Source of the DNA: an uncultured Chloroflexia bacterium
Lineage (GTDB): Bacteria > Chloroflexota > Limnocylindria > QHBO01
Assembly (NCBI GenBank): GCA_963704115.1
Contig: CAVPGY010000007.1
Coordinates: 120,142-184,141 of the forward strand
Reading direction: 5' to 3'
Length of the DNA stretch: 64,000 bases
Below are positions 1 through 64,000 of the stretch, piece by piece; within the stretch, counting starts at the first letter, position 1; the number at the start of each line of letters is the position of its first letter. The notes under the pieces were generated by a model. That model saw only the letters and a program-made list of their open reading frames with translations. It did no database searches and had not been told where the DNA came from. The position numbers and the translations under genes were made by a program.

Positions 1-61
1 TCGTCATGGGGTCGTCGGATGGCATCGCGATACGGTACCGCGCCGCCGCAACGGGCCCGCG

Positions 62-1171
62 CTACCGCGCCTCGAGGACGAAGAGCGGGATGAGCCGCTT
101 CGTGCGGCGCTGGTAGCTCCCGTACAGCGGGAACTGCTCGACGACGAACGGCCACAGGCGCGCCCGCTCGTCGGGATCGGTCACCTCGCGCGCGGTCATC
201 TCGGTCGTCTCCGTGCCGCGCTGCACGGTCGCGTGCGGATCAGCGCGCAGGTTGTGCACCCAGGCCGGATGCCGCACGGACCCTCCGCTCGAGCCGACGA
301 TGACCAGCGAATCGCCATCGGGCCACGCGTAGAGCTCGAGGGTCCGCGCCGTGCCGGTCCGGGCGCCACGGGTCGTCAGCATGATCCGCAGCCGCATCGG
401 GCTCGAGGCCGTCACGGGACGACCGGGTCCCCCACCGCCACCGTTCCGGGCGTCACCACGTCGGCGTACACGCCGAAGTCGATCTTCCGACCGTCGCGCA
501 TGCCCGCGGTATGCCTTGATGGCGTGCAGGGTCGGGAAGTCGCGGTGCCCGGTGTCCGGGTCCTGGGTCGTGATCACGCATCGCGGATCCGGCCGCGTGA
601 CGCGGACGACCGCCTGGCCGATGCGGATCTCGCTCCCCATCCACTCGTCCTCCTGGTGCGGCCGCGCGCCGGCGACGGCGATCAGCATCCGGAAGCGCCG
701 CGCGTCCAGGGGCTTTCCTTCGTTCGCCTGGCGCTGCAGCTCCTCGACCGATGCCTCCGACAGGATCGAGACCGGATTGCGATCCTGCTCGCCCGGCAGC
801 CGCTCCGACCGGATGAGCTGGAGGGGTCGTCCGGCATGCGCCGAGAGCGCGTCGGCCCAGGGACCGATGACCGGGCGCGCGGCGAAGCGGCGCTCGTAGA
901 TCACCGGGTGGATCGGCTCGCCGAGCGCGACCTCGCCGGTCACCATCTCGCCGTTCGGGAAGGTGAGGGTCAGGCGTTCCGGGTCGCGCTCCAGTCGCGC
1001 GGCGACCTGGACGAGCGGGCCGAACTTCGTGCCGTCGAAGATCCGGCCGTCGGCGAGGAGCGTGAAGCGCCGATCGTCGAGGACGCCATGCTCCTCCAGC
1101 TCGATGCGGTCGGGATGCTGGAGCGCCAGCCCGCGCACGGGCGTGACGGAGAGGCGGGAGACGGTGAGCAC
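62..1171 (-). CDS. MOSC-domain protein fused in frame to a deazaflavin(F420)-dependent nitroreductase (DDN) split-barrel domain; possibly two adjacent genes with no intervening stop
   Basis: The N-terminal ~230 aa has the MOSC beta-barrel and MOSC core (..RPDPRCVITTQDPDTGHRDFPTLHAIKAYR..). The C-terminal ~140 aa matches the DDN family (MLTTRGARTGTARTLELYAWPDGDSLVIVGSSGGSVRHPAWVHNLRADPHATVQ..WPFVVEQFPLYGSYQRRTKRLIPLFVLE). It is one uninterrupted 369-codon ORF with a GTG start at 1171. Confidence 0.6.
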   Translation of the reverse strand: MLTVSRLSVTPVRGLALQHPDRIELEEHGVLDDRRFTLLADGRIFDGTKFGPLVQVAARLERDPERLTLTFPNGEMVTGEVALGEPIHPVIYERRFAARPVIGPWADALSAHAGRPLQLIRSERLPGEQDRNPVSILSEASVEELQRQANEGKPLDARRFRMLIAVAGARPHQEDEWMGSEIRIGQAVVRVTRPDPRCVITTQDPDTGHRDFPTLHAIKAYRGHARRSEDRLRRVRRRGDARNGGGGGPGRPVTASSPMRLRIMLTTRGARTGTARTLELYAWPDGDSLVIVGSSGGSVRHPAWVHNLRADPHATVQRGTETTEMTAREVTDPDERARLWPFVVEQFPLYGSYQRRTKRLIPLFVLEAR

Positions 1172-1202
1172 AGCCCGACGATAGCGCGTCCGCGCATCCG
1201 GG

Positions 1203-1545
1203 GCTTGCCGATAGATCGGGCATCGGAGCGCACCATGCCCGCTCCTACCCGGGGCCGCCCGATGTATCGGGCACAGCGGCGCGTCAGGACCGGATCCCCG
1301 CCACTCCTGTGACGTGGTGCCCGATCTATCGGCGCCGCCGAGCCCAACGGCGGCCTCCCGTGCCGTGGTGCCCGATCTATCGGCGCAGTTGAGCCCAACG
1401 GCGGCCTCCCGTGCCGCGGTGCCCGATCTATCGGCGCCGCCGAGCCCAACGGCGGCCTCCCGTGCCGCGGTGCCCGATCTATCGGCGCCGCCGAGCCCAA
1501 CGGCGGCCTCCCGTGCCGCGGTGCCCGATCTATCGGCGCCGTCAG
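1203..1545. repeat. Family A intergenic repeat locus 1: five tandem 51-bp units (copies starting at 1320, 1371, 1422, 1473, 1524) preceded by one inverted (about 1207) and one degenerate (about 1258) copy of the palindromic core
   Basis: Direct reading shows the unit (gtg)cccgatctatcggcgccgccgagcccaacggcggcctcccgtgccgcg repeated with >90% identity. The core gcccgatctatcgggc is a 7+2+7 imperfect palindrome. The array fills the gap between the ASCH gene stop (1542) and the MOSC gene start (1171). Confidence 0.85.
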
Positions 1546-2024
1546 GCCTCGCCGACAGCGATCGGCTCCGGGTAGCGCTCCACCAGCCGGAATCGCTGAC
1601 AGACGATCAGGGTGTCGTCATCGAGCCGCCAGTCGGGATCACCCAGGCCCTCGCGCAGCTCGTCGAGGTAGGTGGTGAAGTACCGCTCGTGGGCGGCGCG
1701 CCAGTCGGCGGCGTCGGCAAAGCCCTCTCCCTCGTCGCGCGCGAACGCGTCGTCGACATCGGCCATGCGGAGAATGCGGCACTCGGTCGTCTCGATCACG
1801 CCCACGAACCTGCCATCCGCCCCGATGACCGCCTCCCGCATGCCGGGGACCGGCACGGTCTCACCGTCGAGCTCGTACTCCACCAGCAGGCCGGCGGTGG
1901 CGGTCTTCGTCCCGGCCAGCACCAGGTCGACGAGCTCGCGCCGCAGCTCGCTTCCCGGGTCGGCGAACCCGCAGACCTGCATCCCGCGGAAGGTCGAGGT
2001 GCCGGCATCGGCGGCGTCGTTCAT
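1542..2024 (-). CDS. ASCH (PUA-like) domain protein
   Basis: Matches the ASCH pattern: ELVDLVLAGTKTATAGLLVEYE..GETVPVPGMREAVIGADGRFVGVIETTECRIL..DDAFARDEGEGF..WRAAHERYF. Start taken at MNDAADAG (ATG 2022-2024); the longer ORF upstream is low-complexity. Confidence 0.7.
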   Translation of the reverse strand: MNDAADAGTSTFRGMQVCGFADPGSELRRELVDLVLAGTKTATAGLLVEYELDGETVPVPGMREAVIGADGRFVGVIETTECRILRMADVDDAFARDEGEGFADAADWRAAHERYFTTYLDELREGLGDPDWRLDDDTLIVCQRFRLVERYPEPIAVGEA

Positions 2025-2275
2025 CACCGGGCATTGTGCCGCGTGGCGTCCACCACCTACGCCGCGCACACGCACCGAACAGGGAGGACCGATGGCGTTC
2101 GAACGCACCGTGGCCGGGACCGGCCCGAACCCCGAGCCGGCGCCGGCGCCAGCACCCTCCGAAGGACCATCCGGCGCGCGACCCACGCCGATAGCGCTCC
2201 AACTCCAGGCCCTCGCCACGGTCGGTCTTGGCGCCGGGTGTACGCTCGACCTTCACACCCTGTGGAGGACGGCCA

Positions 2276-2596
2276 GTGCCAAAGTATCTCATCATCGGCA
2301 GCTACACCGCGGCCGGTGCCAAGGGACTGATCAACGAGGGGGGCAGCGGCCGCAGACAGGCCGCCAGCGACGTCATCGGCTCTGTCGGCGGAACGGTCGA
2401 GAGCTTCTACTTCGGCTTCGGGGGCGACGACTTCTATGTCATCGCCGACTTCCCGGACCACGCCGCCGTGGCCGCGGCCAGCCTGACCGTGGGATCGAGC
2501 GGAGCGGCCAGCATCCGGACCGTGGTCCTGATCACGCCGGAGGAGCTCGACGCCGCATCGAAGCTGAGCCCCACCTACCGCCCGCCGGGCGCCTGA
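2276..2596 (+). CDS. GYD-domain protein
   Basis: VPKYLIIGSYTAAGAKGLINEGGSGRRQAASDVIGSVGGTVESFYFGFGGDDFYVIADFPD is the GYD-family signature. GTG start at 2276 is preceded by GGAGGA (2264-2269). Confidence 0.8.
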   Translation: MPKYLIIGSYTAAGAKGLINEGGSGRRQAASDVIGSVGGTVESFYFGFGGDDFYVIADFPDHAAVAAASLTVGSSGAASIRTVVLITPEELDAASKLSPTYRPPGA

Positions 2597-2642
2597 CCCA
2601 GCACCCGACATCGGCGCACCACTCGAGAGGAGCGATTGACCG

Positions 2643-3038
2643 ATGCAGACCACTACCACGCACCCGAACGCCGAGCTCGGCCGGCGGTTGATGGACGCCT
2701 TCAATGACGTGGACATCGCCACCATCGACAGCCTCATGTCCGATGACATCGCCTGGCACCAGATCGGCGGATCGACGATCCACGGCAAGGAGGCGCTGCG
2801 GGAGCAGATGAGCTCCATGATGGCCCAGGGAGGCGATGACGGGATCACCGCAACGGTGCACGACGTCGTCGCCAGCGACGAGCACATCATCGCCCTCGTC
2901 GACGCCCACGCGACGATGGGCGGGAAGACCTTCGACTATCGGACCGCGGAGATCATGCACGTCACCGACGGCAAGGTCACCGAGCGGTGGGCCTTCTCCG
3001 ACGACACCGCCGCGATCACGAAGTTCTTCGGCGGCTGA
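2643..3038 (+). CDS. SnoaL-like / NTF2-like superfamily protein (ester cyclase/ketosteroid isomerase-like)
   Basis: 131 aa with an NTF2-like pattern (LGRRLMDAFNDVDIATIDSLMSDDIAWHQIGG..ERWAFSDDTAAITKFFG). A GAGGAG RBS lies 8 nt before the ATG. Confidence 0.7.
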   Translation: MQTTTTHPNAELGRRLMDAFNDVDIATIDSLMSDDIAWHQIGGSTIHGKEALREQMSSMMAQGGDDGITATVHDVVASDEHIIALVDAHATMGGKTFDYRTAEIMHVTDGKVTERWAFSDDTAAITKFFGG

Positions 3039-3224
3039 CTCCCTCCCACTCCACCGATGATCGCCGCCGGCCCTCTCGCCGGCGGCGGTCGCGAGTTCGC
3101 TCGACACGAGACGGCGCATGAACCGGTCCGTGCGGGTGACGGTCGAGCGTCACCGATGGGCCAGCGAGTCTGTCCGGTACCGGAGCGCGCATCCACCGGC
3201 GACCGTACCGTGCGACAGTGGCGC

Positions 3225-3545
3225 GAGTTACCGAGGCGGGTATCCAACGACGATCCGAGGACCCGCCAGTGGCCGCACGTTACCGCGCACGGAACATTGC
3301 CGACCGGATTCGACTCCGAACGGCCTCCCGGTGTCCGTTGGATACCCGTACGGGAAACCGCGCGGAGTGGGGCCACGGGCCTCCCGGCCGTTGGTTGCCC
3401 GTACGGGAACCGCGCGGAGTGGGGCCACGGGCCTCCCGGCCGTTGGATACCCGTACGGGAAACCGCGCGGAGTGGGGCCACGGGCCTCCCGGCCGTTGGA
3501 TGCCCGTACGGGAACCGCGACCACGGGCTTCCCGCAGCGCCGCCT
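3225..3545. repeat. Family B MITE-like element (about 3230-3365) whose 3-prime terminal repeat region is amplified as four 53-bp tandem units (about 3335-3545)
   Basis: Inverted termini ggcgggtatccaacg (3236-3250) and ccgttggatacccgtacggg (3335-3354). The unit ccgttggatacccgtacgggaaaccgcgcggagtggggccacgggcctcccgg repeats with a period of 52-53 bp at 3335, 3388, 3440 and 3493. cccgtacggg is an internal perfect palindrome. Confidence 0.8.
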
Positions 3546-5139
3546 CAGCCCGCGGCCTCGAACTCGACGCGAGGACGAGGCTCCGGTGTCGGCGCCGTTG
3601 ACGGAGCTTCGGGAGGATCACCGCCCAGCGATTGCCCGCGAAGGGAGACCACGGCCAGCGCCGCCAGCCCGACCGCCACGACCGCGGCGATGCCCGCGGT
3701 GAGGTGCATCCCGGCCACGAACGCCTCGCGGGCCACCTCCAGCACCACCGCACCAAGCTCCGCCGGCAGCTCCGCGGCGACGGCAACGGCACCGCCGAGC
3801 GTGTCCCGGGCCACCTCGGCGGCGGCATCCGGCACGGCGGCCGGCAGCTGGGCACCCACCGCGCCGCGGTAGATCGCGACGCCGACGCTGCCGAGCATCG
3901 CGATCCCCAGCGCCCCGCCGAGCTCGGCGGCGGTCTCACTGATCCCGGACGCGGCGCCGGCGCGCTCCGGCGGGGCGGTACCGACGATCAGCTCGGTGGT
4001 CAGCCCGAAGACGGGCGCCAGGCCGATGCGAGATCACCACCGACGCGCCGACGAGCAGCGGCAGGCCGTTCGTCGCCCCGACGCCGACGAGCATCGCGAG
4101 ACCGATGGCGCCGATGAACAGTCCCCCGCCGATCAGGTACGCCGGGCGCACGCGCTGCACGATGCGCGGCGCCAGCTGCGACCCGACGATGAACGCCACC
4201 GCCGACGGCAGCGACCACAGCCCGGCATAGCAGGGGCGAGAGCCCGACCACGAGCTGGAGGTACTGCGCCACGAACAGGAAGTAGCCGACCATCACGAAG
4301 ATCGCCAGGAAGTTCACCGCCAGCGCCGCGTTGAAGGTGCGGATCCGGAACAGGCCCACGTCGATCATCGGGTCATCCAGGCGCATCTGGCGACGGACCC
4401 ACAGCGCGCCCACGCCGAGCCCGATGGCGATCGCCGCCACGGCCATGGCTCCGACGCCGTCCTGGGCGATCTCCTTCAGGCCGAAGATGATGGCCAGCAG
4501 CGCCACGATCGACATCCCGGCGCTCAGCAGGTCCAGCCGGCCGGCGTTCGGGTCGCGGTACTCCGGCAGCACCCGCGGCCCGAGGATGAGGAGCAGCGCC
4601 ATCACCGGCAGGGCCAGCAGGAAGACCGATCCCCACCAGAAGAACTCGAGCAGGAGTCCGCCGAGCACCGGGCCGACCGCGCTGCCGGCGCTGAAGGCGC
4701 CGATCCAGACGCCGACCGCGATCGAGCGTTCCTTCGGGTCGGTGAACATGTGGAAGATCAGGCTCAGGGTGCTGGGCGCCAGCGTCGCGCCGCTGATGCC
4801 GAGCAGGGCCCGCGCCACGATCAGCATCTCGGCGCTCGTGCTGAACGCGGCGATGATCGAGGTTGCGCCGAACACCGCCGCGCCGATGAGCAGCAGCCGG
4901 CGGCGGCCGATGCGGTCGCCGAGCGTGCCCATCGTCACCAGCAGTCCCGCGACGAAGAAGCCGTAGATGTCGATGATCCACAGCAGCTGCGCGCTCGTCG
5001 GCTGGAGGTCGGCCGTCAGCTTGGGTACGGCGAGGTGGAGGACGGTCAGGTCCATCACGTACATCAGCGCGGAGAGCGCGAGCACGAAGAGGCCGATCCA
5101 TTCGCGTCGGGTCGCCTTGGGGGGAACGTTCGTCGTCAT
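3545..5139 (-). pseudogene. MFS transporter, DHA2 (14-TM drug:H+ antiporter) family, interrupted by about 3 frameshifts
   Basis: Consecutive pieces of one DHA2 protein lie in three frames: 5139-4230 (MTTNVPPK..AQYLQLVVGLSPL), 4199-4020 (AFIVGSQLAPRIVQRVRPAYLIGGGLF..) and 3898-3545 (MLGSVGVAIYRGAV..C-terminus). Confidence 0.7.
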
Positions 5140-5359
5140 CGGTCCTTTGGTCTTCTGGGGTTGCGTCGTCTCATTGGACCGATGCGGCCCGCGGAAATCA
5201 TCGGTCAAACGACGCGCATGCTCCGCGCATCATGGATGACGCGCGTGCCGAGCGACTCCGAGAGCGTTATCCAGCACGGCATGTGCCGGCGCGAGCCGAT
5301 GAGTTCCGCAAGCGACCGCCGTCCTATCCGCGAAACCAGAGACCCGAGAGGAAGCGCCA

Positions 5360-6763
5360 GTGATCTCACCGACCGTCGCGGCCACCACGCTCGAGGAGCT
5401 GCGCTCCCGGCTGAGCGGCCGCCTCGCCACCCCGTCGGACCCTGACTACGAGGATCTGCGCGCCGTGTTCTACGGCGGAGGCCTGCGGCCCGCGGCGGTG
5501 GCGCGCGTGGCCGGCGCGGGCGACATCGCGACGGTCATCGGCTTTGCGCGCGCGACCGGCACCGAGCTCGCCGTGCGCGGCGGCGGGCATTCCGGGGCCG
5601 GGCACTCGACGACCGACGGCGGAATCGTGATCGACATGCGCGATCTCAAGCGGATCGAGGTCGACCCCGAGGCGCAGACCGCCTGGGCAGGCGCGGGCAC
5701 CACGGCAGCGGAGGTGACCACGGAGGTCGCCAGACACGGCCTCGCCATCGGCTTCGGCGACACCGGCAGCGTGGGAATCGGCGGCATCACGCTCGGCGGC
5801 GGGGTCGGCTTCCTGGTGCGGACGTTCGGGATGACGATCGACAACCTCGAGGCCGTGGAGCTCGTCACCGCCGACGGTCAGCTCCTCGCCGCGGATGCGG
5901 ATCATCACCCGGACCTGTTCTGGGCGCTCCGCGGCGGCGGCGGCAACTTCGGCGTCGCCACCCGCTTCAAGTACCGGCTCCGGGAGCTCCCGCAGATCAC
6001 CGGCGGGATGCTGGTGCAGCCCGCGACGGCCGAGACCGTGGCCGCCTTCATGGCGGCGTCCGAGGCGGCACCCGAGGAGCTGTCGGCGATCGTCAACGTC
6101 ATGAGCTGCCCGCCCCTGCCCTTCGTGGCCGAGGAGCACCACGGCTCGCTGGTGATCTTCGCGCTCATGTGCTTCGCCGGCGAGGCCGATGCGGGCGAGG
6201 CGGCCATGGCGCCCTTCCGCGCCGTCGCCGAGCCGCTGGGCGACCTGGTGCGGCCGATGACCTATCCCGAGCTCTTCCCGCCGGAGGAGGCCCCGCCGGC
6301 GGATCCCGATGCCGACCCGTCGACGGTTCCCGGGTACGCGAGCCTCACGCTGTTCACCGACCGGATCGGGCCCGAGGAGTCGGCGCTGATCGTCGAGCGG
6401 CTGGGATGGTCGGATTCGCCGATGCGCGTCGCCCAGCTGCGCGTCCTGGGTGGTGCGATGGCCCGCGTGGCGCCCGAGGCCACCGCCTACGCCCATCGGC
6501 AGCGCCGGGTGATGGTCAACGTGGCGGCCATGTACGCCGGGCCCGCGGATCGCGTCGTCAAGGAGGCCTGGGTCCACGACCTCGCCGCATCCCTCCAGCG
6601 CGGAGAGGACGCGGCCTACGTCAACTTCGTCAACGACGAGGGCCCGGAGCGTGTTCGTGCCGCCTATCCCGGCGCCACCTGGGACCGGCTGACCGCGATC
6701 AAGGCCCGGTACGACCCGGATAACCTGTTCCGCCGCAACCACAACATCCCGCCGGCGGCCTGA
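5360..6763 (+). CDS. FAD-linked oxidoreductase (PCMH-type FAD-binding domain plus berberine-bridge-enzyme-like C-terminal domain)
   Basis: FAD-binding_4 motifs (AVRGGGHSGAGHS, LRGGGGNFGVATRF) and a BBE-like C-terminus (YVNFVNDEG..RLTAIKARYDPDNLFRRNHNIPP). GTG start at 5360 with a GAGAGGAAG RBS. Confidence 0.85.
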   Translation: MISPTVAATTLEELRSRLSGRLATPSDPDYEDLRAVFYGGGLRPAAVARVAGAGDIATVIGFARATGTELAVRGGGHSGAGHSTTDGGIVIDMRDLKRIEVDPEAQTAWAGAGTTAAEVTTEVARHGLAIGFGDTGSVGIGGITLGGGVGFLVRTFGMTIDNLEAVELVTADGQLLAADADHHPDLFWALRGGGGNFGVATRFKYRLRELPQITGGMLVQPATAETVAAFMAASEAAPEELSAIVNVMSCPPLPFVAEEHHGSLVIFALMCFAGEADAGEAAMAPFRAVAEPLGDLVRPMTYPELFPPEEAPPADPDADPSTVPGYASLTLFTDRIGPEESALIVERLGWSDSPMRVAQLRVLGGAMARVAPEATAYAHRQRRVMVNVAAMYAGPADRVVKEAWVHDLAASLQRGEDAAYVNFVNDEGPERVRAAYPGATWDRLTAIKARYDPDNLFRRNHNIPPAA

Positions 6764-6766
6764 GGC

Positions 6767-7090
6767 ATGCCAGTGGACGCCGGTCTGGCCGGGGCACTCA
6801 GTCTGCGGGATCTGCCGGCGGCCTTCGAGCGCTTCCGCGTCACCCTGGCGTCGGGCGACAGCCTCGCGACGCGAGCGGACGACTGGGCGGGGTGCCTGGT
6901 GCTCGTCGAGCGCGGCGCCGTCGAGGTCGAGTGCGCCGCAGGCGGCCGGCGATCCTTCGCCGCCGGCGATCTGCTCGCGCCCGCCTGGCTGCGAATCTGC
7001 ATGCTCCACAACCCCGGCACCGTCGAGGTGAGCCTGCTCGCGGTGCACCGGCGGGGCGACTCCAGGGCTGAAGGAGAGCGAACAACATGA
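6767..7090 (+). CDS. Small cupin-like protein (tentative)
   Basis: A 107-aa ORF in the gap between the FAD oxidase and the DUF1905 gene. The segment GCLVLVERGAVEVECAAGGRRSFAAGDLLAPAWLRICMLHNPGTVEVSLLAV resembles a cupin barrel. The start signal is weak. Confidence 0.35.
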   Translation: MPVDAGLAGALSLRDLPAAFERFRVTLASGDSLATRADDWAGCLVLVERGAVEVECAAGGRRSFAAGDLLAPAWLRICMLHNPGTVEVSLLAVHRRGDSRAEGERTT

Positions 7091-7536
7091 CCTTCCGCAC
7101 CGTGATCGAGCGCGGCGGCACGACGGCGACGGGCATCCGCGTCCCCGACGAGATCGTCGCCGGGCTGGGCGCCGGCAAACGGCCAGCAGTCACCGTCCAC
7201 ATCGGCGGCTATCGGTACCGGAGCACGATGGCGGTGATGGACGGCGCCTTCATGCTGCCGCTCTCCGCCGAGCACCGGGAGGGGGCCGGCGTGGCCGCGG
7301 GCGACGAGATCGAGGTGACCCTCGAGCTCGACACCGCCCCGCGCGAGGTGGTCGTGCCGGGCGACCTCGCCGCGGCGCTCGACGCCAACCCGGAGGCTCG
7401 CCGCACGTTCGACGCGCTCTCGTACAGCAACAAGCGGTTCCATGTCGAGCCGATCACCGGCGCCAAGACCGAGGAGACCCGGCAGCGCCGGATCGACAAA
7501 TCGATTGCCGTCCTGCGCGAGGGACGGCCGCGGTGA
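7087..7536 (+). CDS. DUF1905 / YdeI-OmpD-associated family protein
   Basis: TTATGIRVPDEIVAGLGAGKRPAVTVHIGGYRYRSTMAVMDGAFMLPLSAEHR matches DUF1905 and the C-terminus (PEARRTFDALSYSNKRFHVEPITGAKTEETRQRRIDKSIAVL) matches the YdeI-like tail. A GAAGGAG RBS precedes the start. Confidence 0.8.
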   Translation: MTFRTVIERGGTTATGIRVPDEIVAGLGAGKRPAVTVHIGGYRYRSTMAVMDGAFMLPLSAEHREGAGVAAGDEIEVTLELDTAPREVVVPGDLAAALDANPEARRTFDALSYSNKRFHVEPITGAKTEETRQRRIDKSIAVLREGRPR

Positions 7537-7548
7537 TCCTGCCCATGG

Positions 7549-8586
7549 TTGGCAGGATTGACCGATAGCGTCGATGCCAACGACCCACGGAGTACGATGC
7601 GAATGATGACCGAGACGAGCGCTGCCGAAGCCGTCCGGGCCCCCGAGGAACAGCTCGAGCCCTACCGGAGCGAGCTCACTGCCTATGCCTACCGCATGCT
7701 GGGATCCGCCTTCGAGGCGGAGGACGCCGTGCAGGAAACGATGGTCCGTGCCTGGAAGGCGCTCGACAAGTTCGAGGGCCGCTCGCAGCTGCGATCCTGG
7801 CTGTACCGCATTGCCACCAACGTGTGCCTCGACATGCTCGGCTCGCGCCAGCGGCGCGCCCGGCCGATGGACCTGGAACCCGCCTCCCACGCCGATCGCC
7901 CGCTCCCTCCCCCGCTCACCGAGGCGGTCTGGATCGAGCCCGCGCCCGATTCGCTGGTCGTCCCCTCCAGCGGCGACCCGGCCAACGTCGCGCTGGCGCG
8001 GGAATCGGTGCGGCTGGCCTTCATGGCCGCCCTCCAGCACCTGCCGCCGAAGCAGCGCGCGGTCCTCATCCTGCGCGAGGTCCTGCGCTGGCGGGCCTCC
8101 GAGGTCGCGGAGCTGCTCGACACCTCGGTCGCATCGGTCAACTCCGCGCTCCAGCGGGCCCGGGCGACGCTCGACTCTCTGGGAGACGGCGCGGGGGCCG
8201 GGCCGCTCGACGAGGCCTCCGAGGAGCTGCTGGCGAGCTACGTGGCCGCGTTCGAGTCGTACGACATGGAGCAGCTCACGGCCCTGCTCCACCGCGACGC
8301 GACCTGGAACATGCCGCCGTACGCCCTGTGGCTCAACACCCACGAGGACATCGTGGGGTGGTGCCTCGGGCCGGGCCACGCCTGCCGTGGCTCGCGGCTC
8401 ATCCGCACGTCGGCGAACGGCGCGCCCGCGTGGGGCCAGTACAAGCCCGCGGCGGATGGCGGCTGGGAGCCATGGTCGCTCCAGGTGCTCGAGACGCGCG
8501 ACGGCAAGGTCAGCGGCATCACCTTCTTCCTCGACACGGCCCGCTGGTTCCCGCTCTTCGACCTCCCGCCGCACCTGGACGCCTGA
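7549..8586 (+). CDS. ECF-type RNA polymerase sigma-70 factor with a C-terminal SnoaL-like extension (ECF41/SigJ-like)
   Basis: Sigma region 2 (YRSELTAYAYRMLGSAFEAEDAVQETMVRAWKALDKFEGRSQLRSWLYRIATNVCLDML) and region 4 (RAVLILREVLRWRASEVAELLDTSVASVNSALQRAR) are followed by a ~120-aa NTF2-like tail. The true start may be downstream (MTETSAAE at about 7603). Confidence 0.8.
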   Translation: MAGLTDSVDANDPRSTMRMMTETSAAEAVRAPEEQLEPYRSELTAYAYRMLGSAFEAEDAVQETMVRAWKALDKFEGRSQLRSWLYRIATNVCLDMLGSRQRRARPMDLEPASHADRPLPPPLTEAVWIEPAPDSLVVPSSGDPANVALARESVRLAFMAALQHLPPKQRAVLILREVLRWRASEVAELLDTSVASVNSALQRARATLDSLGDGAGAGPLDEASEELLASYVAAFESYDMEQLTALLHRDATWNMPPYALWLNTHEDIVGWCLGPGHACRGSRLIRTSANGAPAWGQYKPAADGGWEPWSLQVLETRDGKVSGITFFLDTARWFPLFDLPPHLDA

Positions 8587-8611
8587 CGTCTCGAGGAGCC
8601 CCCGTGACGGT

Positions 8612-8745
8612 TGCCGGGGCGGGTATCCAACGGCGATCGAGCGGCTCGCCGGTGGCGGCGAGGTACCGCGGCGGGAACATCTCCGACCGAATTCGGGGTC
8701 CCACGTCCGTTCGGCGTCCGTTGGATACCCGTGCGGGTAACCGCC
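8612..8745. repeat. Family B MITE-like element, second copy (single, not amplified)
   Basis: About 75% identical over ~135 bp to the 3230-3365 copy, with the same inverted termini (ggttgccggggcgggtatccaacgg and ccgttggatacccgtgcgggtaacc, about 22/25 complementary). cgtgac occurs just outside both ends. It lies in the sigma-factor to MFS gap. Confidence 0.75.
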
Positions 8746-8885
8746 CCACCTCGTGACCCTGGGACGGCGCCTCGGCGCCCGGCGCCCGCGACGTGCACGC
8801 AGGCACTGGAACGCGGGCGGTAGCATCGGTTGATGCCGCAGCCGAGCGTACCGTCAAGCGTCGCTGAACCCAGGGCGCAGGCCTG

Positions 8886-10174
8886 ATGCCCAGCGCTGCC
8901 CGGGCAGTCCAGCGAACGTACCTCGTGCTGACGCTGCTGACGACGCTCGCCGCCTCGTTCATCTGGGGCGTGAACACGCTCTTCCTGCTCGACGCCGGGC
9001 TGAGCAACGCGGAGGCATTCGCGGCCAACGCGTTCTTCGCCGCCGGCCAGGTGATCTTCGAGATCCCGACCGGCGTGGTGGCCGATACGCGCGGGCGTCG
9101 GTTCAGCTTCATCCTCGGCGCGGCGACGCTCCTCGCGTCCACGCTGCTCTACCTCGTGATGTGGCAGATCCAGGCGCCGTTCATCGGCTGGGCGCTGTCG
9201 TCGGCGCTGCTCGGCCTGGGCTTCACGTTCTTCTCCGGCGCCACCGAGGCGTGGCTCGTGGACGCGCTGACCGAGACGGGCTACGAGGGCGACCTGGAGA
9301 CGGTGTTCGGCCGCGCCCAGGTCGTCGGCGGTGGCGCGATGCTCGTCGGATCGGTCGCTCGGTGGCTTCGTCGCCCAGCTCACCGACCTGGGGATGCCGT
9401 ACATCGTGCGCGCGGCGCTGCTCGGGCTCACGCTGGTGGTGGCATGGGCGTTCATGCGCGACATCGGCTTCACGCCGGACAGGTCCGCCTCGCCGATCCG
9501 GGCCGTGCGCACCGTCATCGACGGTGCGGTGGACGGCGGCCTGCGCAACCGCCCGGTCCGCTGGCTGATGTTCGCCGCGCCGTTCACCACGGGCGTCGGC
9601 TTCTACGCGTTCTACGCGCTCCAGCCGTACCTGCTGGAGCTGTTCGGCGACCCCGACGCCTACGGCATCGCGGGGCTCGCCGCGGCCATCGTGGCCGGCA
9701 CGCAGATGATCGGCGGCTGGTCGGTGCGCTGGGTGCGCCGCTGGTTCTCCCGACGGACCGACGCCATGCTCGTGCTGGCCGTCGTCGGCGTCGCGGCGCT
9801 CGTGCTGCTCGGGCGTCATGCCCCTGTTCGTGGTGGCGGTGGTGCTGCTCGTGCTCTGGGCGCTGGCATCGGCCATCGAGGAGCCGATCCGTCGCGCGTT
9901 CCTCAACGCGCTGATCCCCTCGCAGCAGCGCGCGACGGTGCTCTCGTTCGACTCACTCATCGGGTCGGCCGGCGGCGTGGTGATCCAGCCGGCCCTGGGC
10001 CGCGTCGCCGACCTCAACGGCTACGCCGCCTCGTACCTGGTGGGCGGCGCGGTCCAGGCCCTCGCGATCCCGTTCATCTTCCTGGCTCGACGCGAGCGGG
10101 CGCATTCCGACCCGATCTTCGTCGAGCCTCCCGAGCCTCCCGAGCCTCCCGAGCCACTCGACGCCGATACATGA
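8886..10174 (+). pseudogene. MFS transporter interrupted by 2 frameshifts (near 9350 and 9820)
   Basis: Three consecutive frames (ORFs 8886.., 9331.., 9818..) read through one MFS protein: TM1-6 MPSAARAVQRTYLVLTLL..; the middle GFVAQLTDLGMPYIVRAALLGLTLVV..; the C-terminus MPLFVVAVVLLVLWALASAIEEPIRRAFLNALIPSQQRATVLSFDSLIGSAGG.. Confidence 0.7.
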
Positions 10175-10204
10175 GGCGCGGGTGCGCACGAGAGGGCTCT
10201 CGTG

Positions 10205-10345
10205 CAGCACCCGGCCGATAGATCGGGCACGGCGACGCGGGAGGACCTGGGTCGAGCAATGCACGCGTCGTGCTGCCCGATCTATCGGGCGCGGAGACGA
10301 CCCACAACGCCTCGAGCGCTCCCCGGCCCGATAGATCGGCGAGCC
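10205..10345. repeat. Family A repeat locus 2: three copies of the palindromic core in alternating orientation (about 10213 reverse, 10272 forward, 10328 reverse), spaced 56-59 bp
   Basis: gccgatagatcgggcac / tgcccgatctatcgggcgc / gcccgatagatcggcgag read directly. The locus sits between two convergent genes (MFS end 10174, MetE-like end 10375), an arrangement typical of REP/BIME-like elements. Confidence 0.8.
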
Positions 10346-10374
10346 GTGCTGCGCCGGCGCGTGGCGGTCGAGCG

Positions 10375-11436
10375 CTAGCGGGAGCCCACGGCCGCACCCT
10401 GCACGATGGCGCGGTGCAGGTCCAGCAGGCCCGGCACCTCCACACGCTCCGCACGCGCCATCCCGCACTCGGTGCACACTCCCCACCGCCGGTCGCGCAG
10501 CTGCGCGTCGATGAGCTCGATCTGGGCCTCGGTGGTGCCCGCCTCCTGCCGTTCCGGGTGATACGGCACGAGTGCGAAGGCGATGTCGGTCTCCGCCGGC
10601 ACGCGCAGGTCGGCGAGGGCCGCGAAGTACGCGGGGTCACGCTGGTACTGCGGGACGGTGAAGGCGAACCAGGCGATCGGTCGGGATGCATCGGCGACCA
10701 GGCGGTTGGCGACGCGCACCTGGAGCTCGAGCGACTCGGGCTCGCGGAAGTGCTGATGCTGGTAGTCCCCGTAGCAGAGGTGGAGGCCGACCGGGACGTC
10801 GGCCGGGACCTCGTCCACGGCCGCGACGAGCCGCCCGACGACCGCCTCGAAGTCCTGGTTCGCCGTGGCCGGGAACGAGCCGACGAGGATCCCGAACTCG
10901 ACGGCCACGTCCCATTGGACGGCGATCTGGTCGTGCGGCAGGGCGTCGAGGACACGGTGGAGATCGGCGAACAGGGCCCGCGTGTACGAGGGCTCGAGCC
11001 GATCCTGGTCCTCGTCCACGACCCAGCTGTTGATGCTGGCCAGCGGGGTCGGGTACTGGACCTGGAACCGGGTCCCTGCGGGGATCACACCCTCGTCGCG
11101 GAGGCGACGGAACGTGTCCCAGCTCGCGAGGTACGCATCGGCATACCCGAGATCCGGCCAGTCGATGGCGTCAGGATCGGTTCCCTCCGCCAGGCGCACC
11201 CTCGGCATCTGGGTGTAGGCGCCGCCGGCCGGCATGTCGACGACGCCCGCCTGCTCCAGACCGGGCGTCGCCCAGAATCGCTGGAGCTGGAAGAAGATCC
11301 AGCCCTGCCGATCGCCGGTCTCGCCGTCGGAGTAGCGGGGCGCCAATGGACCGATGCGCTCGCCGAGCTCGCGGAAGACCGTCTCGGTGTCGGGCAGGTT
11401 GATGCTGCCATTGAGGTGAGCGAACGTGGGTGGCAA
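10375..11436 (-). CDS. UROD/MetE-like superfamily protein (cobalamin-independent methionine-synthase-like, single-domain)
   Basis: 353 aa with Zn-ligand-like spacing as in the MetE C-terminal domain (..LHLCYGDYQH.., ..CTECGMA..). The family assignment is tentative. Confidence 0.55.
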   Translation of the reverse strand: MPPTFAHLNGSINLPDTETVFRELGERIGPLAPRYSDGETGDRQGWIFFQLQRFWATPGLEQAGVVDMPAGGAYTQMPRVRLAEGTDPDAIDWPDLGYADAYLASWDTFRRLRDEGVIPAGTRFQVQYPTPLASINSWVVDEDQDRLEPSYTRALFADLHRVLDALPHDQIAVQWDVAVEFGILVGSFPATANQDFEAVVGRLVAAVDEVPADVPVGLHLCYGDYQHQHFREPESLELQVRVANRLVADASRPIAWFAFTVPQYQRDPAYFAALADLRVPAETDIAFALVPYHPERQEAGTTEAQIELIDAQLRDRRWGVCTECGMARAERVEVPGLLDLHRAIVQGAAVGSR

Positions 11437-11621
11437 CGCAAGCCTCCTTGCCTATCGCACCTGGCGGGGGCACCGCTTCCGTCGTGAGGACGATCGGGTC
11501 GGTTGCCGGGCCGTCGACGAGCCAGGACTCTCGGGCCACTCTGGATAGGTGTCGTCGTGACGACCGCCGGAATGTACCACGACCGCCTCGCTCAGGCACG
11601 CGGGATGCTTCATCGAGAGGC

Positions 11622-12521
11622 ATGACCACCACCGAACGTCCGCAGGACCCCCGCACCCAGCACGCGGAGCCACCGTTCCCGAAGCAGCAGCAGGAGCCGC
11701 CGGGCACCGAGGCCGACCTCCGGCCGACGGCCGATCACGGCGAGGAGACCTACCGCGGCAGCGGACGCCTCACCGACCGCGTGGCGCTGATCACCGGCGG
11801 CGACTCCGGCATCGGCAAGGCAGTCGCTATCGCCTTCGCCCGGGAGGGGGCGGACGTGGTCATCAACTACCTCGGCGCCGCCGAGGACGAGGACGCGGCT
11901 GATACCGTCCGCTGGGTGGAGAAGGCCGGCCGCCGGGGAATCGCTGTCCGCGGCGACATCCAGGACCCGGAGCTCTGCGTCGCCCTGGTCGAGCGCACCG
12001 TGGACGAGCTCGGCAATCTCGACATCCTCGTCAACAACGCCGCCTGGCAGGACTGCGGCGATCGTATCGAGGAGATGACGACCGAGGAGTGGCGGCGGAT
12101 CTTCGCCACCAACATCGAGGCGATGTTCCACCTGTCGAAGGCCGCCATCCCGCGCATGCGCGAGGGGGGCACGATTCTCAACACCGCCTCGATCCAGGCC
12201 TACTCGCCCTCTCCGGAGCTGCTCCCCTATTCGGCCACGAAGGGCGCGATCGTCACCTTCACCAAGGGGCTCGCCCAGGACCCGGGCATCCTCGAGCGCG
12301 GCCTGCGCGTGAACGCGGTGGCCCCGGGACCGATCTGGACGCCGCTCATCCCATCAACGATGCCGGCCGAGAAGGCCGCGACGTTCGGCGAGAACACGCC
12401 CCTCGGGCGAGCCGGGCAGCCTGCCGAGCTGGCCCCGATCTACGTGTTCCTCGCCTCGCAGGAGTCCAGCTACATCACGGGTGAGGTCATCGGCGTCACG
12501 GGTGGTCGTCCGCTGGGCTGA
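11622..12521 (+). CDS. SDR-family oxidoreductase (YghA/YhdF-like)
   Basis: TGGDSGIGKAVAIAFAREGADVV (Rossmann), NNAA, and a YSATKGAIVTFTKGLA catalytic YxxxK. ATG at 11622 with a GAGAGG RBS. Confidence 0.85.
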   Translation: MTTTERPQDPRTQHAEPPFPKQQQEPPGTEADLRPTADHGEETYRGSGRLTDRVALITGGDSGIGKAVAIAFAREGADVVINYLGAAEDEDAADTVRWVEKAGRRGIAVRGDIQDPELCVALVERTVDELGNLDILVNNAAWQDCGDRIEEMTTEEWRRIFATNIEAMFHLSKAAIPRMREGGTILNTASIQAYSPSPELLPYSATKGAIVTFTKGLAQDPGILERGLRVNAVAPGPIWTPLIPSTMPAEKAATFGENTPLGRAGQPAELAPIYVFLASQESSYITGEVIGVTGGRPLG

Positions 12522-12526
12522 TCGCC

Positions 12527-13626
12527 TCAGGCCGGGACCTCGGGCCAGTGGATGGCGTCGAGCCGGCAGCGCGTGACGCACAGCCCGCAGCGTTCGCACG
12601 TCTCCCCGTCGAGCGCGGCGCGGCCGTCGACGAGGTGGATCGCACCGTAGACGCAGGCAGTCACGCAGACGCCACAGCCGTTGCAGGCCTCCGGGTCGAT
12701 GATCGGCGGGGCAGCCGGCCGGCGGGCCAGGCGCGGGTGAGCGACATCCCGGTGAGCTCCCGCGCAGTGGCGTACCCGTGCGCGTCGAGCCACGTCTCGA
12801 GCTCGCTGCGCGAGCTTACCGAAGACCGACGGACCACGAAGGATGGCGGCGGTGCAGACGCCGACCGCCGAGGCCCCGGCCATCAGCATCTCGACGACGT
12901 CGGTGCCGCGGGTCACGCCGCCCACGCCGATGACCGGCAGGTCCATCGCGCGGGCGACGTCGCGGACGCATCGGAGGGCGAGTGGCTTGAGCGCCGGCCC
13001 GCTGATCCAGCCGTGGCCGTTCGGGCCGCCGAGCCGCGGCAGCGCCGTCTCGATGTCGATCGACAGCACCGGGCCGAACGAGTTGATCGCCACCAGCGCC
13101 GTCGGCGCCCGCGTCGGCCGCGAGCCGCGCCGCGTCGGCCCATGTCCTGGCCGTGCGGGCTGAGCTTCACGAGCACCGGCACGTCGAGGGCGGCCTTGGC
13201 CGCGCGGAGCGGCGCCCACCATCGGCTCCGGGTCCTCGCCGATGTAGTGGGTCGACAGCTCGACCGCATCGGCGAACGGGGCGACCTTCGGCGCCAGCTC
13301 GGCGATCTCCGCCGCCGGTGTAGCCGAGGCTGACGATGAGCGGCAGCCCGGCAGTGCGCGCCAGTGCGTACTCGGTCTCGAGCCACTGCTCGGGCGGCAG
13401 CTCGGACCACAGCTCGGTGTTGACGAAGTCGTGGCCGGATCTCGGCCATGTTCGGCGTCGGCGGCTCGGCGGCGCGGGTCGAGATCGTCTTGGCCACGAG
13501 CGCCGCCGGCGCCGCCCTCGGCACAGGCCAGCGATCGCCGGCGCCGTCGCGGACCGGCGGCCCGGCGGCCGGCAGGATCGGGTTGCGGAAGCGGAGGCCG
13601 CAGACCTCAACCGAGAGATCGGCCAT
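12527..13626 (-). pseudogene. PreA-like dihydropyrimidine/dihydroorotate dehydrogenase-family protein with C-terminal 2x[4Fe-4S] ferredoxin domain, multiply frameshifted
   Basis: N-terminus MADLSVEVCGLRFRNPILPAAGPP.., middle FVNTELWSELPPEQW..LPLIVSLGYT and AAKAALDVPVLVKLSPH lie in different frames. The last 231 aa are intact (INSFGPV..VIGVGGV..CNGCGVCVTAC..CERCGLCVTRC). Confidence 0.65.
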
Positions 13627-13639
13627 CATCCGGCCTCCG

Positions 13640-15030
13640 ATCGTCGTGGCCAGCAGCCGGGACGGGCTGAACGGATGCGCCCCGATCTCGTCCAGGCGCG
13701 CCCACAGCCGTACCGCCTGCACGTTGGCGTCGGCGAGCAGCTCGGCCTCGTCGACCCGGGTCAGCGCGCGGTCGCGGACGACCAGCTCGCCGTCGACCAT
13801 GACGTCGCGTACCGCCGCGGCCGCGACGCCGAAGATCCAGTGCGCGGCCAGCGTGGATGCGTCGAGCGGCGTCGGAGCGGCGGTAGATCGAGGACCACGA
13901 GGTCGGCCGGCGCGCCGGGCTCGAGTGCGGCCGAGGAGCGGCTCGGCGAAGGCACGTCCCACGATGCCGGCGCCGGCGGCCAGCCGTGCGAGCGCCCAGT
14001 CGCGGCCCGGTCCCGAGCTCCTCCTCGCGGCGCCGCAGGAAGCGCGCTCCGGGACTCCTCGAACAGGTCGCCGCCGATGCCGTCGGTGCCGAGCGCCACG
14101 CGCTCCGCCGAGCCAGCCGAGCGGCGGCCGGCCCACGCCGTTGTTCATGTTCGAGCGCGGGTTGTGGACGACGGTCGACCCGCGCTCGACCGGATCAGCG
14201 CCGCCTCGGCCGGGTCGAGGTGCACGCCGTGCGCCAGCACCGCGCGGTCGTCCAGCGCGCGCGGCCGCCAGGCGCTGCACCACGCGACCGCCGGTGCGCG
14301 CGACCGGCGTCGGCCTCGTCCACCGCGTCCTCGGCCACGTGGATGTGCAGGCCGGTGCCCGTCCGCCCCGCCAGGGCGGCACACGCGGCCAGCGTTGTCG
14401 TCGGACGAGGGTGAACGACGCGTGCGCGCCGACCATGCCGCGCGCCAGCGGATAGCCGCGCTCCGCGCATCGGCGCAGGAAGCGCGCGTTCTCGGCGAGG
14501 CCGGCGGCGGCGCGCTCCGGCCCGTCGCGATCGGTCACCTCGTAGGCCAGCACCGATCGGAGCCCGAGCTCGCCGAAGGCCTCGGCGATGACGTCGCAGC
14601 GAGCCGTCGATGGCGTTCGGCGAGGCGTGGTGGTCGACGAGGGTCGTGGTGCCGGCCAGCAGCGCCTCGCGAGCGGCGACGAGCGCCGAGGCCCGGACGC
14701 ATCGGCCCGTCGAGTGCCCGGTCGAGCCGCCACCAGACGCGCTGGAGGATCTCGAGGAAGCTGCGTCGGCGGCGCCAGGCGATAGGGCATGCCGCGCGCG
14801 AGGGCCGAGTACGCGTGCGTGTGCGCGTTGACGTTGCCCGGGATCACGAGACAGCCCGTGGCAGTCGCGCGTCGGGATCGCCCGTCCCCAGATCCGGGCC
14901 GAGCGCGGCGATCCGGCCATCGCGGACATGGAGATCCGCGCGCTCGACGATCGGCGGATCGAGCGAGCGGACGACGGTCGCCCCGGTGAGCACCACGTTC
15001 ATGTCGCGACCTCCTCAGCACGCCGCCGCT
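13640..15030 (-). pseudogene. SsnA-like amidohydrolase (chlorohydrolase/deaminase family), multiply frameshifted
   Basis: GCLVIPGNVNAHTHAYSALARGMP (metal-binding HxH), GLRSVLAYEVTDRDG..GAHASFTL, GSTVVHNPRSNMNNGVG, LAGTTTLVDHHASPNAIDGSL, LHIHVAEDAVDE and a C-terminal DVMVDGELVVRDRALTRVDEAEL are spread over three frames. Confidence 0.6.
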
Positions 15031-17636
15031 GGCCGAGCGGGCGAGCCGCGGGACCGCGGCCCGCGCGGCCGTGCAGTCGGACATCGGGAGGCTGGCGCCG
15101 CCGGATGCCGTCGAACGCGTGCAGGGCGCCGGCCACTGCGGCCGCGGTCGGGACGAGGACGGCCTCGCCGGCGCCCTTCGCCCCGTACGGGCCTTCCGGC
15201 TGGTGCTCCTCGACGAGGATCGTCTCGACCTCGGGCATGCCCGCGGCCGGGATGATGTTCGAGCGACTTGAGCGTCTCGGTGCTGCGGCCGGCCATCGGC
15301 CATGGCGAACTCCTCGCTCAGGGCGTAGCCGAGCCCCATGTGCACGCCGCCCTCGATCTGACCCTCGACCGGATCTGCGGGTTGATCGCGCGCCCGACGT
15401 CCTGCGCCGCGACGACGCGCTGCAGCCGTCCCTCGTCGTCGAGGATCACGACCTGCGTCGCCCAGCCGTAGCGCGATGTGCGTCAGCGGATCGGGGATGC
15501 CTCGGGCCGAGCGGCGTCGTCCAGTCGACCATGAACTCGCCGGCGAACTCCCGTCCGGTGAGCTCCTCCAGCGCCGATCCCTGGAGCGCCTCGCAGAGCG
15601 ACAGCGGCCGCGCGCTCGGCACGGCCTGGCCGCCGAGCAGGGTGGCGCGCGAGGCGGTCGTCTCGCCGGTGTCGAGCTCGCGCTCGGTATCGACCACCAC
15701 GTCGATCCGCTCGGCGGCAATGCCGAGCTCCTGCGGCGACGATCTGGCGCAGCGCGGTATGGATGCCCTGGCCCATCTCGGTCCACGAGTGGAACAGCGT
15801 GACGCGAGCCGTCGGCCCCGGGCGCATGATCGCCCGACCGTGCTCGATCAGCGCCGTTGCCGATGCCGGTGTTCTTGGCCCCACAGGCGATGCCGGCGTA
15901 GCGGGCCGACACGATAGGCGTCGCGCACCGCCAGCAGCGTCTCCTTGAGCCCGACGCCCGGGCCGAGCAGCTGGCCGGTGCCGAAGCGGTCACCGCGTCT
16001 CGAGCGCGTTGCGCCAGCGAATCTCCCAGCCGTCGAGACCGACGCGTTCGGCGAGCACGTCGAGCAGGCCCTCGATGCGCGAACGTCACCTGCGGGACGC
16101 CGAAGCCGCGCATCGCGCCGCACGGCGGGTTGTTCGTGTAGACGGCGCGCGCCTCGACGTCGACGTTGGCGACCCGGTACGCGCCGCAGGCATGCCCGGC
16201 GGCTCGCTCGAGCACCTTCGCGCCCACGCTGGCGTACGCGCCGGTGTCGCCGACGATCCGCGCACCGGACGGCGCAGCAGGCGCCCGTCGGCGTCGCAGC
16301 CGACGGTGTATTCGATCGTCATCGGGTGACGCTTCGGATGGAACCGGAGCGACTCAGGTCGCGTGAGGCGCAGCAGCACCGGCCGGCCGGTGTCCAGCGC
16401 GAGCAGCGCCGCCTGTGCCTGGACGCTCAGGTCCTCCTTGCCGCCGAAGGCTCCGCCGGTGGCCACCTGGGTGACGCGAACCGCCGTCTCGGGCAGTCCC
16501 AGCAGCGCCGCGATCTGGCGACGATCCTCCCAGGCCCCCTGGCCCTGCGAATAGACGCGCAGACGCCGTCCTTCGGGACCGCGAGCGCTGCCTCCGGCTC
16601 GAGGAAGGCGTGCTCGATGCGCTGTGTGCGTGAAGGTGTCGCTCACCACGTGCGCGGCGGCGGCGAGGGCGGCATCGACGTCACCGCGCCGGACGACCGA
16701 GGTCGAGAGGAGGTTGCCGCCGGGATGCAGCGGCGGCGCGTCGGGCGCCAGGGCCGCCAGCGGGTCGCTGATCGGCTCGAGGACGTCGTAGTCCACCTCG
16801 ATGAGCTGCGGCGGCCTCGCGCGCCGCGTCGCGCGTGTCGGCAGCCACCGCCGGCCAGCACGTCGCCGACGTAGCGCGTCGTCTCGCCCTCGGCGACGAA
16901 CACCGGCCAGTCGGGCGTGATGAGGCCACGAGAACCGATCGCCGGGGACGTCGCGCCAGGTGACGACCCGGATGACGCCCGGATGCCGTTCCGCGGCGCT
17001 CGTGTCGATGCGCCGCACGACCGCGCGCGGATGGTCGGAGAAGCGCATCGCGCCGTGCAGCATGCCCGGGGCCCGGAGATCCGCGACGAACGGCCGCTCA
17101 CCGAGCACCTGCTCGCGGCCCTCGTAGCGGGGTGCCGGCGCTCCGATCTCGTCCGCGGACGCGGATGCGGCCGGCGCGGCGCCAGCCCTGGCTTCGGCCA
17201 CGCCCCGAATCGCGTCGATGATCTTGATGTACCCGGTGCAGCGGCAGAGGTTGCCGGCCAGCGCCTTCGCCACCTCGTCGCGGCTCGGCTCCGCGTTGCG
17301 GGCGAGCAGCGCCTCCGCCTTCATGACGATCCCGGGCGAGCAGAAGCCGCATTGCGACGCGCCGGCGGCGACGAACGCCTGGGCCCAGGCCGCGCGGGTC
17401 TCGTCGGGCAGGCCCTCCAGCGTGAGAATCTCGCGGTCCTCGAATCGAACGGCGGGCTGCGCACACGAGACGACGGCGCGCCCGTCGACGATCACCGTGC
17501 AGGCCCCGCACGAGCCCTCGGGCGCGCAGCCGTCCTTCATCGAGCGCAGGCCGCATTCGTCGCGCAGCAGGTCGAGCAGGCTGGCGCCCGGCCTCGCGGA
17601 GGCCGCGGTGTGCCGTCCGTTGAGCGTCAGCCGCAT
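15030..17636 (-). pseudogene. Xanthine dehydrogenase / aldehyde oxidoreductase family protein with [2Fe-2S] N-terminal domain fused to the molybdopterin subunit (XdhD/CoxSL-like), with at least 8 frameshifts
   Basis: The first ~200 aa are intact (CGACTVIVDGRAVVSCAQP..ASQCGFCSPGIVMKAEALL..NLCRCTGYIKII, then GAPAPRYEGREQVLGERPFVADLRAPGMLHGAMRFS). The Mo domain is in alternating frames (DWPVFVAEGETTRYVGDVLA; AVAADTRDAAREAA; LIEVDYDVLEPISDPLAAL; VATGGAFGGKEDLSVQAQAALLALDTGRPVLLRLTRPESLRFHPKRHPM; YTNNPPCGAMRGFGVPQVTFA; VEGQIEGGVHMGLGYALSEE). Confidence 0.65.
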
Positions 17637-17868
17637 TCGGTCGCCTGTTCCCGGTCCGAGGGGCCATGTGGCCCTGTCGGGACCGCCTCTCCGGTCCCGA
17701 CTCTGGCCATGGGCGCGCCGTGGAGCGCGTGCCGTTGGTCCCGACCTCGTGGGCCTTCGGACCCAACGGAGTACGACGCATGCAACGACCCGGCCTGGCT
17801 ACCGAGGTGGTGGACGCATCGGTCTACGCAGCGGGCGGTACAGCGCTTCCGCGAGCAGCGCGATCGTC

Positions 17869-20662
<2,794 letters not shown>

Positions 20663-20666
<4 letters not shown>

Positions 20667-21616
20667 GAAGCTTCATCGGACGCGACATCCTCAGCCTGAA
20701 GGACTTCAGCCGGGAGGACTACTTCCGCGTCTTCGAGGTCGCCAACGAGCTGCGTCCGTACGCGCGCGATCGCCGCAACGGCGATCTGCTCAAGCACAAG
20801 ACCCTGCTGACGGCCTTCTATCAGCCATCGACGCGCACGCGCCTGTCGACCGAGGCGGCGATGCATCGGCTCGGCGGCGCGGTCCTCGGCTTCAGCGACG
20901 CGAAGATGACGCGCGCCGGCGACTTCTACCAGGAGTCGCTCAAGGACACCTTCCGCATGCTGGAGTCGTACGGCGACGTCATCGCCATCCGGCACTTCAC
21001 GGAGGGCGCGCCAGCCGAGGCGGCGAAGTGGTCGTCGGTCCCGATCATCAACTGTGGCGACGGCTGGGGCCAGCATCCGACCCAGGTGCTCACCGACCTG
21101 TACACGATCCTCCTGGAGCGCGGGACGCTCGACGGCCTGACGTACCTGCTGGTCGGCGACATGCGGATGCGCACGATGCACTCCATCCTCCACGCGCTCT
21201 CCCAGTTCGACGCGGAGGCGATCGTCGTCTCGCCGCCGGAGATGGCGCTCAAGCCCGAGTTCATGGCCGAGCTGGATGCGATGAGCGTCGCCTATCGCGT
21301 GGCGGAGGCCGTACCGGAGGTGATCGGCGAGGCGGACATCATCTACATGGAGCCGGTCGTCCAGGCCGACTACACCCAGTCGCGCGTGGAGCGCGGCGAC
21401 GACGTCGCGCGCACGCCGGCCGCGTACCGGGTGACGGCGCAGCTCCTGCGCGAGAAGGCGAAGCGCAGCTCGATCGTGCTGCACTCCCTGCCGCGCATGG
21501 ACGAGCTCAGCGCCGACGTCGACGAGACGCGGCACCAGCGCTACTGGGTCGAGGCGGCGAACGGGGTCGTGCTGCGCATGGCGCTGCTCGCCCTCGTCCT
21601 CGGCGCGGCCGAGTAG
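20663..21616 (+). CDS. Aspartate/ornithine carbamoyltransferase-family protein, ATCase(PyrB)-like
   Basis: STRTR carbamoyl-phosphate motif (FYQPSTRTRLSTEAAMHRLGG), HPTQ, HSLP and a PyrB-like C-terminus NGVVLRMALLALVLG. 317 aa, intact. Confidence 0.8.
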
Positions 21617-21634
21617 CACGGAAGGAACGAACCG

Positions 21635-22613
21635 ATGCAGACCGGATTGCGCGGACGGGACCTGATCAGCCTGTCCGACTGGACGAGCGAGGAGATCGAC
21701 ACCGTCCTGGAGGTCGCCGCGCACCTGAAGCGGGAGCGGGCGCTGGGCATCCCCCACCCCCTGCTGCGGGACCGCGTGCTGGCGATGCTCTTCTTCTTCA
21801 GCTCGACCCGCACCCGAGCCAGCTTCGAGGCGGGCATGGCCCAGCTCGGCGGGCATGCGCAGTTCATCGAGAGCCGCACGACGCAGATCGCGCACGGCGA
21901 CACCCCGAAGGAGATCGGCGAGATCCTCGGCCGCTACAACGACGGCATCGCCATCCGCCACGTGGACTGGGGCGCCGGCAACGCGTACCTCCGCGCGGTG
22001 GCGGAGGCCTCCCGTGTGCCCGTGCTGAACATGCAGTGCGACCTGTACCACCCGCACCAGATCCTCGCCGACCTGCTGACGATGCGCGAGAAGCTCGGTG
22101 CGCTGCGCGGACGCACGCTGACGATCAGCTGGGCGTACGCCGCCAGCTACCAGAAGCCGATCAGCGTGCCGCAGGACCTGGTGACCGCGGCGACGCGCTT
22201 CGGCATGAACGTCCGCCTCGTCCACCCGCCGGAGTTCCGGCTCATGCCCGAGGTCGTCGACGAGGCGACGCGCGAACGCTCGTCGCTCCGGCGGCTCGCT
22301 GGAGCTGATGGACGACTTCGACGCGGGCTTCCGCGGCACCGACGTGGTCTACGCCAAGAGCTGGGGGGCGCTGCTCACCGCGAAGGACGAGGCCGAGGGC
22401 GCGGAGATCGCGACCCGCTACACCGATTGGATCACCGACGAGCGGCGCATGGCGCTCGCCGCGGACGACGCGATCTTCATGCATCCGCTTCCGGCCGACC
22501 GCAACGTCGAGGTGACCGATGCGGTCATCGACTCGCCGGCCTCGGTCGTCTTCGACGAGGCCGAGAACCGGCTCCATGCGCAGAAGGCCGTCATGGCCCT
22601 GACGATGGGCTGA
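21635..22613 (+). pseudogene. YgeW-like (knotted) carbamoyltransferase of the OTC/ATC superfamily, one frameshift near 22270-22290
   Basis: N-terminal 215 aa in frame (FFFSSTRTRASFEAGMAQLGG, MQCDLYHPHQILADLLTM). The C-terminus continues in the ORF 22308..22613 (DDFDAGFRGTDVVYAKSW..AIFMHPLPADRNVEVTDAVIDSPASVVFDEAENRLHAQKAVMAL). Confidence 0.65.
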
Positions 22614-22626
22614 AAGGGACGAACCG

Positions 22627-23574
22627 ATGGCGAAGAGCGTGCTGGTCGTGGCGATCGGCGGGAACAGCCTCATCAAGGATGCGCAGCACATGAGCGTGCC
22701 GGACCAGTACGCGGCCCTCGGCACGACGAGCGGCCACATCGCGCGGATCATCAAGGACGGATGGCAGGTGGCCATCGGCCACGGAAACGGGCCGCAGGTC
22801 GGGTTCATCCTGCGCCGTTCCGAGCTCGCCGCCCACGAGCTCCACGAGGTGCCGCTCGACGTGTGCGACGCCGACACGCAGGGCGCGATCGGCTACGAAC
22901 TCCAGCAGAACCTGGGGCACGACTTCCGACGCCTGAAGATCGACCGCCAGGCGGTCACCGTCGTCACCCAGGTCGAGGTCGACCCCGCCGATCCGGCCTT
23001 CGAGCGTCCCTCGAAGCCGATCGGCACCTTCATGGACGAGGCGCAGGCCCGCACTCGCGAGGAGCGTGACGGCTGGGCGGTCCGCGAGGATGCGGGCCGT
23101 GGGTGGCGTCGCGTGGTCGCCTCGCCGCGGCCGATCCGGATCGTGGAGGAGCGCGCCGTGAAATCGCTGCTGCGCGACGACTTCGTGGTCATCACCGTCG
23201 GCGGCGGAGGCATCCCGGTCGTGACCGACGAGCACGGGGATCTTCGGGGCGTGGCGGCGGTCATCGACAAGGACTTCGCGTCGGCGCTCCTCGCCATCAC
23301 CCTGCGCGCCGACATCTTCATGATCACCACCGCCGTCGAGCGGGTGGCGCTCGACTTCGGCCGGCCTGAGCAGCGGTGGCTCGACCGCATGACCCTGGAC
23401 GAGGCGAAGGCCCATCTGGCCGAGGGCCGCCACTTCGCGGCCGGCAGCATGGCCCCCAAGATCGAGGCCTGCATCGAGTTTCTCGAGCACGGCGGAGGCG
23501 AGGCGATCATCACCAACCCGGAGCGCATGGAGGACGCCCTGGCCGGCGCGGCGGGGACCCGGATCGGCGGCTGA
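22627..23574 (+). CDS. Carbamate kinase
   Basis: VLVVAIGGNSL, GHGNGPQVG, ITVGGGGIPVV and SMAPKIEA are canonical ArcC/carbamate-kinase motifs. 315 aa, intact. Confidence 0.9.
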   Translation: MAKSVLVVAIGGNSLIKDAQHMSVPDQYAALGTTSGHIARIIKDGWQVAIGHGNGPQVGFILRRSELAAHELHEVPLDVCDADTQGAIGYELQQNLGHDFRRLKIDRQAVTVVTQVEVDPADPAFERPSKPIGTFMDEAQARTREERDGWAVREDAGRGWRRVVASPRPIRIVEERAVKSLLRDDFVVITVGGGGIPVVTDEHGDLRGVAAVIDKDFASALLAITLRADIFMITTAVERVALDFGRPEQRWLDRMTLDEAKAHLAEGRHFAAGSMAPKIEACIEFLEHGGGEAIITNPERMEDALAGAAGTRIGG

Positions 23575-23579
23575 GGACC

Positions 23580-26267
23580 CTACGCGGCGCCGCGATGGAT
23601 CGCGGTCAGCGGTCGGACGGCGAGCGCCTCGGCCAGCGGCAGCGGCCTCGCCCACAGGAATCCCTGTGCGCGGCAGAAGCCGAGGCCGAGCAGCACGTCG
23701 CGCTGCGCCTCGCGCTCGATTCCCTCGACAATCGTCTCGACTCCGAGCTTGTGGGCGATCTGGCCGATGGCCCGCAGGACCTCCTGGCGCTGCGGCTCGT
23801 CGTCCACGTGCTCCACCAGCGCGCGGTCGATCTTCAGGATGTCGATCGGCAGGCGGCCGAGGTACTCGAGGGACGAGTAGCCCGAGCCGAAGTCGTCGAG
23901 CGCGATCCGCACCCCGAGCTGCTGGATCTGCTCCAGCTCCGCCTCGGAACCGGCGCCGGCGGTCGCCAGCGTCGTCTCGGTGAGCTCGAGCTGCAGGCGC
24001 GATGGTTCGAGCCCGGTATCGGCGAGCACGCCGGCCACGACCTCCGGCAGCGTGCCGTGGCCGAGCTGGTGCGCGGAGACGTTGACCGAGACCATGACGC
24101 CGCTGCCGGCGGTGTCGGCGACGGCGCGCCGCAGGACCCACTCGCCGAGCTGCCCGATGAGACCGGCATCCTCGGCCAGGCCGATGAAGTCGGCGGGCAT
24201 GAGCCGCCCGAGCTGCGGGTGGTTCCAGCGCACGAGCGCCTCGACACCGAGCAGACCGCCATCGCACATGTCGATGATCGGCTGATACTCGAGCAGCAGC
24301 TCATCGGTCTCGAGCGCCCGCGCCAGGGCGCCGCGCAACTCCCGGCGTCGCTTCACGGGCTCGTCCATGCCCCGCTCGAAGTGCTGGATGCGGCCCTTGC
24401 CCATGGTCTTCGCGGCATACATGGCGGTGTCGGCGTCGCGGAGGATCTCGTCGGCGGCCTCGGCGCCGGTCGCATCGGTTGTGGACGGCGTCCCGAAGGC
24501 AACGCCGACGCTGGCCGTCAGGGTGACGATCTTGCCGGCGAGCTCGAACGGCTGCCCCAGCGCGTGGAGGATGCGGCCGGCCACGGCATCGATTCGCGTA
24601 CGCGGCGCACCCTCGAGGAGGAAGGCGAACTCGTCGCCGCCCATCCGGCAGGCGGTGTCCTCCGCCCGCAGGATCCCGAGCAGGCGCTCGGCCACCAGTC
24701 GCAGCAGTTCGTCGCCGGCGGCGTGGCCCAGCGAGTCGTTGATCACCTTGAAGTCATCGAGGTCGAGGAACAGCACCGCGACGGAGTCATCGCCCGTGCG
24801 ACGAACCAGGGCGTGGGCGAGCCGGTCGACGAATAGCACGCGGTTCGGCAGGCCGGTCAGGGGATCGTGAAGGGCCTGGTGCCGCAGCTGCTCCTCGAGT
24901 GCCTTGCGGTCGCTGATGTCGACGAGGATGCCCTGCACCATGTTCGGGCGGCCGTCGGCGTCGCGGGAGATCACCGCTTCGTCGTCGATCACCCACACCA
25001 CGCGGCCGTCCTTCGCCAGCAGCCGGTACTCCCAGCGTCCCTTCGGCTCGGCGCGCTCCTGGTCGCCCAGCTCGGCGAGGATCATCCGGTCCCGATCGGC
25101 CGGATGCATGCGCGACATCCACATCGTGGGATCGGCGGACCACTCCTCGGCGGTATAGCCGAGCAGCTCCTCGATCTTCGTGCTCACGAAGTGCCAGCGG
25201 CCGTTCTGACCCGCCTCGGCCACGTAGACGACGCCCGGCACGCGCTCGACCACCGATCGGTACTGCGCTTCCGCGACCGTGAGCTCGTCGGTGAGCTGCC
25301 GTTCGCGCGAGATGACCTGCTCACGATCGGCCAGCAGGACGGTCTGCCGGGCGATCGCCCCGACGGCCACCAGTCCGAGCGCCAGGCCGGTCAGCAGCCG
25401 CAGCCAGCCGGTGACGAGCATCGGCTGCGAGATGACGGTGATTACCAGCACGCCGGCAAGCAGGGCACTGGCCAGGGGCAACAGGCCCCGGAGCCAGGCC
25501 GCGACCGCCGCGTAGGCAGGGCCGGCATCCTCCTCCGCGGTCCAGTTGGCGGCACCATGGCCCACCAGCATCGCCCCCGCCGCGACCAGCGCGTGCATCC
25601 CCCAGCCGAAGATCTCGCCCACCATCGGGACGAGCAGACCGGTGAGCCCGGCGGCAGCCAGCCCGCTGCCGACCAGCATCTCCCATGGGCCGACCGCCCG
25701 AAGGGGCACGCGGACGGTCAGGTTGAGCAGCAGGGTGGCCCCCAGCGCGGCGGTGAAGAACGCGGCCTGGACGAGGACGAGCATGCCGATCGGGCCGAGG
25801 CCGAGCCCGGCACCGGCGATGAGGGCCGCGCCGGTGATGGCCAGCAGGATGGAGGCGGCGTCGAGATAGAGCGCGAGCTCGTCCGCGGTCCGCATTCGCC
25901 CGCGGGCGGCGGAGCCGAAGGTCCCCGCGGCCGCGACGACGAGCCCGCCGATGGTGAGGCCCGCGAGGATGGGGGCGTCGGTGTCGTGCACCCCGGCCAG
26001 CCGGGCAAGCTCGGAGGCCAGCCAGACCGCGACGCCGAGGCCGATCCAGCCGCGCACCCGCCGTTCGCGCGGCGTGGCCGCCCGGACGAAGCCGCGCCAG
26101 GCAACCAGCGTGGCGGCCGTGGTGGCGATCACCCGGGCGAGGTGACCGTCGACGACCCCGGTCGCGAGCAGCGCCAGCGCGGCCACGCTCGCACCCCCGA
26201 CCAGCGGGAGCGTGATCCCGGGTCGCAGTGGCGTCGACCGAGCGAGGATTCCCTGGTTCACGGCCAT
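23580..26267 (-). CDS. Membrane sensor diguanylate cyclase/phosphodiesterase (multi-TM N-terminus, PAS, GGDEF, EAL)
   Basis: RMGGDEF (GGDEF) and ELTETTL..DDFGSGYSSLEYL (EAL), preceded by ~300 aa of hydrophobic helices and a PAS segment. Start taken at MAVNQGIL; the ORF extends to 26420. Confidence 0.85.
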   Translation of the reverse strand: MAVNQGILARSTPLRPGITLPLVGGASVAALALLATGVVDGHLARVIATTAATLVAWRGFVRAATPRERRVRGWIGLGVAVWLASELARLAGVHDTDAPILAGLTIGGLVVAAAGTFGSAARGRMRTADELALYLDAASILLAITGAALIAGAGLGLGPIGMLVLVQAAFFTAALGATLLLNLTVRVPLRAVGPWEMLVGSGLAAAGLTGLLVPMVGEIFGWGMHALVAAGAMLVGHGAANWTAEEDAGPAYAAVAAWLRGLLPLASALLAGVLVITVISQPMLVTGWLRLLTGLALGLVAVGAIARQTVLLADREQVISRERQLTDELTVAEAQYRSVVERVPGVVYVAEAGQNGRWHFVSTKIEELLGYTAEEWSADPTMWMSRMHPADRDRMILAELGDQERAEPKGRWEYRLLAKDGRVVWVIDDEAVISRDADGRPNMVQGILVDISDRKALEEQLRHQALHDPLTGLPNRVLFVDRLAHALVRRTGDDSVAVLFLDLDDFKVINDSLGHAAGDELLRLVAERLLGILRAEDTACRMGGDEFAFLLEGAPRTRIDAVAGRILHALGQPFELAGKIVTLTASVGVAFGTPSTTDATGAEAADEILRDADTAMYAAKTMGKGRIQHFERGMDEPVKRRRELRGALARALETDELLLEYQPIIDMCDGGLLGVEALVRWNHPQLGRLMPADFIGLAEDAGLIGQLGEWVLRRAVADTAGSGVMVSVNVSAHQLGHGTLPEVVAGVLADTGLEPSRLQLELTETTLATAGAGSEAELEQIQQLGVRIALDDFGSGYSSLEYLGRLPIDILKIDRALVEHVDDEPQRQEVLRAIGQIAHKLGVETIVEGIEREAQRDVLLGLGFCRAQGFLWARPLPLAEALAVRPLTAIHRGAA

Positions 26268-26391
26268 CGGTATTCGCGGGCACCGCCGAACGTGGCTTCC
26301 AACCATGGCAGGGTACGGTTGCACGGCCGGCTGGGGGATGGGCCGATAGTACCCACCGCAGGATCGCTCGGGACCGCGGTAGCCTGTCCGG

Positions 26392-27318
26392 ATGCACCCG
26401 TTCCGCTTCGCAGTCCACACCGGCGGCGGCGAGCTCGTGGAGGACTGGACGGGCTTCGCGCGGCGCGCCGAAGCACTCGGCTATGCGGTGCTGTACGTCA
26501 CCGATCACCTCGGTCGCGGGCTCTCGCCGATCGCCGCCATGGCGGCCGCGGCAGCAGCCACCGACACGATCCGCATCGGGTCCTACGTCTTCGCCAACGA
26601 CTTCCGCCATCCCCTGATCCTGGCGCGTGAGGCGGCAACGCTCGACCGGCTCAGCGGCGGACGCTTCGAGCTCGGCCTCGGCGCCGGGTGGATGCGCTCG
26701 GACTATCGCCAGCTTGGCATCCCCTACGACCGTCCGGGGCTGCGCATCGACCGGCTCCAGGAATCGTTCCGGCTCATCAGGCGCCTGCTGGGCGGCGAGG
26801 AGGTGACGCACGAGGGCCGCTTCTATCGGCTCGACCGCGCGCGGGCGTGGCCGGTCCCGGTCCAGCGACCGCATCCGCCGATCATGATCGCCGGCGGCGG
26901 TCCTCGCCTGCTGCGCTTCGCGGCGCGGGAGGCCCAGATCGTCGGGCTCGCGCCGCAGATGACCCCGACGGGACGGCCGATGCTCCGCCTTGCCAGCGAG
27001 GAGGCCTTCGCCGGTCGCGTGGAGCTCATTCGGTCGGCAGCCGGCGACCGCTTTGACCAGCTGGAGCTCAACGTGTTCGTCGCGGACGCCGGCGTGGTCG
27101 GCAGCGATCAGCCGCTCGGCGCGAGCGCCGCGGCGGTCGCCAAGTCGGCCGGCCCGGCGATCATCGGCGGCTCGCCGTACCTGCTGTACGGCACACGGAC
27201 CCAGCTGCGCGAGGCGATGCTCCGACGTCGTGAGCGTTCCGGCATCAGCTCGTACGGCATCCCCGTGCGGGCCATGGAAGCCTTCGCCCCGCTGGTGGCG
27301 GAGCTCAGCGGGCGCTGA
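26392..27318 (+). CDS. LLM-class F420-dependent oxidoreductase (luciferase-like monooxygenase family, TIGR03621-like)
   Basis: 308 aa with a luciferase-like TIM barrel pattern (VLYVTDHL, LGLGAGW, RPHPPIMIAGGGPRLLRFAAREAQIVGL). Confidence 0.75.
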   Translation: MHPFRFAVHTGGGELVEDWTGFARRAEALGYAVLYVTDHLGRGLSPIAAMAAAAAATDTIRIGSYVFANDFRHPLILAREAATLDRLSGGRFELGLGAGWMRSDYRQLGIPYDRPGLRIDRLQESFRLIRRLLGGEEVTHEGRFYRLDRARAWPVPVQRPHPPIMIAGGGPRLLRFAAREAQIVGLAPQMTPTGRPMLRLASEEAFAGRVELIRSAAGDRFDQLELNVFVADAGVVGSDQPLGASAAAVAKSAGPAIIGGSPYLLYGTRTQLREAMLRRRERSGISSYGIPVRAMEAFAPLVAELSGR

Positions 27319-27960
27319 TCAGCGCTCGGTGACCGGCTGGCGGAGCACGGTCTTGGCGCGATCCTCGCCTACCCGGTGCGGATCGTTGAGGTAGATCTCG
27401 TGATGCGGGCCGTGCGGGCGCAGGCCGGCGTCGGAGATAACGTCGTGCAGCTTCCGAATCGTGGGGGCCTCGTCCCCGTATGAGCCGACATGCAGGATCT
27501 GGGCGCTCGGCCCCTCCTCCCACTCGTCGAGCACGATCCGCTCCTCCCAGGAGCTCGGCTCGTCCGACCGCGCGGCCACGGTGACCTCGTCCCGCGTCGT
27601 GGCGTTGGGGACGGCGATGAGCAACCGCCAGCGCCAGTCATGGGTATCTGCGGCATCGCCATCGGTCGTCTCGCTCTCCTGCAGCTCCTCGGGGCTGAGC
27701 CAGTAGAGCGCCTCGAGCATGCCCACTCGCTCGTTCACGCCGCGGCCCTTGAGCAGGAAGTGCAGGCGGTAGGCGGTCCCGAACAGGGCGCCGATCGCCT
27801 CGAGGTACTCGGGACTGCCGGGCTCGGCGGTGCCGTCGATCACCAGGTATCGGGCCGCGGGCAGCCTCACGAACCGCACGCGATCACGGCGCGCCGAAGC
27901 GAGTCGCCGCAGATCGTCGCCGTGCTCGAAGGTCACCGGGGAAGTCATCGCTGCCGGCAT
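27319..27960 (-). CDS. GyrI-like small-molecule-binding domain protein
   Basis: ILHVGSYGDEAPTIRKLHDVISDAGLRPHGPHHEIYLNDPHRV and an N-terminal YLVIDGTAEPGS are typical of GyrI-like / AraC-effector-binding folds. Confidence 0.75.
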   Translation of the reverse strand: MPAAMTSPVTFEHGDDLRRLASARRDRVRFVRLPAARYLVIDGTAEPGSPEYLEAIGALFGTAYRLHFLLKGRGVNERVGMLEALYWLSPEELQESETTDGDAADTHDWRWRLLIAVPNATTRDEVTVAARSDEPSSWEERIVLDEWEEGPSAQILHVGSYGDEAPTIRKLHDVISDAGLRPHGPHHEIYLNDPHRVGEDRAKTVLRQPVTER

Positions 27961-28130
27961 CTCGATTCACCTCCGCTGCTGGAAGTGGCCGATGACGTGC
28001 GAGCCGACGACGTTGCCGAAACCCGACGAAGCCACCGAATGCAGGGTCGCCCGATCGCCTTCCCGCTTCCAGTGCCGGGTCGCCCGGATGCGGGGGCCCT
28101 TCGGACCGGGCCGATCGGCCGGATCGGCCG

Positions 28131-29570
28131 TCAGCGGGCGTAGCGGATGCCGCCGCCGCGTCGTTCCTTGTTGAGCCGTCGGTTGAGGTGGAGCCCCTCG
28201 AGGACGAACTCGACGGCGGAGGCGATGCCGGCCGGCGACTCGCCCGCGTCAAGCCGGGCGACGGCCTCGCCGAGCTCCGGGGCGGCCTTGGCCAGCTCCC
28301 CGTGGGCGCGGGAGGCGACGGCCTCGCCGACCTCGGCCTCCAGGCCCTCCTCCTCGAAGCGTTCGAGCGAGCGGCACGAGCTCGGAGAGCGCGAAGTGGC
28401 GGTTGAAGACGTTGACCACGGCCCGCGCCACGAGCTTCTCGACGACGCGGTCCTCGCGCGTCTCGTCGCCGAGCGTCTCCAGCTCGATCTTGCCGGCGGT
28501 CGATGCGACCACCGCCGGCAGGTCGCTGATCCGGGGCGCGGCGCTCGGCTCACCCAGCCGGACGGCGCGCTTCAGGGCGGCGGCGGCCAGCGTCTCGTGG
28601 TTCGCGATGCGTGACCCGCACGCTCACGCCGGAGCGCTGGCTGACCTCCGAGGAGCGACGGGCCAGCTGCGACAGCTCGGCGACGACCTCCTTCATGAAG
28701 CCGGGCATCTCGACCGGCACCGACGGTCGCCGGCATCGTCGTCGAAGGCCGAATGCCTCCGCCTCCATGATCGCGATCTCGGTCGATCGACTCCTCGGGG
28801 TAGTGCGTCCGGATCTGCGCGCCGAATCGGTCCTTGAGCGGCGTGATGATCCGGCCGCGGCTGGTGTAGTCCTCCGGGTTGGCGCTGGCGATGACGAACA
28901 GGTCGAGCTCGAGCCGGACGCGGTAGCCGCGCACCTGGACGTCGCGCTCCTCCATCACGTTGAGCAGGCCGACCTGGATCCGCTCGGCCAGGTCCGGCAG
29001 CTCGTTGAGGCTGAAGATGCCCCGATGCGTCCGCGGCAGCAGCCCGTAGTGGATCGTCAGCTCGTCGGAGAGGTAGCGGCCCTCGGCGACCTTGACCGGA
29101 TCCACCTCGCCGATGAGGTCGGCGATGCTGATGTCCGGCGTGGCGAGCTTCTCGCTGTAGCGATCCGCGCGCGGCCCACCAGGCGATGCGGCGTGTCGTC
29201 ACCCTCGCTCGCGCCACGATCGTGCGTCCCAGCGGCGAGACCGGGTGCATCGGGTCGTCGTGGAGCTCGGTGCCGGCGAGGTACGGGAGCCACGGATCCA
29301 AGCAGGCCGACCAGCGAGCCCGCGCGATGCGGCTCTTGGCCTGGCCGCGCTCGCCGAGCAGGATGACGTCCTGCCCGGCCAGGATCGCGTTCTCGAGCTG
29401 CGGGAGCACCGTCTCGTCGTAGCCGAGGATGCCGGGCAGGAACGGATCGCCCGCCGCGATCCGCGCCAGCAGGTTGGCGCGCAGCTCGCCTTCACGCTGC
29501 GCGATCGCCACCCGGCGGCGCGCAGCTCCCCGAGGGTCGTGTCGGCCGGTCGGTCGGTGGCGTGGGTCAT
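28131..29570 (-). pseudogene. ChlI/BchI-like AAA+ ATPase (Mg-chelatase ATPase family), at least 3 frameshifts
   Basis: Fragments in ORFs 29199..29570, 28693..29511, 28572..29105, 28550..28768 and 28131..28553: ILGYDETVLPQLENAILAGQDVILLGERGQAKSRIAR (Walker A region) and [68 protein letters not shown] (sensor region, resembles GTMNPEEG..LLDRFG). Confidence 0.5.
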
Positions 29571-29625
29571 GCGGGTCGCTCCTCGGGCTGCGCGGGAGGT
29601 TCAGGGTAGTCGCGAACGGCCAGCG

Positions 29626-30578
29626 TCACCGACACGGGGTCGCAGATGCCCCGCGCCGCCAGTTCCTCGAGGAAGGCCCGACGCTCAGTCGATCTCCTTC
29701 TCGAGGTCCGTCGCGGTCAGGGCCAGGCTCTCCGCCAGCACGGCATACGCCGCCGGGTCGTGCACGAATGCGCGGTGACGCGGCCACCGTCGTCGGGGAG
29801 CATCGGCGGTGCGGGCAGTGCGCTGCGCGCCCGTGAGGCTCGGAGACCGAGCTCCCCTCGATCGCGCCCAGGCGCACCGGCGCAAGCTCGCCGGCATCGT
29901 CGAGCCGGAGATGCCACGCCTCCTCGATACGGCGGTACATCCCCGCCGGCGTCGCATAGGCCGAGTACTGGAGGTAGATGGTCAGGCCGGCGAGATCCGC
30001 ATCGGTCACCTGCAGCTCGGTCCGCAGCGCTGTCGAGAGCCTCGGGCAGCGAGTCGGCGTGCATCGTGGCGCCCATGCCCCATCCCCGTGCCGGCGAGCA
30101 TCGAGCGCGCCGCGGGCGGCCCGGCCCCAGACGTAGATCGGCAGGTGGTCACTCATCTCGTTGATGAGCAGGTAGCCGGTGCCGGGCGCAATCTCGTCGA
30201 GTCCAGTCGTAGGCCTCCCACCAGCCACGCACGAAGATGCCGGTCGTGTCGTCGGGCAGGAAGTCGACGAGGGCGGAGAGCGCCGTGGTCTTGCCGGCCT
30301 GCGGCGCCTCGGAGCTGAGCATCACGCTCCTCCTGCCGGCTCACGACGGCCCACAGCGTCGCCATGAGGCGAGCGTCGATCGTCGGTGTGCCGATCAGCT
30401 CGACCGCGCTCATCGGGGTCGGCGGCGCCCAGTGGTAGCCCCACCAGCCTTCGGGGAAGCGGTCGAACCAGGCCTGCAGCGCCGCGGACATCCTCGGCCA
30501 CGGTACGCGGCGGCGGGTCGGCAGCGCAACCGACGGTCGTAGCCGCGCAGGATTCGCCGCTGACGAACGTGGCGCCAC
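29626..30578 (-). pseudogene. P-loop NTPase-like protein, family unresolved, frameshifted
   Basis: Walker A SSEAPQAGKTTALSALVDF and a downstream GYLLINEMSDHLPIYVWGRAARGALDA lie in different frames. A short internal repeat FPEGWWGYHW / FVRGWWEAYDW is present. Confidence 0.3.
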
Positions 30579-30990
30579 ACGAACGTGGGCGCATCACCAT
30601 CCCCGCCGCGGCATCCAGAACCGCGCCGAGCACCCCATCGGGCCCGACGTGGAAGTCGATGCGATCCTCGATCCAGGTGCCCGCGGCGGGCCGGCGTGAA
30701 GGAGTGGGAGTGGTTGAAGCGCGCCATCGGCCCGGAGATGGTCTCGTCCACGAACCGCTCGCCCGGCACGCGGTCCACCAGGCGGACGGTCCACGAGCGC
30801 TGCACGGGCCCCAGGCCGTAGCGGAACTCGAAGACCGAGCCGGGCCGCGGCGGGGCCGGGCTCGATGCGCACGAGCCGGATGGCGACGGGCGGCGGCATG
30901 AGGCTTCGCGAGGTTGCCGGGATCGTCGAAGAAGGTGAACACCTCGTCGATCGGCGCGGGAACCCAGCGATCGCGAACGGATGATCGGCA
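30540..30990 (-). pseudogene. SRPBCC-family (CoxG/polyketide-cyclase-like) protein, frameshifted
   Basis: RWVPAPIDEVFTFFDDPGNLAKP, SVFEFRYGLGPVQRSWTVRLVDRVPGERFVDETISGPMARFNHSHSFT and TWIEDRIDFHVGPDGVLGAVLDAAAGMVM occur in three frames. Confidence 0.5.
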
Positions 30991-31006
30991 TGGCGAGGGT
31001 ACGCGC

Positions 31007-32493
31007 TCAGATGCCGAGCGGATTGATCGGCTTCGCGGACGTGTTCTGGAGCACCGCCTTCGTCTCGGTGTACAGGTCGAGCGCCTCGAGCGACTGCTCG
31101 CGCCCGTAGCCGGACTCCTTGAACCCGCCGAACGGGACGCCGGGGAACGCCACGAAGGGGGTGTTGATGCCGATGGCACCGGACCGGATGCGCTGTGCGA
31201 GCCGGTGGCCGCGGGCGCCGTCGCCGGTCCACACGGTGGCGGCCAATCCGAAGCGCACGTCGTTGGCGATGCGCACCGCCTCCGCCTCGTCGGCGAAGCG
31301 GGTGAGGGTGACGACCGGCCCGAAGACCTCCTCCTGGCAGATGCGCGCATCGTTGGCCACGCCGCCGATGACGGTCGGCGCCACGAACGCCTCGGCATCC
31401 AGGCCATCGGCCAGCGACAGGTCGCCGCCGGCCAGCAGCTCGCCGCCACCCTCGAGGCCGATGTCGATGAATCCGCGCACCTTCGTCGCGTGGTCGCGGC
31501 TGATGAGCGAGCCGACCTTGGTGTCGGCGTCGAGGGGGTCGCCCACGGACAGCGCCTTCGTCTTCTCGGCGAAGGCCGATGCGAACGCGTCGTACACCTC
31601 GTCCTGCACCAGGATCCGGGATCGCGCCTCGCACGACTGCCCGGCAGCGTAGTAGATGGCCCACACCGATCCGAGCACGGCCGCATTGAGGTCCGCGTCG
31701 GCGAACACGATGTTCGGGCGATCTTGCCGCCGAGCTCCAGCGAGACGCGTTTCAGGGTCTGCGCGGCGGCCTGCGCGATCGTCCGCCCGGTGCCCGTCTC
31801 ACCGGTGAATGCCACCTTGTCGATCCCCGGGTGCGTGGCGATCGCCTCGCCCACCTCGCCTCCGGGACCCGGAACGATGTTCAGGACGCCCGGCGGAATC
31901 CCGGCCTCCAGGGCCAGCTCCCCGAGGCGGATGGCGCTGAGCGGGGTGGCGGAGGCCGGCTTGAGGACCATGGTGTTGCCCGCGGCCAGCGCCGGCGCGA
32001 CCTTCCAGGCGGCCATCATCAACGGGTAGTTCCAGGGGATGATCGCCCCCACCACGCCGACCGGCTCGCGGAGCGTGTAGCTCACAACCGCCGGATTGAC
32101 GACGTGCGATCGCCCGTACAGGTGCTGCGCCGTGCCGGCGAACAGCTCGAGCGTCGCAACGGCGACCTTGATCTCCGAGGCACACTGCCACATCGCCTTC
32201 CCGACGTTCCGCGATTCGAGCTCGGCGAGCGCATCGGTCTGCTCGTCGAGCAGCTGCGCCAGCCGGTTCAGCGCCCGGACTCGCTTGGCCGGCGAGGTCT
32301 TCATCCAGGCGCCCTCGAGCGCGGCGCGGGCGGCGGCCACGGCCGCATCGACGTCATCGGCGCCACCCTGCGCCACGACGGCGAGCTCTCCGCCGTGGGC
32401 GGGATCGAAGGTCGGGAACGTGCGGCCGCTCTGCGCGTCGCGGAGCTCGCCGTTGATCAGCAGCTGCGTCGAGAGATCAGTCATGCCCGGCAT
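31007..32493 (-). pseudogene. NAD(P)-dependent aldehyde dehydrogenase, disrupted by a 2-nt insertion near 31735
   Basis: N-terminal 255 aa in frame (IIPWNYPLMMAAWKVAPALAAGNTMVLKPAS, FTGETGTGRTIAQAAAQTLKRVSLELGGK). At ggcaagAtcgcccGaacatc the expected GKSPNIVFADADL is lost. The rest continues in ORF 31007..31708 (QSCEARSRILVQ.., EEVFGPVV, catalytic Cys context). Confidence 0.7.
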
Positions 32494-32528
32494 GGTAGCG
32501 GGATGCGTGCCGCCAATTGGTCGGCGGA

Positions 32529-32954
32529 TCAGCCCTCGGAGCCGATGGCGTCGAGCACCTGGCGATCACCGATCGGGGTGTTCAGCTCCACGAGGACGCT
32601 CCAGGGAAGCTCCTGCTCGGGACAGGCGCCCAGGGGATCGATGATCCCGCCCACCCGCAGCTCGAGCGAGACCGCGTCCGCGCTCTCGGTCACCTCGACC
32701 GACTCGACGGCGAAGCACTGCGGACCCGGCGGCATGATGAACCCGACCTCGATGCGGGCGTTGCCGGTGACGCGGTAGCACGCGACCGGGATCGACTGCG
32801 GCCGATCGGTCATCGCCCGCGGGGAGGCCGTGAAGACCGGCTCGAAGTCGCTCGCACACAACGGGACGGGCGCGCCCTGGGGCGTGGCGCAGGCGGCCAA
32901 CGCGAGTGCGAGCGCGAGCATCGGGGCGACGTGGCGCCGCGTCATGAAGGCCAT
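32529..32954 (-). CDS. Lipoprotein of unknown function
   Basis: Signal peptide with lipobox (MLALALALAAC) followed by a ~110-aa soluble domain. Confidence 0.6.
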   Translation of the reverse strand: MAFMTRRHVAPMLALALALAACATPQGAPVPLCASDFEPVFTASPRAMTDRPQSIPVACYRVTGNARIEVGFIMPPGPQCFAVESVEVTESADAVSLELRVGGIIDPLGACPEQELPWSVLVELNTPIGDRQVLDAIGSEG

Positions 32955-32979
32955 GGCGCAATCATGCCGCCCCGGCGAC

Positions 32980-34285
32980 TCAGGCGCCGGCCGGCAGGAC
33001 GATGCGGAACGTGGTGCCCTCCGGCCCGGTCGACTCCACGTCGACGCTGCCGGCGTTGGCGGCGATCAGCTCGCGGGCGACCGTGAGGCCGATGCCGCTG
33101 CCGCCGTGCGCGCCTCGCGCGCGATCGGCACGGTAGAACCGCTCGAAGACGTGCGGCAGGTCCTCGGCCGCGATCCCGGTGCCGTGGTCCCGGATGCGAA
33201 CGGTCACCTCGCCCGCTGCCTCGCTCAGCGTGACGGTCACCTCGGCGGCGGGTGGCGAGTGCTGGATGGCGTTGATGACGACGTTGCGCAGCGCCCGCGC
33301 CAGGTGCCCGCGGTCCGCGTCCACCGGCCCCGCCCCGCCGTCGATCTCGACGCGCACGCCGCGCTCGCGGAGCAGGCCCTCGAGCCCGGCAACGATCTCG
33401 GCGACGAGCGCCTCGATTGCGACCCGCTCGGCACTCCGCTGGAGGGGAGCCGCCTCGGCGTGCGTCAGCTCGCCCAGCTGCAGGATCACGCCCGAGAGCG
33501 ACGCAGCGGCGGTCCGTGCCTTCTCGAGCTCGGCGCCATCAGCCGGCACGACGCCGTCCATCATCGCCTGCAGCTGCGATTCCAGGACCGTGGCCGGGGT
33601 GGCCAGGTCGTGGGCCAGGTCGCTCGCCGCGCGCCGGCGAAGCGTCTCGGACTGCTGGAGGCGCCCGGCCATCTGGTTGAACGCCTCGGCCAGCTCCTGC
33701 GACTCGGCATCGGGGCCGCCCTCCGCTCGGGCCGCCAGGTCGCCGGCGCCGAGGCGATGCGCCGCCGCCGCCACCCCGCGCAACGGCCGCGTCACGCGCG
33801 TCGCGACGAAGGCCGCTGCCGCGAGGAGGGCCCCGACCGCGACCACCCCGGTCAGCAGCAGCGCACCGTTGAACGCCGCGAGGAACGGGGCGCGGGCGCT
33901 CGGGACCTCGATCTCGACCCTGCCACCGCCGGCCTCGTCGCTGAGGTCCGCGATGATCGTCTCCGTCTCGCCCACGCCCGGTTCGGCTGTCCCGCCTCGA
34001 ACAGCACGGAGCCGTCGGCGTCCAGCACGCGCACCGACCCCCCGGTCTCGGTGGCAACGCGGCGCACGAGCATCGGGATGCCACGGCCGGTGCCGCGCTC
34101 CAGGCCCTCCTCGATGACGGTCACCGCCAGGGCAAGGCGCTGCTGCTCGCGAGGGCCGAGGGTCTCGTCGAGCGAGCGCGACACCGCCCGGTTGACCACG
34201 GCCCCGGCAACGACGAGGACGATCACCACGACCGCGGCGAGGACCACGGCGAGGCGGACCGCCAGCGGCCGTCCCCGCATCATGG
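32980..34285 (-). pseudogene. Sensor histidine kinase (TM sensor, HAMP, HisKA, HATPase_c), one frameshift near 33980
   Basis: N-terminus in ORF 33852..34346 (MMRGRPLAVRLAVVLAAVVVIVLVV..). The remainder in ORF 32980..33975 has the H-box SDLAHDLATP and G-box HGTGIAAEDLPHVFERFYRAD..GGSGIGLTVAREL. Confidence 0.7.
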
Positions 34286-34999
34286 CGACGGGTCGACGCG
34301 CGCGACGAGCCGATAGCCGCTCGCGGGCACCGTCTCGATCAGCCACGGATCGCCGGCATCGTCGCCGAGCTTGCGGCGCAGGTTCGCGACGTGGACGTCG
34401 ACGACGCGCTCGTAGACCTCGTCCGGCCTTCGCGCCACCACGTCGAGCAGATGCTGCCGGCCCATGACGGTGCCGGGCCGGGCCGCCAGCGCCACGACCA
34501 GCGCCGCCTCGCCGGGGGTCAGCCGACCCGGCTCGCCGCCTGCCAGCGTGTAGCGCCGCGACGACGGATCGAGCACCAGGCGCCCGCCGTCGAAGCTGAG
34601 GATCGGCGGCGGCGCGACGGCCGCCGCTCCGCGGGTGCGACGCAGGATGGCGGCGACGCGCGCCGTCAGCTCGTGCGGGTTGAAGGGCTTGGCCAGGTAG
34701 TCGTCGGCACCGGCGCGCAGGCCGGCGATCCGCTCGGCGTCGGTCCGCTTCGCCGAGGTGATGAGCACCGGCACGTCGCCGGCATCGCGCAGCGACTCGA
34801 GCACGGTCTCACCCTGCATGCCGGGAAGCATGAGGTCGAGGATCACGAGGTCGCAGGGGCCGGCGTCGAAGGCGGCCAGCGCGGCCGGGCCATCGCCGGC
34901 ATCGATGACCCGGTGCCCCTCGCGCTCGAGGTACAGGCGCAGGAGCCCGCGAAGCTGGGGCTCGTCCTCCACGACCAGGATGCGTGCCGGCGCGCTCAT
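34280..34999 (-). CDS. OmpR-family response regulator
   Basis: ILVVEDEPQLRGLLRLYLEREGHRVIDAGDGPAALAAFDAGPCDLVILDLMLPGM (receiver) plus a winged-helix output (TLAGGEPGRLTPGEAALVVALA..SGYRLV). Its stop overlaps the kinase start. Confidence 0.85.
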   Translation of the reverse strand: MSAPARILVVEDEPQLRGLLRLYLEREGHRVIDAGDGPAALAAFDAGPCDLVILDLMLPGMQGETVLESLRDAGDVPVLITSAKRTDAERIAGLRAGADDYLAKPFNPHELTARVAAILRRTRGAAAVAPPPILSFDGGRLVLDPSSRRYTLAGGEPGRLTPGEAALVVALAARPGTVMGRQHLLDVVARRPDEVYERVVDVHVANLRRKLGDDAGDPWLIETVPASGYRLVARVDPSP

Positions 35000-35126
35000 G
35001 GCCGCATCGTACGCGCGACCCGATTCAGACGTTGTGAAGATGCCTGCCGCCGATCTTGAGGCAATCTTCATCGGTCTCGGCGGATCGTGAGCGCATTCCA
35101 CTCCACAGCGACACGAGGAACACCCG

Positions 35127-35873
35127 ATGCGACTCACCAAGACTCTCGGCTTCGCCGGGGCGCTCATCGTCGCCGCCCTGGTGGGCGGGACGCTCATCAA
35201 CACCACCTTTGCCGTGGACGAGACGACCGACGCCGCGGATGCGGCCGATGCGGCCTACTGCGACGTGTTCCGCGACACCCTGGTCTCGGAGCTCGACGTG
35301 ACAGCCGATGAGCTGACCGCCGCCGGCAAGACCGCCGCCAACGCGGCGATCGACGCGGCCGTGGCGGCCGGCGACCTCGACGAGGAGCGGGCGGCCACTC
35401 TCCGCGAGCGGATCGAGGCCTACGACGGCGACGGCTGCGGCCTCTTCGGCCGCGCCGGCGCGTTCGGCCGTGGCTTCGGAGCAGGCATGGAGCGCGGGAT
35501 CGCGCGCGGCTTCCTGGGCGGTGACGTCTTCGAGGCAGCGGCCGATGCCCTCGGCATCGAGAGCGCCGACCTGATCGGCCAGGCCCGCGACGCCGGCTCG
35601 CTCGAGGCGCTCGCCGAGACCCAGGGCGTTGCCTACGACGAGGTCAAGGCCTCCGTCCTGGCGGCGGTCCAGGCGGATCTCGACGCCGCGGTCGGCGAAG
35701 GGATGGACCAGGCTCGCGCCGATGCGGCGATCGAGCACCTGACGACCTGGCTCGATGAGGGCGGCCAGCTCGGCGACCTCGGGTCCGGCCGTGGTGGCCA
35801 TCACGGACCAATGCGCGGCGGTGGCTTCGGCCCGGGGGACGACGCTGATGACGCGGAGGAGTCAGGGACGTAA
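35127..35873 (+). CDS. Secreted Ala/Asp-rich protein with two internal helical repeats (unknown function)
   Basis: N-terminal signal/TM segment (MRLTKTLGFAGALIVAALVGG) and an AGGAA RBS. The repeats are ..AIDAAVAAGDLDEERAATLRERIEA.. and ..ADLDAAVGEGMDQARADAAIEHLTTWLDEG... It lies next to the two-component pair. Confidence 0.6.
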   Translation: MRLTKTLGFAGALIVAALVGGTLINTTFAVDETTDAADAADAAYCDVFRDTLVSELDVTADELTAAGKTAANAAIDAAVAAGDLDEERAATLRERIEAYDGDGCGLFGRAGAFGRGFGAGMERGIARGFLGGDVFEAAADALGIESADLIGQARDAGSLEALAETQGVAYDEVKASVLAAVQADLDAAVGEGMDQARADAAIEHLTTWLDEGGQLGDLGSGRGGHHGPMRGGGFGPGDDADDAEESGT

Positions 35874-35962
35874 CCCGCTCCGCAGCCCCTCACGACGCGG
35901 CGCCGGACGCCTGGTGGCTCCGGCGCCGCGTCGCGTCCGCGGGTTCCGGCTACCCTTGGGGC

Positions 35963-36952
35963 ATGACGAAGATCGGATACGCGGCGATGCTCGAGCAGTT
36001 CCACCCCACGGATCTGCTCGATTGGGCCGAGCAGGCGGAGGGGGCCGGGTTCAGCGCGGGATTCCAGGTCAGCGAGCACTTCCACCCGTGGACGCCGCAG
36101 CAGGGGCAGAGCGCCTTCGCGTGGAGCTTCATGGGCGCCCTCGGCGAGCGCACCTCGCTGCCGTTCGGCACGGCGGTCACCTGCCCCGGCTTCCGCTACC
36201 ACCCCGCGGTGATCGCCCACGCGGCGGCCACGCTGGGAGCGATGTACCCGGGGCGCTTCTGGCTCGGCCTGGGCGCCGGTGAGGCGCTGAACGAGCACGT
36301 CATCGGCGGCGAGTGGCCGGAGATCGGCATTCGCTCGGCGATGATGTTCGAGTCGATCGAGGTCATCAACAAGCTCTTCAGCGGCAAGGTCGTCAAGCAC
36401 GACGGCGAATACTTCACGCTGGAGTCCGCCAAGCTCTACACCCGCCCCGAGCAGCCGGTGCCGGTCTACGTCGCCACCGCCGGACCCCTGAACGCGAAGC
36501 GCACCGGCAAGTTCGCCGATGGCATCATCACCGTCGGCGCGGCCGACGAGAAGATCGCCATGCTGTGGGACAAGTTCCGCGAGGGCGCCGCCGAGGCGGG
36601 CAAGGACGCATCGGCCATGAAGACGCAGCTCCAGATCCACGTCTCGTGGGCACCCAGCCAGGACGAGGCGGAGCGGAACGCGCTGGAGGAGTGGCCGAAC
36701 GGCGGCATGCCGTTCCCGAAGCAGGACATCAAGAACCCCGAGGACTTCGCGAACATCGCCAAGCTGGTGCGGATCGAGAACTTCGCCAACCGGATGCTGA
36801 TCAGCGCCGATCTCGAGGAGCACACCGCCCAGATCCAGAAGTTCGTGGACATGGGCTTCGACGAGATCTACCTGCACAACGTCGGGCGCGACCAGGCGGC
36901 CTTCATCGACACGTTCGGTTCGAAGGTCCTGCCGAACCTCAAGCTGGGCTGA
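35963..36952 (+). CDS. F420-dependent glucose-6-phosphate dehydrogenase-family protein (LLM class)
   Basis: 329 aa with FGD-like motifs (GYAAMLEQFHPTDLLDWAEQAE, WLGLGAGEALNEHVIGGEWP, ELYLHNVGRDQAAFIDTFG region). Confidence 0.75.
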   Translation: MTKIGYAAMLEQFHPTDLLDWAEQAEGAGFSAGFQVSEHFHPWTPQQGQSAFAWSFMGALGERTSLPFGTAVTCPGFRYHPAVIAHAAATLGAMYPGRFWLGLGAGEALNEHVIGGEWPEIGIRSAMMFESIEVINKLFSGKVVKHDGEYFTLESAKLYTRPEQPVPVYVATAGPLNAKRTGKFADGIITVGAADEKIAMLWDKFREGAAEAGKDASAMKTQLQIHVSWAPSQDEAERNALEEWPNGGMPFPKQDIKNPEDFANIAKLVRIENFANRMLISADLEEHTAQIQKFVDMGFDEIYLHNVGRDQAAFIDTFGSKVLPNLKLG

Positions 36953-36961
36953 TTCGGCCAG

Positions 36962-37357
36962 TCACCGGATGCCGGTGTCGTAGGTCAGCGTGACCGCCAC
37001 GGTCCGACCAGACGACACGGTGACGGCGGTGGCTGCCGGCCGTCCCATGAGACCCTCGACCTCGCCTCCGGTCACGAGGTAGTCGCCCGGAGCGACCGCG
37101 ATGGTCGCGTGGCCGGTCTCGTCGGTCGTCGCCTCGCCCACCACGATGTCCCTCCCGTCACCCGGCTGGACGAAGATGCGCGCTCCGCCGACGGGCCGGG
37201 GGGCGCAGTCCGGATCCGGCGGGTCGCGCTCCACCGGACAGATCGGACCGGCCACGACCTCGAGCTGGAGCGTGCCGTCAGAGGCGGGCGATCCGGATGC
37301 GGTCGGCGCACAGCCGGCCACCGCAACGATGAGGAGGGCGATCGACCAGCGCGTCAT
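36962..37357 (-). CDS. Lipoprotein with carboxypeptidase-regulatory-like (Ig-fold) domain
   Basis: Lipobox LLIVAVAGC followed by a beta-rich domain (GGARIFVQPGDGRDIVVGEATTDETGHATIAVAPGDYLVTG). Confidence 0.55.
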   Translation of the reverse strand: MTRWSIALLIVAVAGCAPTASGSPASDGTLQLEVVAGPICPVERDPPDPDCAPRPVGGARIFVQPGDGRDIVVGEATTDETGHATIAVAPGDYLVTGGEVEGLMGRPAATAVTVSSGRTVAVTLTYDTGIR

Positions 37358-37405
37358 GCCGCCCGGACGGCGCCGCGACGCGGACGGTTCCGCATCGCGC
37401 GCCGG

Positions 37406-38587
37406 TCAGTCATCCCCCAGCGGAACTCGCCGGAAGGTGAAGAACAGCGCCAGGTCGTACGCCACCTTCAGGCCGCCGGCGACGAGGAAGGGCAGGCCGG
37501 CCGCCATGCCCATCGACAGGGACGCCAGCGCGGGTCCCGCCGGCCGGACGAGGTGGCGTGCCGCGTTCGTGTACCCCGCCGCCGCGGTCCGCTCGGCGGG
37601 GTCGACCAGCGCCGCCAGGTACGCCTGGCGGGCGGGCACGTCCATCTGTGACAGGGCGGAGCGCCCGAGGAGCAGCCCGATGGCGATCGGGAGCGAGGGC
37701 GCGAGCGGCACGGCGGCCAGCAGCAGGTTCGAAGGCAGGTGGCTGAAGACCATGGTGTTGAGCAGGCCGATGCGGTCGCCGAGCCAGCCGGCGGCCACCG
37801 ACGAGGCCGCCTGCAGCAGGCCGACGCCGAAGAACACCAGGCCCATGAGCTCGGCGTCCGCGCCGAACTGTCGCCCGAACCAGAACACCATGAAGCTCTG
37901 GACGATGAAGCCGCCGGCGAAGGCATCGACGGCGAAGAGGGACGCCAGCCGTCGGACCGCCCCGCGGGAGCGCTGAAGGCCGCGCTGGCCCTGCGGCACG
38001 GCGGGCCCGACCTCGACCCGGTCGCTGACGCCACGGGCGACGATGAGGCAGGCGATGGCCCCGATCGGCATCACCAGCAGCCAGCGCTGGTCCGGTGGCA
38101 GCCCGGGCAGCACGTCGCGGAGCGCGCTGGGGCCACCCGCCGCCAGCGCTCCGACCGCGCCGGCCAGGTATGCCACCGCGTTGTAGCGACCGTAGACGCG
38201 ACTCCGCTCGGCCGGTGGCGTGGAGGCGAGCATGGCCTGCTCGACCGTGGTGATCGGGCCCGATTCGTTCGGATCGGTCGACAGGGTGCCGGTGAGCGCG
38301 GCGAGCACGAGGAGCGGGACGGCGCTCGTGAGGCCGAACACGGCCCCGGCGACGCCCATGACGGCGAGCAGCCCGAGGTAGGTCCGCCGGCGGCCGAGCG
38401 CCTCCCCCCAGCGGCCGACCGCCAGCGACGAGGCCGCCATGCCCAGCAGGACGGCGGTGAAGACCGCGCCGACGGCGATGGCGTCGAGCCCGCTGGCCGC
38501 CAGCGAGGCGCCGATCAGGATGCTGCTGAACCCGTAGAGGAAGGCGCGGATGGCCTGGACCGTGAAGACGCGCCGGACGTCGGACAT
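37406..38587 (-). CDS. MFS transporter (12 TM), intact
   Basis: 393 aa, hydrophobic throughout, with the MFS motif GRWGEALGRRRTYLGLL after TM2. Confidence 0.8.
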   Translation of the reverse strand: MSDVRRVFTVQAIRAFLYGFSSILIGASLAASGLDAIAVGAVFTAVLLGMAASSLAVGRWGEALGRRRTYLGLLAVMGVAGAVFGLTSAVPLLVLAALTGTLSTDPNESGPITTVEQAMLASTPPAERSRVYGRYNAVAYLAGAVGALAAGGPSALRDVLPGLPPDQRWLLVMPIGAIACLIVARGVSDRVEVGPAVPQGQRGLQRSRGAVRRLASLFAVDAFAGGFIVQSFMVFWFGRQFGADAELMGLVFFGVGLLQAASSVAAGWLGDRIGLLNTMVFSHLPSNLLLAAVPLAPSLPIAIGLLLGRSALSQMDVPARQAYLAALVDPAERTAAAGYTNAARHLVRPAGPALASLSMGMAAGLPFLVAGGLKVAYDLALFFTFRRVPLGDD

Positions 38588-38916
38588 GGCGGGCTCGGCG
38601 GCCGTCCTAGTCAGGAGGCTGCGTCGAGGAAGGCCGCCAAGCCGTCGTCGGCCACCCAGTCGTGCAGGGGCGGCAGCGCAGCGCGTCCTGATCGGAGGGG
38701 CGGAAGGTCTTGTGCCGCATGCGCAATTGTCCCAACTCAGGCCGCACGGCCGCCAGCCTTATCGACACATCCACCTGGCACCGATGCCCGGCGCTGGCGA
38801 CCAACGAGGCTGACCCAGCCGAGGCACGAACCCGGGTTGCGCATGGACATGGGGCGACCAGCAACCGATCATTAAGGCGCCACGCCCTCCGCCGGTTCTA
38901 GTAGGAGTCTCGCCCC

Positions 38917-39624
38917 ATGCCCGCCATCACCCAGCCCCGCCTGCGTCAGCTCGCCGCCCTCGTGGTGATCATTGCCCTCGTGCTCGGGATTCCTGCGGGG
39001 GTTGTCCTGGCCAGCCACCAGTTCAGCGACGTCCCGAGCTCCAACGCGTTCCACAGCGACATCGACGCCCTCGTGGACTCCGGTGTGACCGCCGGCTGCG
39101 GCGGCGGGAGGTACTGCCCGAAGGCCAACGTCACGCGCGAGCAGATGGCAGCCTTCCTCAACCGTCTTGGCGCGCTTTCCTCCAGCCAGACGCCGGTCGT
39201 CAACGCCACGAAACTCGACGGCCTCGACTCGAACTCGTTCGAGCGGAGCACGTCGGTCATCTCCGGCACGGTCGATTACGGGAATGTCAACGCCCGGGTA
39301 TTGCTCGACCCGCGGACCGGCGCCGACGTGCGCAGCCGCACGATCGGGAACTCGGCCATCCGGATCGTCAACACCGATCCGTCACGGTCGATGCAGATCT
39401 CCGGCACCATCACGTCCTACGGCAACGCGCCGGAAGGCAGGTCGATCGTCCTCGCGCCGGGCGAGGTGGCGAACTTCACCTACCAAACGGTTCAGGCGCA
39501 TTACCTGGATCTCGTGATCGTCAGCAGCGGAGCGACCGCAGGCGGGACCGATATCTCACGGCTGAGCTGCGCGGTGACGGATATCGGCGGTCACGCCTGG
39601 GTCTCCTGCGTCCTCGTCGGCTGA
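38917..39624 (+). CDS. Secreted/anchored SLH (S-layer homology) domain protein
   Basis: An N-terminal TM/signal segment is followed by the SLH motif FSDVPSSNAFHSDIDALVDSGVTAGCGGGRYCPKANVTREQMAAFLNRL. AGGAG RBS. Confidence 0.7.
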   Translation: MPAITQPRLRQLAALVVIIALVLGIPAGVVLASHQFSDVPSSNAFHSDIDALVDSGVTAGCGGGRYCPKANVTREQMAAFLNRLGALSSSQTPVVNATKLDGLDSNSFERSTSVISGTVDYGNVNARVLLDPRTGADVRSRTIGNSAIRIVNTDPSRSMQISGTITSYGNAPEGRSIVLAPGEVANFTYQTVQAHYLDLVIVSSGATAGGTDISRLSCAVTDIGGHAWVSCVLVG

Positions 39625-41025
39625 CTACCGCGGGATCGCCCTCCCGAACCAGAACGACTGCTGGCCGGCGTAGATGACGCCATCCGGCACGACCCAGAAG
39701 CGCTCCAGCTGATCGGTGATCGTCGAACTCAACTCGAGCGATTGCCACTCGACCCCATCGGTCGATGTCCAAGCCCCCGTTACTCCCGGCCAGGGCATCG
39801 GCGAGGCGTGGCCACGGGGACCGAGCGACACGATGCGAAGGCCGTCCGACGCAGACCAGTCACAGGCGAGGTGTGGGCCTGGTTGTGGCGAGTCGCGCCA
39901 GGTTGTGCCGTCGGCCGACAGCCAGGCGTCCATGTAGCGCCAACCGCCGGCCGCCATCTCGCGGTACCCGCGACAGGCGAGGAGGCCGTCGTCGGCAGCC
40001 CACAGCGGGCCGAGCTCAGCCCCGGCGGCCAGGCCAAACTCGTCGGCCTCGATTGTCGCCTGGACCCAGGTGAGGCCGTCATCGGAGTACCAGGCCGCGA
40101 TCGTGGCTGTCGCAGGTTCGGTCCAAACGCCGGTTGCGCCGGTCACCACGAACCGACCGCCATGCGCGACGACCGAGTTCAGCAGAGCGCTGTTGGAGCC
40201 GGCCGGCAGCTCGGCCGGGGCCCACGTTGCGCCGTCGCTCGAGTGCAGGACGATCGGCTCCATGGCATCGGTCCCGAACGAGTTGCCGATGGCAACCAGC
40301 CCGTCGGGTCCGCTGGCGACGTCGACGAGGCCGATCGTGGGGTCGTGCTGTGCCTCGTTCCATCCGTCGGGGTTGGAGTGCACACCGGGGATGGCATCGT
40401 GCCACGCGCCTAGCCAGCTCGCGCTGTCGACCAGGCTCCAGGTGACGCCATCGGTCGAGCGCCAGATGATGCAGGTCGGTGGCGCGCCAACGATCGTTCC
40501 AGGCGGCGACGGACTGGCGACGGACGGCATGAACGCCAGCAGCTCGTCACCGGTGGCAACGAGGTGACGCGGTGCGCCCGGGAAGTCGCGCTGCTCGATC
40601 GCCCAGGTCACGCCGTCAGGCGAGGTCAGCGACGCCCAGCCCTGCCCAGGCAACTCGCCGACTGCGACATAGCCGTCCTCCCACGGAACGAGGTCGTACA
40701 GGTGAACCGTGAACGCGGGGGTCACCGGCTCCGACCAGTCGAGCTCGGTCCAGACGGCGACAGGTGTCGGCGTCGGCTCGGCCGTTGCTGTCCGTTCAGG
40801 CGTCGGGCTCGGCGCGACTGTAACGCTGGGCTGCGGCGTTGGGCTGGCCACTGCGGTCGGTGACGCGGTCTCGCTCGGCCCCGGTCCCGGATCGAGGACC
40901 GGCCACAGCAGGAACCCGATGATGATGAGCGCGACCGCCCCGATGGCGATGAGCGCAATCCCGGACGGGGCGTTGAGCGCGAGTGCCTTGCGATCCGGAC
41001 GGCGCGGGGCGGACGGCGATGACAT
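39625..41025 (-). CDS. Membrane-anchored BNR/Asp-box repeat beta-propeller protein (sialidase-like fold)
   Basis: One N-terminal TM helix, a Pro/Thr-rich linker, then at least five S-x-D-G-x-T-W Asp-box repeats (STDGVTWS, SSDGATWA, SDDGLTWV, SADGTTWR, STDGVEWQ). Confidence 0.75.
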   Translation of the reverse strand: MSSPSAPRRPDRKALALNAPSGIALIAIGAVALIIIGFLLWPVLDPGPGPSETASPTAVASPTPQPSVTVAPSPTPERTATAEPTPTPVAVWTELDWSEPVTPAFTVHLYDLVPWEDGYVAVGELPGQGWASLTSPDGVTWAIEQRDFPGAPRHLVATGDELLAFMPSVASPSPPGTIVGAPPTCIIWRSTDGVTWSLVDSASWLGAWHDAIPGVHSNPDGWNEAQHDPTIGLVDVASGPDGLVAIGNSFGTDAMEPIVLHSSDGATWAPAELPAGSNSALLNSVVAHGGRFVVTGATGVWTEPATATIAAWYSDDGLTWVQATIEADEFGLAAGAELGPLWAADDGLLACRGYREMAAGGWRYMDAWLSADGTTWRDSPQPGPHLACDWSASDGLRIVSLGPRGHASPMPWPGVTGAWTSTDGVEWQSLELSSTITDQLERFWVVPDGVIYAGQQSFWFGRAIPR

Positions 41026-41116
41026 GGCGCGACCTCCGCGGGTTGTCCACGCTCAATCGTCAGTCCGGCGGCCAGCGGAGGCAAGTGCGCTTCGGCAGGC
41101 CATCGCGGGCCGTTCG

Positions 41117-41737
41117 TCACCCGATGTCGAACCAGGCGCGGATCTGGCGAGTCACGGTCAGGTCCCCAGCCGCCACCTCGGTCCCCGCGTCGGCGGACTC
41201 CATGGCGCCCATACCGCCGAACTTCGGGAGCGGACCGGCATGACCCGGACCCTCCTCCTCGACCCGGGCGACACCGGCGAGCGTGACACCCGCGGCGCCG
41301 GCGACCGCTTCGGCCTTGGCGCGTGCCGCAGCGACGGCGGCGGCGAGGGCCACGTGCTCGGCGGCAGATGGGTCGGCGGCGGCCATCTGCGTACGGTGGA
41401 CCTCGTTCGCGCCGGCCGCGACCACGGCGTCGAGTGCCTCGCCCAGCTTGTCCAGCTTGCGAACCCTGGCCGTCACCTGGCGGGCGACGCGATAACCGGT
41501 GAGCTTCTGGCCCTTGCGGTAGTCGTACTGCGAGTGAATCCCAACGTCCGGCGCGTTGATGTCGCCATCGACTATCCCAAGCTCGCGCAACTTGGCCAGG
41601 ACCGCGGACGCCCGCTTGTTGACGTCATCGCGCACCGCGGCAAGGTCCTTGCCGTCAGCGGTCACGGCGAACGAGATGTTCGCCAAGTCCGGTATCACGG
41701 TGGCCTCACCCTCCGCGGTCACGCTGATCCATCGCAT
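41117..41737 (-). CDS. SIMPL-domain (DUF541) protein
   Basis: VTAEGEATVIPDLANISFAVTADGKD..GYRVARQVTARVRKLDKLGEALDAVV matches the SIMPL/DUF541 family. Confidence 0.7.
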   Translation of the reverse strand: MRWISVTAEGEATVIPDLANISFAVTADGKDLAAVRDDVNKRASAVLAKLRELGIVDGDINAPDVGIHSQYDYRKGQKLTGYRVARQVTARVRKLDKLGEALDAVVAAGANEVHRTQMAAADPSAAEHVALAAAVAAARAKAEAVAGAAGVTLAGVARVEEEGPGHAGPLPKFGGMGAMESADAGTEVAAGDLTVTRQIRAWFDIG

Positions 41738-41751
41738 GCCACCCATGTTCG

Positions 41752-42972
41752 TCACTCCACTGCTTCGAAGACTGAGGCAATGCCCTGGCCGACGCCGATG
41801 CACATCGTCGCCAGACCGTAGCGGGCGCCACGCCGCCGCATCTCGTGGAGGAGCGTCGCGGCCAGCCGAGCGCCGGAGGCGCCGAGGGGATGGCCGATGG
41901 CGATGGCGCCGCCGTTCACGTTCGTCGTCTCCGGGTCGAGCCCCAGCTCCCGCATCACCGGCAGCGCCTGCGCCGCGAACGCCTCGTTGAGCTCCACCAG
42001 GTCGAGCTGCTCGACGCCGATGCCGGCGCGCTCGAGCGCGCGGCGCGTGGCCGGGATCGGGCCGAGGCCCATCGTCGCCGGATCGACGCCCGCCACCGCC
42101 GAGGCGACCATGCGGGCCATCGGCCGCATCCCCAGCTCGCCGGCGCGGGCCTCGCTCATGACCAGCAGCGCGGCGGCACCGTCGTTGATGCCGGACGAGT
42201 TTCCGGCGGTGACGGAACCCGAGGCGTTCCGCGTGAAGGCGGGCTTCAGCTTCGCCAGCGACTCGAGCGTGGTATCGGGCCGCGGGTGTTCGTCGGTGTC
42301 GACGATGCGCGTGCCCTTTCCGTCGGGCACCTCGATCGCCACGATCTCCTCCGCGAAGCGGCCCGCCGTGTGTGCATCGGCCCAGCGCCGCTGGGAGGTC
42401 AGCGCGAAGGCGTCCTGGTCCTCGCGGCTGACGCCCAGGCGCTCGACGACGTTTTCGGCGGTCTCGCCCATGGAGTACGGGTAGTACGCGTCGGCCAGGC
42501 GCGGATTCGTGAAGCGCCAGCCGAGGGTGGTGTCCTGCAGCGCCTGTTCGCCGCGCGGGAACGCCGCCGACGGTTTGGCCATGACGAACGGCGCGCGCGT
42601 CATCGACTCGACCCCGCCGGCGATGAAGATCTCGCCATCGCCGTACGCGATCGCATGCGCCGCAGTCACCACGGCCTGCAGGCCCGAGCCGCAGAGCCGG
42701 TTGACGGTCTGTCCCGCCACCTCGATCGGCAGGCCCGCGAGCAGCGCGGCCATGCGGCCCACGTTGCGATTGTCCTCGCCCGCCTGGTTCGCGGCACCGA
42801 GGATGACGTCGTCGATGAGCGTGGCGTCGAGCCCGGTGCGTTCCACCAGTGCGTTGATGACGTGGGCCGCCAGGTCGTCGGGCCGGACGTCCTTCAGGGC
42901 GCCGCCGTATCGACCGAATGGGGTGCGCAGGCCCTCCACGACCACGGGCGTGCGTTCAGGATCGCGATTCAT
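41752..42972 (-). CDS. Acetyl-CoA C-acyltransferase (thiolase)
   Basis: 406 aa with thiolase signatures ([12 protein letters not shown] with active Cys, [41 protein letters not shown]). Confidence 0.9.
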
Positions 42973-43038
42973 CGGTGCGATGGTACGCCGTCGCTGGAGG
43001 TTGGGGCGGCGGAGTCAGGGTAGATGCGCCAGCGTGGC

Positions 43039-43605
43039 CTAGCGGGTGGTCAGCTCGTGGATGCCGCGCAGGCGCCAGCCCAGGATGACCAGGAATGCGC
43101 CGAACGCGATCGCGAACGACCCGATGAGCCACACCAGGCTGAGGACGCCGGCGGCCGGGAAGAGCACGAGGACGATGCCGAACACGATCGACGCGGCACC
43201 GGCCAGCGCCATCCACACCTCGTTGTCGATCACGCGCCGCAGGCGGATCGCCATGACGATCTCGATCGCGCCGGTGAGCACTGCCCAGGCGGCGAGGATG
43301 AGCACCAACACCTGCGCGGCGGCGGCCGGCAGCAGGATCGCGATCACGCCGGCCGCCACGCTGACCAGGCCTTCCAGGACCTCGAGCCACCAGCTCCGGT
43401 CCTGGCCACGGGTGCGGATCCCCGCGACGAGGTTCCCGACGCCGTCGATGATCGCCCACGCGGCGAACAGGCCGACCAGGATCGCGATCCCGTAGGTCGG
43501 TGCGAAGAAGGCCAGCACCCCGAACAGGATGGCGAGCACGCCTCTCACGATGAACGTCCACCACCAGCGCGCCAGGCCGATGGTTGCCGTTCGATCGACG
43601 CTCAT
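43039..43605 (-). CDS. HdeD-family (DUF308) membrane protein
   Basis: Six-helix repeat with the characteristic W-rich start (WWWTFIVRGVLAILFGVLAFFAP). Confidence 0.75.
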   Translation of the reverse strand: MSVDRTATIGLARWWWTFIVRGVLAILFGVLAFFAPTYGIAILVGLFAAWAIIDGVGNLVAGIRTRGQDRSWWLEVLEGLVSVAAGVIAILLPAAAAQVLVLILAAWAVLTGAIEIVMAIRLRRVIDNEVWMALAGAASIVFGIVLVLFPAAGVLSLVWLIGSFAIAFGAFLVILGWRLRGIHELTTR

Positions 43606-43609
43606 CGGC

Positions 43610-43834
43610 TCATGCGCGGGAGCGCGCGTGGGGGTGGGTCAGCGCAACCGCCTCAAGCAGTCGCTTCGATACGGCCGCCACGTCGGCGACGGCGGCCGCG
43701 AAAGCCTCCTCGTTGGCGCTGGACGGCTTCCGGTAGCCGCTCACCTTGCGCACGTACTGGAGCGCGGCGGCGGTGATCTCGTCGTCGCTGGCGGGGGTGG
43801 GACCGGTGCGGAGGGTCTTGATGCTTCGGCACAT
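43610..43834 (-). CDS. DUF2277-family small protein
   Basis: MCRSIKTLRTGPTPASDDEITAAALQYVRKVSGYRKPSSANEEAF matches DUF2277. Confidence 0.6.
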   Translation of the reverse strand: MCRSIKTLRTGPTPASDDEITAAALQYVRKVSGYRKPSSANEEAFAAAVADVAAVSKRLLEAVALTHPHARSRA

Positions 43835-43853
43835 GCCGCGGAGCATACGCCGA

Positions 43854-44501
43854 TCAGGCGTCGAGGAGCTCCTCGAGCGAGTCGATGATGCGATCGGCGG
43901 CCGAGACATCGGTCTCGGCGAACTGCGGGACGCCGATGACCGTCAGCCCTGCCGCCTTGGCCGCCGCGACTCCCGAGGCGGAGTCCTCGAGCGCAAGGGC
44001 GTCGGCAGGGTCCACGCCGAGACGTCGGCAGGCCAGGAGGTAGATGTCGGGCGCCGGCTTGGCATGCTCGACATCGTCGGAGGTGATGATGACCTCGAAG
44101 ACATCGGCCATGCCGGCCGTGGCGAGCGCATCGTCGACGAGGTAGCGCGGCGAGTTCGAGGCGAGGCCGAGGGCGACGCCATCGAGGTCGCTCAGGCGGG
44201 CAACGAGCTCCACGGCGCCCGGACGAGCGTCGACGGCCCGCCGCACGAACCCGTGCATCACCTCGAGCATCTCCGATACGAGCGCCGGCCCCTGCTCCCG
44301 GGGCAGCCCCAGCCGGTCGGCGAAGTAGATCGAAGTGTGCTCGTAGCTGGTGCCGATGACGGCCATCTTGTCGTCCCACGTGAACTCGCCGTCGTGGCGT
44401 CGGAACAGCTCGACCTCGGCCTCGTGCCACAGCGTCTCGGTGTCGAGCAGCAGGCCGTCCATGTCGAAGATGACGGCGGCATAGCGACCGGTGAGGGGCA
44501 C
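43854..44501 (-). CDS. HAD-superfamily hydrolase (beta-phosphoglucomutase-like subfamily IA)
   Basis: Motif I AVIFDMDGLLLDTE, and motifs III/IV ..HAKPAPDIY.. and ..LALEDSASGVAAAKAAG. Confidence 0.85.
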   Translation of the reverse strand: MPLTGRYAAVIFDMDGLLLDTETLWHEAEVELFRRHDGEFTWDDKMAVIGTSYEHTSIYFADRLGLPREQGPALVSEMLEVMHGFVRRAVDARPGAVELVARLSDLDGVALGLASNSPRYLVDDALATAGMADVFEVIITSDDVEHAKPAPDIYLLACRRLGVDPADALALEDSASGVAAAKAAGLTVIGVPQFAETDVSAADRIIDSLEELLDA

Positions 44502-44504
44502 GGG

Positions 44505-45716
44505 TCAGGCGGGCTCCCCGAAGAAGGAGCCACCGGTCATGGCGAGCGCGCGCAGGAGCGGGGTCACCCGGTAGCGACCATCCGGCACCGCGGCATGGAG
44601 CGCGTCCAGCGTGTGGACCACGGACGCCAGGCCGATCCGCTCGCCCCATGCAACCGGGCCTTCCGGCCAGTTCGACGCGAGGCGCATCGCGACGTCGATC
44701 GCGTGAGGAGCCGCGACGCCGTCGGCCACCGCCGAGGCTGCCTCGTTGACGATCGTCGCCAGCACCCGCGCTCCGATCTGCGCCATGTCGATCGCGGGCA
44801 GCGATGGCGCCTCCGGGGGGCGCTGGAGCAGCGCCGGCCACGGATTCCCGCGCGAGCCGTCGTCCGCGTAGTCGTAGTACCCGGCCTCGGACTTCCGTCC
44901 GAGCCGCCCGGCGTCGACGACGCGACGTTGCACCTGGGCGGGCCGATAGCGCGGGTCGCCGTAGAACCCCTCGAAGATGGAAGTCCCCGCGGCCAGGTTG
45001 ACGTCGGTCCCCACCACGTCGGCGAGCTCGAACGGACCGAGGCGGAAGCCGAGCTGGCGCATCGCGTCGTCGATGGCCGGCACGTCGGCGACGCCCTCCT
45101 CGAAGATGCGGAACGCTTCGAGGTAGAGCGCCCGCTGCACGCGGTTGACGATGAAGCCGGGGGTATCGGCCGCCGTGACCGGCGTCTTTCCCAGGCGCCG
45201 CGCGAGGGTCGCCAGGCGATCGACGACGTCGGGCGAGGTCATGGGGCCGGGGATGACCTCCACGAGCGCCATCAACGGCACCGGGTTGAAGAAGTGCATG
45301 CCGGCCACCCGCTCCGGGTGCCGGGTGGCGCCGGCGATCTGCGCGATCGACAGCGAGCTCGTGTTCGAGGCCAGGATCGTGCCCGGGGCCGCATCGGCGT
45401 CCAGGCTCCGGAAGGCGTCACGCTTGAGCTCGAGCTCCTCGGGGATGGCCTCGACGATGGCGTCCGCCCGGGCAAGCTCGCCGAGCTTGGTGATCGGGCG
45501 GATGCGACTGCGAGCGGCGGCGGCATCGGCTTCGGTGAGCTGACCCTTCTCCGCCTTGCGGCGCAGAAAGCCGCCGATGCGTTCGAGCGCACGCTCGGAC
45601 GCGCCGTCCACCGGATCGTGCAGGTGCACCTCGAGGCCCGCCTCGGCCGCGACCTGCGCGATGCCCGCGCCCATGACGCCCGCTCCGAGAACGCCGAAGG
45701 TCGCGATCTCCGTCAT
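44505..45716 (-). CDS. 3-hydroxyacyl-CoA dehydrogenase (3-hydroxybutyryl-CoA dehydrogenase-like, with C-terminal duplication)
   Basis: VLGAGVMGAGIAQV Rossmann motif, NTSSLS, HFFNPVPLMALVE and GFIVNR. 403 aa. Confidence 0.9.
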   Translation of the reverse strand: MTEIATFGVLGAGVMGAGIAQVAAEAGLEVHLHDPVDGASERALERIGGFLRRKAEKGQLTEADAAAARSRIRPITKLGELARADAIVEAIPEELELKRDAFRSLDADAAPGTILASNTSSLSIAQIAGATRHPERVAGMHFFNPVPLMALVEVIPGPMTSPDVVDRLATLARRLGKTPVTAADTPGFIVNRVQRALYLEAFRIFEEGVADVPAIDDAMRQLGFRLGPFELADVVGTDVNLAAGTSIFEGFYGDPRYRPAQVQRRVVDAGRLGRKSEAGYYDYADDGSRGNPWPALLQRPPEAPSLPAIDMAQIGARVLATIVNEAASAVADGVAAPHAIDVAMRLASNWPEGPVAWGERIGLASVVHTLDALHAAVPDGRYRVTPLLRALAMTGGSFFGEPA

Positions 45717-46504
45717 CGGCCGCGGAACACCGGGTCGCGCTTGTCGCCGAAGGCGGCGACCCCCTCCGCGTGGTCCTCGGTGCCACCCGCGACCTGCTGG
45801 AGCGCGGCCTCGGCGGCCAGGGAGTCGGAGAGGCTCGCATCCTCGGCAGCGGCGATGAGGCGCTTCGTCAGGCCAATGGCGCGCGTCGGGCCGGATGCCA
45901 GCCGCTCGGCCAGCTCGCGCGCCGCGTCCGCGAGGCGATCGCCCGGGACGACCGCGGCCACGAGCCCCGCCGCGTGCGCCTCGGCGGCGCCCAGCTGTCG
46001 CTCACCCATCAGCACCTCGAATGCGCGATGGCGGCCGACCGCCCGGACCAGCGTGCGGGTCAGGCCAGAGTCGGGCACCAGCCCGATGCGATGAAACGCG
46101 GGCACGAACCGGGCCTCCTCCGACGCGACCACGAGGTCGGCGGCGAGGGCGAGGCTCAGACCGGCGCCAGCGGCCACGCCGTTGACGGCGGCGATGACCG
46201 GCTTCGGCAGGGCGCGGATCGCCTCGATCAGCGCGTTGTACTCGTCGGTGAGGACCCGGCGGAACTCGCGCTCGCCGCTGCCGGCGCGCAGGTCGGCACC
46301 GGCGCAGAAGGCGCGGCCCGCGCCGGTGATCACCACCGCTCGGACCTCTGCGTCGCGGCTGGCGGCCTTCACCGCGGCCAGGAGCTCGCTGCGGAGTTCG
46401 GCCGTCAGGGCGTTGAGCGCGTCGGGACGATTGAGCACCAGCGTGGTCACGCCACGCTCCGTGGCGGCGGCGAGCACCCCGTCCGTCGATGGATCGGTCA
46501 TCGG
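45713..46504 (-). CDS. Enoyl-CoA hydratase/isomerase (crotonase) family protein
   Basis: RAFCAGADL, VIAAVNGVAAGAGLSLALAADLVVASEEARF. Start taken at MTDPSTDG. Confidence 0.85.
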   Translation of the reverse strand, partial: PMTDPSTDGVLAAATERGVTTLVLNRPDALNALTAELRSELLAAVKAASRDAEVRAVVITGAGRAFCAGADLRAGSGEREFRRVLTDEYNALIEAIRALPKPVIAAVNGVAAGAGLSLALAADLVVASEEARFVPAFHRIGLVPDSGLTRTLVRAVGRHRAFEVLMGERQLGAAEAHAAGLVAAVVPGDRLADAARELAERLASGPTRAIGLTKRLIAAAEDASLSDSLAAEAALQQVAGGTEDHAEGVAAFGDKRDPVFRGR

Positions 46505-46584
46505 ATGGATTGTACGGGGCGGAGACGAGGAAGCGCCCGGGGCCGGGACCGGCACCGGGCGCAATGGGGCGTGTGGATGGGGCG

Positions 46585-46851
46585 TCAGGTGGTGCTGCGT
46601 CGCCCCGTGATCATCTGCCAGACGACGACCACGACCACCGCACCGACGATGGCGGCGACGAGCGTGCCGACGTTGAAGCCGGTGATCCACTCCTCGCCGG
46701 TCACCGTGCCGAAGATGAAGCCGCCCACCAGGGCGCCGACGATGCCCACGATGATCGTCCCGATCACGCCGTAGCCCTCGTCACCGGGCACGAGCTTGCC
46801 AGCGACCCAGCCGGCGATGGCGCCCACGATCAACCAGATGATGATTCCCAT
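46585..46851 (-). CDS. GlsB/YeaQ/YmgE-family (transglycosylase-associated) membrane protein
   Basis: MGIIIWLIVGAIAGWVAGKLV..GVIGTIIVGIVGALVGGFIFG is the family signature. Confidence 0.8.
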   Translation of the reverse strand: MGIIIWLIVGAIAGWVAGKLVPGDEGYGVIGTIIVGIVGALVGGFIFGTVTGEEWITGFNVGTLVAAIVGAVVVVVVWQMITGRRSTT

Positions 46852-47012
46852 GCGAGTCCTCCGATACCCTCCAACAGATTGACGGGTGCGCGTGCGGCGC
46901 CCCGGCGACGCAACTGCACATTCCGTTCCCGCGGGTCAGAGATGCCGCCACTGCGAGGGTACGTCGCACGAACGGGCGCGCGCGCGGATATCCCGCGCAA
47001 GGGCTCGGTCGC

Positions 47013-47972
47013 TCACCGCACGAGCCACGCGAAGAGCCCGACGTCGGCCATGCCGGCCGCCAGGTAGAGCTGATGGGCCACGGCGCGCTGGTGGCCGCTC
47101 TCGAGCGCGACGGCGTAGGCCCCGCGGCGAACCGCCTCCTCGAATGCGGCTTCGAGCAGCGCTGCGCCGATCCCGCGCCCGCGGGCGGCATCAGTGACGA
47201 TCAGGTCCGGGATCCACCCCTGCGGCGTGGCGGTGAAGAAGGGCTGGCGAAACTCGAGGCTGACAAAGCCGCACGGGGCGCCATCCGACAGCGCCAGCAG
47301 CGAGCCGGTGTCGGCCCGCGCGACGTGCTGGGTGTACGTGCGCCGCAACGCCGGCAGCTGATCGTCGCTCGGTGACGGGCGGCCCAGCTCGGCGAGGAGG
47401 CGAGTGACCGCCGCGAAGTCGGCATCGTCGTCGACGACCGGCCGGATCTCCACGCCCGACTGCGGCCGGATCCCCCGCGTCCGCACCGGGCCGATCTCGA
47501 AGTACTTCCCCTGGTCGACGAATCCGGCCGCCGCGTACAGGGCGCGCGCGGCCGTCCGCTCGTAGGCCACCTCGAGCTCCATGCGGTGGGAGCCGCGCAG
47601 CCGCCACTCGGCAATGACCGCGGCCAGCAGCGCGCGGCCGATCCCCCGCCCCCGGAAGCCCTCGCGCACGACCAGGTCGCTGATCCAGCCCTCGAAGGTT
47701 GCGTGGTTCAACCGGCGCCGGAATCGGAAGCCGATGAACCCGGCCACCTCGCCGTCGGCGATCGCCACGAACGGGGCGGCGTCGGGGTCGTTGACGAGTG
47801 CGTCGTACGCTGGCCGGTACGGCTCGGGATCGGCATCCGGGAGGTCGTAGAGCTCACGGGCCAGGGCCAGCGCATCGGCGAAGTCGTCGCGGCCCAGGGG
47901 ACGGATCTCGACGCCCTCCGGGCGCGGCGACGAGAGGCCGCCGACCGGGCGGTCCGGGTTGCCGAGGTTCAT
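47013..47972 (-). CDS. Tandem GNAT N-acetyltransferase
   Basis: Two acetyl-CoA-binding motifs (FRGRGIGRALL; ARGRGIGAALL) in two ~150-aa halves. Confidence 0.8.
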   Translation of the reverse strand: MNLGNPDRPVGGLSSPRPEGVEIRPLGRDDFADALALARELYDLPDADPEPYRPAYDALVNDPDAAPFVAIADGEVAGFIGFRFRRRLNHATFEGWISDLVVREGFRGRGIGRALLAAVIAEWRLRGSHRMELEVAYERTAARALYAAAGFVDQGKYFEIGPVRTRGIRPQSGVEIRPVVDDDADFAAVTRLLAELGRPSPSDDQLPALRRTYTQHVARADTGSLLALSDGAPCGFVSLEFRQPFFTATPQGWIPDLIVTDAARGRGIGAALLEAAFEEAVRRGAYAVALESGHQRAVAHQLYLAAGMADVGLFAWLVR

Positions 47973-48766
47973 CGGCCGGTGAAGTCGGGGCTGCGCTTCT
48001 CGAGGAAGGCGGCCATTCCCTCCTTCTGGTCCTCGCTGGCGAACAGCAGGTAGAAGAGCCGGCGCTCGTGGGCCAGCGCATCGGTCAGGCTCATCTCGTA
48101 GGCGGCGTTGACCGCCTCCTTGGCGAGGCGCAGCGCGATCGGCGACTTGGTGGCCATGGTCGCCGCCAGCGCCAGGGCGTCGTCCACCACGACCTCGTCC
48201 TGCGTGACGACGGCCACCAGGCCCGCCGCCTCCGCCTCACGGGCCGTGATCGGCTCCCCGGTGAGCACCATGCGCATCGCCTTCCCCTTGCCGGTGGCGC
48301 GCGTCAGCCGCTGCGTCCCGCCGGCGCCGGGAATGACGCCGATGCTGATCTCCGGCTGCCCGAATTTCGCGCCCTCGCCCGCCACGATCAGGTCGAGCGT
48401 CATGGCCAGCTCGCAGCCGCCGCCGAGGGCCCAGCCGTTGACGGCCGCGATCACCGGCTTGGTGATCCGGCGGATGCGATCCCACTGCCCGATGCGGTTC
48501 GTGAGCAGCAGCTCGATGGGCGTCGCGGTCGCCATCTCGCCGATGTCGGCGCCCGCCGCGAATGCCCGCTCGTTGCCGGTCACCACGATCGCGCGGACCG
48601 CGTCGTCGCGGTCGAGCTCCTCCAGCGCGACGCAGAGGGCATCCATGACCGCGCCGTTCAGCGCATTCAGCTGCTTCGGCCGGTTGAGCCGCACGAGGGC
48701 GGTGCGCTGCTCCGCCTGGCGCTCGACGAGGACGAGCTCCTCGTGACTCACTGCGTCTTCTCCCAC
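47969..48766 (-). CDS. Enoyl-CoA hydratase (crotonase)
   Basis: RAFAAGADI, VIAAVNGWALGGGCELAMTLDLIVAGEGAKFGQPE. GTG start (VSHEELV) chosen over the longer ORF. Confidence 0.85.
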   Translation of the reverse strand: MGEDAVSHEELVLVERQAEQRTALVRLNRPKQLNALNGAVMDALCVALEELDRDDAVRAIVVTGNERAFAAGADIGEMATATPIELLLTNRIGQWDRIRRITKPVIAAVNGWALGGGCELAMTLDLIVAGEGAKFGQPEISIGVIPGAGGTQRLTRATGKGKAMRMVLTGEPITAREAEAAGLVAVVTQDEVVVDDALALAATMATKSPIALRLAKEAVNAAYEMSLTDALAHERRLFYLLFASEDQKEGMAAFLEKRSPDFTGR

Positions 48767-49707
48767 GGATTCGGAAGCGCGGTCCCACACTCGGCACAGA
48801 ACTTCGCGGTCGCCGAGAGCCCGCTCGTGCCGCACGACGCGCAGGTCACACCCGCGCCCGCCTGCTGGCGGCGCAGCTCGGCGAAGCGCGGCCGTCGCTT
48901 TTCGTGGAAGGCGTCGACCGCCTCCTTCGTCTCGTCGGCGGTGGAGTGGACGGCGAGCCAGTCCCGAGCGTGCTGCACCGTCTGTGACCACACGAGGTCA
49001 CGCCACCAGTTCAGCTGGGTCTTGGTGTACCGGATCGTCTCCGGCAGCTTCCGGGCAAGGTTCTCGGCCAGCGCGGCGACCTCGGCGTCCAGGCGGTCCC
49101 GAGGCACGACCCGGGTCACCAGCCCCCACTCCAGCGCCTGCTGCGGGGTGATCTGCTCGCAGAGCATCACGATCTCGCGAGCGCGGCGATCGCCCACCAC
49201 GATCGGCAGCCACTGCGTCGCGCCGCCGGCCGGCACCGAGCCGTGCTCGGGCCCGACGTGGCGGATGTAGGTGTCGTCGACGATCACCGACAGGTCGCAG
49301 GCGAGCTGGAGCTCCTGGCCGCCGCCGACGCAGACGCCGTTGATGCGCGCGATGGTCGGCTTCCCGATCTGGCGCAGCTTGTCGTGCATCTCGATGAAGG
49401 CACCCATCCAGCGCCAGTACTGGCCGGAGGTCGAGCCCATCGCCGCCTGCTCGTCGAGATCCGCACCGGTGCAGAAGGCCCGATCGCCGGCGCCGGTGAC
49501 CACCACCACCGCCACCGAGTCGTCCCACGAGGCCTGCTCGAAGGCACGCGCGAGCTCGCGCATGGTCGGGAAGTCGAGGGCGTTCAGCACGTCCGGGCGG
49601 TCGATGGTGACCGTCGCCACGCCCACATCGGCATCGCGGACGTAGCGGATGTGCTCGAAGCCGAGGGCCTCGGGGTCGATCGCCATGGGCGAGCCGGGCT
49701 CAGGCAT
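48748..49707 (-). CDS. Enoyl-CoA hydratase/isomerase-family protein with C-terminal double zinc-ribbon
   Basis: Crotonase core (RAFCTGADL, IARINGVCVGGGQELQLACDLSVIVDDTYI) plus the tail ..GVTCASCGTSGLSATAKFCAECGTALPNPWEKTQ (CxxC..CxxC). Confidence 0.75.
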   Translation of the reverse strand: MPEPGSPMAIDPEALGFEHIRYVRDADVGVATVTIDRPDVLNALDFPTMRELARAFEQASWDDSVAVVVVTGAGDRAFCTGADLDEQAAMGSTSGQYWRWMGAFIEMHDKLRQIGKPTIARINGVCVGGGQELQLACDLSVIVDDTYIRHVGPEHGSVPAGGATQWLPIVVGDRRAREIVMLCEQITPQQALEWGLVTRVVPRDRLDAEVAALAENLARKLPETIRYTKTQLNWWRDLVWSQTVQHARDWLAVHSTADETKEAVDAFHEKRRPRFAELRRQQAGAGVTCASCGTSGLSATAKFCAECGTALPNPWEKTQ

Positions 49708-50008
49708 CGGCCTCGTCGGGTGCGATGAAGAGGGTCACGCCCGCGCCGGCGAAGTTGCGGAGGTCCTTTGCCGACTCGGCGCCGGGCTCCGACATCAGCG
49801 CCGCCTGGAGATCGGCCGCGGTGTCGAAGACCATCTCCGCCATCAGGTGGTACGGCGCCTCGCGGCCGCCGACGCCGGCGGGCTTGGAGAGCCGAACGTC
49901 CCGCACCTTCGGGTAGCGAGCGACGATCCCGGCATGGACGTCACGGTAGTGCGCGTCGAAGGCCTCGGGATCCTCGGGGACGTTGTACAGGGCGATGAGG
50001 CGCGGCAT
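49700..50008 (-). CDS. EthD-family (dimeric alpha/beta-barrel) protein
   Basis: MPRLIALYNVPEDPEAFDAHYRDVHAGIVARYPKVRDVRLS matches TIGR02118-like EthD proteins. Confidence 0.7.
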   Translation of the reverse strand: MPRLIALYNVPEDPEAFDAHYRDVHAGIVARYPKVRDVRLSKPAGVGGREAPYHLMAEMVFDTAADLQAALMSEPGAESAKDLRNFAGAGVTLFIAPDEADA

Positions 50009-50011
50009 CGG

Positions 50012-50281
50012 CTACTGCTTGAAGTAGTCGGCGTTGATCTGGATGTACTTCTGCTGGTCGTCCGGGACGGCGTCCTCGGCGAAGATCGCGGTGACCGGGC
50101 ACTCCGGCTCGCACGCTCCGCAGTCGATGCACTCGTCCGGGTCGATGAAGAACATCGCATCGTCGTCCGTCGCGTGGATGCAGTCGACCGGGCAGACGTC
50201 GACGCAGCTTGCATCCTTGACGCCGATGCAGGGCTCGGTGATGACATAGGTCATTGGCTTGCGAAGTCCTTCGTGCTCACA
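50012..50281 (-). CDS. 7Fe-type ferredoxin ([3Fe-4S][4Fe-4S])
   Basis: MTYVITEPCIGVKDASCVDVCPVDCIH..DECIDCGACEPECPV. Start at MTYVI; the longer ORF upstream is low-complexity. Confidence 0.85.
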   Translation of the reverse strand, partial: CEHEGLRKPMTYVITEPCIGVKDASCVDVCPVDCIHATDDDAMFFIDPDECIDCGACEPECPVTAIFAEDAVPDDQQKYIQINADYFKQ

Positions 50282-50517
50282 GGGGCTTCGGGAGTCGCGG
50301 TCGAGTCTACACCGATGCCGGCCGGCCGGACTCGGGTGCGGCCGCTCCCCGTCCGAGCACGTCGGCGGCGGCACACGCGGCGCGATGGGCGCGCGACGCC
50401 CGCGCTGTCCGAGCAATGACCGGCGGCGCGTCCGGCCGCCGCTAGCGAGGTGCCTGCCAGCCTCCTAGGCTCTGGCAGTCGGTGGAGGGAGCCACCAGGC
50501 ACAAGGAGTCGAAGGTC

Positions 50518-50865
50518 ATGAATCCAGGAACGCTCACCACCGTCGCGCGCACCAGCGCCGTCGTCATCGTGATCATCGTTGCGGCGGCCCTCGGCCTTCT
50601 CGTCGGCGACGCCCTCCGAGATCGCGACGCATCCACGCTGAACGCCGGCTACCCGGCCGGATGGTCGGGCGGCGCCGCCGTCCCTGTCTCGCGCACCGCC
50701 GATGCGTCGTTCTCGCTCGACGCCATCTCCGCGATCGCGGCGATCCGCGACTCGAGCGCGGCGTCGGCCGCCGCCGCCGAGGACTACCCGGACTACCCGC
50801 TTCGCCATCCCGCAGCGCCGAAGCAGGCGCCGAAGACGAGCCCGAGCGGCGCCACGCTCGAGTGA
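50518..50865 (+). CDS. Small membrane-anchored hypothetical protein
   Basis: AAGGAG RBS 8 nt before the ATG at 50518. One TM helix (AVVIVIIVAAALGLLVG) and an Ala/Ser-rich tail. Confidence 0.5.
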   Translation: MNPGTLTTVARTSAVVIVIIVAAALGLLVGDALRDRDASTLNAGYPAGWSGGAAVPVSRTADASFSLDAISAIAAIRDSSAASAAAAEDYPDYPLRHPAAPKQAPKTSPSGATLE

Positions 50866-50954
50866 CGCGGGCCGTCCGCACCGCGAAGGCCTCGGACCGG
50901 GGGGACGAGGCCTTCGCCCACGCCTGCGGCATTCCGGCCGGGTAGGATGAGCCG

Positions 50955-51842
50955 GTGAAGAAGCTCACCGAGGTCGGCCGCCGGCCGCTCATCCCCGCCG
51001 TCGTCACTCCGCTCAGCCCCGATGGAATCGGCCTCGACCTGGAGGCCATCGCGCCATACGGGGCATTCCTCGAATCGCATGGCGCCGACGGCGCCTTCGT
51101 GTGCGGCACGACGGGCGAGGGCGTGCTCCTCGGCATCCCCGAGCGCCGCGCGGTGGTGGAGGCGTTTCGGCGCGCGCTATCCGGCGCGCTCGTCGTCCAC
51201 GCCGGCGCCCAGACGACGGCCGACACCGTCGCCCTGGCGCGGCACGCGACCGAGATCGGGGCCGATGCGGTCGCCGTCATCCCGCCGCCGTACTTCCCGC
51301 TCGACGCCGATGCGCTCACCGCGCACTTCGTGGCCGCCGCCCGCGCCGCGGCCCCGCTCCCCTTCTACTGCTACGCCTTCGCACCTCGCTCGGGCTACCC
51401 GCTGCCGGTCGAGGTCATTCGCCGCATCGGCGCATCGGTCGACAACCTGGCGGGCCTGAAGGTGAGCGAGTCGCCGTTCGAGCGCGTCGAGCCGTATCTC
51501 GAGCTGGGGCTGCCGGTGCTCATCGGAAACGAGCCGCTCCTGCCCGCCGGGATCGCCCGCGGAGCGATCGGCACCGTCTCCGGCATGGCGTCGGCCTTCC
51601 CGGACGTGGTCCGCGAGGCGCTCGACGCGGCCGACGAAGCGGCCGGAGCCCGGCTGCTTTCGCTGCGCACGGCCATGGAGGCGAGTGGCCAGTTCATCGC
51701 CGCCGCCAAGCACGTGCTCGGCATGCGCGATGTCCCGGTGAGCGGTGGCATGCGTGCCCCGCTGCGCAGCCTCACCGCCGCGGAGGCGGCCGAGCTGGAG
51801 ACGGCGGTGGCCGGCTTCCTGGTCCCCGCCTCCGCGCACTAG
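50955..51842 (+). CDS. DapA-family (dihydrodipicolinate synthase/N-acetylneuraminate lyase-like) class I aldolase
   Basis: IPAVVTPLSPDG, GADGAFVCGTTGEGVLL, Schiff-base Lys context NLAGLKVSE. GTG start. Confidence 0.75.
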   Translation: MKKLTEVGRRPLIPAVVTPLSPDGIGLDLEAIAPYGAFLESHGADGAFVCGTTGEGVLLGIPERRAVVEAFRRALSGALVVHAGAQTTADTVALARHATEIGADAVAVIPPPYFPLDADALTAHFVAAARAAAPLPFYCYAFAPRSGYPLPVEVIRRIGASVDNLAGLKVSESPFERVEPYLELGLPVLIGNEPLLPAGIARGAIGTVSGMASAFPDVVREALDAADEAAGARLLSLRTAMEASGQFIAAAKHVLGMRDVPVSGGMRAPLRSLTAAEAAELETAVAGFLVPASAH

Positions 51843-51852
51843 CCGGTCGCGT

Positions 51853-52944
51853 CTAGCCGGTCGCGAGCTCCGCGGCCGCCTGCTGGGCCCGGAGCGAGGC
51901 GTAGCCGGGCTTGATCTGCTCGTTGATGATCTTGAGCCGGCCGTCGAAGGGCCAGAACGCCGACTTCATCGCGTTGAGCGTCAGCCACTCCATGTCGTCG
52001 AGCCCGATCCCGAAGGCGCGGGACAGTGCGGCGAACTCGGACGACAGCGAGATTCCGCTCATCAGCCGGTTGTCGGTGTTGACGGTGACGCGGAAGCGCA
52101 GCCGCCGCAGCAGGTCGATGGGGTGCTCCTCGAAGCTCGGGGTCGCCCCGGTGTGCACGTTCGAGGTCGGGCACATCTCCAGCGGTACCCGGCGATCGCG
52201 GACGAACGATGCCAGGCGGCCGAGGGTGACCCGACCATCCGACCGCATGGTGATGTCGTCGACGATCCGCACCCCGTGGCCGAGACGCTCGGCGCCGCAC
52301 CACTGCAGCGCCTCCCAGATCGACGGAAGGCCGAAGGCCTCGCCGGCGTGGATGGTGAGGTGGAAGTTCTCGCGGGCGATGAGGTGAAAGGCGTCGAGAT
52401 GCCGCGTCGGCGGATAGCCGGCCTCCGGCCCTGCGATGTCGAAGCCGATGACGCCCGCGTCACGATGCCGGACCGCCAGCTCGGCGATCTCCACCGAGCG
52501 TGCCGCCTGGCGCATCGCGGTGATGATGAGCCCGACGGTGATGGGCCGGCCCTCCGCGCCTCGACGGAGGCCATCGAGCATCGCGGTCGTCGCCTCGTCG
52601 AGCGACAGGCCGCCATCGGTCAGGAGCTCCGGCGCCATCCGGACCTCGGCGTAGACGACGCCGTCGGCCGCGAGGTCCTCCACGCATTCGGCGGCGACGC
52701 GTTCGATCGCCTCGCGCGTCTGCATCACCGCCACCGTGTGGCGGAACCCCTCCAGATAGAGCTCGAGGGACTTGCGGTCGGCACCACTGGTGAACCAGGC
52801 CACCAGCTCGTCGGGATCGGTGGTCGGCAGCTCTCGGTACCCGCACTGGGCGGCGAGCTCGATGACCGTCGTCGGCCGAAGCCCGCCGTCCAGGTGGTCG
52901 TGGAGCAGGACCTTCGGGGCGCGCTGGATGGTGGCGAGGTCCAT
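51853..52944 (-). CDS. add: Adenosine deaminase
   Basis: [54 protein letters not shown] and [11 protein letters not shown] are Add motifs. 363 aa. Confidence 0.9.
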
Positions 52945-52952
52945 GACGCGCC

Positions 52953-53294
52953 TCAGGCGTCCTCGGGGCCGAGCGCGGGACGGCCGGTCGATGCGGCGCC
53001 CGGCTCCTTGAGCTCAACGAAGATGACGTGCGTCTCGGTGTCGCCGATGTTCTCGCCGGCATGCTCCTGGGCCGCGAGCCATCGCACGAGACCGTCGGTC
53101 ATCTCGACGTCCGCTGATCGTTCGCCGTCGATCAGGCGGCGCCGGAACGTGCTGAGCGTGACCATCACGCTGTCCGGGTGGCCGTGCGGGGTGGTGCGGT
53201 CTCCGGGCCGATCTCGATACTCGAGTACGCGCACACGGTCGTTCTCGAAGATCACGCGATAGAGATCGGGGTTCGTTAGTGCGGGATCAAGTTC
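52953..53294 (-). CDS. Small cupin-domain protein
   Basis: [38 protein letters not shown]. Confidence 0.6.
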
Positions 53295-53347
53295 CATGCG
53301 CCGCATGGTACCCCGCACGCGGCAGGCATCCTGCAACGGAGCGCGGC

Positions 53348-53530
53348 ATGAAACGACTGCTGCTGGTCCCGCTCATCGTCCTGGGGGCCGCCGCCTGCAC
53401 GCCCGAGGAGAACGAGGGCGGCCCTCCCGTCCCGGTCAGCGGAGCGAGGCGCCGCTCCACGACGACGCGGTCGGCCCGAGCGAGGAACAGGAGCCGCTCG
53501 ATCCCTAGCGTTCGATCCGCCGCTCCCTAG
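53348..53530 (+). CDS. Small putative lipoprotein
   Basis: MKRLLLVPLIVLGAAAC lipobox. 60 aa with a low-complexity tail. Confidence 0.35.
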   Translation: MKRLLLVPLIVLGAAACTPEENEGGPPVPVSGARRRSTTTRSARARNRSRSIPSVRSAAP

Positions 53531-54150
53531 CCGGTCTCGGCGACGTCCGCTGGCATCTGACTGGCGTCGAGTCCGCCTCCGGTGGCGCGGAACTCCGGCG
53601 CGGTGGCCGCATTGTTCATCTCGAACCGCGACGGCGGCGCCACTGCCGCCAGGCGTGTGATCTCGTCCTCGGTCAGCTCGTAGCCGAACCGGATGGCTGC
53701 GACGTTCTCGTCCACGAAGCGGCGCGGCAACGACTCGCGGATTGCCTCCTCGTCGAACTCGATCGCCGCCAATCGCAGGAGTCGGCCGAGCGCGATCATG
53801 TTGCCGAACAGCTCCTTCCCGAAGTGCTGGCTGCCCAGCGAGGCAAACGGGATCTGCTCGGCGCCCGGCACGTCCAGGCCGAGATCCGCAACGACCTTCG
53901 GCGCGTGGATGCGCAAGTGGCCCTTGTCGGCCAGCTTGAGCATGATGTCCGCCTCCTCGACCACCGGGTTGAGGATCGGCTCGTCGTCGAAGATGAGGAA
54001 GGCGTCGCTCATGCTGCCGCGGACCGAGGAGTCGTAGTCGAACAGGACCGTGACCTCCTTGCCCATCCGCGCGAGGAGCGCCCCCATCACGCCGGCGATC
54101 ACCCGCACTCCCTGGCCGCCGACGCCGTCGAGCGCGATCTTGGTGCTCAT
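53527..54150 (-). CDS. 2-oxoacid:ferredoxin oxidoreductase, gamma subunit
   Basis: IALDGVGGQGVRVIAGVMGALLARMGKEV..FDYDSSVRG. Stop/start overlap with the beta subunit. Confidence 0.85.
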   Translation of the reverse strand: MSTKIALDGVGGQGVRVIAGVMGALLARMGKEVTVLFDYDSSVRGSMSDAFLIFDDEPILNPVVEEADIMLKLADKGHLRIHAPKVVADLGLDVPGAEQIPFASLGSQHFGKELFGNMIALGRLLRLAAIEFDEEAIRESLPRRFVDENVAAIRFGYELTEDEITRLAAVAPPSRFEMNNAATAPEFRATGGGLDASQMPADVAETG

Positions 54151-55595
54151 TCTGGGTCGATCCCCGCCTCCCGCATCGCGTCCTCCAGGGTGATTTCTCG
54201 CTGCGCGACGCGCAGCTTGAGATCGGAGGGAAGGCGCTGCATGAGCGCGAGCTTGCGCTGCGCCTCGGCGCGCTTGGCGTCCTTGGGATCCGATGTCGTC
54301 GCCGGCCTCGCATCCTCCATGGTCTGTGGCGCCACGGGCTGCGTGTCGTTGCCGACCTCACCACCGACGAGATCGCGCCCCTCCGCGGCGGCCTCCGCCT
54401 TCTGCGCATCGAGCTCCGCCTTGTGCTCGGTCCCGGGATCGGCGCCGCTCGCGGATCGCTCGACGTCGCCGGCCGGCACCGGCGCGTCCGGCGGTGCGCT
54501 GGAGCCGGTTCGCAGCCACTCGGGGATCTCGAGTCCCGCGGCGGCGAGCGCCTGCGGGAGGGTGAGTTCGCGCCGAGCGACCTGCATCTTCACGTCGTGC
54601 GACAGCTTCGCCATCAGCGCGGCGCGCTCGACCGATTCGGCGCGGCGCCGTGCCTTGTCGTCGGCGGGACGCGCCTCGACAACCGTGGTCGCGGCCTCCG
54701 CGGCGGTCGCGCCATGCTCGCCGGGCGAGTCGGTCGCCGATGCCAGCGGGCCGGCCGGCTGCTCCGGCAGCGCCGTCGGCCGGGGGGCATCGGCCAGGGC
54801 CTCCTGGGGGGCGTGGCCGTTTCGCGCGGGATGATCGATCGGGTAGACGATGCCGATCTCGAAGGCGTTGAGCTGGGTCGCATCCTTGGGGGCGCGCTTG
54901 TAGGTCTTGCGGTAGAAGGTGAGCATCTCGTTGGCGCTCGCGAAGCCGATGCGCCGCCCGTTGTTCTCGATGCACTGGCTGGTGATGTCGACGAAGCTGA
55001 AGCCGGGCCACTCGATCGCCTCGCGGATCGCATTGCGCAGGTGGAGCTGGTGGTAGACCGTCGACTTCGCGTACAGCGCGTGCGGACTGGAGCGCACGAG
55101 GCCCTGGAGGTTGATCGGCGTGTTCGGGTTGCCGCCGGGCGAGCTGAGCGTCTTCGTGCCCGTGGGTGTCGTCGGGCCGGTCTGGCCGCCGGTGAGCCCG
55201 TAGATCTCGTTGTTGTTGCACAGCACGGTGATCGGGGCGTTGCGCCGGATGGTGTGGATGAGATGGTTGCCGCCGATGCTGGCCGTGTCGCCGTCCCCGG
55301 CCACGACGATGACGTTCATCTCCGGCTTCACGGTCTTGACCGCCTCGGCCACCGGGAGCGTGCGCCCGTGCAGGGTGTACACGGCCTCGTGCTTGAGGTA
55401 GCCGCCCATCCGCCCGGTGCAGCCGATGCCGGTGACGAGGATCGTGTTGCGCTCGTCGAGGCCCATCTCGTCGAGGGTGAGGGCAAGCTGCATCATGATC
55501 GTGCCGATCCCGCAGCCCGGACACCAGATCGTAGGGAAGAGATCCAGCTTGATGCGATCCTTGTAGCCGAGCTCGGCCATTGGCGCCTCAGGCAT
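54147..55595 (-). CDS. 2-oxoacid:ferredoxin oxidoreductase, beta (TPP-binding) subunit with atypical ~250-aa C-terminal extension
   Basis: WCPGCG, GIGCTGR and VVAGDGDTASIGGNHL define the TPP domain (~290 aa). The tail contains a duplicated 33-aa motif (RAALMAKLSHDVKMQVARRELTLPQALAAAGLE / KLALMQRLPSDLKLRVAQREITLEDAMREAGID). A GGAGGAAG RBS precedes the ATG at 55595. Confidence 0.8.
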   Translation of the reverse strand: MPEAPMAELGYKDRIKLDLFPTIWCPGCGIGTIMMQLALTLDEMGLDERNTILVTGIGCTGRMGGYLKHEAVYTLHGRTLPVAEAVKTVKPEMNVIVVAGDGDTASIGGNHLIHTIRRNAPITVLCNNNEIYGLTGGQTGPTTPTGTKTLSSPGGNPNTPINLQGLVRSSPHALYAKSTVYHQLHLRNAIREAIEWPGFSFVDITSQCIENNGRRIGFASANEMLTFYRKTYKRAPKDATQLNAFEIGIVYPIDHPARNGHAPQEALADAPRPTALPEQPAGPLASATDSPGEHGATAAEAATTVVEARPADDKARRRAESVERAALMAKLSHDVKMQVARRELTLPQALAAAGLEIPEWLRTGSSAPPDAPVPAGDVERSASGADPGTEHKAELDAQKAEAAAEGRDLVGGEVGNDTQPVAPQTMEDARPATTSDPKDAKRAEAQRKLALMQRLPSDLKLRVAQREITLEDAMREAGIDPE

Positions 55596-55850
55596 GCGGG
55601 CTTCCTCCGGCGCTGATGCCGCGTGCCGGCGTGGCGTGGATCGGCGGCGCCCCTCGCGTGGCGCGGCGGTGATGTGCCGCGACGGCACGCATTGACACGG
55701 CTGGGGCGCCGCGCCACCGGTTCAAGCGCGCCCGGCTGACGATATGTGCGTCAGCCGCACCGACGGTGCGAGGAGAAGGCGTCTCGGGCGCCGCCAACGG
55801 GGCAGCCTGTCCGATGCGTGCCCGGGCGGTACAGCGACGATGGACCGCCA

Positions 55851-56987
55851 TCAGCCCACTCCCAGGGGCGACGGTCGCTGCTTCTCAGCCGGCTCCGGCG
55901 GAATCGGCGGCTCGGAGGGCCCGCCGGCCAGGACGCGCTCGATCCCCTCGCGGACGGCCTCCAGCGAGATACGGCCTCCCAGCACGGGGACGCGCTTGAC
56001 CTCGCGGTGAATGGCGAGCTCCACCAGGTCGGCGTACTGGCCGTCGTTCGCCTCCACCACCACGACCTCCCGATACCGGGCGGTGATCTCGCGCAGCTCG
56101 TCCTCCAGGACCGGGTGGATCCGGATGGGCCGGAACAGCGCGAACTCGTCGCGCAGGGGCGCCGCGACGCGCGACACGATCCCGTAGCAGATCACCAGGG
56201 TGTCGGCGTCGACGTTCCAGCCGTGCTCGTAGTGTGCGTATCGCCGGGCCACCTCCAGGTGACGGTGCTTGGTGGCGTAGAACTGCCGCAGATACTCGTC
56301 GGCGTCGGCGGTGGCCGGCTCACCCGCATTCGGCCCGTGCTCGTACATCAGCACGCCGGCGAAGAACCGCGGCTCTTCGACGAAGTCGCCGAGTGCGGGG
56401 ATTGCCCGCTCCACGATCTGCAGGCCTTCGGCGGACGCTTCCAGGTCGACCACCTCGTTGAGATGGGCGACGAACGTGTCCGACAGCACCACGACCGGGG
56501 AGCGCGACTCCTCCGCCGCGTTGAAGGCCTCCACCGTCATCCGGAAGGCCTCCTCCACGCCGTTCGGGTAGAAGGCGATCGGCGTGTAGTCGCCGGTGCT
56601 CCCCCACTTCACCTGCATGATGTCCCCCTGGCCGGGCATCGTCGGCATGCCCGTCGCGGGGCCGACGCGCATGACGTTGACGAAGACGCACGGCACGCCG
56701 ACCTTCTGCGCGTACCCGACCGCCTCCTGCATGAGGCTGAAGCCGGGGCCGGAGGTCGCGGTGAACGCCTTTGCGCCGGCGAGCGAGGCGCCGATGATCG
56801 CGTTCGCCGAGGCGATCTCGTCCTCGGCCTGGAGGAATCGGAACTCCGGGTGCTCGGCCGCATGGCTGGAAGCGACATTGAGGATCTCGGTCGACGGGCT
56901 GATCGGGTAGCCCGCGTAATAGCTCGCGCCCGCCGCGATCGCGCCGCGGAAAACCGCCTCGTTGCCCTGGGTGAGCTTGCGGGTCAT
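55851..56987 (-). CDS. 2-oxoacid:ferredoxin oxidoreductase, alpha subunit
   Basis: 378 aa with PFOR domain I/II pattern (GNEAVFRGAIAAGASYYAGYPISPSTEI, ATSGPGFSLMQEAVGYA). Confidence 0.9.
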   Translation of the reverse strand: MTRKLTQGNEAVFRGAIAAGASYYAGYPISPSTEILNVASSHAAEHPEFRFLQAEDEIASANAIIGASLAGAKAFTATSGPGFSLMQEAVGYAQKVGVPCVFVNVMRVGPATGMPTMPGQGDIMQVKWGSTGDYTPIAFYPNGVEEAFRMTVEAFNAAEESRSPVVVLSDTFVAHLNEVVDLEASAEGLQIVERAIPALGDFVEEPRFFAGVLMYEHGPNAGEPATADADEYLRQFYATKHRHLEVARRYAHYEHGWNVDADTLVICYGIVSRVAAPLRDEFALFRPIRIHPVLEDELREITARYREVVVVEANDGQYADLVELAIHREVKRVPVLGGRISLEAVREGIERVLAGGPSEPPIPPEPAEKQRPSPLGVG

Positions 56988-57084
56988 GCCGTCGGCCCGG
57001 GCACCGATGCCCCTTGCGCCCCGTGAGACGCGGCCTGCGCCTGATTCGAGCCGGTGTATGTTCGGGCCATGACCTCGGTCGCCA

Positions 57085-57387
57085 TCAACCCGCCTCGTCC
57101 TTCGCCGCGTGCGCCGTGACGGCGGCCGGGATCATCTCGATGGCAAGGTCGGGGCAGTAGCGCTCGCACAGGCCGCAGAGGATGCAGTTCTCCTCCTCGA
57201 TGATCGCGTCGTTGCGCAGCACCAGCGTGCCCTTGGGGCAGATGTCGACACAGATGTCGCAGCGCTTGCAGAAGACCGGATTCCAGCTGATGTTGGCGTA
57301 GTCAACCCAGCGGATGCCGTCCCGGTGGTCGTCGGACGTTCCGGTGCCGAATCCGAGAGGCGCGCGATGCGCAGGCTGATCGGTCAT
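57085..57387 (-). CDS. 2-oxoacid:ferredoxin oxidoreductase, delta (2x[4Fe-4S] ferredoxin) subunit
   Basis: CKRCDICVDICP and CILCGLCERYCP. Start taken at MTDQPAH. Confidence 0.8.
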   Translation of the reverse strand: MTDQPAHRAPLGFGTGTSDDHRDGIRWVDYANISWNPVFCKRCDICVDICPKGTLVLRNDAIIEEENCILCGLCERYCPDLAIEMIPAAVTAHAAKDEAG

Positions 57388-57526
57388 TGGGAGCTTCGAT
57401 GATAGACCGATGCCGCGCGCCCCGTGGACGCTGGCGGCCCGCATCGGTCCGTGGCGCCTGCGCGGATCGTCGCCCGACGGCGTTCGTCACCGATCCGTCA
57501 CCCCACGGTCATACACTCGCACCGTC

Positions 57527-58234
57527 ATGGCCACGGTCCTCATCGTCGACGACGACCCGAAGATCCGCGACCTGCTCCGGCTCTACGTCGAGCGGGAGCG
57601 TCACCGCGTGATCGAGGCGGAGGACGGGCCCAGCGCCATCGCGGCGGTCGAGCGGGCACGACCCGACCTCGTCCTGCTGGACGTGATGCTCCCGGGGCTC
57701 GACGGAATCGAGGTGCTCAGGCGCATCCGAGCCGTGGCCTCCATCCCCGTCATGCTCCTCACCGCGCGGAGCGGCGACGGGGACAAGGTCATCGGCCTCG
57801 ACAGCGGGGCCGATGACTACATCGTGAAGCCGTTCAGCCCACGCGAGCTCATGGCTCGCGTGCGGGTGCAGCTGCGGCGCCATGTCACGGTGACGGCCGA
57901 CGAGCCGGCACTCGTCTCCGGGTCGCTGATGCTCGACCCGGGGGCCGTGCAGGCGCGGCTCGAGGGCCGCCCACTCGACCTGACACCCTTCGAGTTCCGG
58001 CTGCTGCACGCCCTCATGAAGCGCGCGGGCCGGGTGCTGACGCGTGATGCGCTGATCACGGCCATCCACGGTGACGACGACCCCGGGATCATCGACCGTA
58101 CGATCGACGTCCATCTCGGGCGGCTGCGGAGGAAGCTCGGCGACGATGCAGCCGCCCCGCGTTTCATCGCCACCGCTCGCTCCGTCGGGTACCGCTTTGT
58201 CGGCGACGTCGAGAAGCGGCCGGTCACCCCGTGA
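57527..58234 (+). CDS. OmpR-family response regulator
   Basis: VLIVDDDPKIRDLL..DLVLLDVMLPGLDG..LTARSGDGDKVIGLDSGADDYIVKPF plus a winged-helix output. It diverges from the oxidoreductase operon. Confidence 0.9.
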   Translation: MATVLIVDDDPKIRDLLRLYVERERHRVIEAEDGPSAIAAVERARPDLVLLDVMLPGLDGIEVLRRIRAVASIPVMLLTARSGDGDKVIGLDSGADDYIVKPFSPRELMARVRVQLRRHVTVTADEPALVSGSLMLDPGAVQARLEGRPLDLTPFEFRLLHALMKRAGRVLTRDALITAIHGDDDPGIIDRTIDVHLGRLRRKLGDDAAAPRFIATARSVGYRFVGDVEKRPVTP

Positions 58235-59304
58235 GCTTCAGGCCGTCGCTGCGCCTGCGGCTCATCGGGCTGTTCGTGCTCACCGCCCTCGTGGTGGCGG
58301 CGGTCATCATCTTCGCCGTCGAGCGGTTCAGCGCCGCGGCGCTGATGGACCTGATGATGGAGGGCAGCGACTCGCCGGAGGAGGCGCAGCTCATGTTCGA
58401 CCAGTACGTCGGACGGGTGCTGGTCATCGGTGGCGGGGTCGCGGTCGTGCTCGGCAGCTTGACCGGGTGGTGGTTCCTGCGCCGCATCCTCCGGCCCCTC
58501 GACCGGCTGGCCGCTGCGACCCATGCCGTGGCGGCAGGCGACCTCGAGACGCGCGTCCCCGTGCCACCCGACCCGGAGCTGCGCTCGCTGGCCGATTCGT
58601 TCAACCGGATGACCTCGTCGCTCCAGCGCGCGGAGATGCTCCGCCGCGCCGTCGTGGAAGACGTCGCCCACGAGCTGCGGACGCCGCTGACCAGCCTGCG
58701 CGGCTACACCGAGGCGCTCGCCGACGGTGTGGTCGAGCCGACCCCCGACATGCTGCGCACGGTGCACGAGGAGATCGTGCGGCTGACGCGACTCGTCGAG
58801 GAGCTCGACCAGCTCGCGCGCGGGGGCCATGCCCAGCGGGCGGGCGCTCGCGTCCCGATCGACCTGGGGGCGCTGGTCGCACGGGCGCTCGAGCTCGTCT
58901 CGCCCGAGCTCACCCGGCGCGGGATCCGCGCGAACCTCGTGGTCGATGCAGCCGCGCCGACGGTGCTCGCCGACCCGGATGGCATCGGCCAGGTGGTGTC
59001 GAACCTGATTCAGAACGCCGCGCGCTACACCGATGACGGCGGCGCCGTGACCGTTCGCATCGGGCCCGAGGGCGCCGGTGTCCGCTGCGCGGTCGAGAAC
59101 ACCGGCTCCGGGATCCCCGCGGCGGAGCTGCCGCTCATCTGGGAGCGTCTCCACCGCGTCGACCCGTCGCGATCACGCGAGAGCGGCGGCGCCGGCATCG
59201 GGCTGGCGATCGTCCGCCAGATCGTCGAGGCGCACGGCGGCGCGGTCGGCGCCGAGTCGGCGAACGGCCGCACCGACGTCTGGTTCTCGCTCCCGCCCGG
59301 CTGA
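58231..59304 (+). CDS. Sensor histidine kinase (2 TM, HAMP, HisKA, HATPase_c)
   Basis: H-box VAHELRTPLTSLRGY, N/G boxes NLIQNAARYT, ENTGSGIPAAELPLIWERLHRVD, GGAGIGLAIV. Overlaps the regulator by 4 nt. Confidence 0.9.
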   Translation: MSFRPSLRLRLIGLFVLTALVVAAVIIFAVERFSAAALMDLMMEGSDSPEEAQLMFDQYVGRVLVIGGGVAVVLGSLTGWWFLRRILRPLDRLAAATHAVAAGDLETRVPVPPDPELRSLADSFNRMTSSLQRAEMLRRAVVEDVAHELRTPLTSLRGYTEALADGVVEPTPDMLRTVHEEIVRLTRLVEELDQLARGGHAQRAGARVPIDLGALVARALELVSPELTRRGIRANLVVDAAAPTVLADPDGIGQVVSNLIQNAARYTDDGGAVTVRIGPEGAGVRCAVENTGSGIPAAELPLIWERLHRVDPSRSRESGGAGIGLAIVRQIVEAHGGAVGAESANGRTDVWFSLPPG

Positions 59305-59341
59305 CTCGGCCCTGCAAGGTGCCGACCTATACTCGCGGCCC

Positions 59342-60907
59342 ATGTTCTTTCAGCCTTCACGCCGGGCGACGCTGGCCGCCGCACTCAGCGCGGCGCTCCT
59401 GGTGGCCGGCTGCACGACCGCCGACCCGACGCCGACCGCACCCGACGCCAGCACCGCGCCATCGCCACTCGCCACGCCACCACCCACTCCCGACCCGACG
59501 CCCACGCCGATTCCGGAGGTCGAGGTGCCGCTGGCCGTGGTCACCGGCTACACCAGCGCTCGCGCCTCGATCACGCTCGACGAGGTGATCGGCGGCAACG
59601 CGCTCCTCCCGTGCGAGGTCACCGCGGTCGACCCGGTGCTCGTCGGCGACGGCGAGTGCCTGCCCGGCGCCGAGATCGCCGCGGCGATCGAGGCCGATCC
59701 CGAGCGGCTGGCACTGCTGCCGCCCGACCTCGTGGTCCCCACGATCAAGGTCCTGCCGGTCGACGGTGCGGACGTCTTCGGCGGACCGGAGGCCCGGGCG
59801 GCCACGTATCCGATCACCGGACGCGGCGTCGGCCTGGTTCCGTACGACCCAGCGGAGATTCGGACACTGATGAGCCTCGGGGACTCCTGTCCCGATCGAG
59901 GCGTCGCGTATGCGGCCGTCACCCTCGGACGCGGCTGGGACTGGGTCTTCGGCGGCGGGACCGCCGAGTACACCGCGGTCTATCCGAATCCCGTTCCGCC
60001 CGGCTTCGTGGGCAACGGCTTCAACATCGTCGACGCCGTCCCGACCGGCAACGAGGGCGCGGTCGCCGAGCTCGTCGGCGGCGCCGACGTGACCCTCGAC
60101 GACTTCGAGTGCCCGGTGGTCGACGCCTGGACGGTGAACGACGGCGTCATCTTCAGCATCGACCCGGCCGTCCTCCCGCAGCTGCGGGACCGGTATGGCG
60201 TCGACGTGGCGACGCTGGCCGCCAACCATCTCTTCGACCGCGGCACGCCCGGGTTCCTCGAGACGCTCGACAAGTTCGCCGCCGCCGGCATCCCCACCGC
60301 CGGGGCCGGCATCGATCTCGATGCGGCGCTCGAGCCCGCCTACGTCGACGTCAACGGGCTGACCTTCGCGGTCATCGGCTACAACGAGATCCCCGGCTCG
60401 CTCGAGGCCGGCCCGAGCCAGCCCGGCGTGCTGTGGCTGCGCGACGAGTACGTCGTCGAGTCGGTCGCTCGCGCGCGCTCCGCCGATGCGGACCTCGTCA
60501 TCTGCGTCCCCCAATGGTGGGGCGGCGGTGAGTACCACGCCGAGTTCCGGGGAGACATGCGCCGCCAGCAGGAGGTCTTCTTCGACGCGGGCTGCGACCA
60601 CGTGCTCGGCCACGGCACCCACTGGTCCGGGCCGATCGAGATCACGCCCACCGACGACGGCGACCACCGGGTCACGATGGTGAGCCACGGCAACTTCCTG
60701 TTCGGCCAGGAGTGGAGCCAACAGACGCAGGAGGGAGTGACCCTCGAGCTGGCCTTCCAGGGGACGCGCCTCGCCCAGGCGCGTATGCACCCGTACATCA
60801 TGCTGGAGCAGGCGCAGACGAACCTCACCGATCCCTCGACCGACGGCCTGTGGGTGCTGAACCGCATCTACGAGGCGTCCGGCCTGCCGATCCTGGCCCA
60901 GCCCTAA
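59342..60907 (+). CDS. CapA/PgsA-family lipoprotein (poly-gamma-glutamate-synthesis-like metallophosphatase fold)
   Basis: Lipobox LLVAGC, a Pro/Thr-rich linker, then a CapA-like domain (ANHLFDRG, VIGYNEIPG, VICVPQWWGGGEYH, HVLGHGTH). Confidence 0.7.
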   Translation: MFFQPSRRATLAAALSAALLVAGCTTADPTPTAPDASTAPSPLATPPPTPDPTPTPIPEVEVPLAVVTGYTSARASITLDEVIGGNALLPCEVTAVDPVLVGDGECLPGAEIAAAIEADPERLALLPPDLVVPTIKVLPVDGADVFGGPEARAATYPITGRGVGLVPYDPAEIRTLMSLGDSCPDRGVAYAAVTLGRGWDWVFGGGTAEYTAVYPNPVPPGFVGNGFNIVDAVPTGNEGAVAELVGGADVTLDDFECPVVDAWTVNDGVIFSIDPAVLPQLRDRYGVDVATLAANHLFDRGTPGFLETLDKFAAAGIPTAGAGIDLDAALEPAYVDVNGLTFAVIGYNEIPGSLEAGPSQPGVLWLRDEYVVESVARARSADADLVICVPQWWGGGEYHAEFRGDMRRQQEVFFDAGCDHVLGHGTHWSGPIEITPTDDGDHRVTMVSHGNFLFGQEWSQQTQEGVTLELAFQGTRLAQARMHPYIMLEQAQTNLTDPSTDGLWVLNRIYEASGLPILAQP

Positions 60908-60995
60908 CACCCCGGCGCGCCGGTGCTGCCTCCAGCCGGCCATGAAGCCCGCCGGGGACCCGGCGGAGGCGACGGTTCGGCCACGCTGAGCCCGT

Positions 60996-61439
60996 TCAGC
61001 CGCTCCCTGCGTCGTTCCGGTCGCTCTTGTCCTCTGGCAGAGGACAGAAGACGTCCACGCGGATGCCGAACGGGTCGTCCACGCACGCGAAACGCATCTT
61101 GCGGTACATCCACGTGTCGGTGGGCGCGAACCCCTCTACCGCCTTCGCACCGGCCGCAATCAGCCGCTCGTAGATCGCGTCCACGTCGGCCGGCGTCCTG
61201 ACCTCCATCGCGAACTCCGCGTTCCGAGGCCCGCCGTCGGGGTACGGACCTTGCTTGGCGTCGAACAGGGTCAGCTTGTCGTCGCCGATCGCGAACCCGA
61301 TGAGCCCGTCCCCATGGGTGTGCTGGGGCGGCCCGAGAACGGCACTGTAGAACGCCTTCGCGCCGTTGAGATCCCGTACGTAGAAACTGGGGTAGGCGGC
61401 TCTCCGGAAAGCTGCACCCAGGTCCTTCTCATCGCTCAT
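60996..61439 (-). CDS. VOC-family (glyoxalase/bleomycin-resistance fold) protein
   Basis: YVRDLNGAKAFYSAVLG..FAMEVRTPADVDAIYERLIAAGAKAVEGF. Confidence 0.7.
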   Translation of the reverse strand: MSDEKDLGAAFRRAAYPSFYVRDLNGAKAFYSAVLGPPQHTHGDGLIGFAIGDDKLTLFDAKQGPYPDGGPRNAEFAMEVRTPADVDAIYERLIAAGAKAVEGFAPTDTWMYRKMRFACVDDPFGIRVDVFCPLPEDKSDRNDAGSG

Positions 61440-61574
61440 GGCGCTATTGTGCGGAACCGGCCGCGCGAGCGCACGACCGCTCCCCAGGCCTGAGTCGCTG
61501 CTGCCACCTGCGGTCCGAAGACGACCACGTCAGCGACCGGAATCGCTCGCACATGGAACCGGGGCGAACCATCC

Positions 61575-61635
61575 GCTTGACGTCCTGCTTGTACCGCGCC
61601 GATGATGCGTCTGGACACATGTCTGGACACACGCC
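61575..61635 (+). promoter_or_regulatory. Putative promoter/operator of the Xre-RES toxin-antitoxin operon: TTGACG, an 18-nt spacer, GATGAT, then two tandem 11-bp direct repeats GTCTGGACACA (61609-61619, 61621-61631) ending 7 nt before the antitoxin ATG
   Basis: Read directly at 61577-61631. The repeats lie between the -10-like element and the start codon, the position expected for antitoxin autorepression. Confidence 0.4.
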
Positions 61636-61638
61636 GTC

Positions 61639-61983
61639 ATGACCATCCGCACCGCACAGATCCAGCCCCGCGATCTGCGGGAGGCGTTTCGCCTCTCGCG
61701 CGAGCGCCTCGCGCGCCTGGTCGGGGTGACGGCCAAGACGGTGGAGCGGTGGGAGGCCAGGCCGACCCGCCCGGCGCGGGACGAGACTCGCATGCGGATG
61801 GCCCAGCTGCGCGAGATCGCCGAGCTGGGCGCGACGGTCTACACCCGCGAGGGCCTCGCCGACTTCCTCGACGCGCCGCTCGCCGAATTCGACGGCCTCA
61901 CGGCGCTCCAGCTCATCGAGCGCGGGGCGGCCGATCGAGTGCTCGCGGCGCTCGCCGCCGACTACGAGGGCGCGGGCTACTAG
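61639..61983 (+). CDS. Xre-family/DUF2384 antitoxin (ParS/MbcA-like)
   Basis: HTH segment LSRERLARLVGVTAKTVERWE followed by DUF2384-like ADFLDAPLAEFDGLTALQLIERG. Confidence 0.8.
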   Translation: MTIRTAQIQPRDLREAFRLSRERLARLVGVTAKTVERWEARPTRPARDETRMRMAQLREIAELGATVYTREGLADFLDAPLAEFDGLTALQLIERGAADRVLAALAADYEGAGY

Positions 61984-62547
61984 GTGGCCTCGCTCCCCGA
62001 CCTCGTCAGGCCGTGGGCCGGCACGGCGTTCCGCCACATCCCTGCCGAGGCGGGGTACGACGTTCGCGACCTCCGGTTCGCGGGACGCCGCAGCGACGGC
62101 CGGTGGCACTGGCGCGGTCAGCCAACCCTCTACCTCGCCTCCGACGCGGGGGTGGCCATCGGCGAGTTCGCTCGCCACCTCGCCGTCGACCGCGGTGGGG
62201 CGGTCGTCCCGGCGCGCAGGACGGTGTACGAGCTCGGCGTGCGGGTCGAACGGGCGATCGACCTCCGCGACCCGGCGGTCCTGCGGCTCATCGGCCGCGA
62301 CGACGCCCCGGGCTGCTGGCTGGACCCAAGAATCGCTCGCGCGGTCGCGACCTTCTTCCGCGACTCCCTCGACGTGCAGGCCCTGGTGGTCCCGAGCGTC
62401 GTGCACCTCGACGATCCGGGGCGGTTCAACGTGGTGGCGTTCCTCGAGAACCTGCCGGACACGCCTCGCTCGTTCCTACCGCGCGCCCGTCGCCGGGCGA
62501 CGGTGAGCGTCGAGCCGGAACCACCGGACGTCGACGACGCGGGCTGA
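61984..62547 (+). CDS. RES-domain toxin (ParT/MbcT-like)
   Basis: GTG start immediately after the antitoxin stop. RES pattern: ..RWHWRGQPTLYLASDAGVAIGEF..YELGVRVER..LVVPSVVHL. Confidence 0.8.
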   Translation: MASLPDLVRPWAGTAFRHIPAEAGYDVRDLRFAGRRSDGRWHWRGQPTLYLASDAGVAIGEFARHLAVDRGGAVVPARRTVYELGVRVERAIDLRDPAVLRLIGRDDAPGCWLDPRIARAVATFFRDSLDVQALVVPSVVHLDDPGRFNVVAFLENLPDTPRSFLPRARRRATVSVEPEPPDVDDAG

Positions 62548-62838
62548 TCAGCCCGACATGCGGCGCCGGATCTCCTCGGCGTAGTCGCCGAAGTAGCGTC
62601 CGATGATCGGCAGATCGAAGCTGCGCAGGATGCTCTCTGCCGGCTCGCGTTCCAGCAGGAATCGGAAGGACTCGGCGACCAGCGCCTCCGGCGTCGCGCC
62701 GGGGGCAAGGTCGTCGAGCGTCGCGCGATCCACGCGCACCTCGTGCTCCGTCTCGCGAGCACCGTGTCCCAGCACGACGTGACAGCGCCACCCGCCGTCC
62801 TGCGGCTCGCAGCGCACGGTGGGTGGCGTCCCGGTCAT
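62548..62838 (-). CDS. Hypothetical small protein (conserved-looking, unknown function)
   Basis: MTGTPPTVRCEPQDGGWRCHVVLG..ALVAESFRFLLEREPAESILRSFDLPIIGRYFGDY. Tightly packed between the RES gene and the rhodanese. Confidence 0.45.
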   Translation of the reverse strand: MTGTPPTVRCEPQDGGWRCHVVLGHGARETEHEVRVDRATLDDLAPGATPEALVAESFRFLLEREPAESILRSFDLPIIGRYFGDYAEEIRRRMSG

Positions 62839-62842
62839 CGGA

Positions 62843-63193
62843 TCAGGCGAGCGCCATGGCGCGCGTGCCGCGCATCGGGAAGCCCTCACGCTCCCACGCG
62901 TCGAGACCGCCCTCGAAGTCGATCACCTCGGTGAACCCGAGATCCACCAGCTTCTGGGCGAGCGTGGGGCTGGCGGTGCAGCTGCGCGAGCTGCAGTAGA
63001 CGACGATCGGCTGATCCTTCGCCAGGAGATCGGGAGCGACGCGCAGCGCATCGCTGGCCGGGATGTTGATCGAGCCGGGAATGCGCGCCTCGTCGAATCC
63101 CTCGCGCGCGAGCGCGTTGACGAGGACGGGGCGGTCATCGGAGCGAAGTCGATCGCGCAGCGTCGGCGCATCGATGGTCTGATACTTCTTCAT
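62843..63193 (-). CDS. Rhodanese-domain sulfurtransferase
   Basis: Active-site loop VVYCSSRSCTAS. 116 aa. Confidence 0.85.
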   Translation of the reverse strand: MKKYQTIDAPTLRDRLRSDDRPVLVNALAREGFDEARIPGSINIPASDALRVAPDLLAKDQPIVVYCSSRSCTASPTLAQKLVDLGFTEVIDFEGGLDAWEREGFPMRGTRAMALA

Positions 63194-64000
63194 GGCGTGT
63201 CACCGGCCGCACGATCGGTGCCAGCGTCGTCCGGAGCCATCGATCCGACCTCGGGATCGGGGCCCGATTCCTCTGCGGTGCGGGGTCGCCCGGAGACCAT
63301 GGCGATGACGGCGCCGATGATGATCACGGTGGCCACGATCGTCCGGAGCGTGATCGGCTCGGCCAGGAAGACCGCCCCGAGGGCGACGGCCACGATCGGA
63401 TTCACGTAGGCGTACGTGCCGACCGTCGAGACCGAGACGTTCGCCAGCAGCCAGGTGTACGCGGTGAACGCCACGATCGAGCCGAAGGTCACGAGGTAGG
63501 CCACCGCCACCAGCGAGCGCAGCGAGAAGTCCGCGATATCGGTGCGCCCGATCTCGCCGAGGAGCGCCCCACCGATCATCAGCGCGGCGCCGCCGGCCAG
63601 CATCTCCATCCCGGTGAGCAGTAACCCGGACCGTGGCACCGGAGCACGCCGGGCATAGAGCGATCCGGCGGCCCACGAGATCGCAGCCGCCACCACCAGA
63701 CCGATCCCGAGCGGGTCGAGGTCCTGGATCCCCTCGACGGGCACGAGCAGCACGACCACCCCGAGGGTGCCGGCCGCCAGTCCGCCGATAACCAGGCCGC
63801 TCGGCCGGCGCCGGGTGAGGATCGCGTCGAAGACCGCCAGCCAGATGGGCACCGTGGCGATGAGGACGGCCGCCACCCCCGACGGAATCCGCAGCTCCGC
63901 CAGCACGACGCCGCCATTGCCACCGAGCAGCAGGAGGGTGCCGATGATCGCCGCCGACCGCCAGTGCTCCGTCGTCGGACGCTCGAGGGGGGAGGCGGCT
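63190..64000 (-). CDS. EamA/DMT-superfamily transporter, N-terminus beyond window end
   Basis: C-terminal EamA repeat (TYAYVNPIVAVALGAVFLAEPITLRTIVATVIIIGAVIAM). The ORF is still open at 64000. Confidence 0.75.
   Translation of the reverse strand, partial: AASPLERPTTEHWRSAAIIGTLLLLGGNGGVVLAELRIPSGVAAVLIATVPIWLAVFDAILTRRRPSGLVIGGLAAGTLGVVVLLVPVEGIQDLDPLGIGLVVAAAISWAAGSLYARRAPVPRSGLLLTGMEMLAGGAALMIGGALLGEIGRTDIADFSLRSLVAVAYLVTFGSIVAFTAYTWLLANVSVSTVGTYAYVNPIVAVALGAVFLAEPITLRTIVATVIIIGAVIAMVSGRPRTAEESGPDPEVGSMAPDDAGTDRAAGDTP

Follow-up and report, generated by a model that had tools for sequence, protein, structure and literature searches.

The gap between two neighboring genes in the 64-kb stretch of DNA that we analyzed (64,000 nucleotides, hereafter the window) is largely occupied by a tandem repeat built on a palindromic core. 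The question is whether this repeat is a set of regulatory sites that serves the gene downstream, or one copy of a repeat family that is spread over the genomes of this lineage. The preliminary description of the locus had considered both, an iteron or operator array and a REP/BIME element. The host belongs to Candidatus Limnocylindria, an abundant and uncultured class of soil and freshwater Chloroflexota.

An array of palindromic cores between the ASCH and MOSC genes

Both genes flanking the array lie on the minus strand. The ASCH-domain gene (Pfam ASCH, 160-aa form, 1542-2024) ends in a TGA codon at 1544-1542 that abuts the array, and the MOSC gene (Pfam MOSC, 415-1171) starts with GTG at 1171. 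The intergenic gap measures 370 bp (1172-1541) and not the 363 bp given before. Tandem Repeats Finder delimited the tandem array to 1304-1541, with a period of 51, 4.7 copies, 95% matches and a score of 427. The array of five 51-bp copies described earlier is thus real, but it consists of four full units and a fifth that is truncated by the ASCH stop codon. On the plus strand GCCCGATCTATCGGCG appears five times without mismatches (1319, 1370, 1421, 1472 and 1523), the corresponding 12-mer cores CCGATCTATCGG being at 1321, 1372, 1423, 1474 and 1525. The 16-mer originally presented as the core of the repeat, GCCCGATCTATCGGGC, is absent from 1203-1545 and is found in perfect form only at 10275. 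Units 1421-1471 and 1472-1522 are identical, the remaining ones differ by 1 to 5 substitutions, and the spacers each form their own hairpin, GCCGCCG-agcccaa-CGGCGGC.

Two additional cores, an inverted and a degenerate one, had been noticed at about 1207 and 1258, and both were found again. The first is an inverted copy of the GCCCGATCTATCGGCG core with one mismatch at 1206 (terminal inverted core at 1206-1222, TGCCCGATCTATCGGC on the minus strand). The second is the palindromic variant GCCCGATGTATCGGGC at 1257-1272, a perfect palindrome with a 2-nt centre that represents the inner core of the opposite arm. The distance from the inner core to the core at 1321 is 62 bp, and the terminal core is 51 bp from the core at 1259, which gives seven cores in total at this gap. 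In gene orientation, the whole inserted composite element (1188-1541) starts 1 nt past the ASCH stop codon and contains five right-pointing cores, a 62-bp step, the palindromic core, a 51-bp step and one left-pointing core.

Allowing up to 3 mismatches, the core had 12 matches in the whole window where 3.4 were expected, a number that no shuffle out of 100 attained. The 30-nt tail of the unit had 4 occurrences against 0 expected, and the 12-mer CCGAT-NN-ATCGG 10 against 0.3, all of them in two clusters, the array and a second one at 10164-10339. A search of the 64 kb with a profile of the element retrieved exactly these two. Rfam 15, searched at permissive E-values over 1-12000, gave no match at E <= 1 over 1203-1545 or 10164-10339. 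We also considered that the unit could be coding, at 17 codons per 51 bp, and rejected it: the ASCH frame stops in every unit and no open frame continues into MOSC. Those frames that remain open through the array look like an artefact of the GC content.

The gene downstream of the array was first taken for a single MOSC-DDN gene. Actually, there are two genes. A frameshift near 503/504 runs the MOSC frame into that of a separate F420H2-dependent quinone reductase gene of the DDN family (62-397, minus strand, Pfam DDN domain), generating a 369-aa ORF (62-1171, minus strand). When the separate proteins of a relative were used in tblastn, MOSC residues 1-223 matched at 1171-503 and residues 223-252 in another frame at 504-415, and the DDN protein matched its own gene at 397-68. 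Besides, the AAGG motif that is kept upstream of the MOSC start in relatives reads tatcgtcgggct in the window. The frameshift and the altered ribosome-binding region are possible assembly errors and we have not taken them as gene decay. Both MFS transporter genes of the window (4000-5208, minus strand, and 8886-10174, plus strand) also look split between reading frames, and the split frames of MOSC and of the two MFS genes suggest either an error-prone long-read assembly or pseudogenes.

The same site in related genomes

We fetched the genomic context of several ASCH homologues, which are assigned to Candidatus Limnocylindria or Chloroflexota whenever their source is named. In locus L247 (ASCH 89% identical to that of the window) the gap to MOSC is 18-19 bp, with the arrangement TGA-aggcgctAAGGtcagc...GTG and no core, and the layout is the same in L002-L004 (83%), also with 18-19 bp and no core. 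The window DNA at 1188-1541 is missing from the empty sites of L247 and L002. Exactly one unit is inserted after the TGA in L248-L251 (89%), and the terminal core at 1206-1222 with its tail aligns with this single unit. In L005 (86%) the gap is 244 bp and holds five cores spaced 51/50/62/51, with non-identical spacers. The number of cores at the ASCH-MOSC site is thus 0, 1, 5 or 7 among the relatives and the window. A different situation is that of L252 (88%), with an unrelated 213-nt insert (1694-1880) without standard cores at the same spot; the position directly after the stop codon may be a general insertion hotspot.

In relatives with ASCH 83-89% identical, the 18-19 bp gap conserves an AAGG Shine-Dalgarno-like motif, indicating that MOSC is co-transcribed with ASCH and that the repeat is a variable insertion. 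The downstream genes overlap or abut in L005 and L002 (MOSC, a small ORF and DDN, followed in L005 by a metallophosphatase), so that the ASCH-MOSC-DDN region can be considered an operon. This does not agree with the initial proposal that the array sits where the MOSC promoter should be. A gap of 18 bp is too short for a promoter, and therefore the MOSC promoter cannot be placed in the array; a consensus scan of 900-2400 predicted neither a sigma-70-like promoter nor a terminator in it. Judging from the sequences compared, the array is an insertion inside an operon and not a promoter region. In the short-read data, a Logan contig (ERR12037370) carries SnoaL and ASCH genes identical to those of the window and ends 30 nt past the ASCH stop, which fits an assembly breaking at the array.

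A dispersed family with a constant geometry

The second element of the window (10164-10339) has the standard form, with four cores at 10164 (degenerate), 10215, 10277 and 10328 spaced 51/62/51. It is located between two convergent genes, the MFS gene that ends at 10174 and a gene of 353 aa that ends at 10375, and its degenerate outer core supplies the last four codons and stop of the MFS gene (GCC GAT ACA TGA). Around the orthologues of the 353-aa gene, relatives have other neighbouring genes and no element, and a clean empty site for this second element is not definable.

Scanning the genome collection with the 16-mer gave at least 113 loci, most of them single chance matches. Among the matches listed, only contigs of Limnocylindria/Chloroflexota MAGs carry multi-core clusters with a spacing of about 51 bp (L011, L013, L025, L029, L032, L089 and L090). 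Metagenomes were scanned with a pattern of two cores 47-55 bp apart, and at least 32 elements with four cores spaced 49-52/59-65/49-52 were found in soil metagenome and MAG contigs of GC >= 0.66. The two-core metagenome matches listed include unrelated REP-like families that share the CCGAT-NN-ATCGG centre, at other GC contents too. In viral contigs, control palindromes produced 1, 3 and 4 matches and the core pattern 8, numbers that are too small for a superfamily claim.

The standard element is about 190 nt long and is made of four units of about 30 nt, two pointing right and two pointing left, with the cores spaced 51/62/51. A short imperfect palindromic unit of this kind (20-40 nt) is a feature of REPs and REPINs. 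The aligned elements give the unit consensus (C)TC-nn-GCGC-n4-5-(G)TGC-CCGAT-NN-ATCGG-C, in which the 12-bp dyad CCGAT-NN-ATCGG is often extended to GTGCCCGAT..ATCGGGCAC. There are two elements in the 64-kb window, two in the 18-kb locus L005 and several contigs with them per MAG among the matches listed. Extrapolating from the two in 64 kb and a few unbiased loci, a genome might contain on the order of 100 elements.

Many elements have decayed cores. Window regions 1255-1332 and 10211-10288 are about 73% identical, and copies within a genome are often this far apart, a divergence by which they are older or more diverged than typical active REPIN populations. Two elements of L032 (659-849 and 2406-2597), 1.75 kb from each other, are closer, about 85% identical by eye with the spacers included and 80% as mean column identity over the whole alignment. 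Their similarity stops sharply at the element edges, indicating that whole elements have been copied. In L090 (5048-5314) a 151-bp block with three cores is duplicated in tandem, a case of local amplification outside the ASCH-MOSC site. The papers searched did not have the core sequence used in this sense, nor Limnocylindria and repetitive elements together, and the family, hosted by Candidatus Limnocylindria, is apparently undescribed.

Folding

About 20 of 31 elements fold in such a way that all or most pairs are mirror pairs, forming one long hairpin, spacers included, although the latter are not the same from element to element. When this mirror structure was laid on alignment A4, 76.6% of the cells paired, against 30-37% with the partners slid by 1-3 columns. 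The cells changed on both sides were 170, against 98.5 +/- 8.1 in shuffles (none of 500 reached 170), and the central dinucleotides co-vary within the outer core pair and within the inner core pair. The mirror pairing and the two-sided changes indicate that each element is a long imperfect palindrome. RNAalifold applied to 30 elements recovered the core-to-core helix only, because the spacers do not align, and for this reason the mirror structure was taken from single-sequence folds and then scored. For the ASCH-MOSC insert, the RNA of 1172-1545 (minus strand, 374 nt) folds at -226 kcal/mol with z = -5.35.

The same mirrored arrangement supports the early statement that the array is not CRISPR, and on firmer grounds than those given then, since the orientation of the core flips within each cluster. 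Besides, a typical cluster has four cores, no more and no less, and the spacers in one arm are complementary to those in the other.

Gene context and signs of mobility

Genes around the elements were called by a crude method based on GC content at the third codon position. Among the approximately 25 elements with both neighbours called, 14 had convergent neighbours, 10-11 co-directional and none divergent. Finding no divergent case in about 25 has P < 0.001 if a quarter of the intergenic regions are divergent. With these same crude calls, the elements were located downstream of genes, mostly 5-25 nt from the stop codon. In the DNA sampled, the core is dispersed and its context is convergent or co-directional, which agrees in kind with the distribution (hundreds of copies, mostly between convergent genes) that the preliminary description had named as favouring a selfish REP-type element over a regulatory array.

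No target-site duplication was detected. Around 29 elements no direct repeat was enriched at any offset pair (the best, 4-5 of the 29 for 3-4-mers, is the level expected by chance), and none was visible at the filled and empty ASCH-MOSC sites or at the boundaries of the L032 paralogues. GTAG, the tag that RAYTs recognize, was present in only 3 units out of 97 and CGTC in 14, without a fixed position in either case, so the family falls outside the two known REP superfamilies, which are defined by these tags (PMC3733652). The ORFs of the 1.7 Mb of fetched DNA had no phmmer match to E. coli RayT (E <= 10), and none of them had the HUH/Y motif pair searched as a regular expression, results that apply to the DNA fetched, as a single-copy gene could easily lie elsewhere in these genomes.

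Comparison with known repeats

The closest parallels are the REP/REPIN/BIME elements of Proteobacteria, mobilised by RAYT. They too are short, GC-rich, imperfect palindromes (PMC3337134, PMC3116915, PMC3733652), and in both cases inverted pairs make long hairpins, with spacers that differ between copies and yet stay complementary. Clusters or tandem arrays of up to about five units and presence that varies between relatives are also common to both, as are the extragenic location at the 3' side of genes between convergent or co-directional ORFs and the absence of target-site duplication. Specifically, published REPINs combine conserved REPs with spacers that vary without loss of the hairpin, and they occur in tandem arrays of as many as five (PMC3337134); REPs have been described as located mainly downstream of ORFs, between convergent or unidirectional genes (PMC3733652). 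In contrast, the family described here has neither the GTAG nor the CGTC tag and no RAYT gene in the 1.7 Mb of DNA, its standard form is a nested four-core palindrome (51/62/51) instead of a doublet, its host is an uncultured Chloroflexota class and its copies within a genome are fairly diverged. It is notable for the unusually rigid layout of four cores in nested hairpins.

In architecture, the BOX elements of Streptococcus pneumoniae (boxA - n x boxB - boxC) are also similar, with complementary terminal modules, internal modules of about 45-51 bp in variable tandem number, a copy number that varies among strains and copies that are often co-transcribed with the flanking genes; the number of boxB modules changes by slippage or unequal crossover (PMC3049150). 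There is no sequence similarity, the match being one of architecture only, and unlike BOX our element is GC-rich and the module amplified is a copy of the terminal core unit and not a distinct boxB.

The plasmid iterons and operator arrays share with the array regularly spaced short repeats with dyad symmetry. However, the repeats found here have no link with an origin, a Rep gene or a promoter, are absent from orthologous loci and are dispersed at the 3' ends of genes. The MIRU-VNTR loci of Mycobacterium, reportedly described by Supply and colleagues in 1997, are said to be tandem repeats of 46-100 bp between the genes of operons, with varying copy number. MIRUs carry small reading frames overlapping the stop and start codons of the genes on either side. 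Location between operon genes and variable copy number apply here as well, with 51 bp (17 codons) per repeat, but the ASCH frame stops in every unit, the other spacings of the family are not divisible by three, and the palindromic cores of the units occur in either orientation.

Origin of the array and alternative explanations

Our analysis indicates, with good probability, that the array is the amplified arm of a non-coding, hairpin-forming interspersed repeat of the REP/REPIN/BIME type (or BOX-like) in Limnocylindria-type Chloroflexota. It is ordinary biology in an understudied lineage. Of the two readings first considered, the REP/BIME one is supported by the dispersal of the core, found in a second cluster of the window, in related MAGs and in metagenomes, and by copies that lie between convergent or co-directional genes and never between divergent ones in the sample. 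The operator or iteron reading has against it the empty orthologous sites, the variable occupancy and the presence of the same core at unrelated 3' ends of genes. In its full form, that reading would make the cores operators or iteron-like sites for a dimeric DNA-binding protein controlling a MOSC/DDN promoter. The 12-bp dyad, the 51- and 62-bp spacings close to whole helical turns and the place of the repeats upstream of MOSC would agree with it. But relatives have the same operon with an 18-19 bp gap and no core, the site has 0, 1, 5 or 7 cores, the same core is found between convergent genes at 10164-10339 and in unrelated contexts, none of the approximately 25 classifiable elements is in a divergent (promoter) region and no promoter-like site is predicted within the array. 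The orthologous empty sites already refute it largely, and we consider it hardly tenable. A related concern is whether the number of units, or the array itself, could come from a mis-assembled repeat. Several apparent frameshifts in the window suggest error-prone long reads, and the short-read contig with identical SnoaL and ASCH genes stops 30 nt past the ASCH stop codon. Against this, the units carry distinct substitutions, and this position is also occupied by a multi-core insert in L005, which was assembled independently, and by a single unit in L248-L251, which makes an artefact very improbable; the exact number of units in the window array could nevertheless be off.

Two other explanations refer to the family as a whole. 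The elements could be maintained by the host as binding sites, landing pads of four sites under selection where genes end, used by a factor of the nucleoid, topoisomerase or terminator type in the way that gyrase and IHF bind BIMEs, local amplification just adding sites. This overlaps with the interspersed-repeat explanation and does not exclude it. The 51/62/51 geometry and the 12-mer are kept across sub-families with differing flanks and spacers, and the location is exclusively 3' of genes according to the crude gene calls. In addition, between window 10140-10380 and L005 7225-7515, which are probably orthologous, no difference is seen in the cores and the sequence right next to them, and the spacers are about half identical by eye (75% overall by tool). 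On the other hand, this comparison rests on one orthologous pair, the argument from core conservation has some circularity, the core having been used to find the elements, cores are decayed in many elements, presence varies between close relatives and there is no candidate protein known. All in all, selection by the host as the main explanation seems unlikely. An elaborated form, in which each element would be a pad of four phased dyads at the 3' end of a gene, recognized by a sequence-specific protein that might act as a topological or transcription-termination insulator in Limnocylindria, with dyad and phasing under selection and module amplification tuning occupancy at operons such as ASCH-MOSC-DDN, is more speculative and we give it a rather small chance. 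A classical MITE, that is, a deletion derivative of a DDE-type insertion sequence moved via its terminal inverted repeats with target-site duplication, would explain the inverted outer cores (the termini of the L005 element, GCCGATAGATCGGGCAC...GTGCCCGATCTATCGGC, are complementary at 17 of 17 positions), the highly base-paired structure and the size of about 190 nt. It is quite improbable considering that the 29 elements have no target-site duplication around them, that the element is GC-rich and not AT-rich, and that no larger element sharing these ends and enclosing a transposase gene was seen in the fetched loci.

Returning to an interspersed repeat with an amplified arm, the sequence of events could be as follows. 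An element evidently entered the ASCH-MOSC-DDN operon just behind the ASCH stop codon. In its ASCH-side arm, the module of 51 bp (core plus spacer) would then have been amplified from 2 to 5 cores, probably by slipped-strand mispairing or unequal recombination between adjacent direct repeats; this arm has 2 cores in standard elements, 3 in that of L005 and 5 in that of the window. The copying of whole elements without target-site duplication would presumably depend on a trans-acting enzyme that recognizes the hairpin, an IS200/RAYT-like transposase being one candidate. In the mRNA of the operon, the insert is predicted to form very stable stem-loops beginning only 1 nt beyond the ASCH stop. 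If they act as REP, BOX and ERIC elements do, these structures would protect the ASCH message upstream and would reduce or uncouple the expression of MOSC and DDN downstream, and the insert would provide neither a promoter nor an operator. Liang, Rudd and Deutscher are said to have reported in 2015 that a REP no more than about 15 nt from a stop codon can lower the translation of the gene preceding it.

These results remove a false lead, as the array is not a promoter, operator or iteron and the MOSC-DDN fusion is a frameshift artefact. They also have practical consequences. The elements can alter the expression of operons and the 3' ends of genes, one of them giving an MFS transporter gene its stop codon. 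Short-read assemblies break at the elements and contigs end there. Strain typing could make use of the variable-number tandem repeat loci to which they give rise. REPIN-type biology would be extended beyond the GTAG and CGTC superfamilies if a transposase or binding protein specific to the family came to light.

Other repeats and features in the region

An unrelated second repeat family is present in the window. It includes a 53-bp tandem array of 3.5 copies with the core CCCGTACGGG at 3335-3519 (region 3227-3519). In addition, the flank of this core recurs in inverted form at about 3228-3246, and a paralogue of 135 nt with 76% identity is found at 8610-8744. The layout of this second family is that of one amplified arm, as in the ASCH-MOSC element. 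Another REPIN-like family, formed by doublets of TAGGAGCCGATTCATCGGCGATCC and its inverse mostly about 55 bp apart (47-56), is abundant in metagenome contigs of GC about 0.65, with up to 3 doublets in 13.7 kb (loci L131, L135, L148, L157, L163-L166, L170, L176, L182, L193, L195, L199, L200, L209 and L237). The C-terminus of the MFS gene next to the second element (10123-10174) has a 9-bp tandem repeat, CGAGCCTCC, in 3.7 copies that encodes PEPPEPPEP. On the other side of that element, the 353-aa gene (10375-11436, minus strand) has no Pfam domain and a distant homologue named methionine synthase in UniRef. Immediately upstream of it there is a full-length match to the SAM riboswitch (RF00162) at 11449-11551 on the minus strand, with 39.7 bits (gathering score 44.4) and E = 3e-6.

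Follow-up and report, generated by a model that had tools for sequence, protein, structure and literature searches.

The frameshifts that break 13 genes in the first 34.3 kb of the window, by which we mean the whole 64,000-nt stretch of DNA that was analysed, are very probably consensus-calling errors in the assembly, rather than decaying genes or a biological feature. On this best explanation, the underlying genes would be intact, functional and ordinary, and their host would be an uncultured soil Chloroflexota ('Ca. Limnocylindria'-like). The main value of the case is as a warning: automated annotation would report 13 pseudogenes in this stretch, among them an entire 'decaying' selenium-dependent purine-catabolism module, and an evolutionary story could be built on such calls. 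The analysis also offers a read-free test that separates consensus errors from gene decay and needs relatives at 80-90% identity. Lineage-specific indels are stripped; pN/pS, nonsense codons and the codon positions of private substitutions are compared with those of neighbouring genes; and the indel spectrum is set against that of real pseudogenes.

Frame-breaking events in the window

Reading frames were traced with a six-frame codon-usage Viterbi path, for which the window's own intact genes formed the training set. In parallel, the window was aligned (blastn) to syntenic contigs from uncultured Chloroflexota, L081, L082, L085, L086, L091 and L092 at 82-88% nucleotide identity and L083, L084 and L001-L003 at 79-88%. 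An event was scored where the window differed from the majority of at least two relatives by a length that is not a multiple of three. Codon-usage tracing and DNA alignments together gave about 100 frame-breaking events and 13 broken genes between 1 and 34.3 kb, and none between 35 and 64 kb. The parts of the window covered by at least two relatives account for 93 events, scored as +1 (75), +2 (9), -1 (6) and -2 (3); further events at 506, 4029, 4228-4231, 9359, 9814 and about 33975 are based on one to three relatives together with the Viterbi path (Table 1).

Within 12.5-19.3 kb and 28.1-31.0 kb, the Viterbi path moved to another frame of the same strand at intervals of 50-300 bp; elsewhere before 34.3 kb such changes were sporadic. 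Same-strand switches whose junction lacked a stop codon numbered 55 before 34.4 kb and one after it, the latter trivial, spanning only 4 nt where one gene meets the next (44502). Likewise, the stretches at 35.9-38.6 and 41.1-43.0 kb, which are covered by relatives, contained no consensus frame-breaking event. The original prediction had counted at least 13 disrupted genes in the first 35 kb, and every one that it named was confirmed by the Viterbi path and the relatives' alignments. The genes it had listed as intact (GGDEF-EAL, FAD/BBE oxidase, PALP-470, sigma factor and carbamate kinase) are all clean, and its statement that nothing is disrupted in 35-64 kb holds, the only switch there being the one at the gene boundary. 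Its description of the resolvable lesions as single-base insertions fits most events (75 of 93); the aldehyde dehydrogenase lesion, however, lies at 31718-31722 with a net gain of two bases, and the alignments leave a choice between a single insertion of 2 nt and two neighbouring insertions of 1 nt each.

It had also proposed a comparison with related genomes. The syntenic relatives, at 86-88% nucleotide identity, all carry intact versions of the broken genes, and none of the window's frame-breaking events is shared by any of the 13 aligned relative loci. In relatives the AAA5 ATPase, the P-loop protein, SRPBCC, the histidine kinase and the second MFS transporter measure 473, about 300, 150, 431 and about 415 aa, respectively, and the YgeW-like OTCase measures 325 aa. 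The breaks are also seen when proteins of the relatives are searched against the window with tblastn. The L093 homologue of the first gene matches partly in frame -1 and partly in frame -2, with the break at about 503-540; the window has a 1-bp insertion at 506 relative to L093, and the Viterbi path changes frame at 416 and 508. The L083 histidine kinase matches with residues 1-100 in frame -3 and residues 105-431 in frame -2, and the L001-L003 proteins of the second patch are split over three frames.

Table 1. Features of the window and their frame-breaking events, with the properties of the reading frames after repair. Pfam families of the PreA-like and SsnA-like genes were taken from the relatives' gene calls.
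Feature	Coordinates	Strand	Events	Repaired frame against relatives
245-aa-type gene, no Pfam family	70..1171	-	Frame change near 506, probably a second near 416	
DHA2-family MFS transporter	3526..5154	-	1-bp insertions at 4029 and 4228-4231, otherwise clean; three relatives (L093, L094, L095) agree	93% identity to intact 528-569-aa homologues; pN/pS 0.17, 0 stops
Second MFS transporter	8886..10133	+	1-bp insertions at 9359 and 9814 (L095 alignment; matching Viterbi switches at 9355 and 9809)	pN/pS 0.19, 0 stops
PreA-like (DHO_dh + 4Fe-4S), 375 aa in relatives	12543..13629	-	9 insertions, 1 deletion	93% aa identity to L091; pN/pS 0.115, 0 stops
SsnA-like amidohydrolase, 453 aa in relatives	13626..15002	-	17 insertions, 1 deletion	pN/pS 0.25, 0 stops
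Selenium-dependent xanthine dehydrogenase-type molybdenum hydroxylase (XDH), 871 aa in relatives	14999..17636	-	20 insertions, 3 deletions	Crudely repaired translation 85% identical across 100% of length to intact 871-aa proteins; pN/pS 0.20-0.21, 0 stops
PALP (CysK-like) enzyme, 497 aa in relatives; first gene of operon	17780..19287	+	15 insertions, 1-2 deletions	91% nt identity; pN/pS 0.17-0.18, 0 stops
PALP-470 (ThrC-like) and OTCase-317	19284..21616	+	Clean; no window-specific frame-breaking event	
YgeW-like OTCase-325	21635..22613	+	Single 1-bp insertion at 22270-22271, in the alignments of 4/4 covering relatives	pN/pS 0.04-0.09
Carbamate kinase, GGDEF-EAL (23580-26267 aligned), LLM-class luciferase-like oxidoreductase, GyrI-like gene	22627..27964	.	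Clean; 0 consensus events	
AAA5 ATPase	28131-29553		~12 events	
P-loop protein	29613-30538		~10 events	
SRPBCC	30539-30991		3-4 events	
Aldehyde dehydrogenase	31007..32484	-	2 extra bases at 31718-31722 (net +2), otherwise clean	93% identity to intact 491-494-aa homologues; pN/pS 0.14-0.15
HAMP/HATPase histidine kinase	32986..34283	-	A single frame change, within 33969-33984; Viterbi switch at 33978	
Undisrupted remainder	35000..64000	.	Frame-switch count gives only the 4-nt gene-boundary artefact	
Main putative error patch	12709..19077	.	66 events in 6.4 kb (10.4/kb), nearly all +1; four genes, both strands; consensus of 2-6 relatives	
Second putative error patch	28367..30971	.	~25 events in 2.6 kb (9.6/kb); AAA5 ATPase, P-loop protein, SRPBCC; consensus of 3-6 relatives	

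Selection on the repaired frames

The extra bases were removed before pN/pS, stop codons and substitutions were counted. With the frames repaired in this way and compared with relatives, the riddled genes gave pN/pS values of 0.12-0.25, against 0.04-0.32 for their intact neighbours, and no in-frame stop was present in their approximately 4,400 repaired codons. The three genes of the second patch (AAA5 ATPase, P-loop protein and SRPBCC) gave 0.14-0.25, also with no stops. Substitutions private to the window were distributed over codon positions 1/2/3 as 19/10/43 in XDH and 6/7/21 in PALP-498; no excess was found at positions 1 and 2, and the third-position bias equals the rates of the clean genes. 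Furthermore, PALP-498 carries 15 private insertions and only 34 private substitutions, and the indel-to-substitution ratio in the riddled genes lies between about 1:2 and 1:4. Under neutral decay, substitutions would far outnumber indels and would fall on every codon position. The riddled genes show no sign of relaxed selection. They carry indels without substitution damage and look fully functional once repaired, as expected of an artefact.

Spectrum and sites of the lesions

Among the 93 consensus events, net insertions outnumber net deletions by 84 to 9 (approximately 9:1), and nearly all are of 1 bp, a lesion spectrum unlike that of natural indels. The insertions show no preference for a codon phase (9:8:7), many fall within stretches that are invariant across all relatives, and the inserted base is any of the four. 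No mismatch excess accompanying the insertions was detectable. Only 13 of the 53 resolved insertions copy a neighbouring base, against 28 expected at random, which shows that they are not slippage mutations. With about 75% extending no run, slippage and homopolymer-driven errors were rejected as the source. The missing association with homopolymers counts against the classic nanopore, 454 or polished-PacBio class of error, and not against an artefact in general. Between positions -7 and +7 no shared site motif was found, the maximum at any position being 0.22-0.28 bit against a null 99.9th percentile of 0.32, and methylation or another sequence motif at the sites was rejected in consequence. 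An inserted C mildly tends to stand between two Gs.

Alternative explanations

Gene-specific decay under relaxed selection, perhaps of a dispensable anaerobic or catabolic module, had been put forward in the original prediction. The organism would then carry the roughly 100 insertions as it stands, and the genes would be genuine, very recent pseudogenes that it can dispense with. Thirteen frame-broken genes beside intact neighbours are in keeping with this, as are patch edges that lie close to gene boundaries and the nature of the 12.5-23.6 kb cluster as an accessory island, which is missing from some relatives (L083, L001 and L003). Neutrally decaying bacterial pseudogenes, such as those of leaf-nodule Burkholderia and Mycobacterium leprae, likewise have several frameshifts per gene with intact genes between. 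In real bacterial pseudogenes, however, dN/dS is raised, nonsense codons occur, deletions outnumber insertions (insertion:deletion 0.76) and indel sizes follow a power law (PMC6054270), and none of these features is seen here. Normal pN/pS, the lack of nonsense codons and the insertion-heavy spectrum of almost exclusively 1-bp changes all argue against decay, as do the preserved third-position bias of private substitutions, an indel-to-substitution ratio far above that of neutral decay and the large share of insertions that, unlike slippage products, extend no run. Moreover, the genes of one operon (17780-23574), all of a single pathway, carry in order about 16, 0, 0, 1 and 0 lesions, which is unlike the decay of a module. 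We consider decay unlikely, with a small chance of being right. A mixture of strains, in which a SNP between two co-assembled genomes led the consensus to string both alleles in series and so to create a false 1-bp insertion, is suggested by the complex soil community, where microdiversity is common (PMC12313526), and by the variability of the island among relatives. SNPs concentrate at third codon positions, however, and the insertions are not enriched beside these; many also lie where all relatives are identical. This mechanism has a slim chance and, being itself an artefact, would fall under the best explanation.

Purifying selection on the repaired frames would also be expected if the genes were functional and recoded, with the extra bases present in the DNA and removed or skipped at expression through nucleotide-deletion RNA editing, massive +1 ribosomal frameshifting or bypassing. 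Recoding at many sites occurs in some organelles and ciliates, for example as +1 frameshifting in Euplotes, mitochondrial frameshifts in Perkinsus, bypass elements in Magnusiomyces and editing in Physarum and kinetoplastids, and these systems resemble the window in having many frame corrections per gene under purifying selection. In contrast to the window, they have defined site signals, operate throughout a genome or organelle and recur in relatives. In the window the sites have no common signal (at most 0.28 bit), their codon phase is random, any base may be inserted, and no site is present in relatives at 86-88% nucleotide identity. The events are also patchy, and 29 kb of the same contig are free of them, a pattern unlike that of a genome-wide decoding system. 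To our knowledge, no RNA-editing or massive-recoding system of this kind has a precedent in bacteria, and recoding as an explanation has practically no chance. Highly improbable, too, is the proposal that the extra bases are real in the DNA and that a novel bacterial mechanism, either deletional RNA editing or massive +1 recoding, keeps these genes functional by deleting or bypassing individual bases at dozens of positions outside homopolymers in each gene, or, in a weaker version, that a previously undescribed, insertion-specific and regionally targeted mutational process struck these patches very recently.

Patches and the probable origin of the events

The events are patchy, with densities in order along the window of 10.4/kb (12709-19077), 0.1/kb (19078-28366) and 9.6/kb (28367-30971), falling to 0 thereafter. 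The earlier argument against a uniform error rate as the explanation is correct; the events are patchy, not uniform. The 2.7-kb GGDEF-EAL gene has no events where about 28 are predicted at the patch rate, a difference far beyond chance. The sparse events are mostly close pairs (416/506, 4029/4230, 9359/9814 and 31718-31722), as expected of small bad patches, with singles at 22270 and about 33975. The clustering is independent of gene function, with mixed outcomes inside one operon, but the edges of the big patches lie near gene boundaries. The main patch begins some 170 bp into the PreA-like gene and extends to about 210 bp short of the stop codon of the PALP (CysK-like) gene. Each of the two big patches has both its edges within 20-230 bp of a gene boundary (rough chance ~0.02), a hint of gene-level structure that a pure depth model does not predict.

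Consensus-calling errors would have arisen as spurious single-base insertions, about one for every 100 bp of a patch, in places left uncorrected or badly corrected in the contig. Very low effective read depth, polishing failure and long-read-derived fill sequence are candidate causes, and the bad patches would be embedded in well-corrected sequence. The source is presumably a long-read MAG, with local depth or polishing as the presumed cause. Of ten intact window proteins, nine have exact matches on record, and all of these come from a single unannotated contig of 500,544 bp at NCBI and ENA, a length which in a soil Chloroflexota would suggest a long-read MAG. Soil long-read MAGs have been published as Flye assemblies with one Medaka round and without short-read polishing, with errors seen at low coverage (PMC12313526). 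As for the coverage-dependent assembly error that had been named beside decay, the evidence favours the assembly-error part, and the dependence on coverage is one that we infer.

Indel errors in long-read and hybrid assemblies are known to give false pseudogenes, a problem that tools such as Kastor (PMC12007338) and ARAMIS (PMC8574707) address. As in the window, single-base indels break conserved genes with no substitution signal of decay, and the effect follows local correction quality, as is presumed here. However, the best-described residual long-read errors, in polished assemblies of GC-rich genomes, are mainly G/C homopolymer deletions (PMC8574707), whereas approximately 90% of the events here are insertions, mostly outside homopolymers and restricted to sharply bounded patches that measure 0.1-6.4 kb. 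The signature is thus atypical, which counts against the artefact reading. Its combination of sharp kb-scale patches, non-homopolymer 1-bp insertions at about 1% and no mismatch excess may interest the maintainers of long-read metagenome pipelines.

Searches beyond the window found no same-species sequence in genome contigs (best 66% aa, GGDEF-EAL), no same-species contig in JGI metagenome contigs (best 82% aa) and, for the riddled genes, no same-species protein in a collection of 5.8 billion proteins (best 85-93% aa). The plasmid collection gave no meaningful match to the window, and Rfam and tRNA scans of the window returned nothing.

Two further candidate causes were considered. Read cross-mapping to highly conserved genes was rejected, as the most conserved genes, the OTCases and carbamate kinase (91-93% nucleotide identity to L081), are clean, whereas XDH (87%) is riddled. 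A dependence on GC content was inconsistent between the patches: the window reaches its GC maximum (0.74-0.75) at 13-17 kb, and the 28-31 kb patch, at 0.71-0.72, is no richer than clean regions.

Frame tracing and distribution of frame-breaking events

The window has a G+C content of 71% and contains 331 ORFs of at least 80 amino acids; because sequence of this composition has long ORFs in all six frames, ORF lists alone were of little use. Reading frames were traced by a Viterbi path with seven states, one for each of the six frames and one for non-coding sequence, using a codon log-odds model learned from window genes that were clearly intact; translation along this path gave sensible proteins. 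Each coding segment between 35 and 64 kb was one complete ORF. In two regions, 12.5-19.3 kb and 28.1-31.0 kb, the favoured frame gave way to another of the same strand at intervals of 50-300 bp, and isolated changes occurred at 416/508, 4029/4228, 9355/9809, 22287, 31714 and 33978. Same-strand switches lacking a stop codon at the junction numbered 55 before 34.4 kb and one thereafter, the latter being a 4-nt gene-boundary artefact.

A position was counted as a frame-breaking event when at least two relatives covered it and the window differed from most of them by a number of bases not divisible by three. There were 93, comprising +1 (75), +2 (9), -1 (6) and -2 (3) changes: 66 between 12709 and 19077, one at 22270, about 25 at 28367-30971 and one (net +2) at 31718-31722. 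Additional events at 506, 4029, 4228-4231, 9359 and 9814, and a shift in the histidine kinase at 33969-33984, were seen against one to three relatives and on the Viterbi path. The original observation that frameshifts are confined to the first 35 kb was confirmed, and its list of broken and intact genes proved correct.

Event density per kb was 10.4 (12709-19077), 0.1 (19078-28366), 9.6 (28367-30971), approximately 1 (31-34.3 kb) and zero (35-64 kb). The sparse events are paired at short distances (90, 200 and 455 bp, and in one case two adjacent bases), which resembles small bad patches and not a rate that is low and even throughout. Each of the four edges of the two large patches (12709, 19077, 28367 and 30971) is no more than 20-230 bp away from a gene boundary (probability by chance roughly 0.02), three of them halting 170-230 bp inside a frame-broken gene, a nearness that a pure read-depth model leaves unexplained. 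Single-base insertions relative to two relatives also occur in non-coding DNA at 5167-5168 and 32489-32491, immediately upstream of the MFS and ALDH start codons; these could be errors of the same kind or natural intergenic variation.

Frame-broken genes: intact in relatives, constrained once repaired

Among public sequences, the closest relatives belong to uncultured Chloroflexota from soil, of the 'Candidatus Limnocylindria' type. Three repaired proteins (extra bases removed), used as queries, recovered intact, full-length homologues of XDH (85% identity, 871 aa), ALDH (93%, 491-494 aa) and MFS (93%, 528-569 aa). Related contigs are syntenic with 12.5-30.4 kb (L081, L082, L091, L092, L085 and L086; 82-88% nucleotide identity), 28.1-32.5 kb (L083, L084 and L001-L003) and 0.4-10.1 kb (L093, L094 and L095), and the genes were unbroken in every syntenic contig examined.

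Codons were compared with those of relatives after window-specific extra bases had been stripped. The pN/pS values of the repaired genes are listed below; clean neighbours gave 0.04-0.32. No in-frame stop codon was present in roughly 4,400 codons of repaired frames. Substitutions on the window's own branch, where the window alone departs from a base shared by all relatives, fell mainly at third codon positions in the frame-broken genes, at rates equal to those of clean genes.

Genes of the window, with protein length in relatives, pN/pS after repair and private substitutions at codon positions 1/2/3
Gene	Position (strand)	Length in relatives (aa)	pN/pS	Substitutions
MFS 1	3526-5154 (-)		0.17	
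MFS 2	8886-10133 (+)		0.19	
PreA-like	12543-13629 (-)	373-375	0.115	
SsnA-like	13626-15002 (-)	453	0.25	8/8/29
XDH, selenium-dependent	14999-17636 (-)	871	0.20-0.21	19/10/43
PALP-497/498	17780-19287 (+)	497-498	0.17-0.18	6/7/21
PALP-470 (clean)		470		14/6/25
OTCases		317 and 325		
Carbamate kinase		315		
AAA5 ATPase		473-479	0.14-0.18	
P-loop			0.21-0.23	
SRPBCC		150-155	0.16-0.25	
ALDH	31007-32484 (-)	491	0.14-0.15	
Histidine kinase	32986-34283 (-)	431		

Origin of the extra bases

Insertions outnumbered deletions about 9:1, and essentially all involved one base. Curated pseudogenes of GC-rich Burkholderia have an insertion:deletion ratio of 0.76 and power-law sizes (PMC6054270). Among 53 cleanly resolved insertions, 40 were of a base unlike both neighbours and only 13 duplicated a neighbour, versus 28 expected at random (P < 5e-5, simulation), the reverse of what replication slippage would give. 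The 40 inserted bases mirror the base content of the genome (C 17, G 13, T 9, A 1), codon phases of the insertion sites were evenly used (9:8:7), and no flanking position carried more than 0.28 bit of information.

Drift long enough for the 15 private insertions of PALP-498 should have produced substitutions far in excess of indels, spread evenly over codon positions, with some nonsense codons; in this gene just 13 private changes hit the first two codon positions, and all three marks are absent from the frame-broken genes. Recent pseudogenes would require a burst of mutation, of a kind so far unknown, that made insertions only and left hardly any substitutions, and we consider them very unlikely. 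The pseudogene reading is refuted, as far as sequence alone allows, by low pN/pS, lack of stops, third-position bias and the insertion spectrum. Decay of a dispensable module fits no better, since the genes of one pathway in operon 17780-23574 carry, from first to fifth, about 16, 0, 0, 1 and 0 lesions. Functional recoding also predicts low pN/pS, but the sites lack a signal and are missing from relatives, and this contig is free of events over 29 kb, which makes recoding scarcely credible.

The frameshift pattern is not a biological feature. The patchy one-base insertions, in genes that once repaired are selected like their clean neighbours, support the alternative of assembly error. Most likely the extra bases are errors of the consensus, remaining in patches that in effect escaped correction. 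Of ten intact window proteins, nine have exact matches on record, all on one unannotated 500,544-bp contig in NCBI and ENA, and the source thus appears to be a long-read MAG of a soil Chloroflexota; large catalogues of such MAGs used metaFlye and one Medaka round without short reads, and their authors report that errors lower coding density where coverage is poor (PMC12313526). The error rate inside patches, about 1%, appears to be of the order of raw-read accuracy. The signature is unlike the classic one of polished PacBio assemblies of GC-rich genomes, where mainly G/C is lost in homopolymers (PMC8574707). Tests of strain mixture, of cross-mapping to conserved genes and of GC bias gave support to none of the three.

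Additional features of the window

The cluster at 12543-23574 (PreA-like, SsnA-like, selenium-dependent XDH, two PALP enzymes, two YgeW-like OTCases and carbamate kinase) is an accessory island. It is present in L081, L082, L085 and L092; the SDR gene (11.6-12.5 kb in the window) directly adjoins the GGDEF-EAL gene (23.6-26.3 kb in the window) in L083, L001 and L003. L081 (DATHVT010000094.1, GCA_035461145.1), with 87% DNA identity and full synteny to the Chloroflexota-like window over 13 kb, bears the NCBI organism name 'Patescibacteria group bacterium' and is probably a mis-binned contig or misclassified MAG.

Neither tRNA genes nor, in an Rfam scan, families at gathering score were found in the whole 64 kb. 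The ATPase, P-loop and SRPBCC trio adjoins ALDH, an arrangement conserved in L083, L084 and L001-L003. A 127-aa stretch of the AAA5 ATPase (28788-29168) is 99% protein-identical to L003, although the neighbouring GGDEF-EAL protein is just ~64% identical to that relative. A second response-regulator/histidine-kinase pair at 57410-59304, paralogous to that at 32986-34999, shows 47% and 32% amino acid identity to L083 proteins.

Follow-up and report, generated by a model that had tools for sequence, protein, structure and literature searches.

A candidate MITE/REPIN-like dispersed repeat with a minisatellite tail in an uncultured Limnocylindria genome

The DNA described here, referred to as the window, is a 64-kb stretch from the genome of an uncultured soil bacterium of the Chloroflexota lineage Limnocylindria. 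Near its start, the convergent 3' ends of a SnoaL-like gene and of a gene for an MFS transporter (MFS1) enclose an intergenic region that holds a 135-nt repeat element, B1, and a tandem array extending from its right end (Table 1). A second copy of the element, B2, begins 24 nt past the stop codon of a gene for an ECF sigma factor, with a second MFS gene (MFS2) following about 140 nt further on; this copy had been missed by the original prediction and was found in the present analysis. B1 and B2 have the same orientation, are 5.4 kb apart and sit at unrelated intergenic sites, the DNA between them being occupied by five genes that do not all point the same way. Three related loci (L003, L005 and L009) share the order MFS1, FAD oxidase, sigma factor, MFS2, and the best relatives of the sigma factor beside B2, 69-84% identical, come from Candidatus Limnocylindria and Chloroflexota metagenome-assembled genomes. 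In two of these loci (L005:10941-11499 and L009:11035-11588), a gene of about 500 nt, cupin-like by sequence, lies between the sigma factor and MFS2; it is missing at window positions 8587-8885, where B2 is found in its place. Two further observations concern the remainder of the window. The C-terminal tail of MFS2 contains an EPP repeat, encoded at 10123-10155 by a perfect 9-nt repeat of 3.7 copies, CGAGCCTCC. At 61984-62544, a RES-domain protein is encoded after a small ORF (61606-61980) with no Pfam hit, a layout which is that of a RES-Xre type toxin-antitoxin pair.

Table 1. Coordinates of the repeat features and of the frame-split genes in the window.
Feature	Position	Strand	Remarks
Element copy B1, core repeat, 135 nt	3227-3361	+	ungapped match to 8610-8744
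Left terminal inverted repeat CGGGTATCCAACG	3237-3249	+	13/13 complementary to 3336-3348; identical in B2
Microhomology GGCCTCCCGG inside element	3322-3331	+	four exact copies, spacing 56, 52, 53
Right terminal inverted repeat CGTTGGATACCCG	3336-3348	+	also opens the first tandem unit
Tandem unit 1, 53 nt	3335-3387	+	element part 3335-3361 (its last 27 nt), flank part 3362-3387 (26 nt)
Tandem unit 2, 52 nt	3388-3439	+	94% identity to unit 1; GGTTGCCCG and GGGAACC variants
Tandem unit 3, 53 nt	3440-3492	+	100% identical to unit 1 over 53 nt
Tandem unit 4, 43 nt	3493-3535	+	unit-2 variants; 10-nt internal deletion
Element copy B2, 135 nt, without array	8610-8744	+	sequence similarity to B1
Frame-split genes	3545-5208, 8886-10174, 12913-17636, 20489-22610		relatives with single ORFs

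The two copies align without gaps and are identical at 102 of 135 positions (76%), whereas the 40 nt on either side of them are 30-35% identical, a value matching the window background of 30%. The repeated thing is therefore a discrete 135-nt element, and its similarity edges displace the boundaries of 3230-3365 that had been proposed for it. Its ends are inverted copies of each other, about 25 nt long, with a perfect core of 13-14 nt, CGGGTATCCAACG. In B1, an exact-seed repeat finder returned CGGGTATCCAACG and CGTTGGATACCCG as a perfect 13-nt inverted repeat with 86 nt between the arms, beyond which the complementarity of the left end is imperfect and reaches outward to about 3227; in B2, the perfect inverted repeat is 14 nt long (8620-8633 and 8718-8731). 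Perfect inverted 13-mers at a spacing of 15-160 nt number 17 k-mer pairs in the window as against 1.0 in shuffled sequence, and most of these pairs belong either to this element, hereafter family B, or to a second repeat family of the window, family A. The 20-mer that starts the tandem units occurs six times in the window at up to three mismatches (0.01 expected), two of the matches bounding B2 at 8614-8633 (- strand) and 8718-8737 (+ strand). With 13/13 complementary positions and a second, sharp-edged copy, the view that B1 is a discrete repeated element with terminal inverted repeats is upheld.

Conservation between the copies is uneven. The inverted ends are identical at 26 of 26 positions and the interior at 57 of 86 (Fisher p = 2e-4); the ends have thus stayed invariant while the interior drifted, which argues for a sequence-specific constraint on the element ends. 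The overall difference of 24% between B1 and B2 indicates that neither is a recent insertion. The best-kept interior block, GGAACAT..CCGACCGrATTCG, lies at 3289-3316 in B1 and 8672-8699 in B2. The GGAAC that opens it resembles the -35 motif of ECF sigma promoters, which may be a coincidence; B2 lies directly after the ECF sigma factor gene and upstream of MFS2, and no matching -10 motif was identified beside the GGAAC block.

The element is non-coding. The 35 substitutions between B1 and B2 are distributed over the three codon phases as 12, 7 and 16, i.e. without periodicity, and a six-frame profile of the two copies had no match among 5.8 billion proteins, spurious ORFs over other copies included. 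Past its last membrane helix, the C-terminus of MFS1 has the length found in its relatives in L005, L009 and L003; since it is full length, the array is not a decayed extension of MFS1. Membership in a protein-coding gene conserved in relatives, for instance as a decayed ORF, had been named as the finding that would overturn the repeated-element reading; the missing codon periodicity and the full-length MFS1 speak against it. With respect to RNA families, the window has no Rfam match at gathering thresholds and nothing beyond sub-threshold noise at E up to 10, and a scan of the window for tRNA and tmRNA genes found none. The searches against Rfam and against proteins agree with the earlier statement that the sequence was not recognised as a described family.

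The array was reported by Tandem Repeats Finder at 3335-3519 (period 53, 3.5 copies, 94% matches, score 335). The exact-seed repeat finder located the tail motif CCACGGGCCTCCCG a fourth time, at 3521-3534 and at a spacing of 43 nt, so that the array consists of four head-to-tail units, of 53, 52, 53 and 43 nt, and not of 3.5. The original prediction of four 53-bp units running up to the MFS stop is thus right in the number of units, their lengths being unequal and the array ending at 3535, 10 nt short of the MFS1 stop codon (TGA, 3545-3547, - strand). A perfect 10-nt palindrome, CCCGTACGGG, had also been predicted, and it is present in four of four units, with five occurrences in the window against 0.09 expected. 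As each full unit joins element sequence to neighbouring DNA, the array is a local tandem duplication across the junction of element and flank; what was described as the expansion of the element's 3' end into a satellite did involve the right end, together with flanking sequence that makes up 26 of the 53 nt. Apart from the 9-mer GGCCTCCCG (p ~0.05), neither the DNA after B2 nor the spacers of family A are significantly similar to this flank part. Units 2 and 4 have the variants TGCCCG and GGGAACC in common, and 3335-3414 is 99% identical to 3440-3519, from which it follows that the dimer of units 1 and 2 was duplicated. The 10-mer GGCCTCCCGG closes every unit (3378, 3430 and 3483) and is found once inside the element, just before the right inverted repeat, where it is likely to have been the substrate of the first duplication. 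Judging from this pattern, the array would have been made in two rounds of duplication. No CRISPR-type unique spacers are present in the array, in which the whole 53-nt unit repeats, and a CRISPR array was rejected on these grounds.

Family A forms an array at 1304-1541 (51 nt, 4.7 copies), which is preceded by boxes at 1207 and 1258 and abuts the stop of the - strand ASCH gene at 1542, and a non-tandem copy of three boxes at 10211-10340, after MFS2. Its boxes are near-palindromes, CCGATnnATCGG or (C)CGATnnATCG(G), at distances of about 50-51 or 62-65 nt from one another, and AGGACC is conserved as an internal motif. Clusters of the same family are found in other Limnocylindria (L009 19246-19430, L013 583-840 and L014 1669-1845), the L009 site being non-orthologous to the copies in the window. 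Family A has the same architecture as family B, occurs beyond the source genome and is the older of the two. A short block had been said to be common to the two families; the 9-mer GGCCTCCCG is indeed present in both arrays, which contain eight of its nine plus-strand occurrences in the window, but at 72% G+C this sharing is only marginally beyond chance (97 of 2000 shuffles reach the score, p ~0.05). With families A and B, this lineage has at least two sets of small box-bounded repeats that are prone to tandem amplification just past stop codons.

As far as collections show, family B is nearly private to its source genome. Nine Limnocylindria relatives (L001-L009) lack the element in their orthologous sigma-MFS and MFS-downstream intergenic regions. 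In the corresponding loci of the relatives, arrays with a period near 50 nt are missing, long inverted repeats are very rare, and L003, L005 and L009 have no inverted repeat like that of the element. These orthologous intergenic regions do not align with the window and provide no alignable empty site, the relatives having diverged too far (~70-84% protein identity) to show a clean one. In 1.38 Mb of searched loci, the element is absent save for a weak partial match in the metagenome contig L083 (E = 2.8e-4), and a blastn search of 3221-3545 against plasmids gave no match. A paired-end search pattern for family B, GGGTATCCAACN{73,103}GTTGGATACCC, had 0 matches in 185,579 species-representative genomes, 0 in viral contigs and four in metagenome contigs (L081, L082, L083 and L084). 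L083, a high-GC contig, is the only related-looking locus of the four, having the ends and about 20 nt in common with the element. The others were set aside: L081 and L082 are one and the same sequence, a probable chance match whose 11-nt arms are bare, and L084 is a low-GC, unrelated 25-nt inverted repeat. At these loci, the 11-nt ends GGGTATCCAAC and GTTGGATACCC enclose unrelated interiors (L084:860-1030; L081:4294-4414, equal to L082:2189-2309), the arms in L084 being about 25 nt long with three GGTRTCCA repeats; this likeness may be due to chance or to a common recognition motif.

Discrete boundaries, conserved inverted ends, lack of coding capacity, an intergenic position and absence from relatives make up the anatomy of a small non-autonomous repeat. 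On balance, and with moderate confidence, family B is best read from these features as a MITE/REPIN-like dispersed non-coding repeat, presumably mobile, whose first copy has acquired a minisatellite tail. Against mobility count the small number of copies, two in the 64-kb window scanned and both within 5.4 kb, the lack of a consistent target-site duplication over the two copies and the absence of a transposase gene from the window. B1 can be read as lying between two GCGCG sequences if its ends are set at 3226 and 3359, a GC-rich 5-mer inseparable from chance, and B2 has no abutting direct repeat. Neither a transposase nor an integrase nor a Y1 transposase was found among the ~80 scanned ORFs of the window.

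In the mechanism that we propose, the element would fold, as single-stranded DNA or as RNA, into one long hairpin, and its copies would have entered intergenic DNA, the most likely agent being a transposase that is provided in trans and recognises these conserved ends. The array at B1 would have arisen in steps. A 53-nt segment made of the right end and flank may first have been duplicated between two GGCCTCCCGG microhomologies, 56 nt apart, by slipped-strand mispairing or unequal recombination. The two resulting units would have diverged at three positions before the 105-nt dimer was duplicated in turn, and the last unit would have gained one substitution and lost 10 nt, the outcome being the four-unit minisatellite that abuts the 3' end of the MFS transporter gene. 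An effect on the host can be envisaged: wherever the elements are transcribed, the adjacent gene would gain very stable hairpins in its 3' untranslated region, and these, as described for REP/BIME and Correia-type repeats, could end transcription or make the transcript more stable.

A related reading holds that the element is primarily a structured RNA, i.e. a terminator or stabiliser hairpin of a 3' untranslated region or a small RNA, of which the inverted repeats are the terminal stem. Both copies are predicted to form hairpins closed by the inverted ends, with energies of -57.9 kcal/mol for B1 (z = -2.5) and -80.5 kcal/mol for B2 (z = -4.2), and the whole 328-nt region of B1 and its array reaches a predicted -184 kcal/mol on either strand. 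Besides the stability of these folds on both strands, the nearness of stop codons (24 nt upstream of B2; 10 nt from the array of B1 to the MFS stop) is in favour of this reading. However, the opposite strands of B1 and B2 are predicted to fold about equally well, as is the case for any inverted DNA repeat. A consensus fold of B1 and B2 retains the invariant terminal stem alone, the internal helices being different; two of 35 predicted pairs change on both sides between B1 and B2. The terminal stem is thus kept by identical sequence and not by compensatory change, and being invariant it is uninformative on structure, so that the comparison provides no evidence for a conserved RNA architecture. 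The folding check that had been recommended therefore confirmed the stable hairpins and limited what is conserved in them to the terminal stem, and of the two natures first proposed, a mobile-element type or a structured RNA, the MITE/REPIN-like anatomy has held up and the RNA side lacks conserved internal helices. A scan for sigma-70 promoters and intrinsic terminators found nothing in or near the elements, there being no U-tract and no terminator-like site, and Rfam, as stated above, gave no match even at E = 10, noise aside. Altogether, a primary role as structured RNA seems unlikely.

The conserved ends fit a binding site for a host protein equally well as they fit the recognition ends of a mobile element. 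The 13-nt ends and the boxes of family A would, on that account, be candidate protein sites within host cis-elements that serve regulation or nucleoid organisation. The perfect conservation of the ends beside a drifting interior is what such sites predict, and the period of both arrays, 51-53 nt or about five helical turns, would put successive sites on one face of the helix; family A keeps a spacing of about 50-51 or 62-65 nt in other genomes as well, and its boxes CCGATnnATCGG are near-palindromes, as operators often are. The B box, however, is not a palindrome, and the sites are found past stop codons or between convergent genes, not at divergent promoters. Half of the B unit is arbitrary flank, as an accidental duplication predicts, and the interior of the element, at 66% identity between copies versus 30% background, shows that the repeated thing is the element and not the box alone. 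No candidate binding protein is encoded nearby. We regard a host cis-element as improbable. A broader proposal takes families A and B as one undescribed repeat system of Limnocylindria, in which short sequence-specific boxes would be copied and amplified into phased arrays of ~51-53 nt after stop codons and kept up by a recognition protein of their own, distinct from both RAYTs and classical IS transposases; this is put forward as speculation and is quite unlikely to be correct. If it were, the Chloroflexota would have a persistent replicator of the REPIN-like type, or an array by which the host organises its DNA, and we know of neither in this phylum.

The reality of the array has to be considered in view of the quality of the sequence. 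Several genes of the window are split over two or three frames: MFS1 lies in two pieces, MFS2 in three, and frame-splits also affect the genes for a carbamoyltransferase and a molybdopterin/xanthine-dehydrogenase-like protein. The closest relatives of the window are long-read metagenome-assembled genomes, and taken together with the split genes this makes indel errors of long-read assembly likely; the split genes are probably such errors rather than pseudogenes, and the difference between units of 52 and 53 nt, which is that of the length of one A-run, is not to be over-read. Low consensus accuracy, indicated by the many frameshifts, and this A-run would be compatible with an array produced by misassembly, to which the idea of a decayed Gly/Pro-rich C-terminal extension of the MFS protein may be added. 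Independent data are available from sample ERR12037370, which appears to represent the same community and of which one short-read contig encodes identical ASCH, GYD and SnoaL proteins and corresponds by gene coordinates to window positions 1512-3364. One of its ends lies within the family A array and the other 30 nt into the B1 array, exactly where the repeats start branching; as a break is expected at such a branching point of a de Bruijn graph, the contig lends independent support to the arrays as real. A second contig of this sample, again by gene coordinates, passes straight through the non-tandem family A copy at 10211-10340. The variants common to units 2 and 4 are as a real duplication of a dimer predicts, and the core element is present again at 8610-8744. 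Decayed coding sequence is contradicted by substitutions without codon periodicity and by an MFS C-terminus of the same length as in relatives. Both an assembly artefact and a decayed MFS C-terminus were thus considered and rejected, and we give them very little credence.

Least credible is an integron attC-like site. The length of ~110 nt is within the attC range, and attC-type boxes are present in the correct orientation in B1 (ATCCAAC at 3241-3247, consensus RYYYAAC; GTTGGAT at 3338-3344, consensus GTTRRRY) and likewise in B2, with two metagenome contigs, L083 and L084, showing identical 11-nt ends around unrelated interiors; but the consensus is degenerate (~0.7% chance in a 13-nt repeat) and the match was noticed after the fact, the predicted helix is a continuous one of 17 bp with a single bulge that extends 5 nt outside the R boxes, with no unpaired central spacer and no L-box layout, the DNA between the copies consists of five ordinary genes in both orientations whose order is conserved in relatives lacking the element, and no integrase was found among the ~80 scanned ORFs of the window. 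Helix layout, gene content, synteny and the missing integrase all speak against an attC site, and the candidate was rejected.

Extensive work on small palindromic repeats exists for Proteobacteria and some other groups, whereas, to our knowledge, Limnocylindria and other uncultured Chloroflexota of soils have hardly been examined for them. Among the bacterial MITEs whose terminal inverted repeats are long are Correia/NEMIS of Neisseria, ERIC/IRU of enterobacteria and bcr1 of Bacillus, which are often co-transcribed with a neighbouring gene, and Correia elements duplicate a TA. Like these elements, which are ~100-160 nt long, non-coding and intergenic, with terminal inverted repeats of 13-26 nt, family B as a whole corresponds to one long hairpin. 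With 135 nt it is below the limit of ~300 bp that is usual for MITEs, and it has no protein relative; its terminal inverted repeats, perfect over 13-14 nt and imperfect over ~25 nt, are identical in both copies; and, with regard to dispersal, two sharp-edged copies are present in 64 kb and none in the loci of relatives. Unlike for those MITEs, no target-site duplication is established and two copies are seen, sequence similarity to them is absent, and the host belongs to the Chloroflexota.

REPINs normally number tens to hundreds per genome. As in REP/REPIN sequences, the ends of family B form an inverted doublet that gives a hairpin of ~110 nt, placed outside genes at gene 3' ends. Ordered tandem REPIN clusters including their flanks, as well as evenly spaced REP arrays, have been described (PMC3116915), and such REP clusters are the best match to the array, with units reiterated together with flanking DNA as at 3335-3535. 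REP units bear a GTAG (or CGTC) tetranucleotide tag at one end (PMC3733652); no GTAG tag is found at the B ends, and CGTC adjoins the box in two of four arms and in none of the array units. REP and REPIN sequences are mobilised by RAYT transposases (PMC3116915, PMC3733652), and the window contains no RAYT gene. A REP is, on its own, an imperfect palindrome that forms a stem-loop, unlike each B end: as single-stranded DNA, the four single ends fold at -1.6 to -4.6 kcal/mol (z of +0.67 to -0.98 against shuffles), i.e. near the shuffle level, so that none of them is a stem-loop alone. Because of this, and because neither GTAG nor CGTC is a constant tag, the term MITE-like fits better than strict REP.

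The array itself invites comparison with the MIRU minisatellites of mycobacteria, intergenic tandem units of 46-101 bp that are located within operons and contain small ORFs overlapping the flanking genes. Compared by description only, the likeness lies in intergenic head-to-tail units of about 51-53 nt, with few copies per locus and a number likely to vary between strains; the 51-53-nt arrays are accordingly likely markers for strain typing, at which short-read assemblies break. In contrast to MIRUs, the B array has a period, 53 nt, that is not divisible by 3, sits between convergent genes and has grown from the end of a dispersed inverted-repeat element; coupled ORFs of the MIRU type were rejected given this period, the convergent genes and the distance of 10 nt to the MFS stop. 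The BOX elements of Streptococcus pneumoniae have the structure boxA-boxB(n)-boxC, in which the repeated module is part of the element. They resemble family B in being modular, with one module tandemly reiterated to a variable extent and outer modules that pair into a stem, and differ from it in that half of the B unit is local flank and in having no sequence similarity to it. The locus offers two concrete repeat families with defined boundaries, and through them a possible entry to putative REPIN-like replicators of these genomes and to the enzyme that would move them. In other respects the element is ordinary and leaves the view of how such repeats work unchanged: set beside the systems above, family B adds a new family, from an under-studied phylum, to a known kind of small bacterial repeat.

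Follow-up and report, generated by a model that had tools for sequence, protein, structure and literature searches.

The locus described here raises two questions: what an island of molybdoenzyme, PLP enzyme and carbamoyltransferase genes might do for its host, and whether genes that are split among several reading frames could still do it. The window analyzed is a 64,000-nucleotide stretch of DNA from an uncultured Chloroflexia bacterium. We consider it likely that the cluster within this window represents a variant of the reductive (2,8-dioxopurine, or ‘yanthine’) pathway for urate/purine catabolism, that its genes are probably functional, and that the breaks within them are assembly errors. 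A sequence-only reading of the same DNA had described nine genes, but the count is eight, arranged in two divergent arms with three genes on the minus strand and five on the plus strand. These genes and two accompanying features are as follows.

12527..13626, minus strand: UacX/PreA-like reductase (DHO_dh FMN domain and C-terminal 2x[4Fe-4S]); 9 frame breaks
13626..15002, minus strand: SsnA-like amidohydrolase; 15 frame breaks
14999..17636, minus strand: fused [2Fe-2S] and molybdopterin hydroxylase (XdhD / XdhAC-like); 17 frame breaks, all past residue 234
17637..17779, no strand: intergenic region between the divergent arms; repeated TTGGTCCC(GAC) boxes, conserved
17780..19287, plus strand: PALP1, CysK/CBS-like PLP enzyme of fold type II, extended at both termini; 15 frame breaks
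19284..20666, plus strand: PALP2, ThrC-like PLP enzyme of fold type II, N-terminus rich in Cys; intact
20663..21616, plus strand: CT1, ATCase-like carbamoyltransferase; intact
21635..22613, plus strand: CT2, OTC/AOTC/YgeW-clade carbamoyltransferase of 325 amino acids; one extra base near 22268
22627..23574, plus strand: carbamate kinase; intact
26392..27318, plus strand: F420-dependent luciferase-like oxidoreductase; outside the eight-gene set

Pfam scans of three-frame translations recovered the domains expected at these positions. The minus arm yields DHO_dh and 4Fe-4S, amidohydrolase, and Fer2 / Fer2_2 / Ald_Xan_dh_C / MoCoBD_1 / MoCoBD_2 domains, each split across several frames, and the plus arm yields PALP, OTCace_N plus OTCace twice (the second pair over two frames) and AA_kinase. 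The ATGA overlaps proposed to couple translation at 19284 (PALP1 stop/PALP2 ATG) and 20663 (PALP2/CT1) are likewise present in the sequence. For comparison we used 85 loci, comprising 84 retrieved via the ThrC-like protein and the window itself. Designations such as L001 and L003 refer to these metagenome or relative loci, and identities to L005 refer to its intact orthologues.

When frame-corrected, the hydroxylase scores 955 bits with TIGR03311 (cut-off 830) over the full length of the model, which is the basis for its identification. It shares 80% identity with its L005 orthologue and just 26% with E. coli XdhD, and its substrate and regiochemistry are not readable from sequence. The amidohydrolase is assigned to the SsnA type because SsnA is by far its best family: the frame-corrected protein (73% identical to that of L005 and ~36% to E. 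coli SsnA) reaches 402-416 bits with the NCBIfam SsnA models, just under both curated cut-offs (444-455), and the next-best family yields 148 bits. The UacX-like protein, whose gene ends with the TGA at 12529-12527, is 86.8% identical to its L005 orthologue after frame correction, and its top NCBIfam matches are to pyrD/PreA, every one under cut-off.

PALP1 is too fragmented for Pfam and was recovered by frameshift-aware alignment with L005 (84.7% identity) and L001 (92.9%); intact relatives of 497 amino acids are 90% identical. Its C-terminal extension had been called unique, but all orthologues found are ~495-500 amino acids long. This extension is helical in an AF2 model of the orthologue P0137, which lies nearest to CBS / cysteine synthase (22-28% identity), and the AF2 model of PALP2 (pLDDT 85) lies nearest to threonine synthase, deaminase and serine racemase (16-22% identity). 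With TIGR01139 (cysK), PALP1 yields 76 bits (cut-off 351), and PALP2 yields at most 83 bits with NCBIfam threonine synthase models (cut-offs of at least 167).

This pair had been proposed to replace YgeX, YgeY and HyuA, of which most probably only the first substitution holds. In locus L083, homologues of all tested E. coli pathway enzyme genes except YgeX are found together with the PLP pair, which lies among HyuA, YgfK, YgeW, YgeY, carbamate kinase and UacT. Because YgeY and HyuA thus sit beside the pair and YgeX is absent, the two enzymes most probably replace YgeX only. YgeX itself occurs in just 2 of the 85 loci. That two PLP enzymes would stand in for one counts against the pathway model.

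CT1, which is 95.6% identical to its L005 counterpart and 41% to E. coli PyrB, is publicly annotated as aspartate carbamoyltransferase. It passes one ATCase equivalog model (TIGR00670, 263 bits, cut-off 237), so that it may have a role in pyrimidine synthesis, and falls below NF002032 (224 bits, cut-off 263). The carbamoyl-phosphate motifs and R167 are retained, the 80s loop is altered such that K84 is missing, and the R229 region is rearranged. Frameshift-aware alignment of CT2 gives 92.6% identity to L005 with one frame break. CT2 carries YgeW/AOTC-type motifs and is 35% identical to E. coli YgeW. The earlier label of ‘YgeW-like’ nevertheless does not fit, either by score (179-195 bits with YgeW models versus cut-offs of 453-500) or by size (325 versus ~390 amino acids). 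Its top NCBIfam match is N-acetylornithine carbamoyltransferase (273 bits, cut-off 288), and it remains under every NCBIfam cut-off. We ruled out CT2 as a YgeW orthologue; true YgeW orthologues (45-78% identity) reside in other PALP-containing loci. The carbamate kinase passes both TIGR00746 arcC (367 bits, cut-off 358) and NF009007 (381 bits, cut-off 266), and is 47% identical to E. coli YqeA.

The cluster is not a chance assembly of scattered genes, as its parts are found together in most of the 85 loci and its modules are spread over Chloroflexota, Actinomycetota, Acidobacteriota and other phyla. The nearest named relatives are Candidatus Limnocylindria (Chloroflexota) rather than the Actinobacteria/Thermoleophilia previously suggested for comparison. 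Recurrence with intact genes, the check proposed earlier, was seen in metagenome contigs: L003 and L005 carry all eight genes intact in this arrangement, and L001 carries an intact plus arm. PALP1 adjoins PALP2 in 77/85 loci, with the hydroxylase present in 59, SsnA in 39, CT1 in 56, CT2 in 36 and carbamate kinase in 41. Three reductase types, UacX (15 loci), YgfK (18) and F420 luciferase-like (24), are mutually exclusive across the 85 loci except in L048 (YgfK with HyuA), a distribution that agrees with the variants named in PMC12507026. CT1/CT2 and YgeW/YgeY are also mostly mutually exclusive. In other lineages, the PALP pair lies beside genuine YgfK, HyuA, YgeW and YgeY orthologues and one of UacT, the urate permease. 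Genes for nucleoside-type ABC transporters and a second deaminase-like amidohydrolase are repeatedly found nearby.

Repeats and a palindrome were found between the two arms, at 17637..17779. This region is strongly conserved across seven UacX-type loci, and the TTGGTCCC(GAC) motif precedes PALP1 in UacX-type loci alone; L006 carries three copies at ~20-nucleotide spacing. An Rfam search of the region returned zero matches, and we predict that it is probably an operator/promoter region. Downstream, the luciferase-like gene adjoins the carbamate kinase gene in L005 and follows close behind it in L003, whereas a PAS-GGDEF-EAL gene lies between the two in the window and in L001. Its L005 orthologue passes TIGR03621 (314 bits, cut-off 213). 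Among the 85 loci, only 4, all closely related, carry the gene at this position, and its tie to the pathway is uncertain.

All steps of the pathway that we propose derive from homology and gene context. The Mo/Fe-S hydroxylase would reduce urate to 2,8-dioxopurine, which the UacX-like FMN/[4Fe-4S] enzyme would then dearomatize as a yanthine reductase. Hydrolytic ring opening by the SsnA-like amidohydrolase would give ureidomethyl-hydantoin or 5-ureido-dihydrouracil. A hydantoinase reaction yielding 2,3-diureidopropionate would be required next, and no gene in the window matches it. This one ring-opening step is left without a gene because a HyuA-type hydantoinase is absent both from the 64-kb window and from all 15 UacX-type loci. 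CT1 may then phosphorolyze the 2-ureido (N-carbamoyl-alpha-amino) group and CT2 the 3-ureido group, which would place CT2 in the role of the hydrolase YgeY. This assignment of ureido groups to CT1 and CT2 is a guess, and for YgeW itself the order is under dispute. Carbamate kinase would use the carbamoyl phosphate to make ATP, such that two transferases and a kinase could give two ATP per urate, not one. Finally, the coupled PALP1-PALP2 pair, acting as YgeX does, would convert 2,3-diaminopropionate (or a mono-ureido amino acid) to pyruvate and ammonia.

The same enzyme logic might instead serve to degrade another N-heterocycle, such as a pyrimidine or other purine/oxopurine, although we judge this unlikely. 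In its favor, the UacX-like enzyme is homologous to PydA/PreA, CT1 is ATCase-like, ureido acids resembling N-carbamoyl-aspartate occur in pyrimidine metabolism, HyuA is missing, and the hydroxylase is distant from E. coli XdhD. However, the amidohydrolase is SsnA-type rather than dihydropyrimidinase-type, a Mo hydroxylase is unnecessary for pyrimidine reduction, and the PALP pair and hydroxylase elsewhere accompany YgfK, HyuA, YgeW, YgeY and UacT.

A still less probable explanation is that the breaks are real, and that inactivation in this strain was recent and has left a pseudogene island in decay. As reported earlier, the three minus-arm genes, the first plus-strand gene and CT2 are all frame-broken, and we located 57 breaks among the five. 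These are present in the deposited sequence and are concentrated at 12.7-19.1 kb with neighboring genes intact. Several long-read ‘MFD ... contig_N’ MAGs carry 2-4 breaks in the same genes, but the density in this cluster (~1 per 115 bp) is far higher, and most of the inserted bases do not extend a homopolymer. However, 48 of the 57 breaks (84%) are net +1 insertions (binomial p = 1.5e-7), whereas bacterial pseudogenes exhibit a deletion bias. No in-frame stops occur in 2189 codons, where decay would be expected to yield ~13 at a substitution:indel ratio of 10 or ~4 at a ratio of 3, and whole-codon gaps are nearly absent. The signature of purifying selection is the same in split and intact genes, with no relaxation: nonsynonymous changes make up 0.28 of the codon differences in two broken genes, PALP1 and AAA, versus 0.14-0.47 in intact genes. 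Moreover, breaks of the same type affect unrelated genes at 28.1-32.5 kb, including an AAA gene (28134-29570; 9 breaks), the stretch past it and, at about 31.0-32.5 kb, an aldehyde dehydrogenase, and the intact plus-arm genes, which would be useless without the minus arm, are highly conserved (92-96% identical to L005). For these reasons the breaks are most likely assembly or consensus errors, and the earlier suggestion of decay is not borne out.

It is highly improbable that the plus arm is biosynthetic and merely coincidentally adjacent to the minus arm, as the IMG and NCBI names (cysteine synthase, threonine synthase, aspartate and ornithine carbamoyltransferases) and the TIGR00670 match of CT1 would imply, because PALP1 and PALP2 are far under the cysK and thrC cut-offs, CT2 is under all cut-offs, carbamate kinase comes next in the same operon, pyrC, pyrI, carAB and arg genes are absent nearby, and across several phyla the arm stays linked to the hydroxylase and SsnA.

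A variant of reductive urate catabolism remains the preferred reading, and its core pathway is by now characterized, having been reported from gut bacteria in 2025 (Li et al. 2025, PMC12507026; Liu et al. 2025, bioRxiv 10.1101/2025.04.24.650524). The carbamoylated amino-acid intermediates that had been anticipated are a feature of the published route, which passes through 2,3-diureidopropionate, albizziin or 3-amino-2-ureidopropionate, and diaminopropionate (PMC12507026; bioRxiv 10.1101/2025.04.24.650524). The E. coli cluster consists of xdhD-ygfM, ygfK, ssnA, hyuA, ygeW, ygeY, ygeX and yqeA (same two sources). As the sequence-only reading held, the present locus is related to yet distinct from it. 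Common to both are a Mo hydroxylase, an SsnA-type amidohydrolase, a flavin/Fe-S reductase, OTCase-fold ureido phosphorolysis with carbamate kinase, and a terminal fold-type-II PLP enzyme. The present cluster lacks YgfM, YgfK, HyuA, YgeY and YgeX, has two carbamoyltransferases of which neither is a YgeW orthologue, carries two coupled PLP enzymes where E. coli has diaminopropionate ammonia-lyase, and its hydroxylase matches TIGR03311 rather than the XdhD model TIGR03313. It is best read as having UacX in the place of YgfK, and CT1 and CT2 where E. coli has YgeW and YgeY. Several enzymes of the known urate route appear to be swapped for uncharacterized ones.

The PreA-like dehydrogenase is present but is not new, as a PydA/PreA-like UacX is already known to substitute for YgfK in Clostridioides difficile, whose variant has UacX, UacY and an XdhD without YgfM (PMC12507026). 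The window resembles this variant both in its hydroxylase without a FAD subunit and in its PydA-like DHO_dh/[4Fe-4S] reductase, whose DHO_dh and Fer4 domains match the UacX architecture that Li et al. describe. In C. difficile the 2-ureido group is cleaved hydrolytically by UacY, with no carbamoyltransferase or carbamate kinase (PMC12507026), whereas the present cluster, with two transferases and a kinase, lies at the opposite extreme. An F420 / luciferase-like variant in Chloroflexota was noted in the SsnA sequence-similarity network (PMC12507026). It shares the same phyla and SsnA neighborhoods, and a luciferase-like oxidoreductase adjoins SsnA in 24 of the 85 loci, but the window lineage has UacX. 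Neighbors in that network were colored by Pfam family only (PF00185 as ‘YgeW’, PF00291 as ‘YgeX’), such that CT1, CT2 and the PALP pair were not told apart (PMC12507026). The arginine deiminase pathway, with its catabolic OTCase and carbamate kinase, similarly couples ureido phosphorolysis to carbamoyl phosphate and substrate-level ATP synthesis, whereas the present cluster differs in its substrate, its two transferases and its lack of arginine deiminase.

Because the window is approximately 72% G+C, raw lists of open reading frames (ORFs) are swamped by shadow ORFs, and a GC3 filter returns clean genes on both sides of the 12.5-19.2 kb interval and none inside it. Gene content was read from Pfam scans of three-frame translations. 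On the minus strand, these scans detect a DHO_dh domain with a 4Fe-4S domain, an amidohydrolase, and a hydroxylase with fused Fer2, Fer2_2, Ald_Xan_dh_C, MoCoBD_1 and MoCoBD_2 domains, each spread over several frames. On the plus strand they detect a PALP enzyme, an amino-acid kinase and two OTCase-fold genes, of which the second is split once. The gene content described in the sequence-only reading is confirmed, as are the ATGA overlaps at positions 19284 and 20663. No tRNA genes were found in the window. The features are as follows.

10375-11451, minus strand: well-formed ORF of 353 aa (GC3 0.90) near the locus, with no Pfam or NCBIfam match
12527-17636, minus arm: UacX-like reductase, SsnA-like amidohydrolase, Mo hydroxylase
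17780-23574, plus arm: PALP1 (CysK/CBS-like PLP enzyme), PALP2 (ThrC-like PLP enzyme), CT1 (ATCase-like carbamoyltransferase), CT2 (OTC/AOTC-like carbamoyltransferase), carbamate kinase
17637-17779: divergent intergenic region, 143 bp
23580-26420, minus strand: PAS-GGDEF-EAL c-di-GMP protein, between the carbamate kinase and an F420 luciferase-like gene
65-1606, 26392-27318 and 35852-36952: F420-linked genes
28134-29570: AAA/sigma54-activator-like gene
~31.0-32.5 kb: aldehyde dehydrogenase, split into two frames

The PAS-GGDEF-EAL gene occupies the same position in the relative contigs L001 and L002, lies elsewhere in L005, and is absent from the stretch of L003 that was read, which suggests a lineage-specific insertion or rearrangement beside the cluster. 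Both the window and its relatives (L005 positions 14331-15257 and 2336-2812) are rich in F420-linked genes. They include a TIGR03621-type luciferase-like oxidoreductase after the cluster, genes of the F420H2-dependent quinone reductase family and a further luciferase-like gene, and F420 may be the local reductant.

PALP2 has thousands of relatives in the databases, one of them 100% identical, and contigs carrying relatives of 66-82% identity share the gene arrangement of the window. Recurrence of the arrangement with intact genes, proposed as a check in the sequence-only reading, is borne out by L003 and L005, in which all eight genes are intact. L001 and L002 retain an intact plus arm, and each contig ends inside the hydroxylase gene. 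These two are independent short-read assemblies of the closest relative, and the fact that both stop within this gene hints that short reads assemble or cover the arm poorly, its G+C content being very high (up to 75% in the window).

Table. Lengths of the eight intact proteins in L003 and L005.
Hydroxylase: 871-890 aa
Amidohydrolase: 453-454 aa
DHO_dh/Fer4 reductase: 371-373 aa
PALP1: 498 aa
PALP2: 470-471 aa
CT1 (OTCase fold): 317 aa
CT2 (OTCase fold): 325 aa
Kinase: 315 aa

To assess the interrupted frames of the window, a frameshift-aware dynamic programme was used to align the intact L005 proteins to its DNA. A 3-periodic Viterbi frame caller was used only to flag patches, the densest of which it called non-coding, since it could not resolve breaks spaced approximately 100 nt apart.

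Table. Frame breaks in the window and protein identity to L005 after correction.
Hydroxylase: 17 breaks, 80% identity
SsnA-like amidohydrolase: 15 breaks, 73% identity
UacX-like reductase: 9 breaks, 87% identity
PALP1: 15 breaks, 85% identity
CT2: 1 break, 93% identity

Consensus errors, occurring in patches of an assembly that is long-read or poorly polished, most likely explain the apparent decay, which would then be an artefact of the sequence. Several lines of evidence argue for this reading. The breaks are strongly biased in direction, with 48 of 57 adding one base (net +1) and the other nine adding two, equivalent to one missing (binomial p = 1.5e-7 versus an even split). The 2189 codons of the broken genes contain no in-frame stops, and whole-codon gaps are almost absent. 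The broken PALP1 gene remains 90% identical to that of L001 at the DNA level and 92.9% at the protein level, and its nonsynonymous share of codon differences (0.28) falls within the range of 0.14-0.47 observed across intact genes in the same comparison. A second patch of breaks lies outside the locus (28134-30400 and ~31010-32500). There, the AAA gene (475 aa in L001), which is unrelated to the cluster, carries nine similar breaks; with these corrected it shows 92% identity, and its nonsynonymous fraction is likewise 0.28. The stretch past it looks broken too, as judged from an alignment that used a mistranslated reference. Several long-read 'MFD ... contig_N' MAGs carry two to four breaks in the same genes, and short-read assemblies mostly have zero, or one that is possibly an alignment-end effect. 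Two points qualify this reading: break density in the window is several-fold above that of the other MAGs, and the inserted bases mostly do not extend a homopolymer.

The suggestion in the sequence-only reading that the locus may be decaying is difficult to reconcile with these data, given the missing stops, the direction of the indels, the lack of relaxed selection and the damage to unrelated genes at 28.1-32.5 kb. A neutral history would have produced approximately 13 stops, with P(stop given substitution) = 0.022 and an assumed ratio of ten substitutions per indel. Homopolymer-type nanopore errors are rejected as the cause because most of the inserted bases, which are predominantly C or G, do not adjoin an identical base. 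We consider the locus probably functional. A dense frameshift patch in a MAG can mimic pseudogenisation, and three simple tests settle the matter: the direction of the indels, the presence of in-frame stops, and the ratio of synonymous to nonsynonymous changes once the frames are corrected.

The gene set resembles the reductive urate pathway, which was defined by two 2025 studies and a commentary (PMC12507026; bioRxiv 10.1101/2025.04.24.650524). In these studies, XdhD-YgfM or XdhAC reduces urate to 2,8-dioxopurine, and YgfK, whose place the PydA-like UacX takes in C. difficile, reduces this product further. Ring opening by SsnA yields ureidomethyl-hydantoin or 5-ureido-dihydrouracil, from which HyuA forms 2,3-diureidopropionate. 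The two ureido groups are removed by YgeW (phosphorolytic; its C. difficile counterpart UacY is hydrolytic) and YgeY, diaminopropionate is converted to pyruvate by YgeX, and YqeA uses carbamoyl phosphate to make ATP.

Scores on curated models were taken after frame correction. The hydroxylase covers the full TIGR03311 model at 955 bits (cut-off 830), contains all expected Pfam domains including the fused [2Fe-2S] domains, and is 26% identical to E. coli XdhD. We assign it as an XdhD/XdhAC-type enzyme, with urate as the predicted substrate. The amidohydrolase falls just short on the SsnA models TIGR03314 and NF005540 (IPR017700; 402 and 416 bits, cut-offs 455 and 444), its next family scores only 148 bits, and it is ~36% identical to E. 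coli SsnA over its full length. Directly downstream of its gene is the reductase, a DHO_dh (PF01180) and Fer4 protein built like UacX, whose best curated models (pyrD and PreA) are below cut-off. On the plus arm, the gene after the two OTCase-fold genes encodes a carbamate kinase, which scores above the TIGR00746 threshold (arcC; 367 bits, cut-off 358) and is 47% identical to E. coli YqeA.

CT1 passes the ATCase model TIGR00670 (263 bits, cut-off 237) and fails NF002032 (224 bits, cut-off 263). It keeps the carbamoyl-phosphate motifs (STRTR, R105, HPTQ). Residues K84, R167, R229 and Q231 of E. coli PyrB bind aspartate, with K84 and R229 holding its beta-carboxylate. In CT1, R167 is kept, K84 aligns to Tyr, and alignment at R229/Q231 (E. 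coli numbering) is ambiguous because of an insertion, YMEPVVQADYTQSRVE. The gene tables of L001-L005 contain no pyr genes, against the pyrimidine-biosynthetic context expected for PyrB (pyrI, pyrC, carAB), and in 56 loci CT1 accompanies the PALP pair, CT2, carbamate kinase or the hydroxylase/SsnA genes.

CT2 had been read as a YgeW-like knotted carbamoyltransferase; its scores (179 and 195 bits on TIGR03316 and NF005538, with cut-offs of 500 and 453), its length (325 aa versus ~390 aa) and its lack of the YgeW insertions place it outside the YgeW family. Its best model is N-acetylornithine CTase (273 bits, cut-off 288), a family that is also knotted (trefoil knot). CT2 shares motifs of the YgeW/AOTC type (WAY-SY-KP-SVPQ, KSW, HPLPAD) and is 35% identical to E. 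coli YgeW; true YgeW orthologues, at 45-78% identity, reside in other loci.

Both PLP enzymes score far below the cut-offs of the families they resemble. PALP1 reaches 76 bits on the cysK model TIGR01139 (cut-off 351); for PALP2 the figures are 44 bits on TIGR00260 (cut-off 167) and no more than 83 bits on the remaining ThrC models. Structure searches with AlphaFold predictions for PALP2 and a PALP1 orthologue (pLDDT 85 each) place PALP2 nearest to threonine synthase, threonine deaminase and serine racemase, and the PALP1 orthologue nearest to cystathionine beta-synthase and cysteine synthase. These neighbours are only 16-28% identical and of the generic fold-type-II class, and the searches gave no specific functional lead. 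Both enzymes keep an 'SHK' lysine motif, and their genes are translationally coupled. The C-terminal extension noted earlier for PALP1 is present, and is predicted confidently as helical in the orthologue model; it is not unique, being found in every orthologue recovered (all ~495-500 aa). Three proteins of the PALP1 and PALP2 families are longer than usual (P0159 and P0160, 665 aa; P0120, 673 aa) and could be fusions or miscalled starts.

A scan of the genome collection with the ThrC-like family yielded 80 loci, from Chloroflexota (Limnocylindria and 'Chloroflexia' MAGs), Actinomycetota (Gaiellales, Acidimicrobiia, Thermoleophilia, Nocardioides), Acidobacteriota (Thermoanaerobaculia), Gemmatimonadales, Binatia, Myxococcota, Planctomycetota and a Rhizobacter. 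When all locus ORFs were grouped by single linkage, high-GC shadow ORFs drew them together into a single giant cluster; only a few small clusters were used, and we relied instead on targeted tblastn with L005 and E. coli proteins.

Table. Occurrence of pathway genes among 85 loci, window included.
PALP1 adjoining PALP2: 77
Hydroxylase: 59
SsnA (at least 50% identity): 39
Reductase, UacX: 15
Reductase, YgfK: 18
Reductase, F420 LLM: 24
CT1: 56
CT2: 36
True YgeW: 12
YgeY: 8
HyuA: 13
YgeX: 2
Carbamate kinase: 41

No locus other than L048 has more than one of the three reductase types, and CT1/CT2 and YgeW/YgeY are largely alternative modules. Many relatives retain CT1 alone, without CT2, YgeY or HyuA. 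A tblastn search with E. coli HyuA finds no homologue in the window, nor in the 15 loci of the UacX type, leaving one ring-opening step without a gene there; the 13 HyuA genes are in other loci. The window also lacks a YgeX homologue, and the PALP1-PALP2 pair stands in its position. The strongest evidence that this pair substitutes for YgeX comes from the Rhizobacter locus L083 (hydroxylase, SsnA, PALP1, PALP2, HyuA, YgfK, YgeW, YgeY, carbamate kinase, UacT), which carries homologues of all E. coli pathway enzyme genes tested except YgeX, plus the PALP pair.

Seven Actinomycetota loci (L014, L021, L027, L031, L043, L059, L061) have a second Mo-hydroxylase-like gene and a TRZ/ATZ-type amidohydrolase (guanine or 8-oxoguanine deaminase-like) adjoining the cluster, and BMP/nucleoside-type ABC transporter genes recur in some loci (e.g. 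L021, L035, L059). These genes probably provide feeder steps from other purines. Five Acidimicrobiaceae/Acidimicrobiales MAGs (L025, L046, L052, L056, L069) carry an isolated ThrC-like homologue (53-54% identity) that has neither PALP1 nor a hydroxylase, SsnA or carbamoyltransferase gene within 10 kb, a paralogous context that may indicate another role.

Conservation of the divergent intergenic region is strong across loci of the UacX type (seen also in L001, L003-L008, L010, L017, L030 and L060). It contains repeated TTGGTCCC(GAC) boxes, three of them ~20 nt apart in L006, and a GTCGGGACCG / CGGTCCCGAC palindrome. We consider it probably an operator. A riboswitch is less likely because the region has no Rfam match, compensatory changes do not preserve its apparent stem in relatives, and the short box is repeated at ~20-nt spacing.

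Replacement of K84 and alteration of the R229 region would fit a CT1 substrate that is a 2-ureido acid without a side-chain carboxylate, such as 2,3-diureidopropionate. CT2 could phosphorolyse the 3-ureido group of albizziin (a lower homologue of citrulline), and with carbamate kinase the two transferases would convert both ureido groups to ATP. The PALP pair would turn the resulting C3 diamino or ureido amino acid into pyruvate, perhaps as a complex, as a racemase plus a lyase, or by beta-replacement followed by a dehydratase step; in CT1-only clusters it may beta-eliminate or replace the ureido group of albizziin. As a joint claim, we offer only tentatively that PALP1 and PALP2 are a new two-component substitute for diaminopropionate ammonia-lyase, acting directly on a ureido-amino acid in CT1-only clusters, that CT1/CT2 phosphorolysis saves both ureido groups as ATP, and that this system is common in soil phyla. 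If both transferases are phosphorolytic, anaerobic purine catabolism would be more energy-efficient, with the ATP yield per urate doubled. In public databases, thousands of members of these families carry the label aspartate carbamoyltransferase, cysteine synthase or threonine synthase, and one of the families passes a curated equivalog cut-off.

The locus is most likely a variant of a pathway that is now known. Carbamoylated amino-acid intermediates, proposed in the sequence-only reading, agree with the published chemistry, and this part of its interpretation stands together with the recurrence of intact genes; the decay, the YgeW identity and the novelty of the PreA-like dehydrogenase are not supported. 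The dehydrogenase is a known variant, since Li et al. describe UacX of C. difficile, which has the same DHO_dh and Fer4 architecture, and variants of SsnA neighbourhoods (PMC12507026). These authors noted such neighbourhoods in Chloroflexota and Actinomycetota, including a variant with an F420 luciferase-like reductase, and coloured SsnA neighbours by Pfam family only (PMC12507026). Our literature search found no published description of the variant with CT1/CT2 and the PALP pair. The pathway as published in 2025 includes YgeX and HyuA, whereas the window cluster has neither; the published pathway was described as enriched in host-associated anaerobes, mostly Bacillota. On this reading, the cluster is a modular version of the pathway that is widespread in soil and sediment phyla, in which three of the proposed steps would fall to uncharacterised enzyme families (an ATCase-like transferase, an OTC/AOTC-like transferase and a pair of PLP enzymes). 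The form that may be more energy-efficient seems to be a common feature of soil Chloroflexota, Actinomycetota and Acidobacteriota, not of gut Bacillota.
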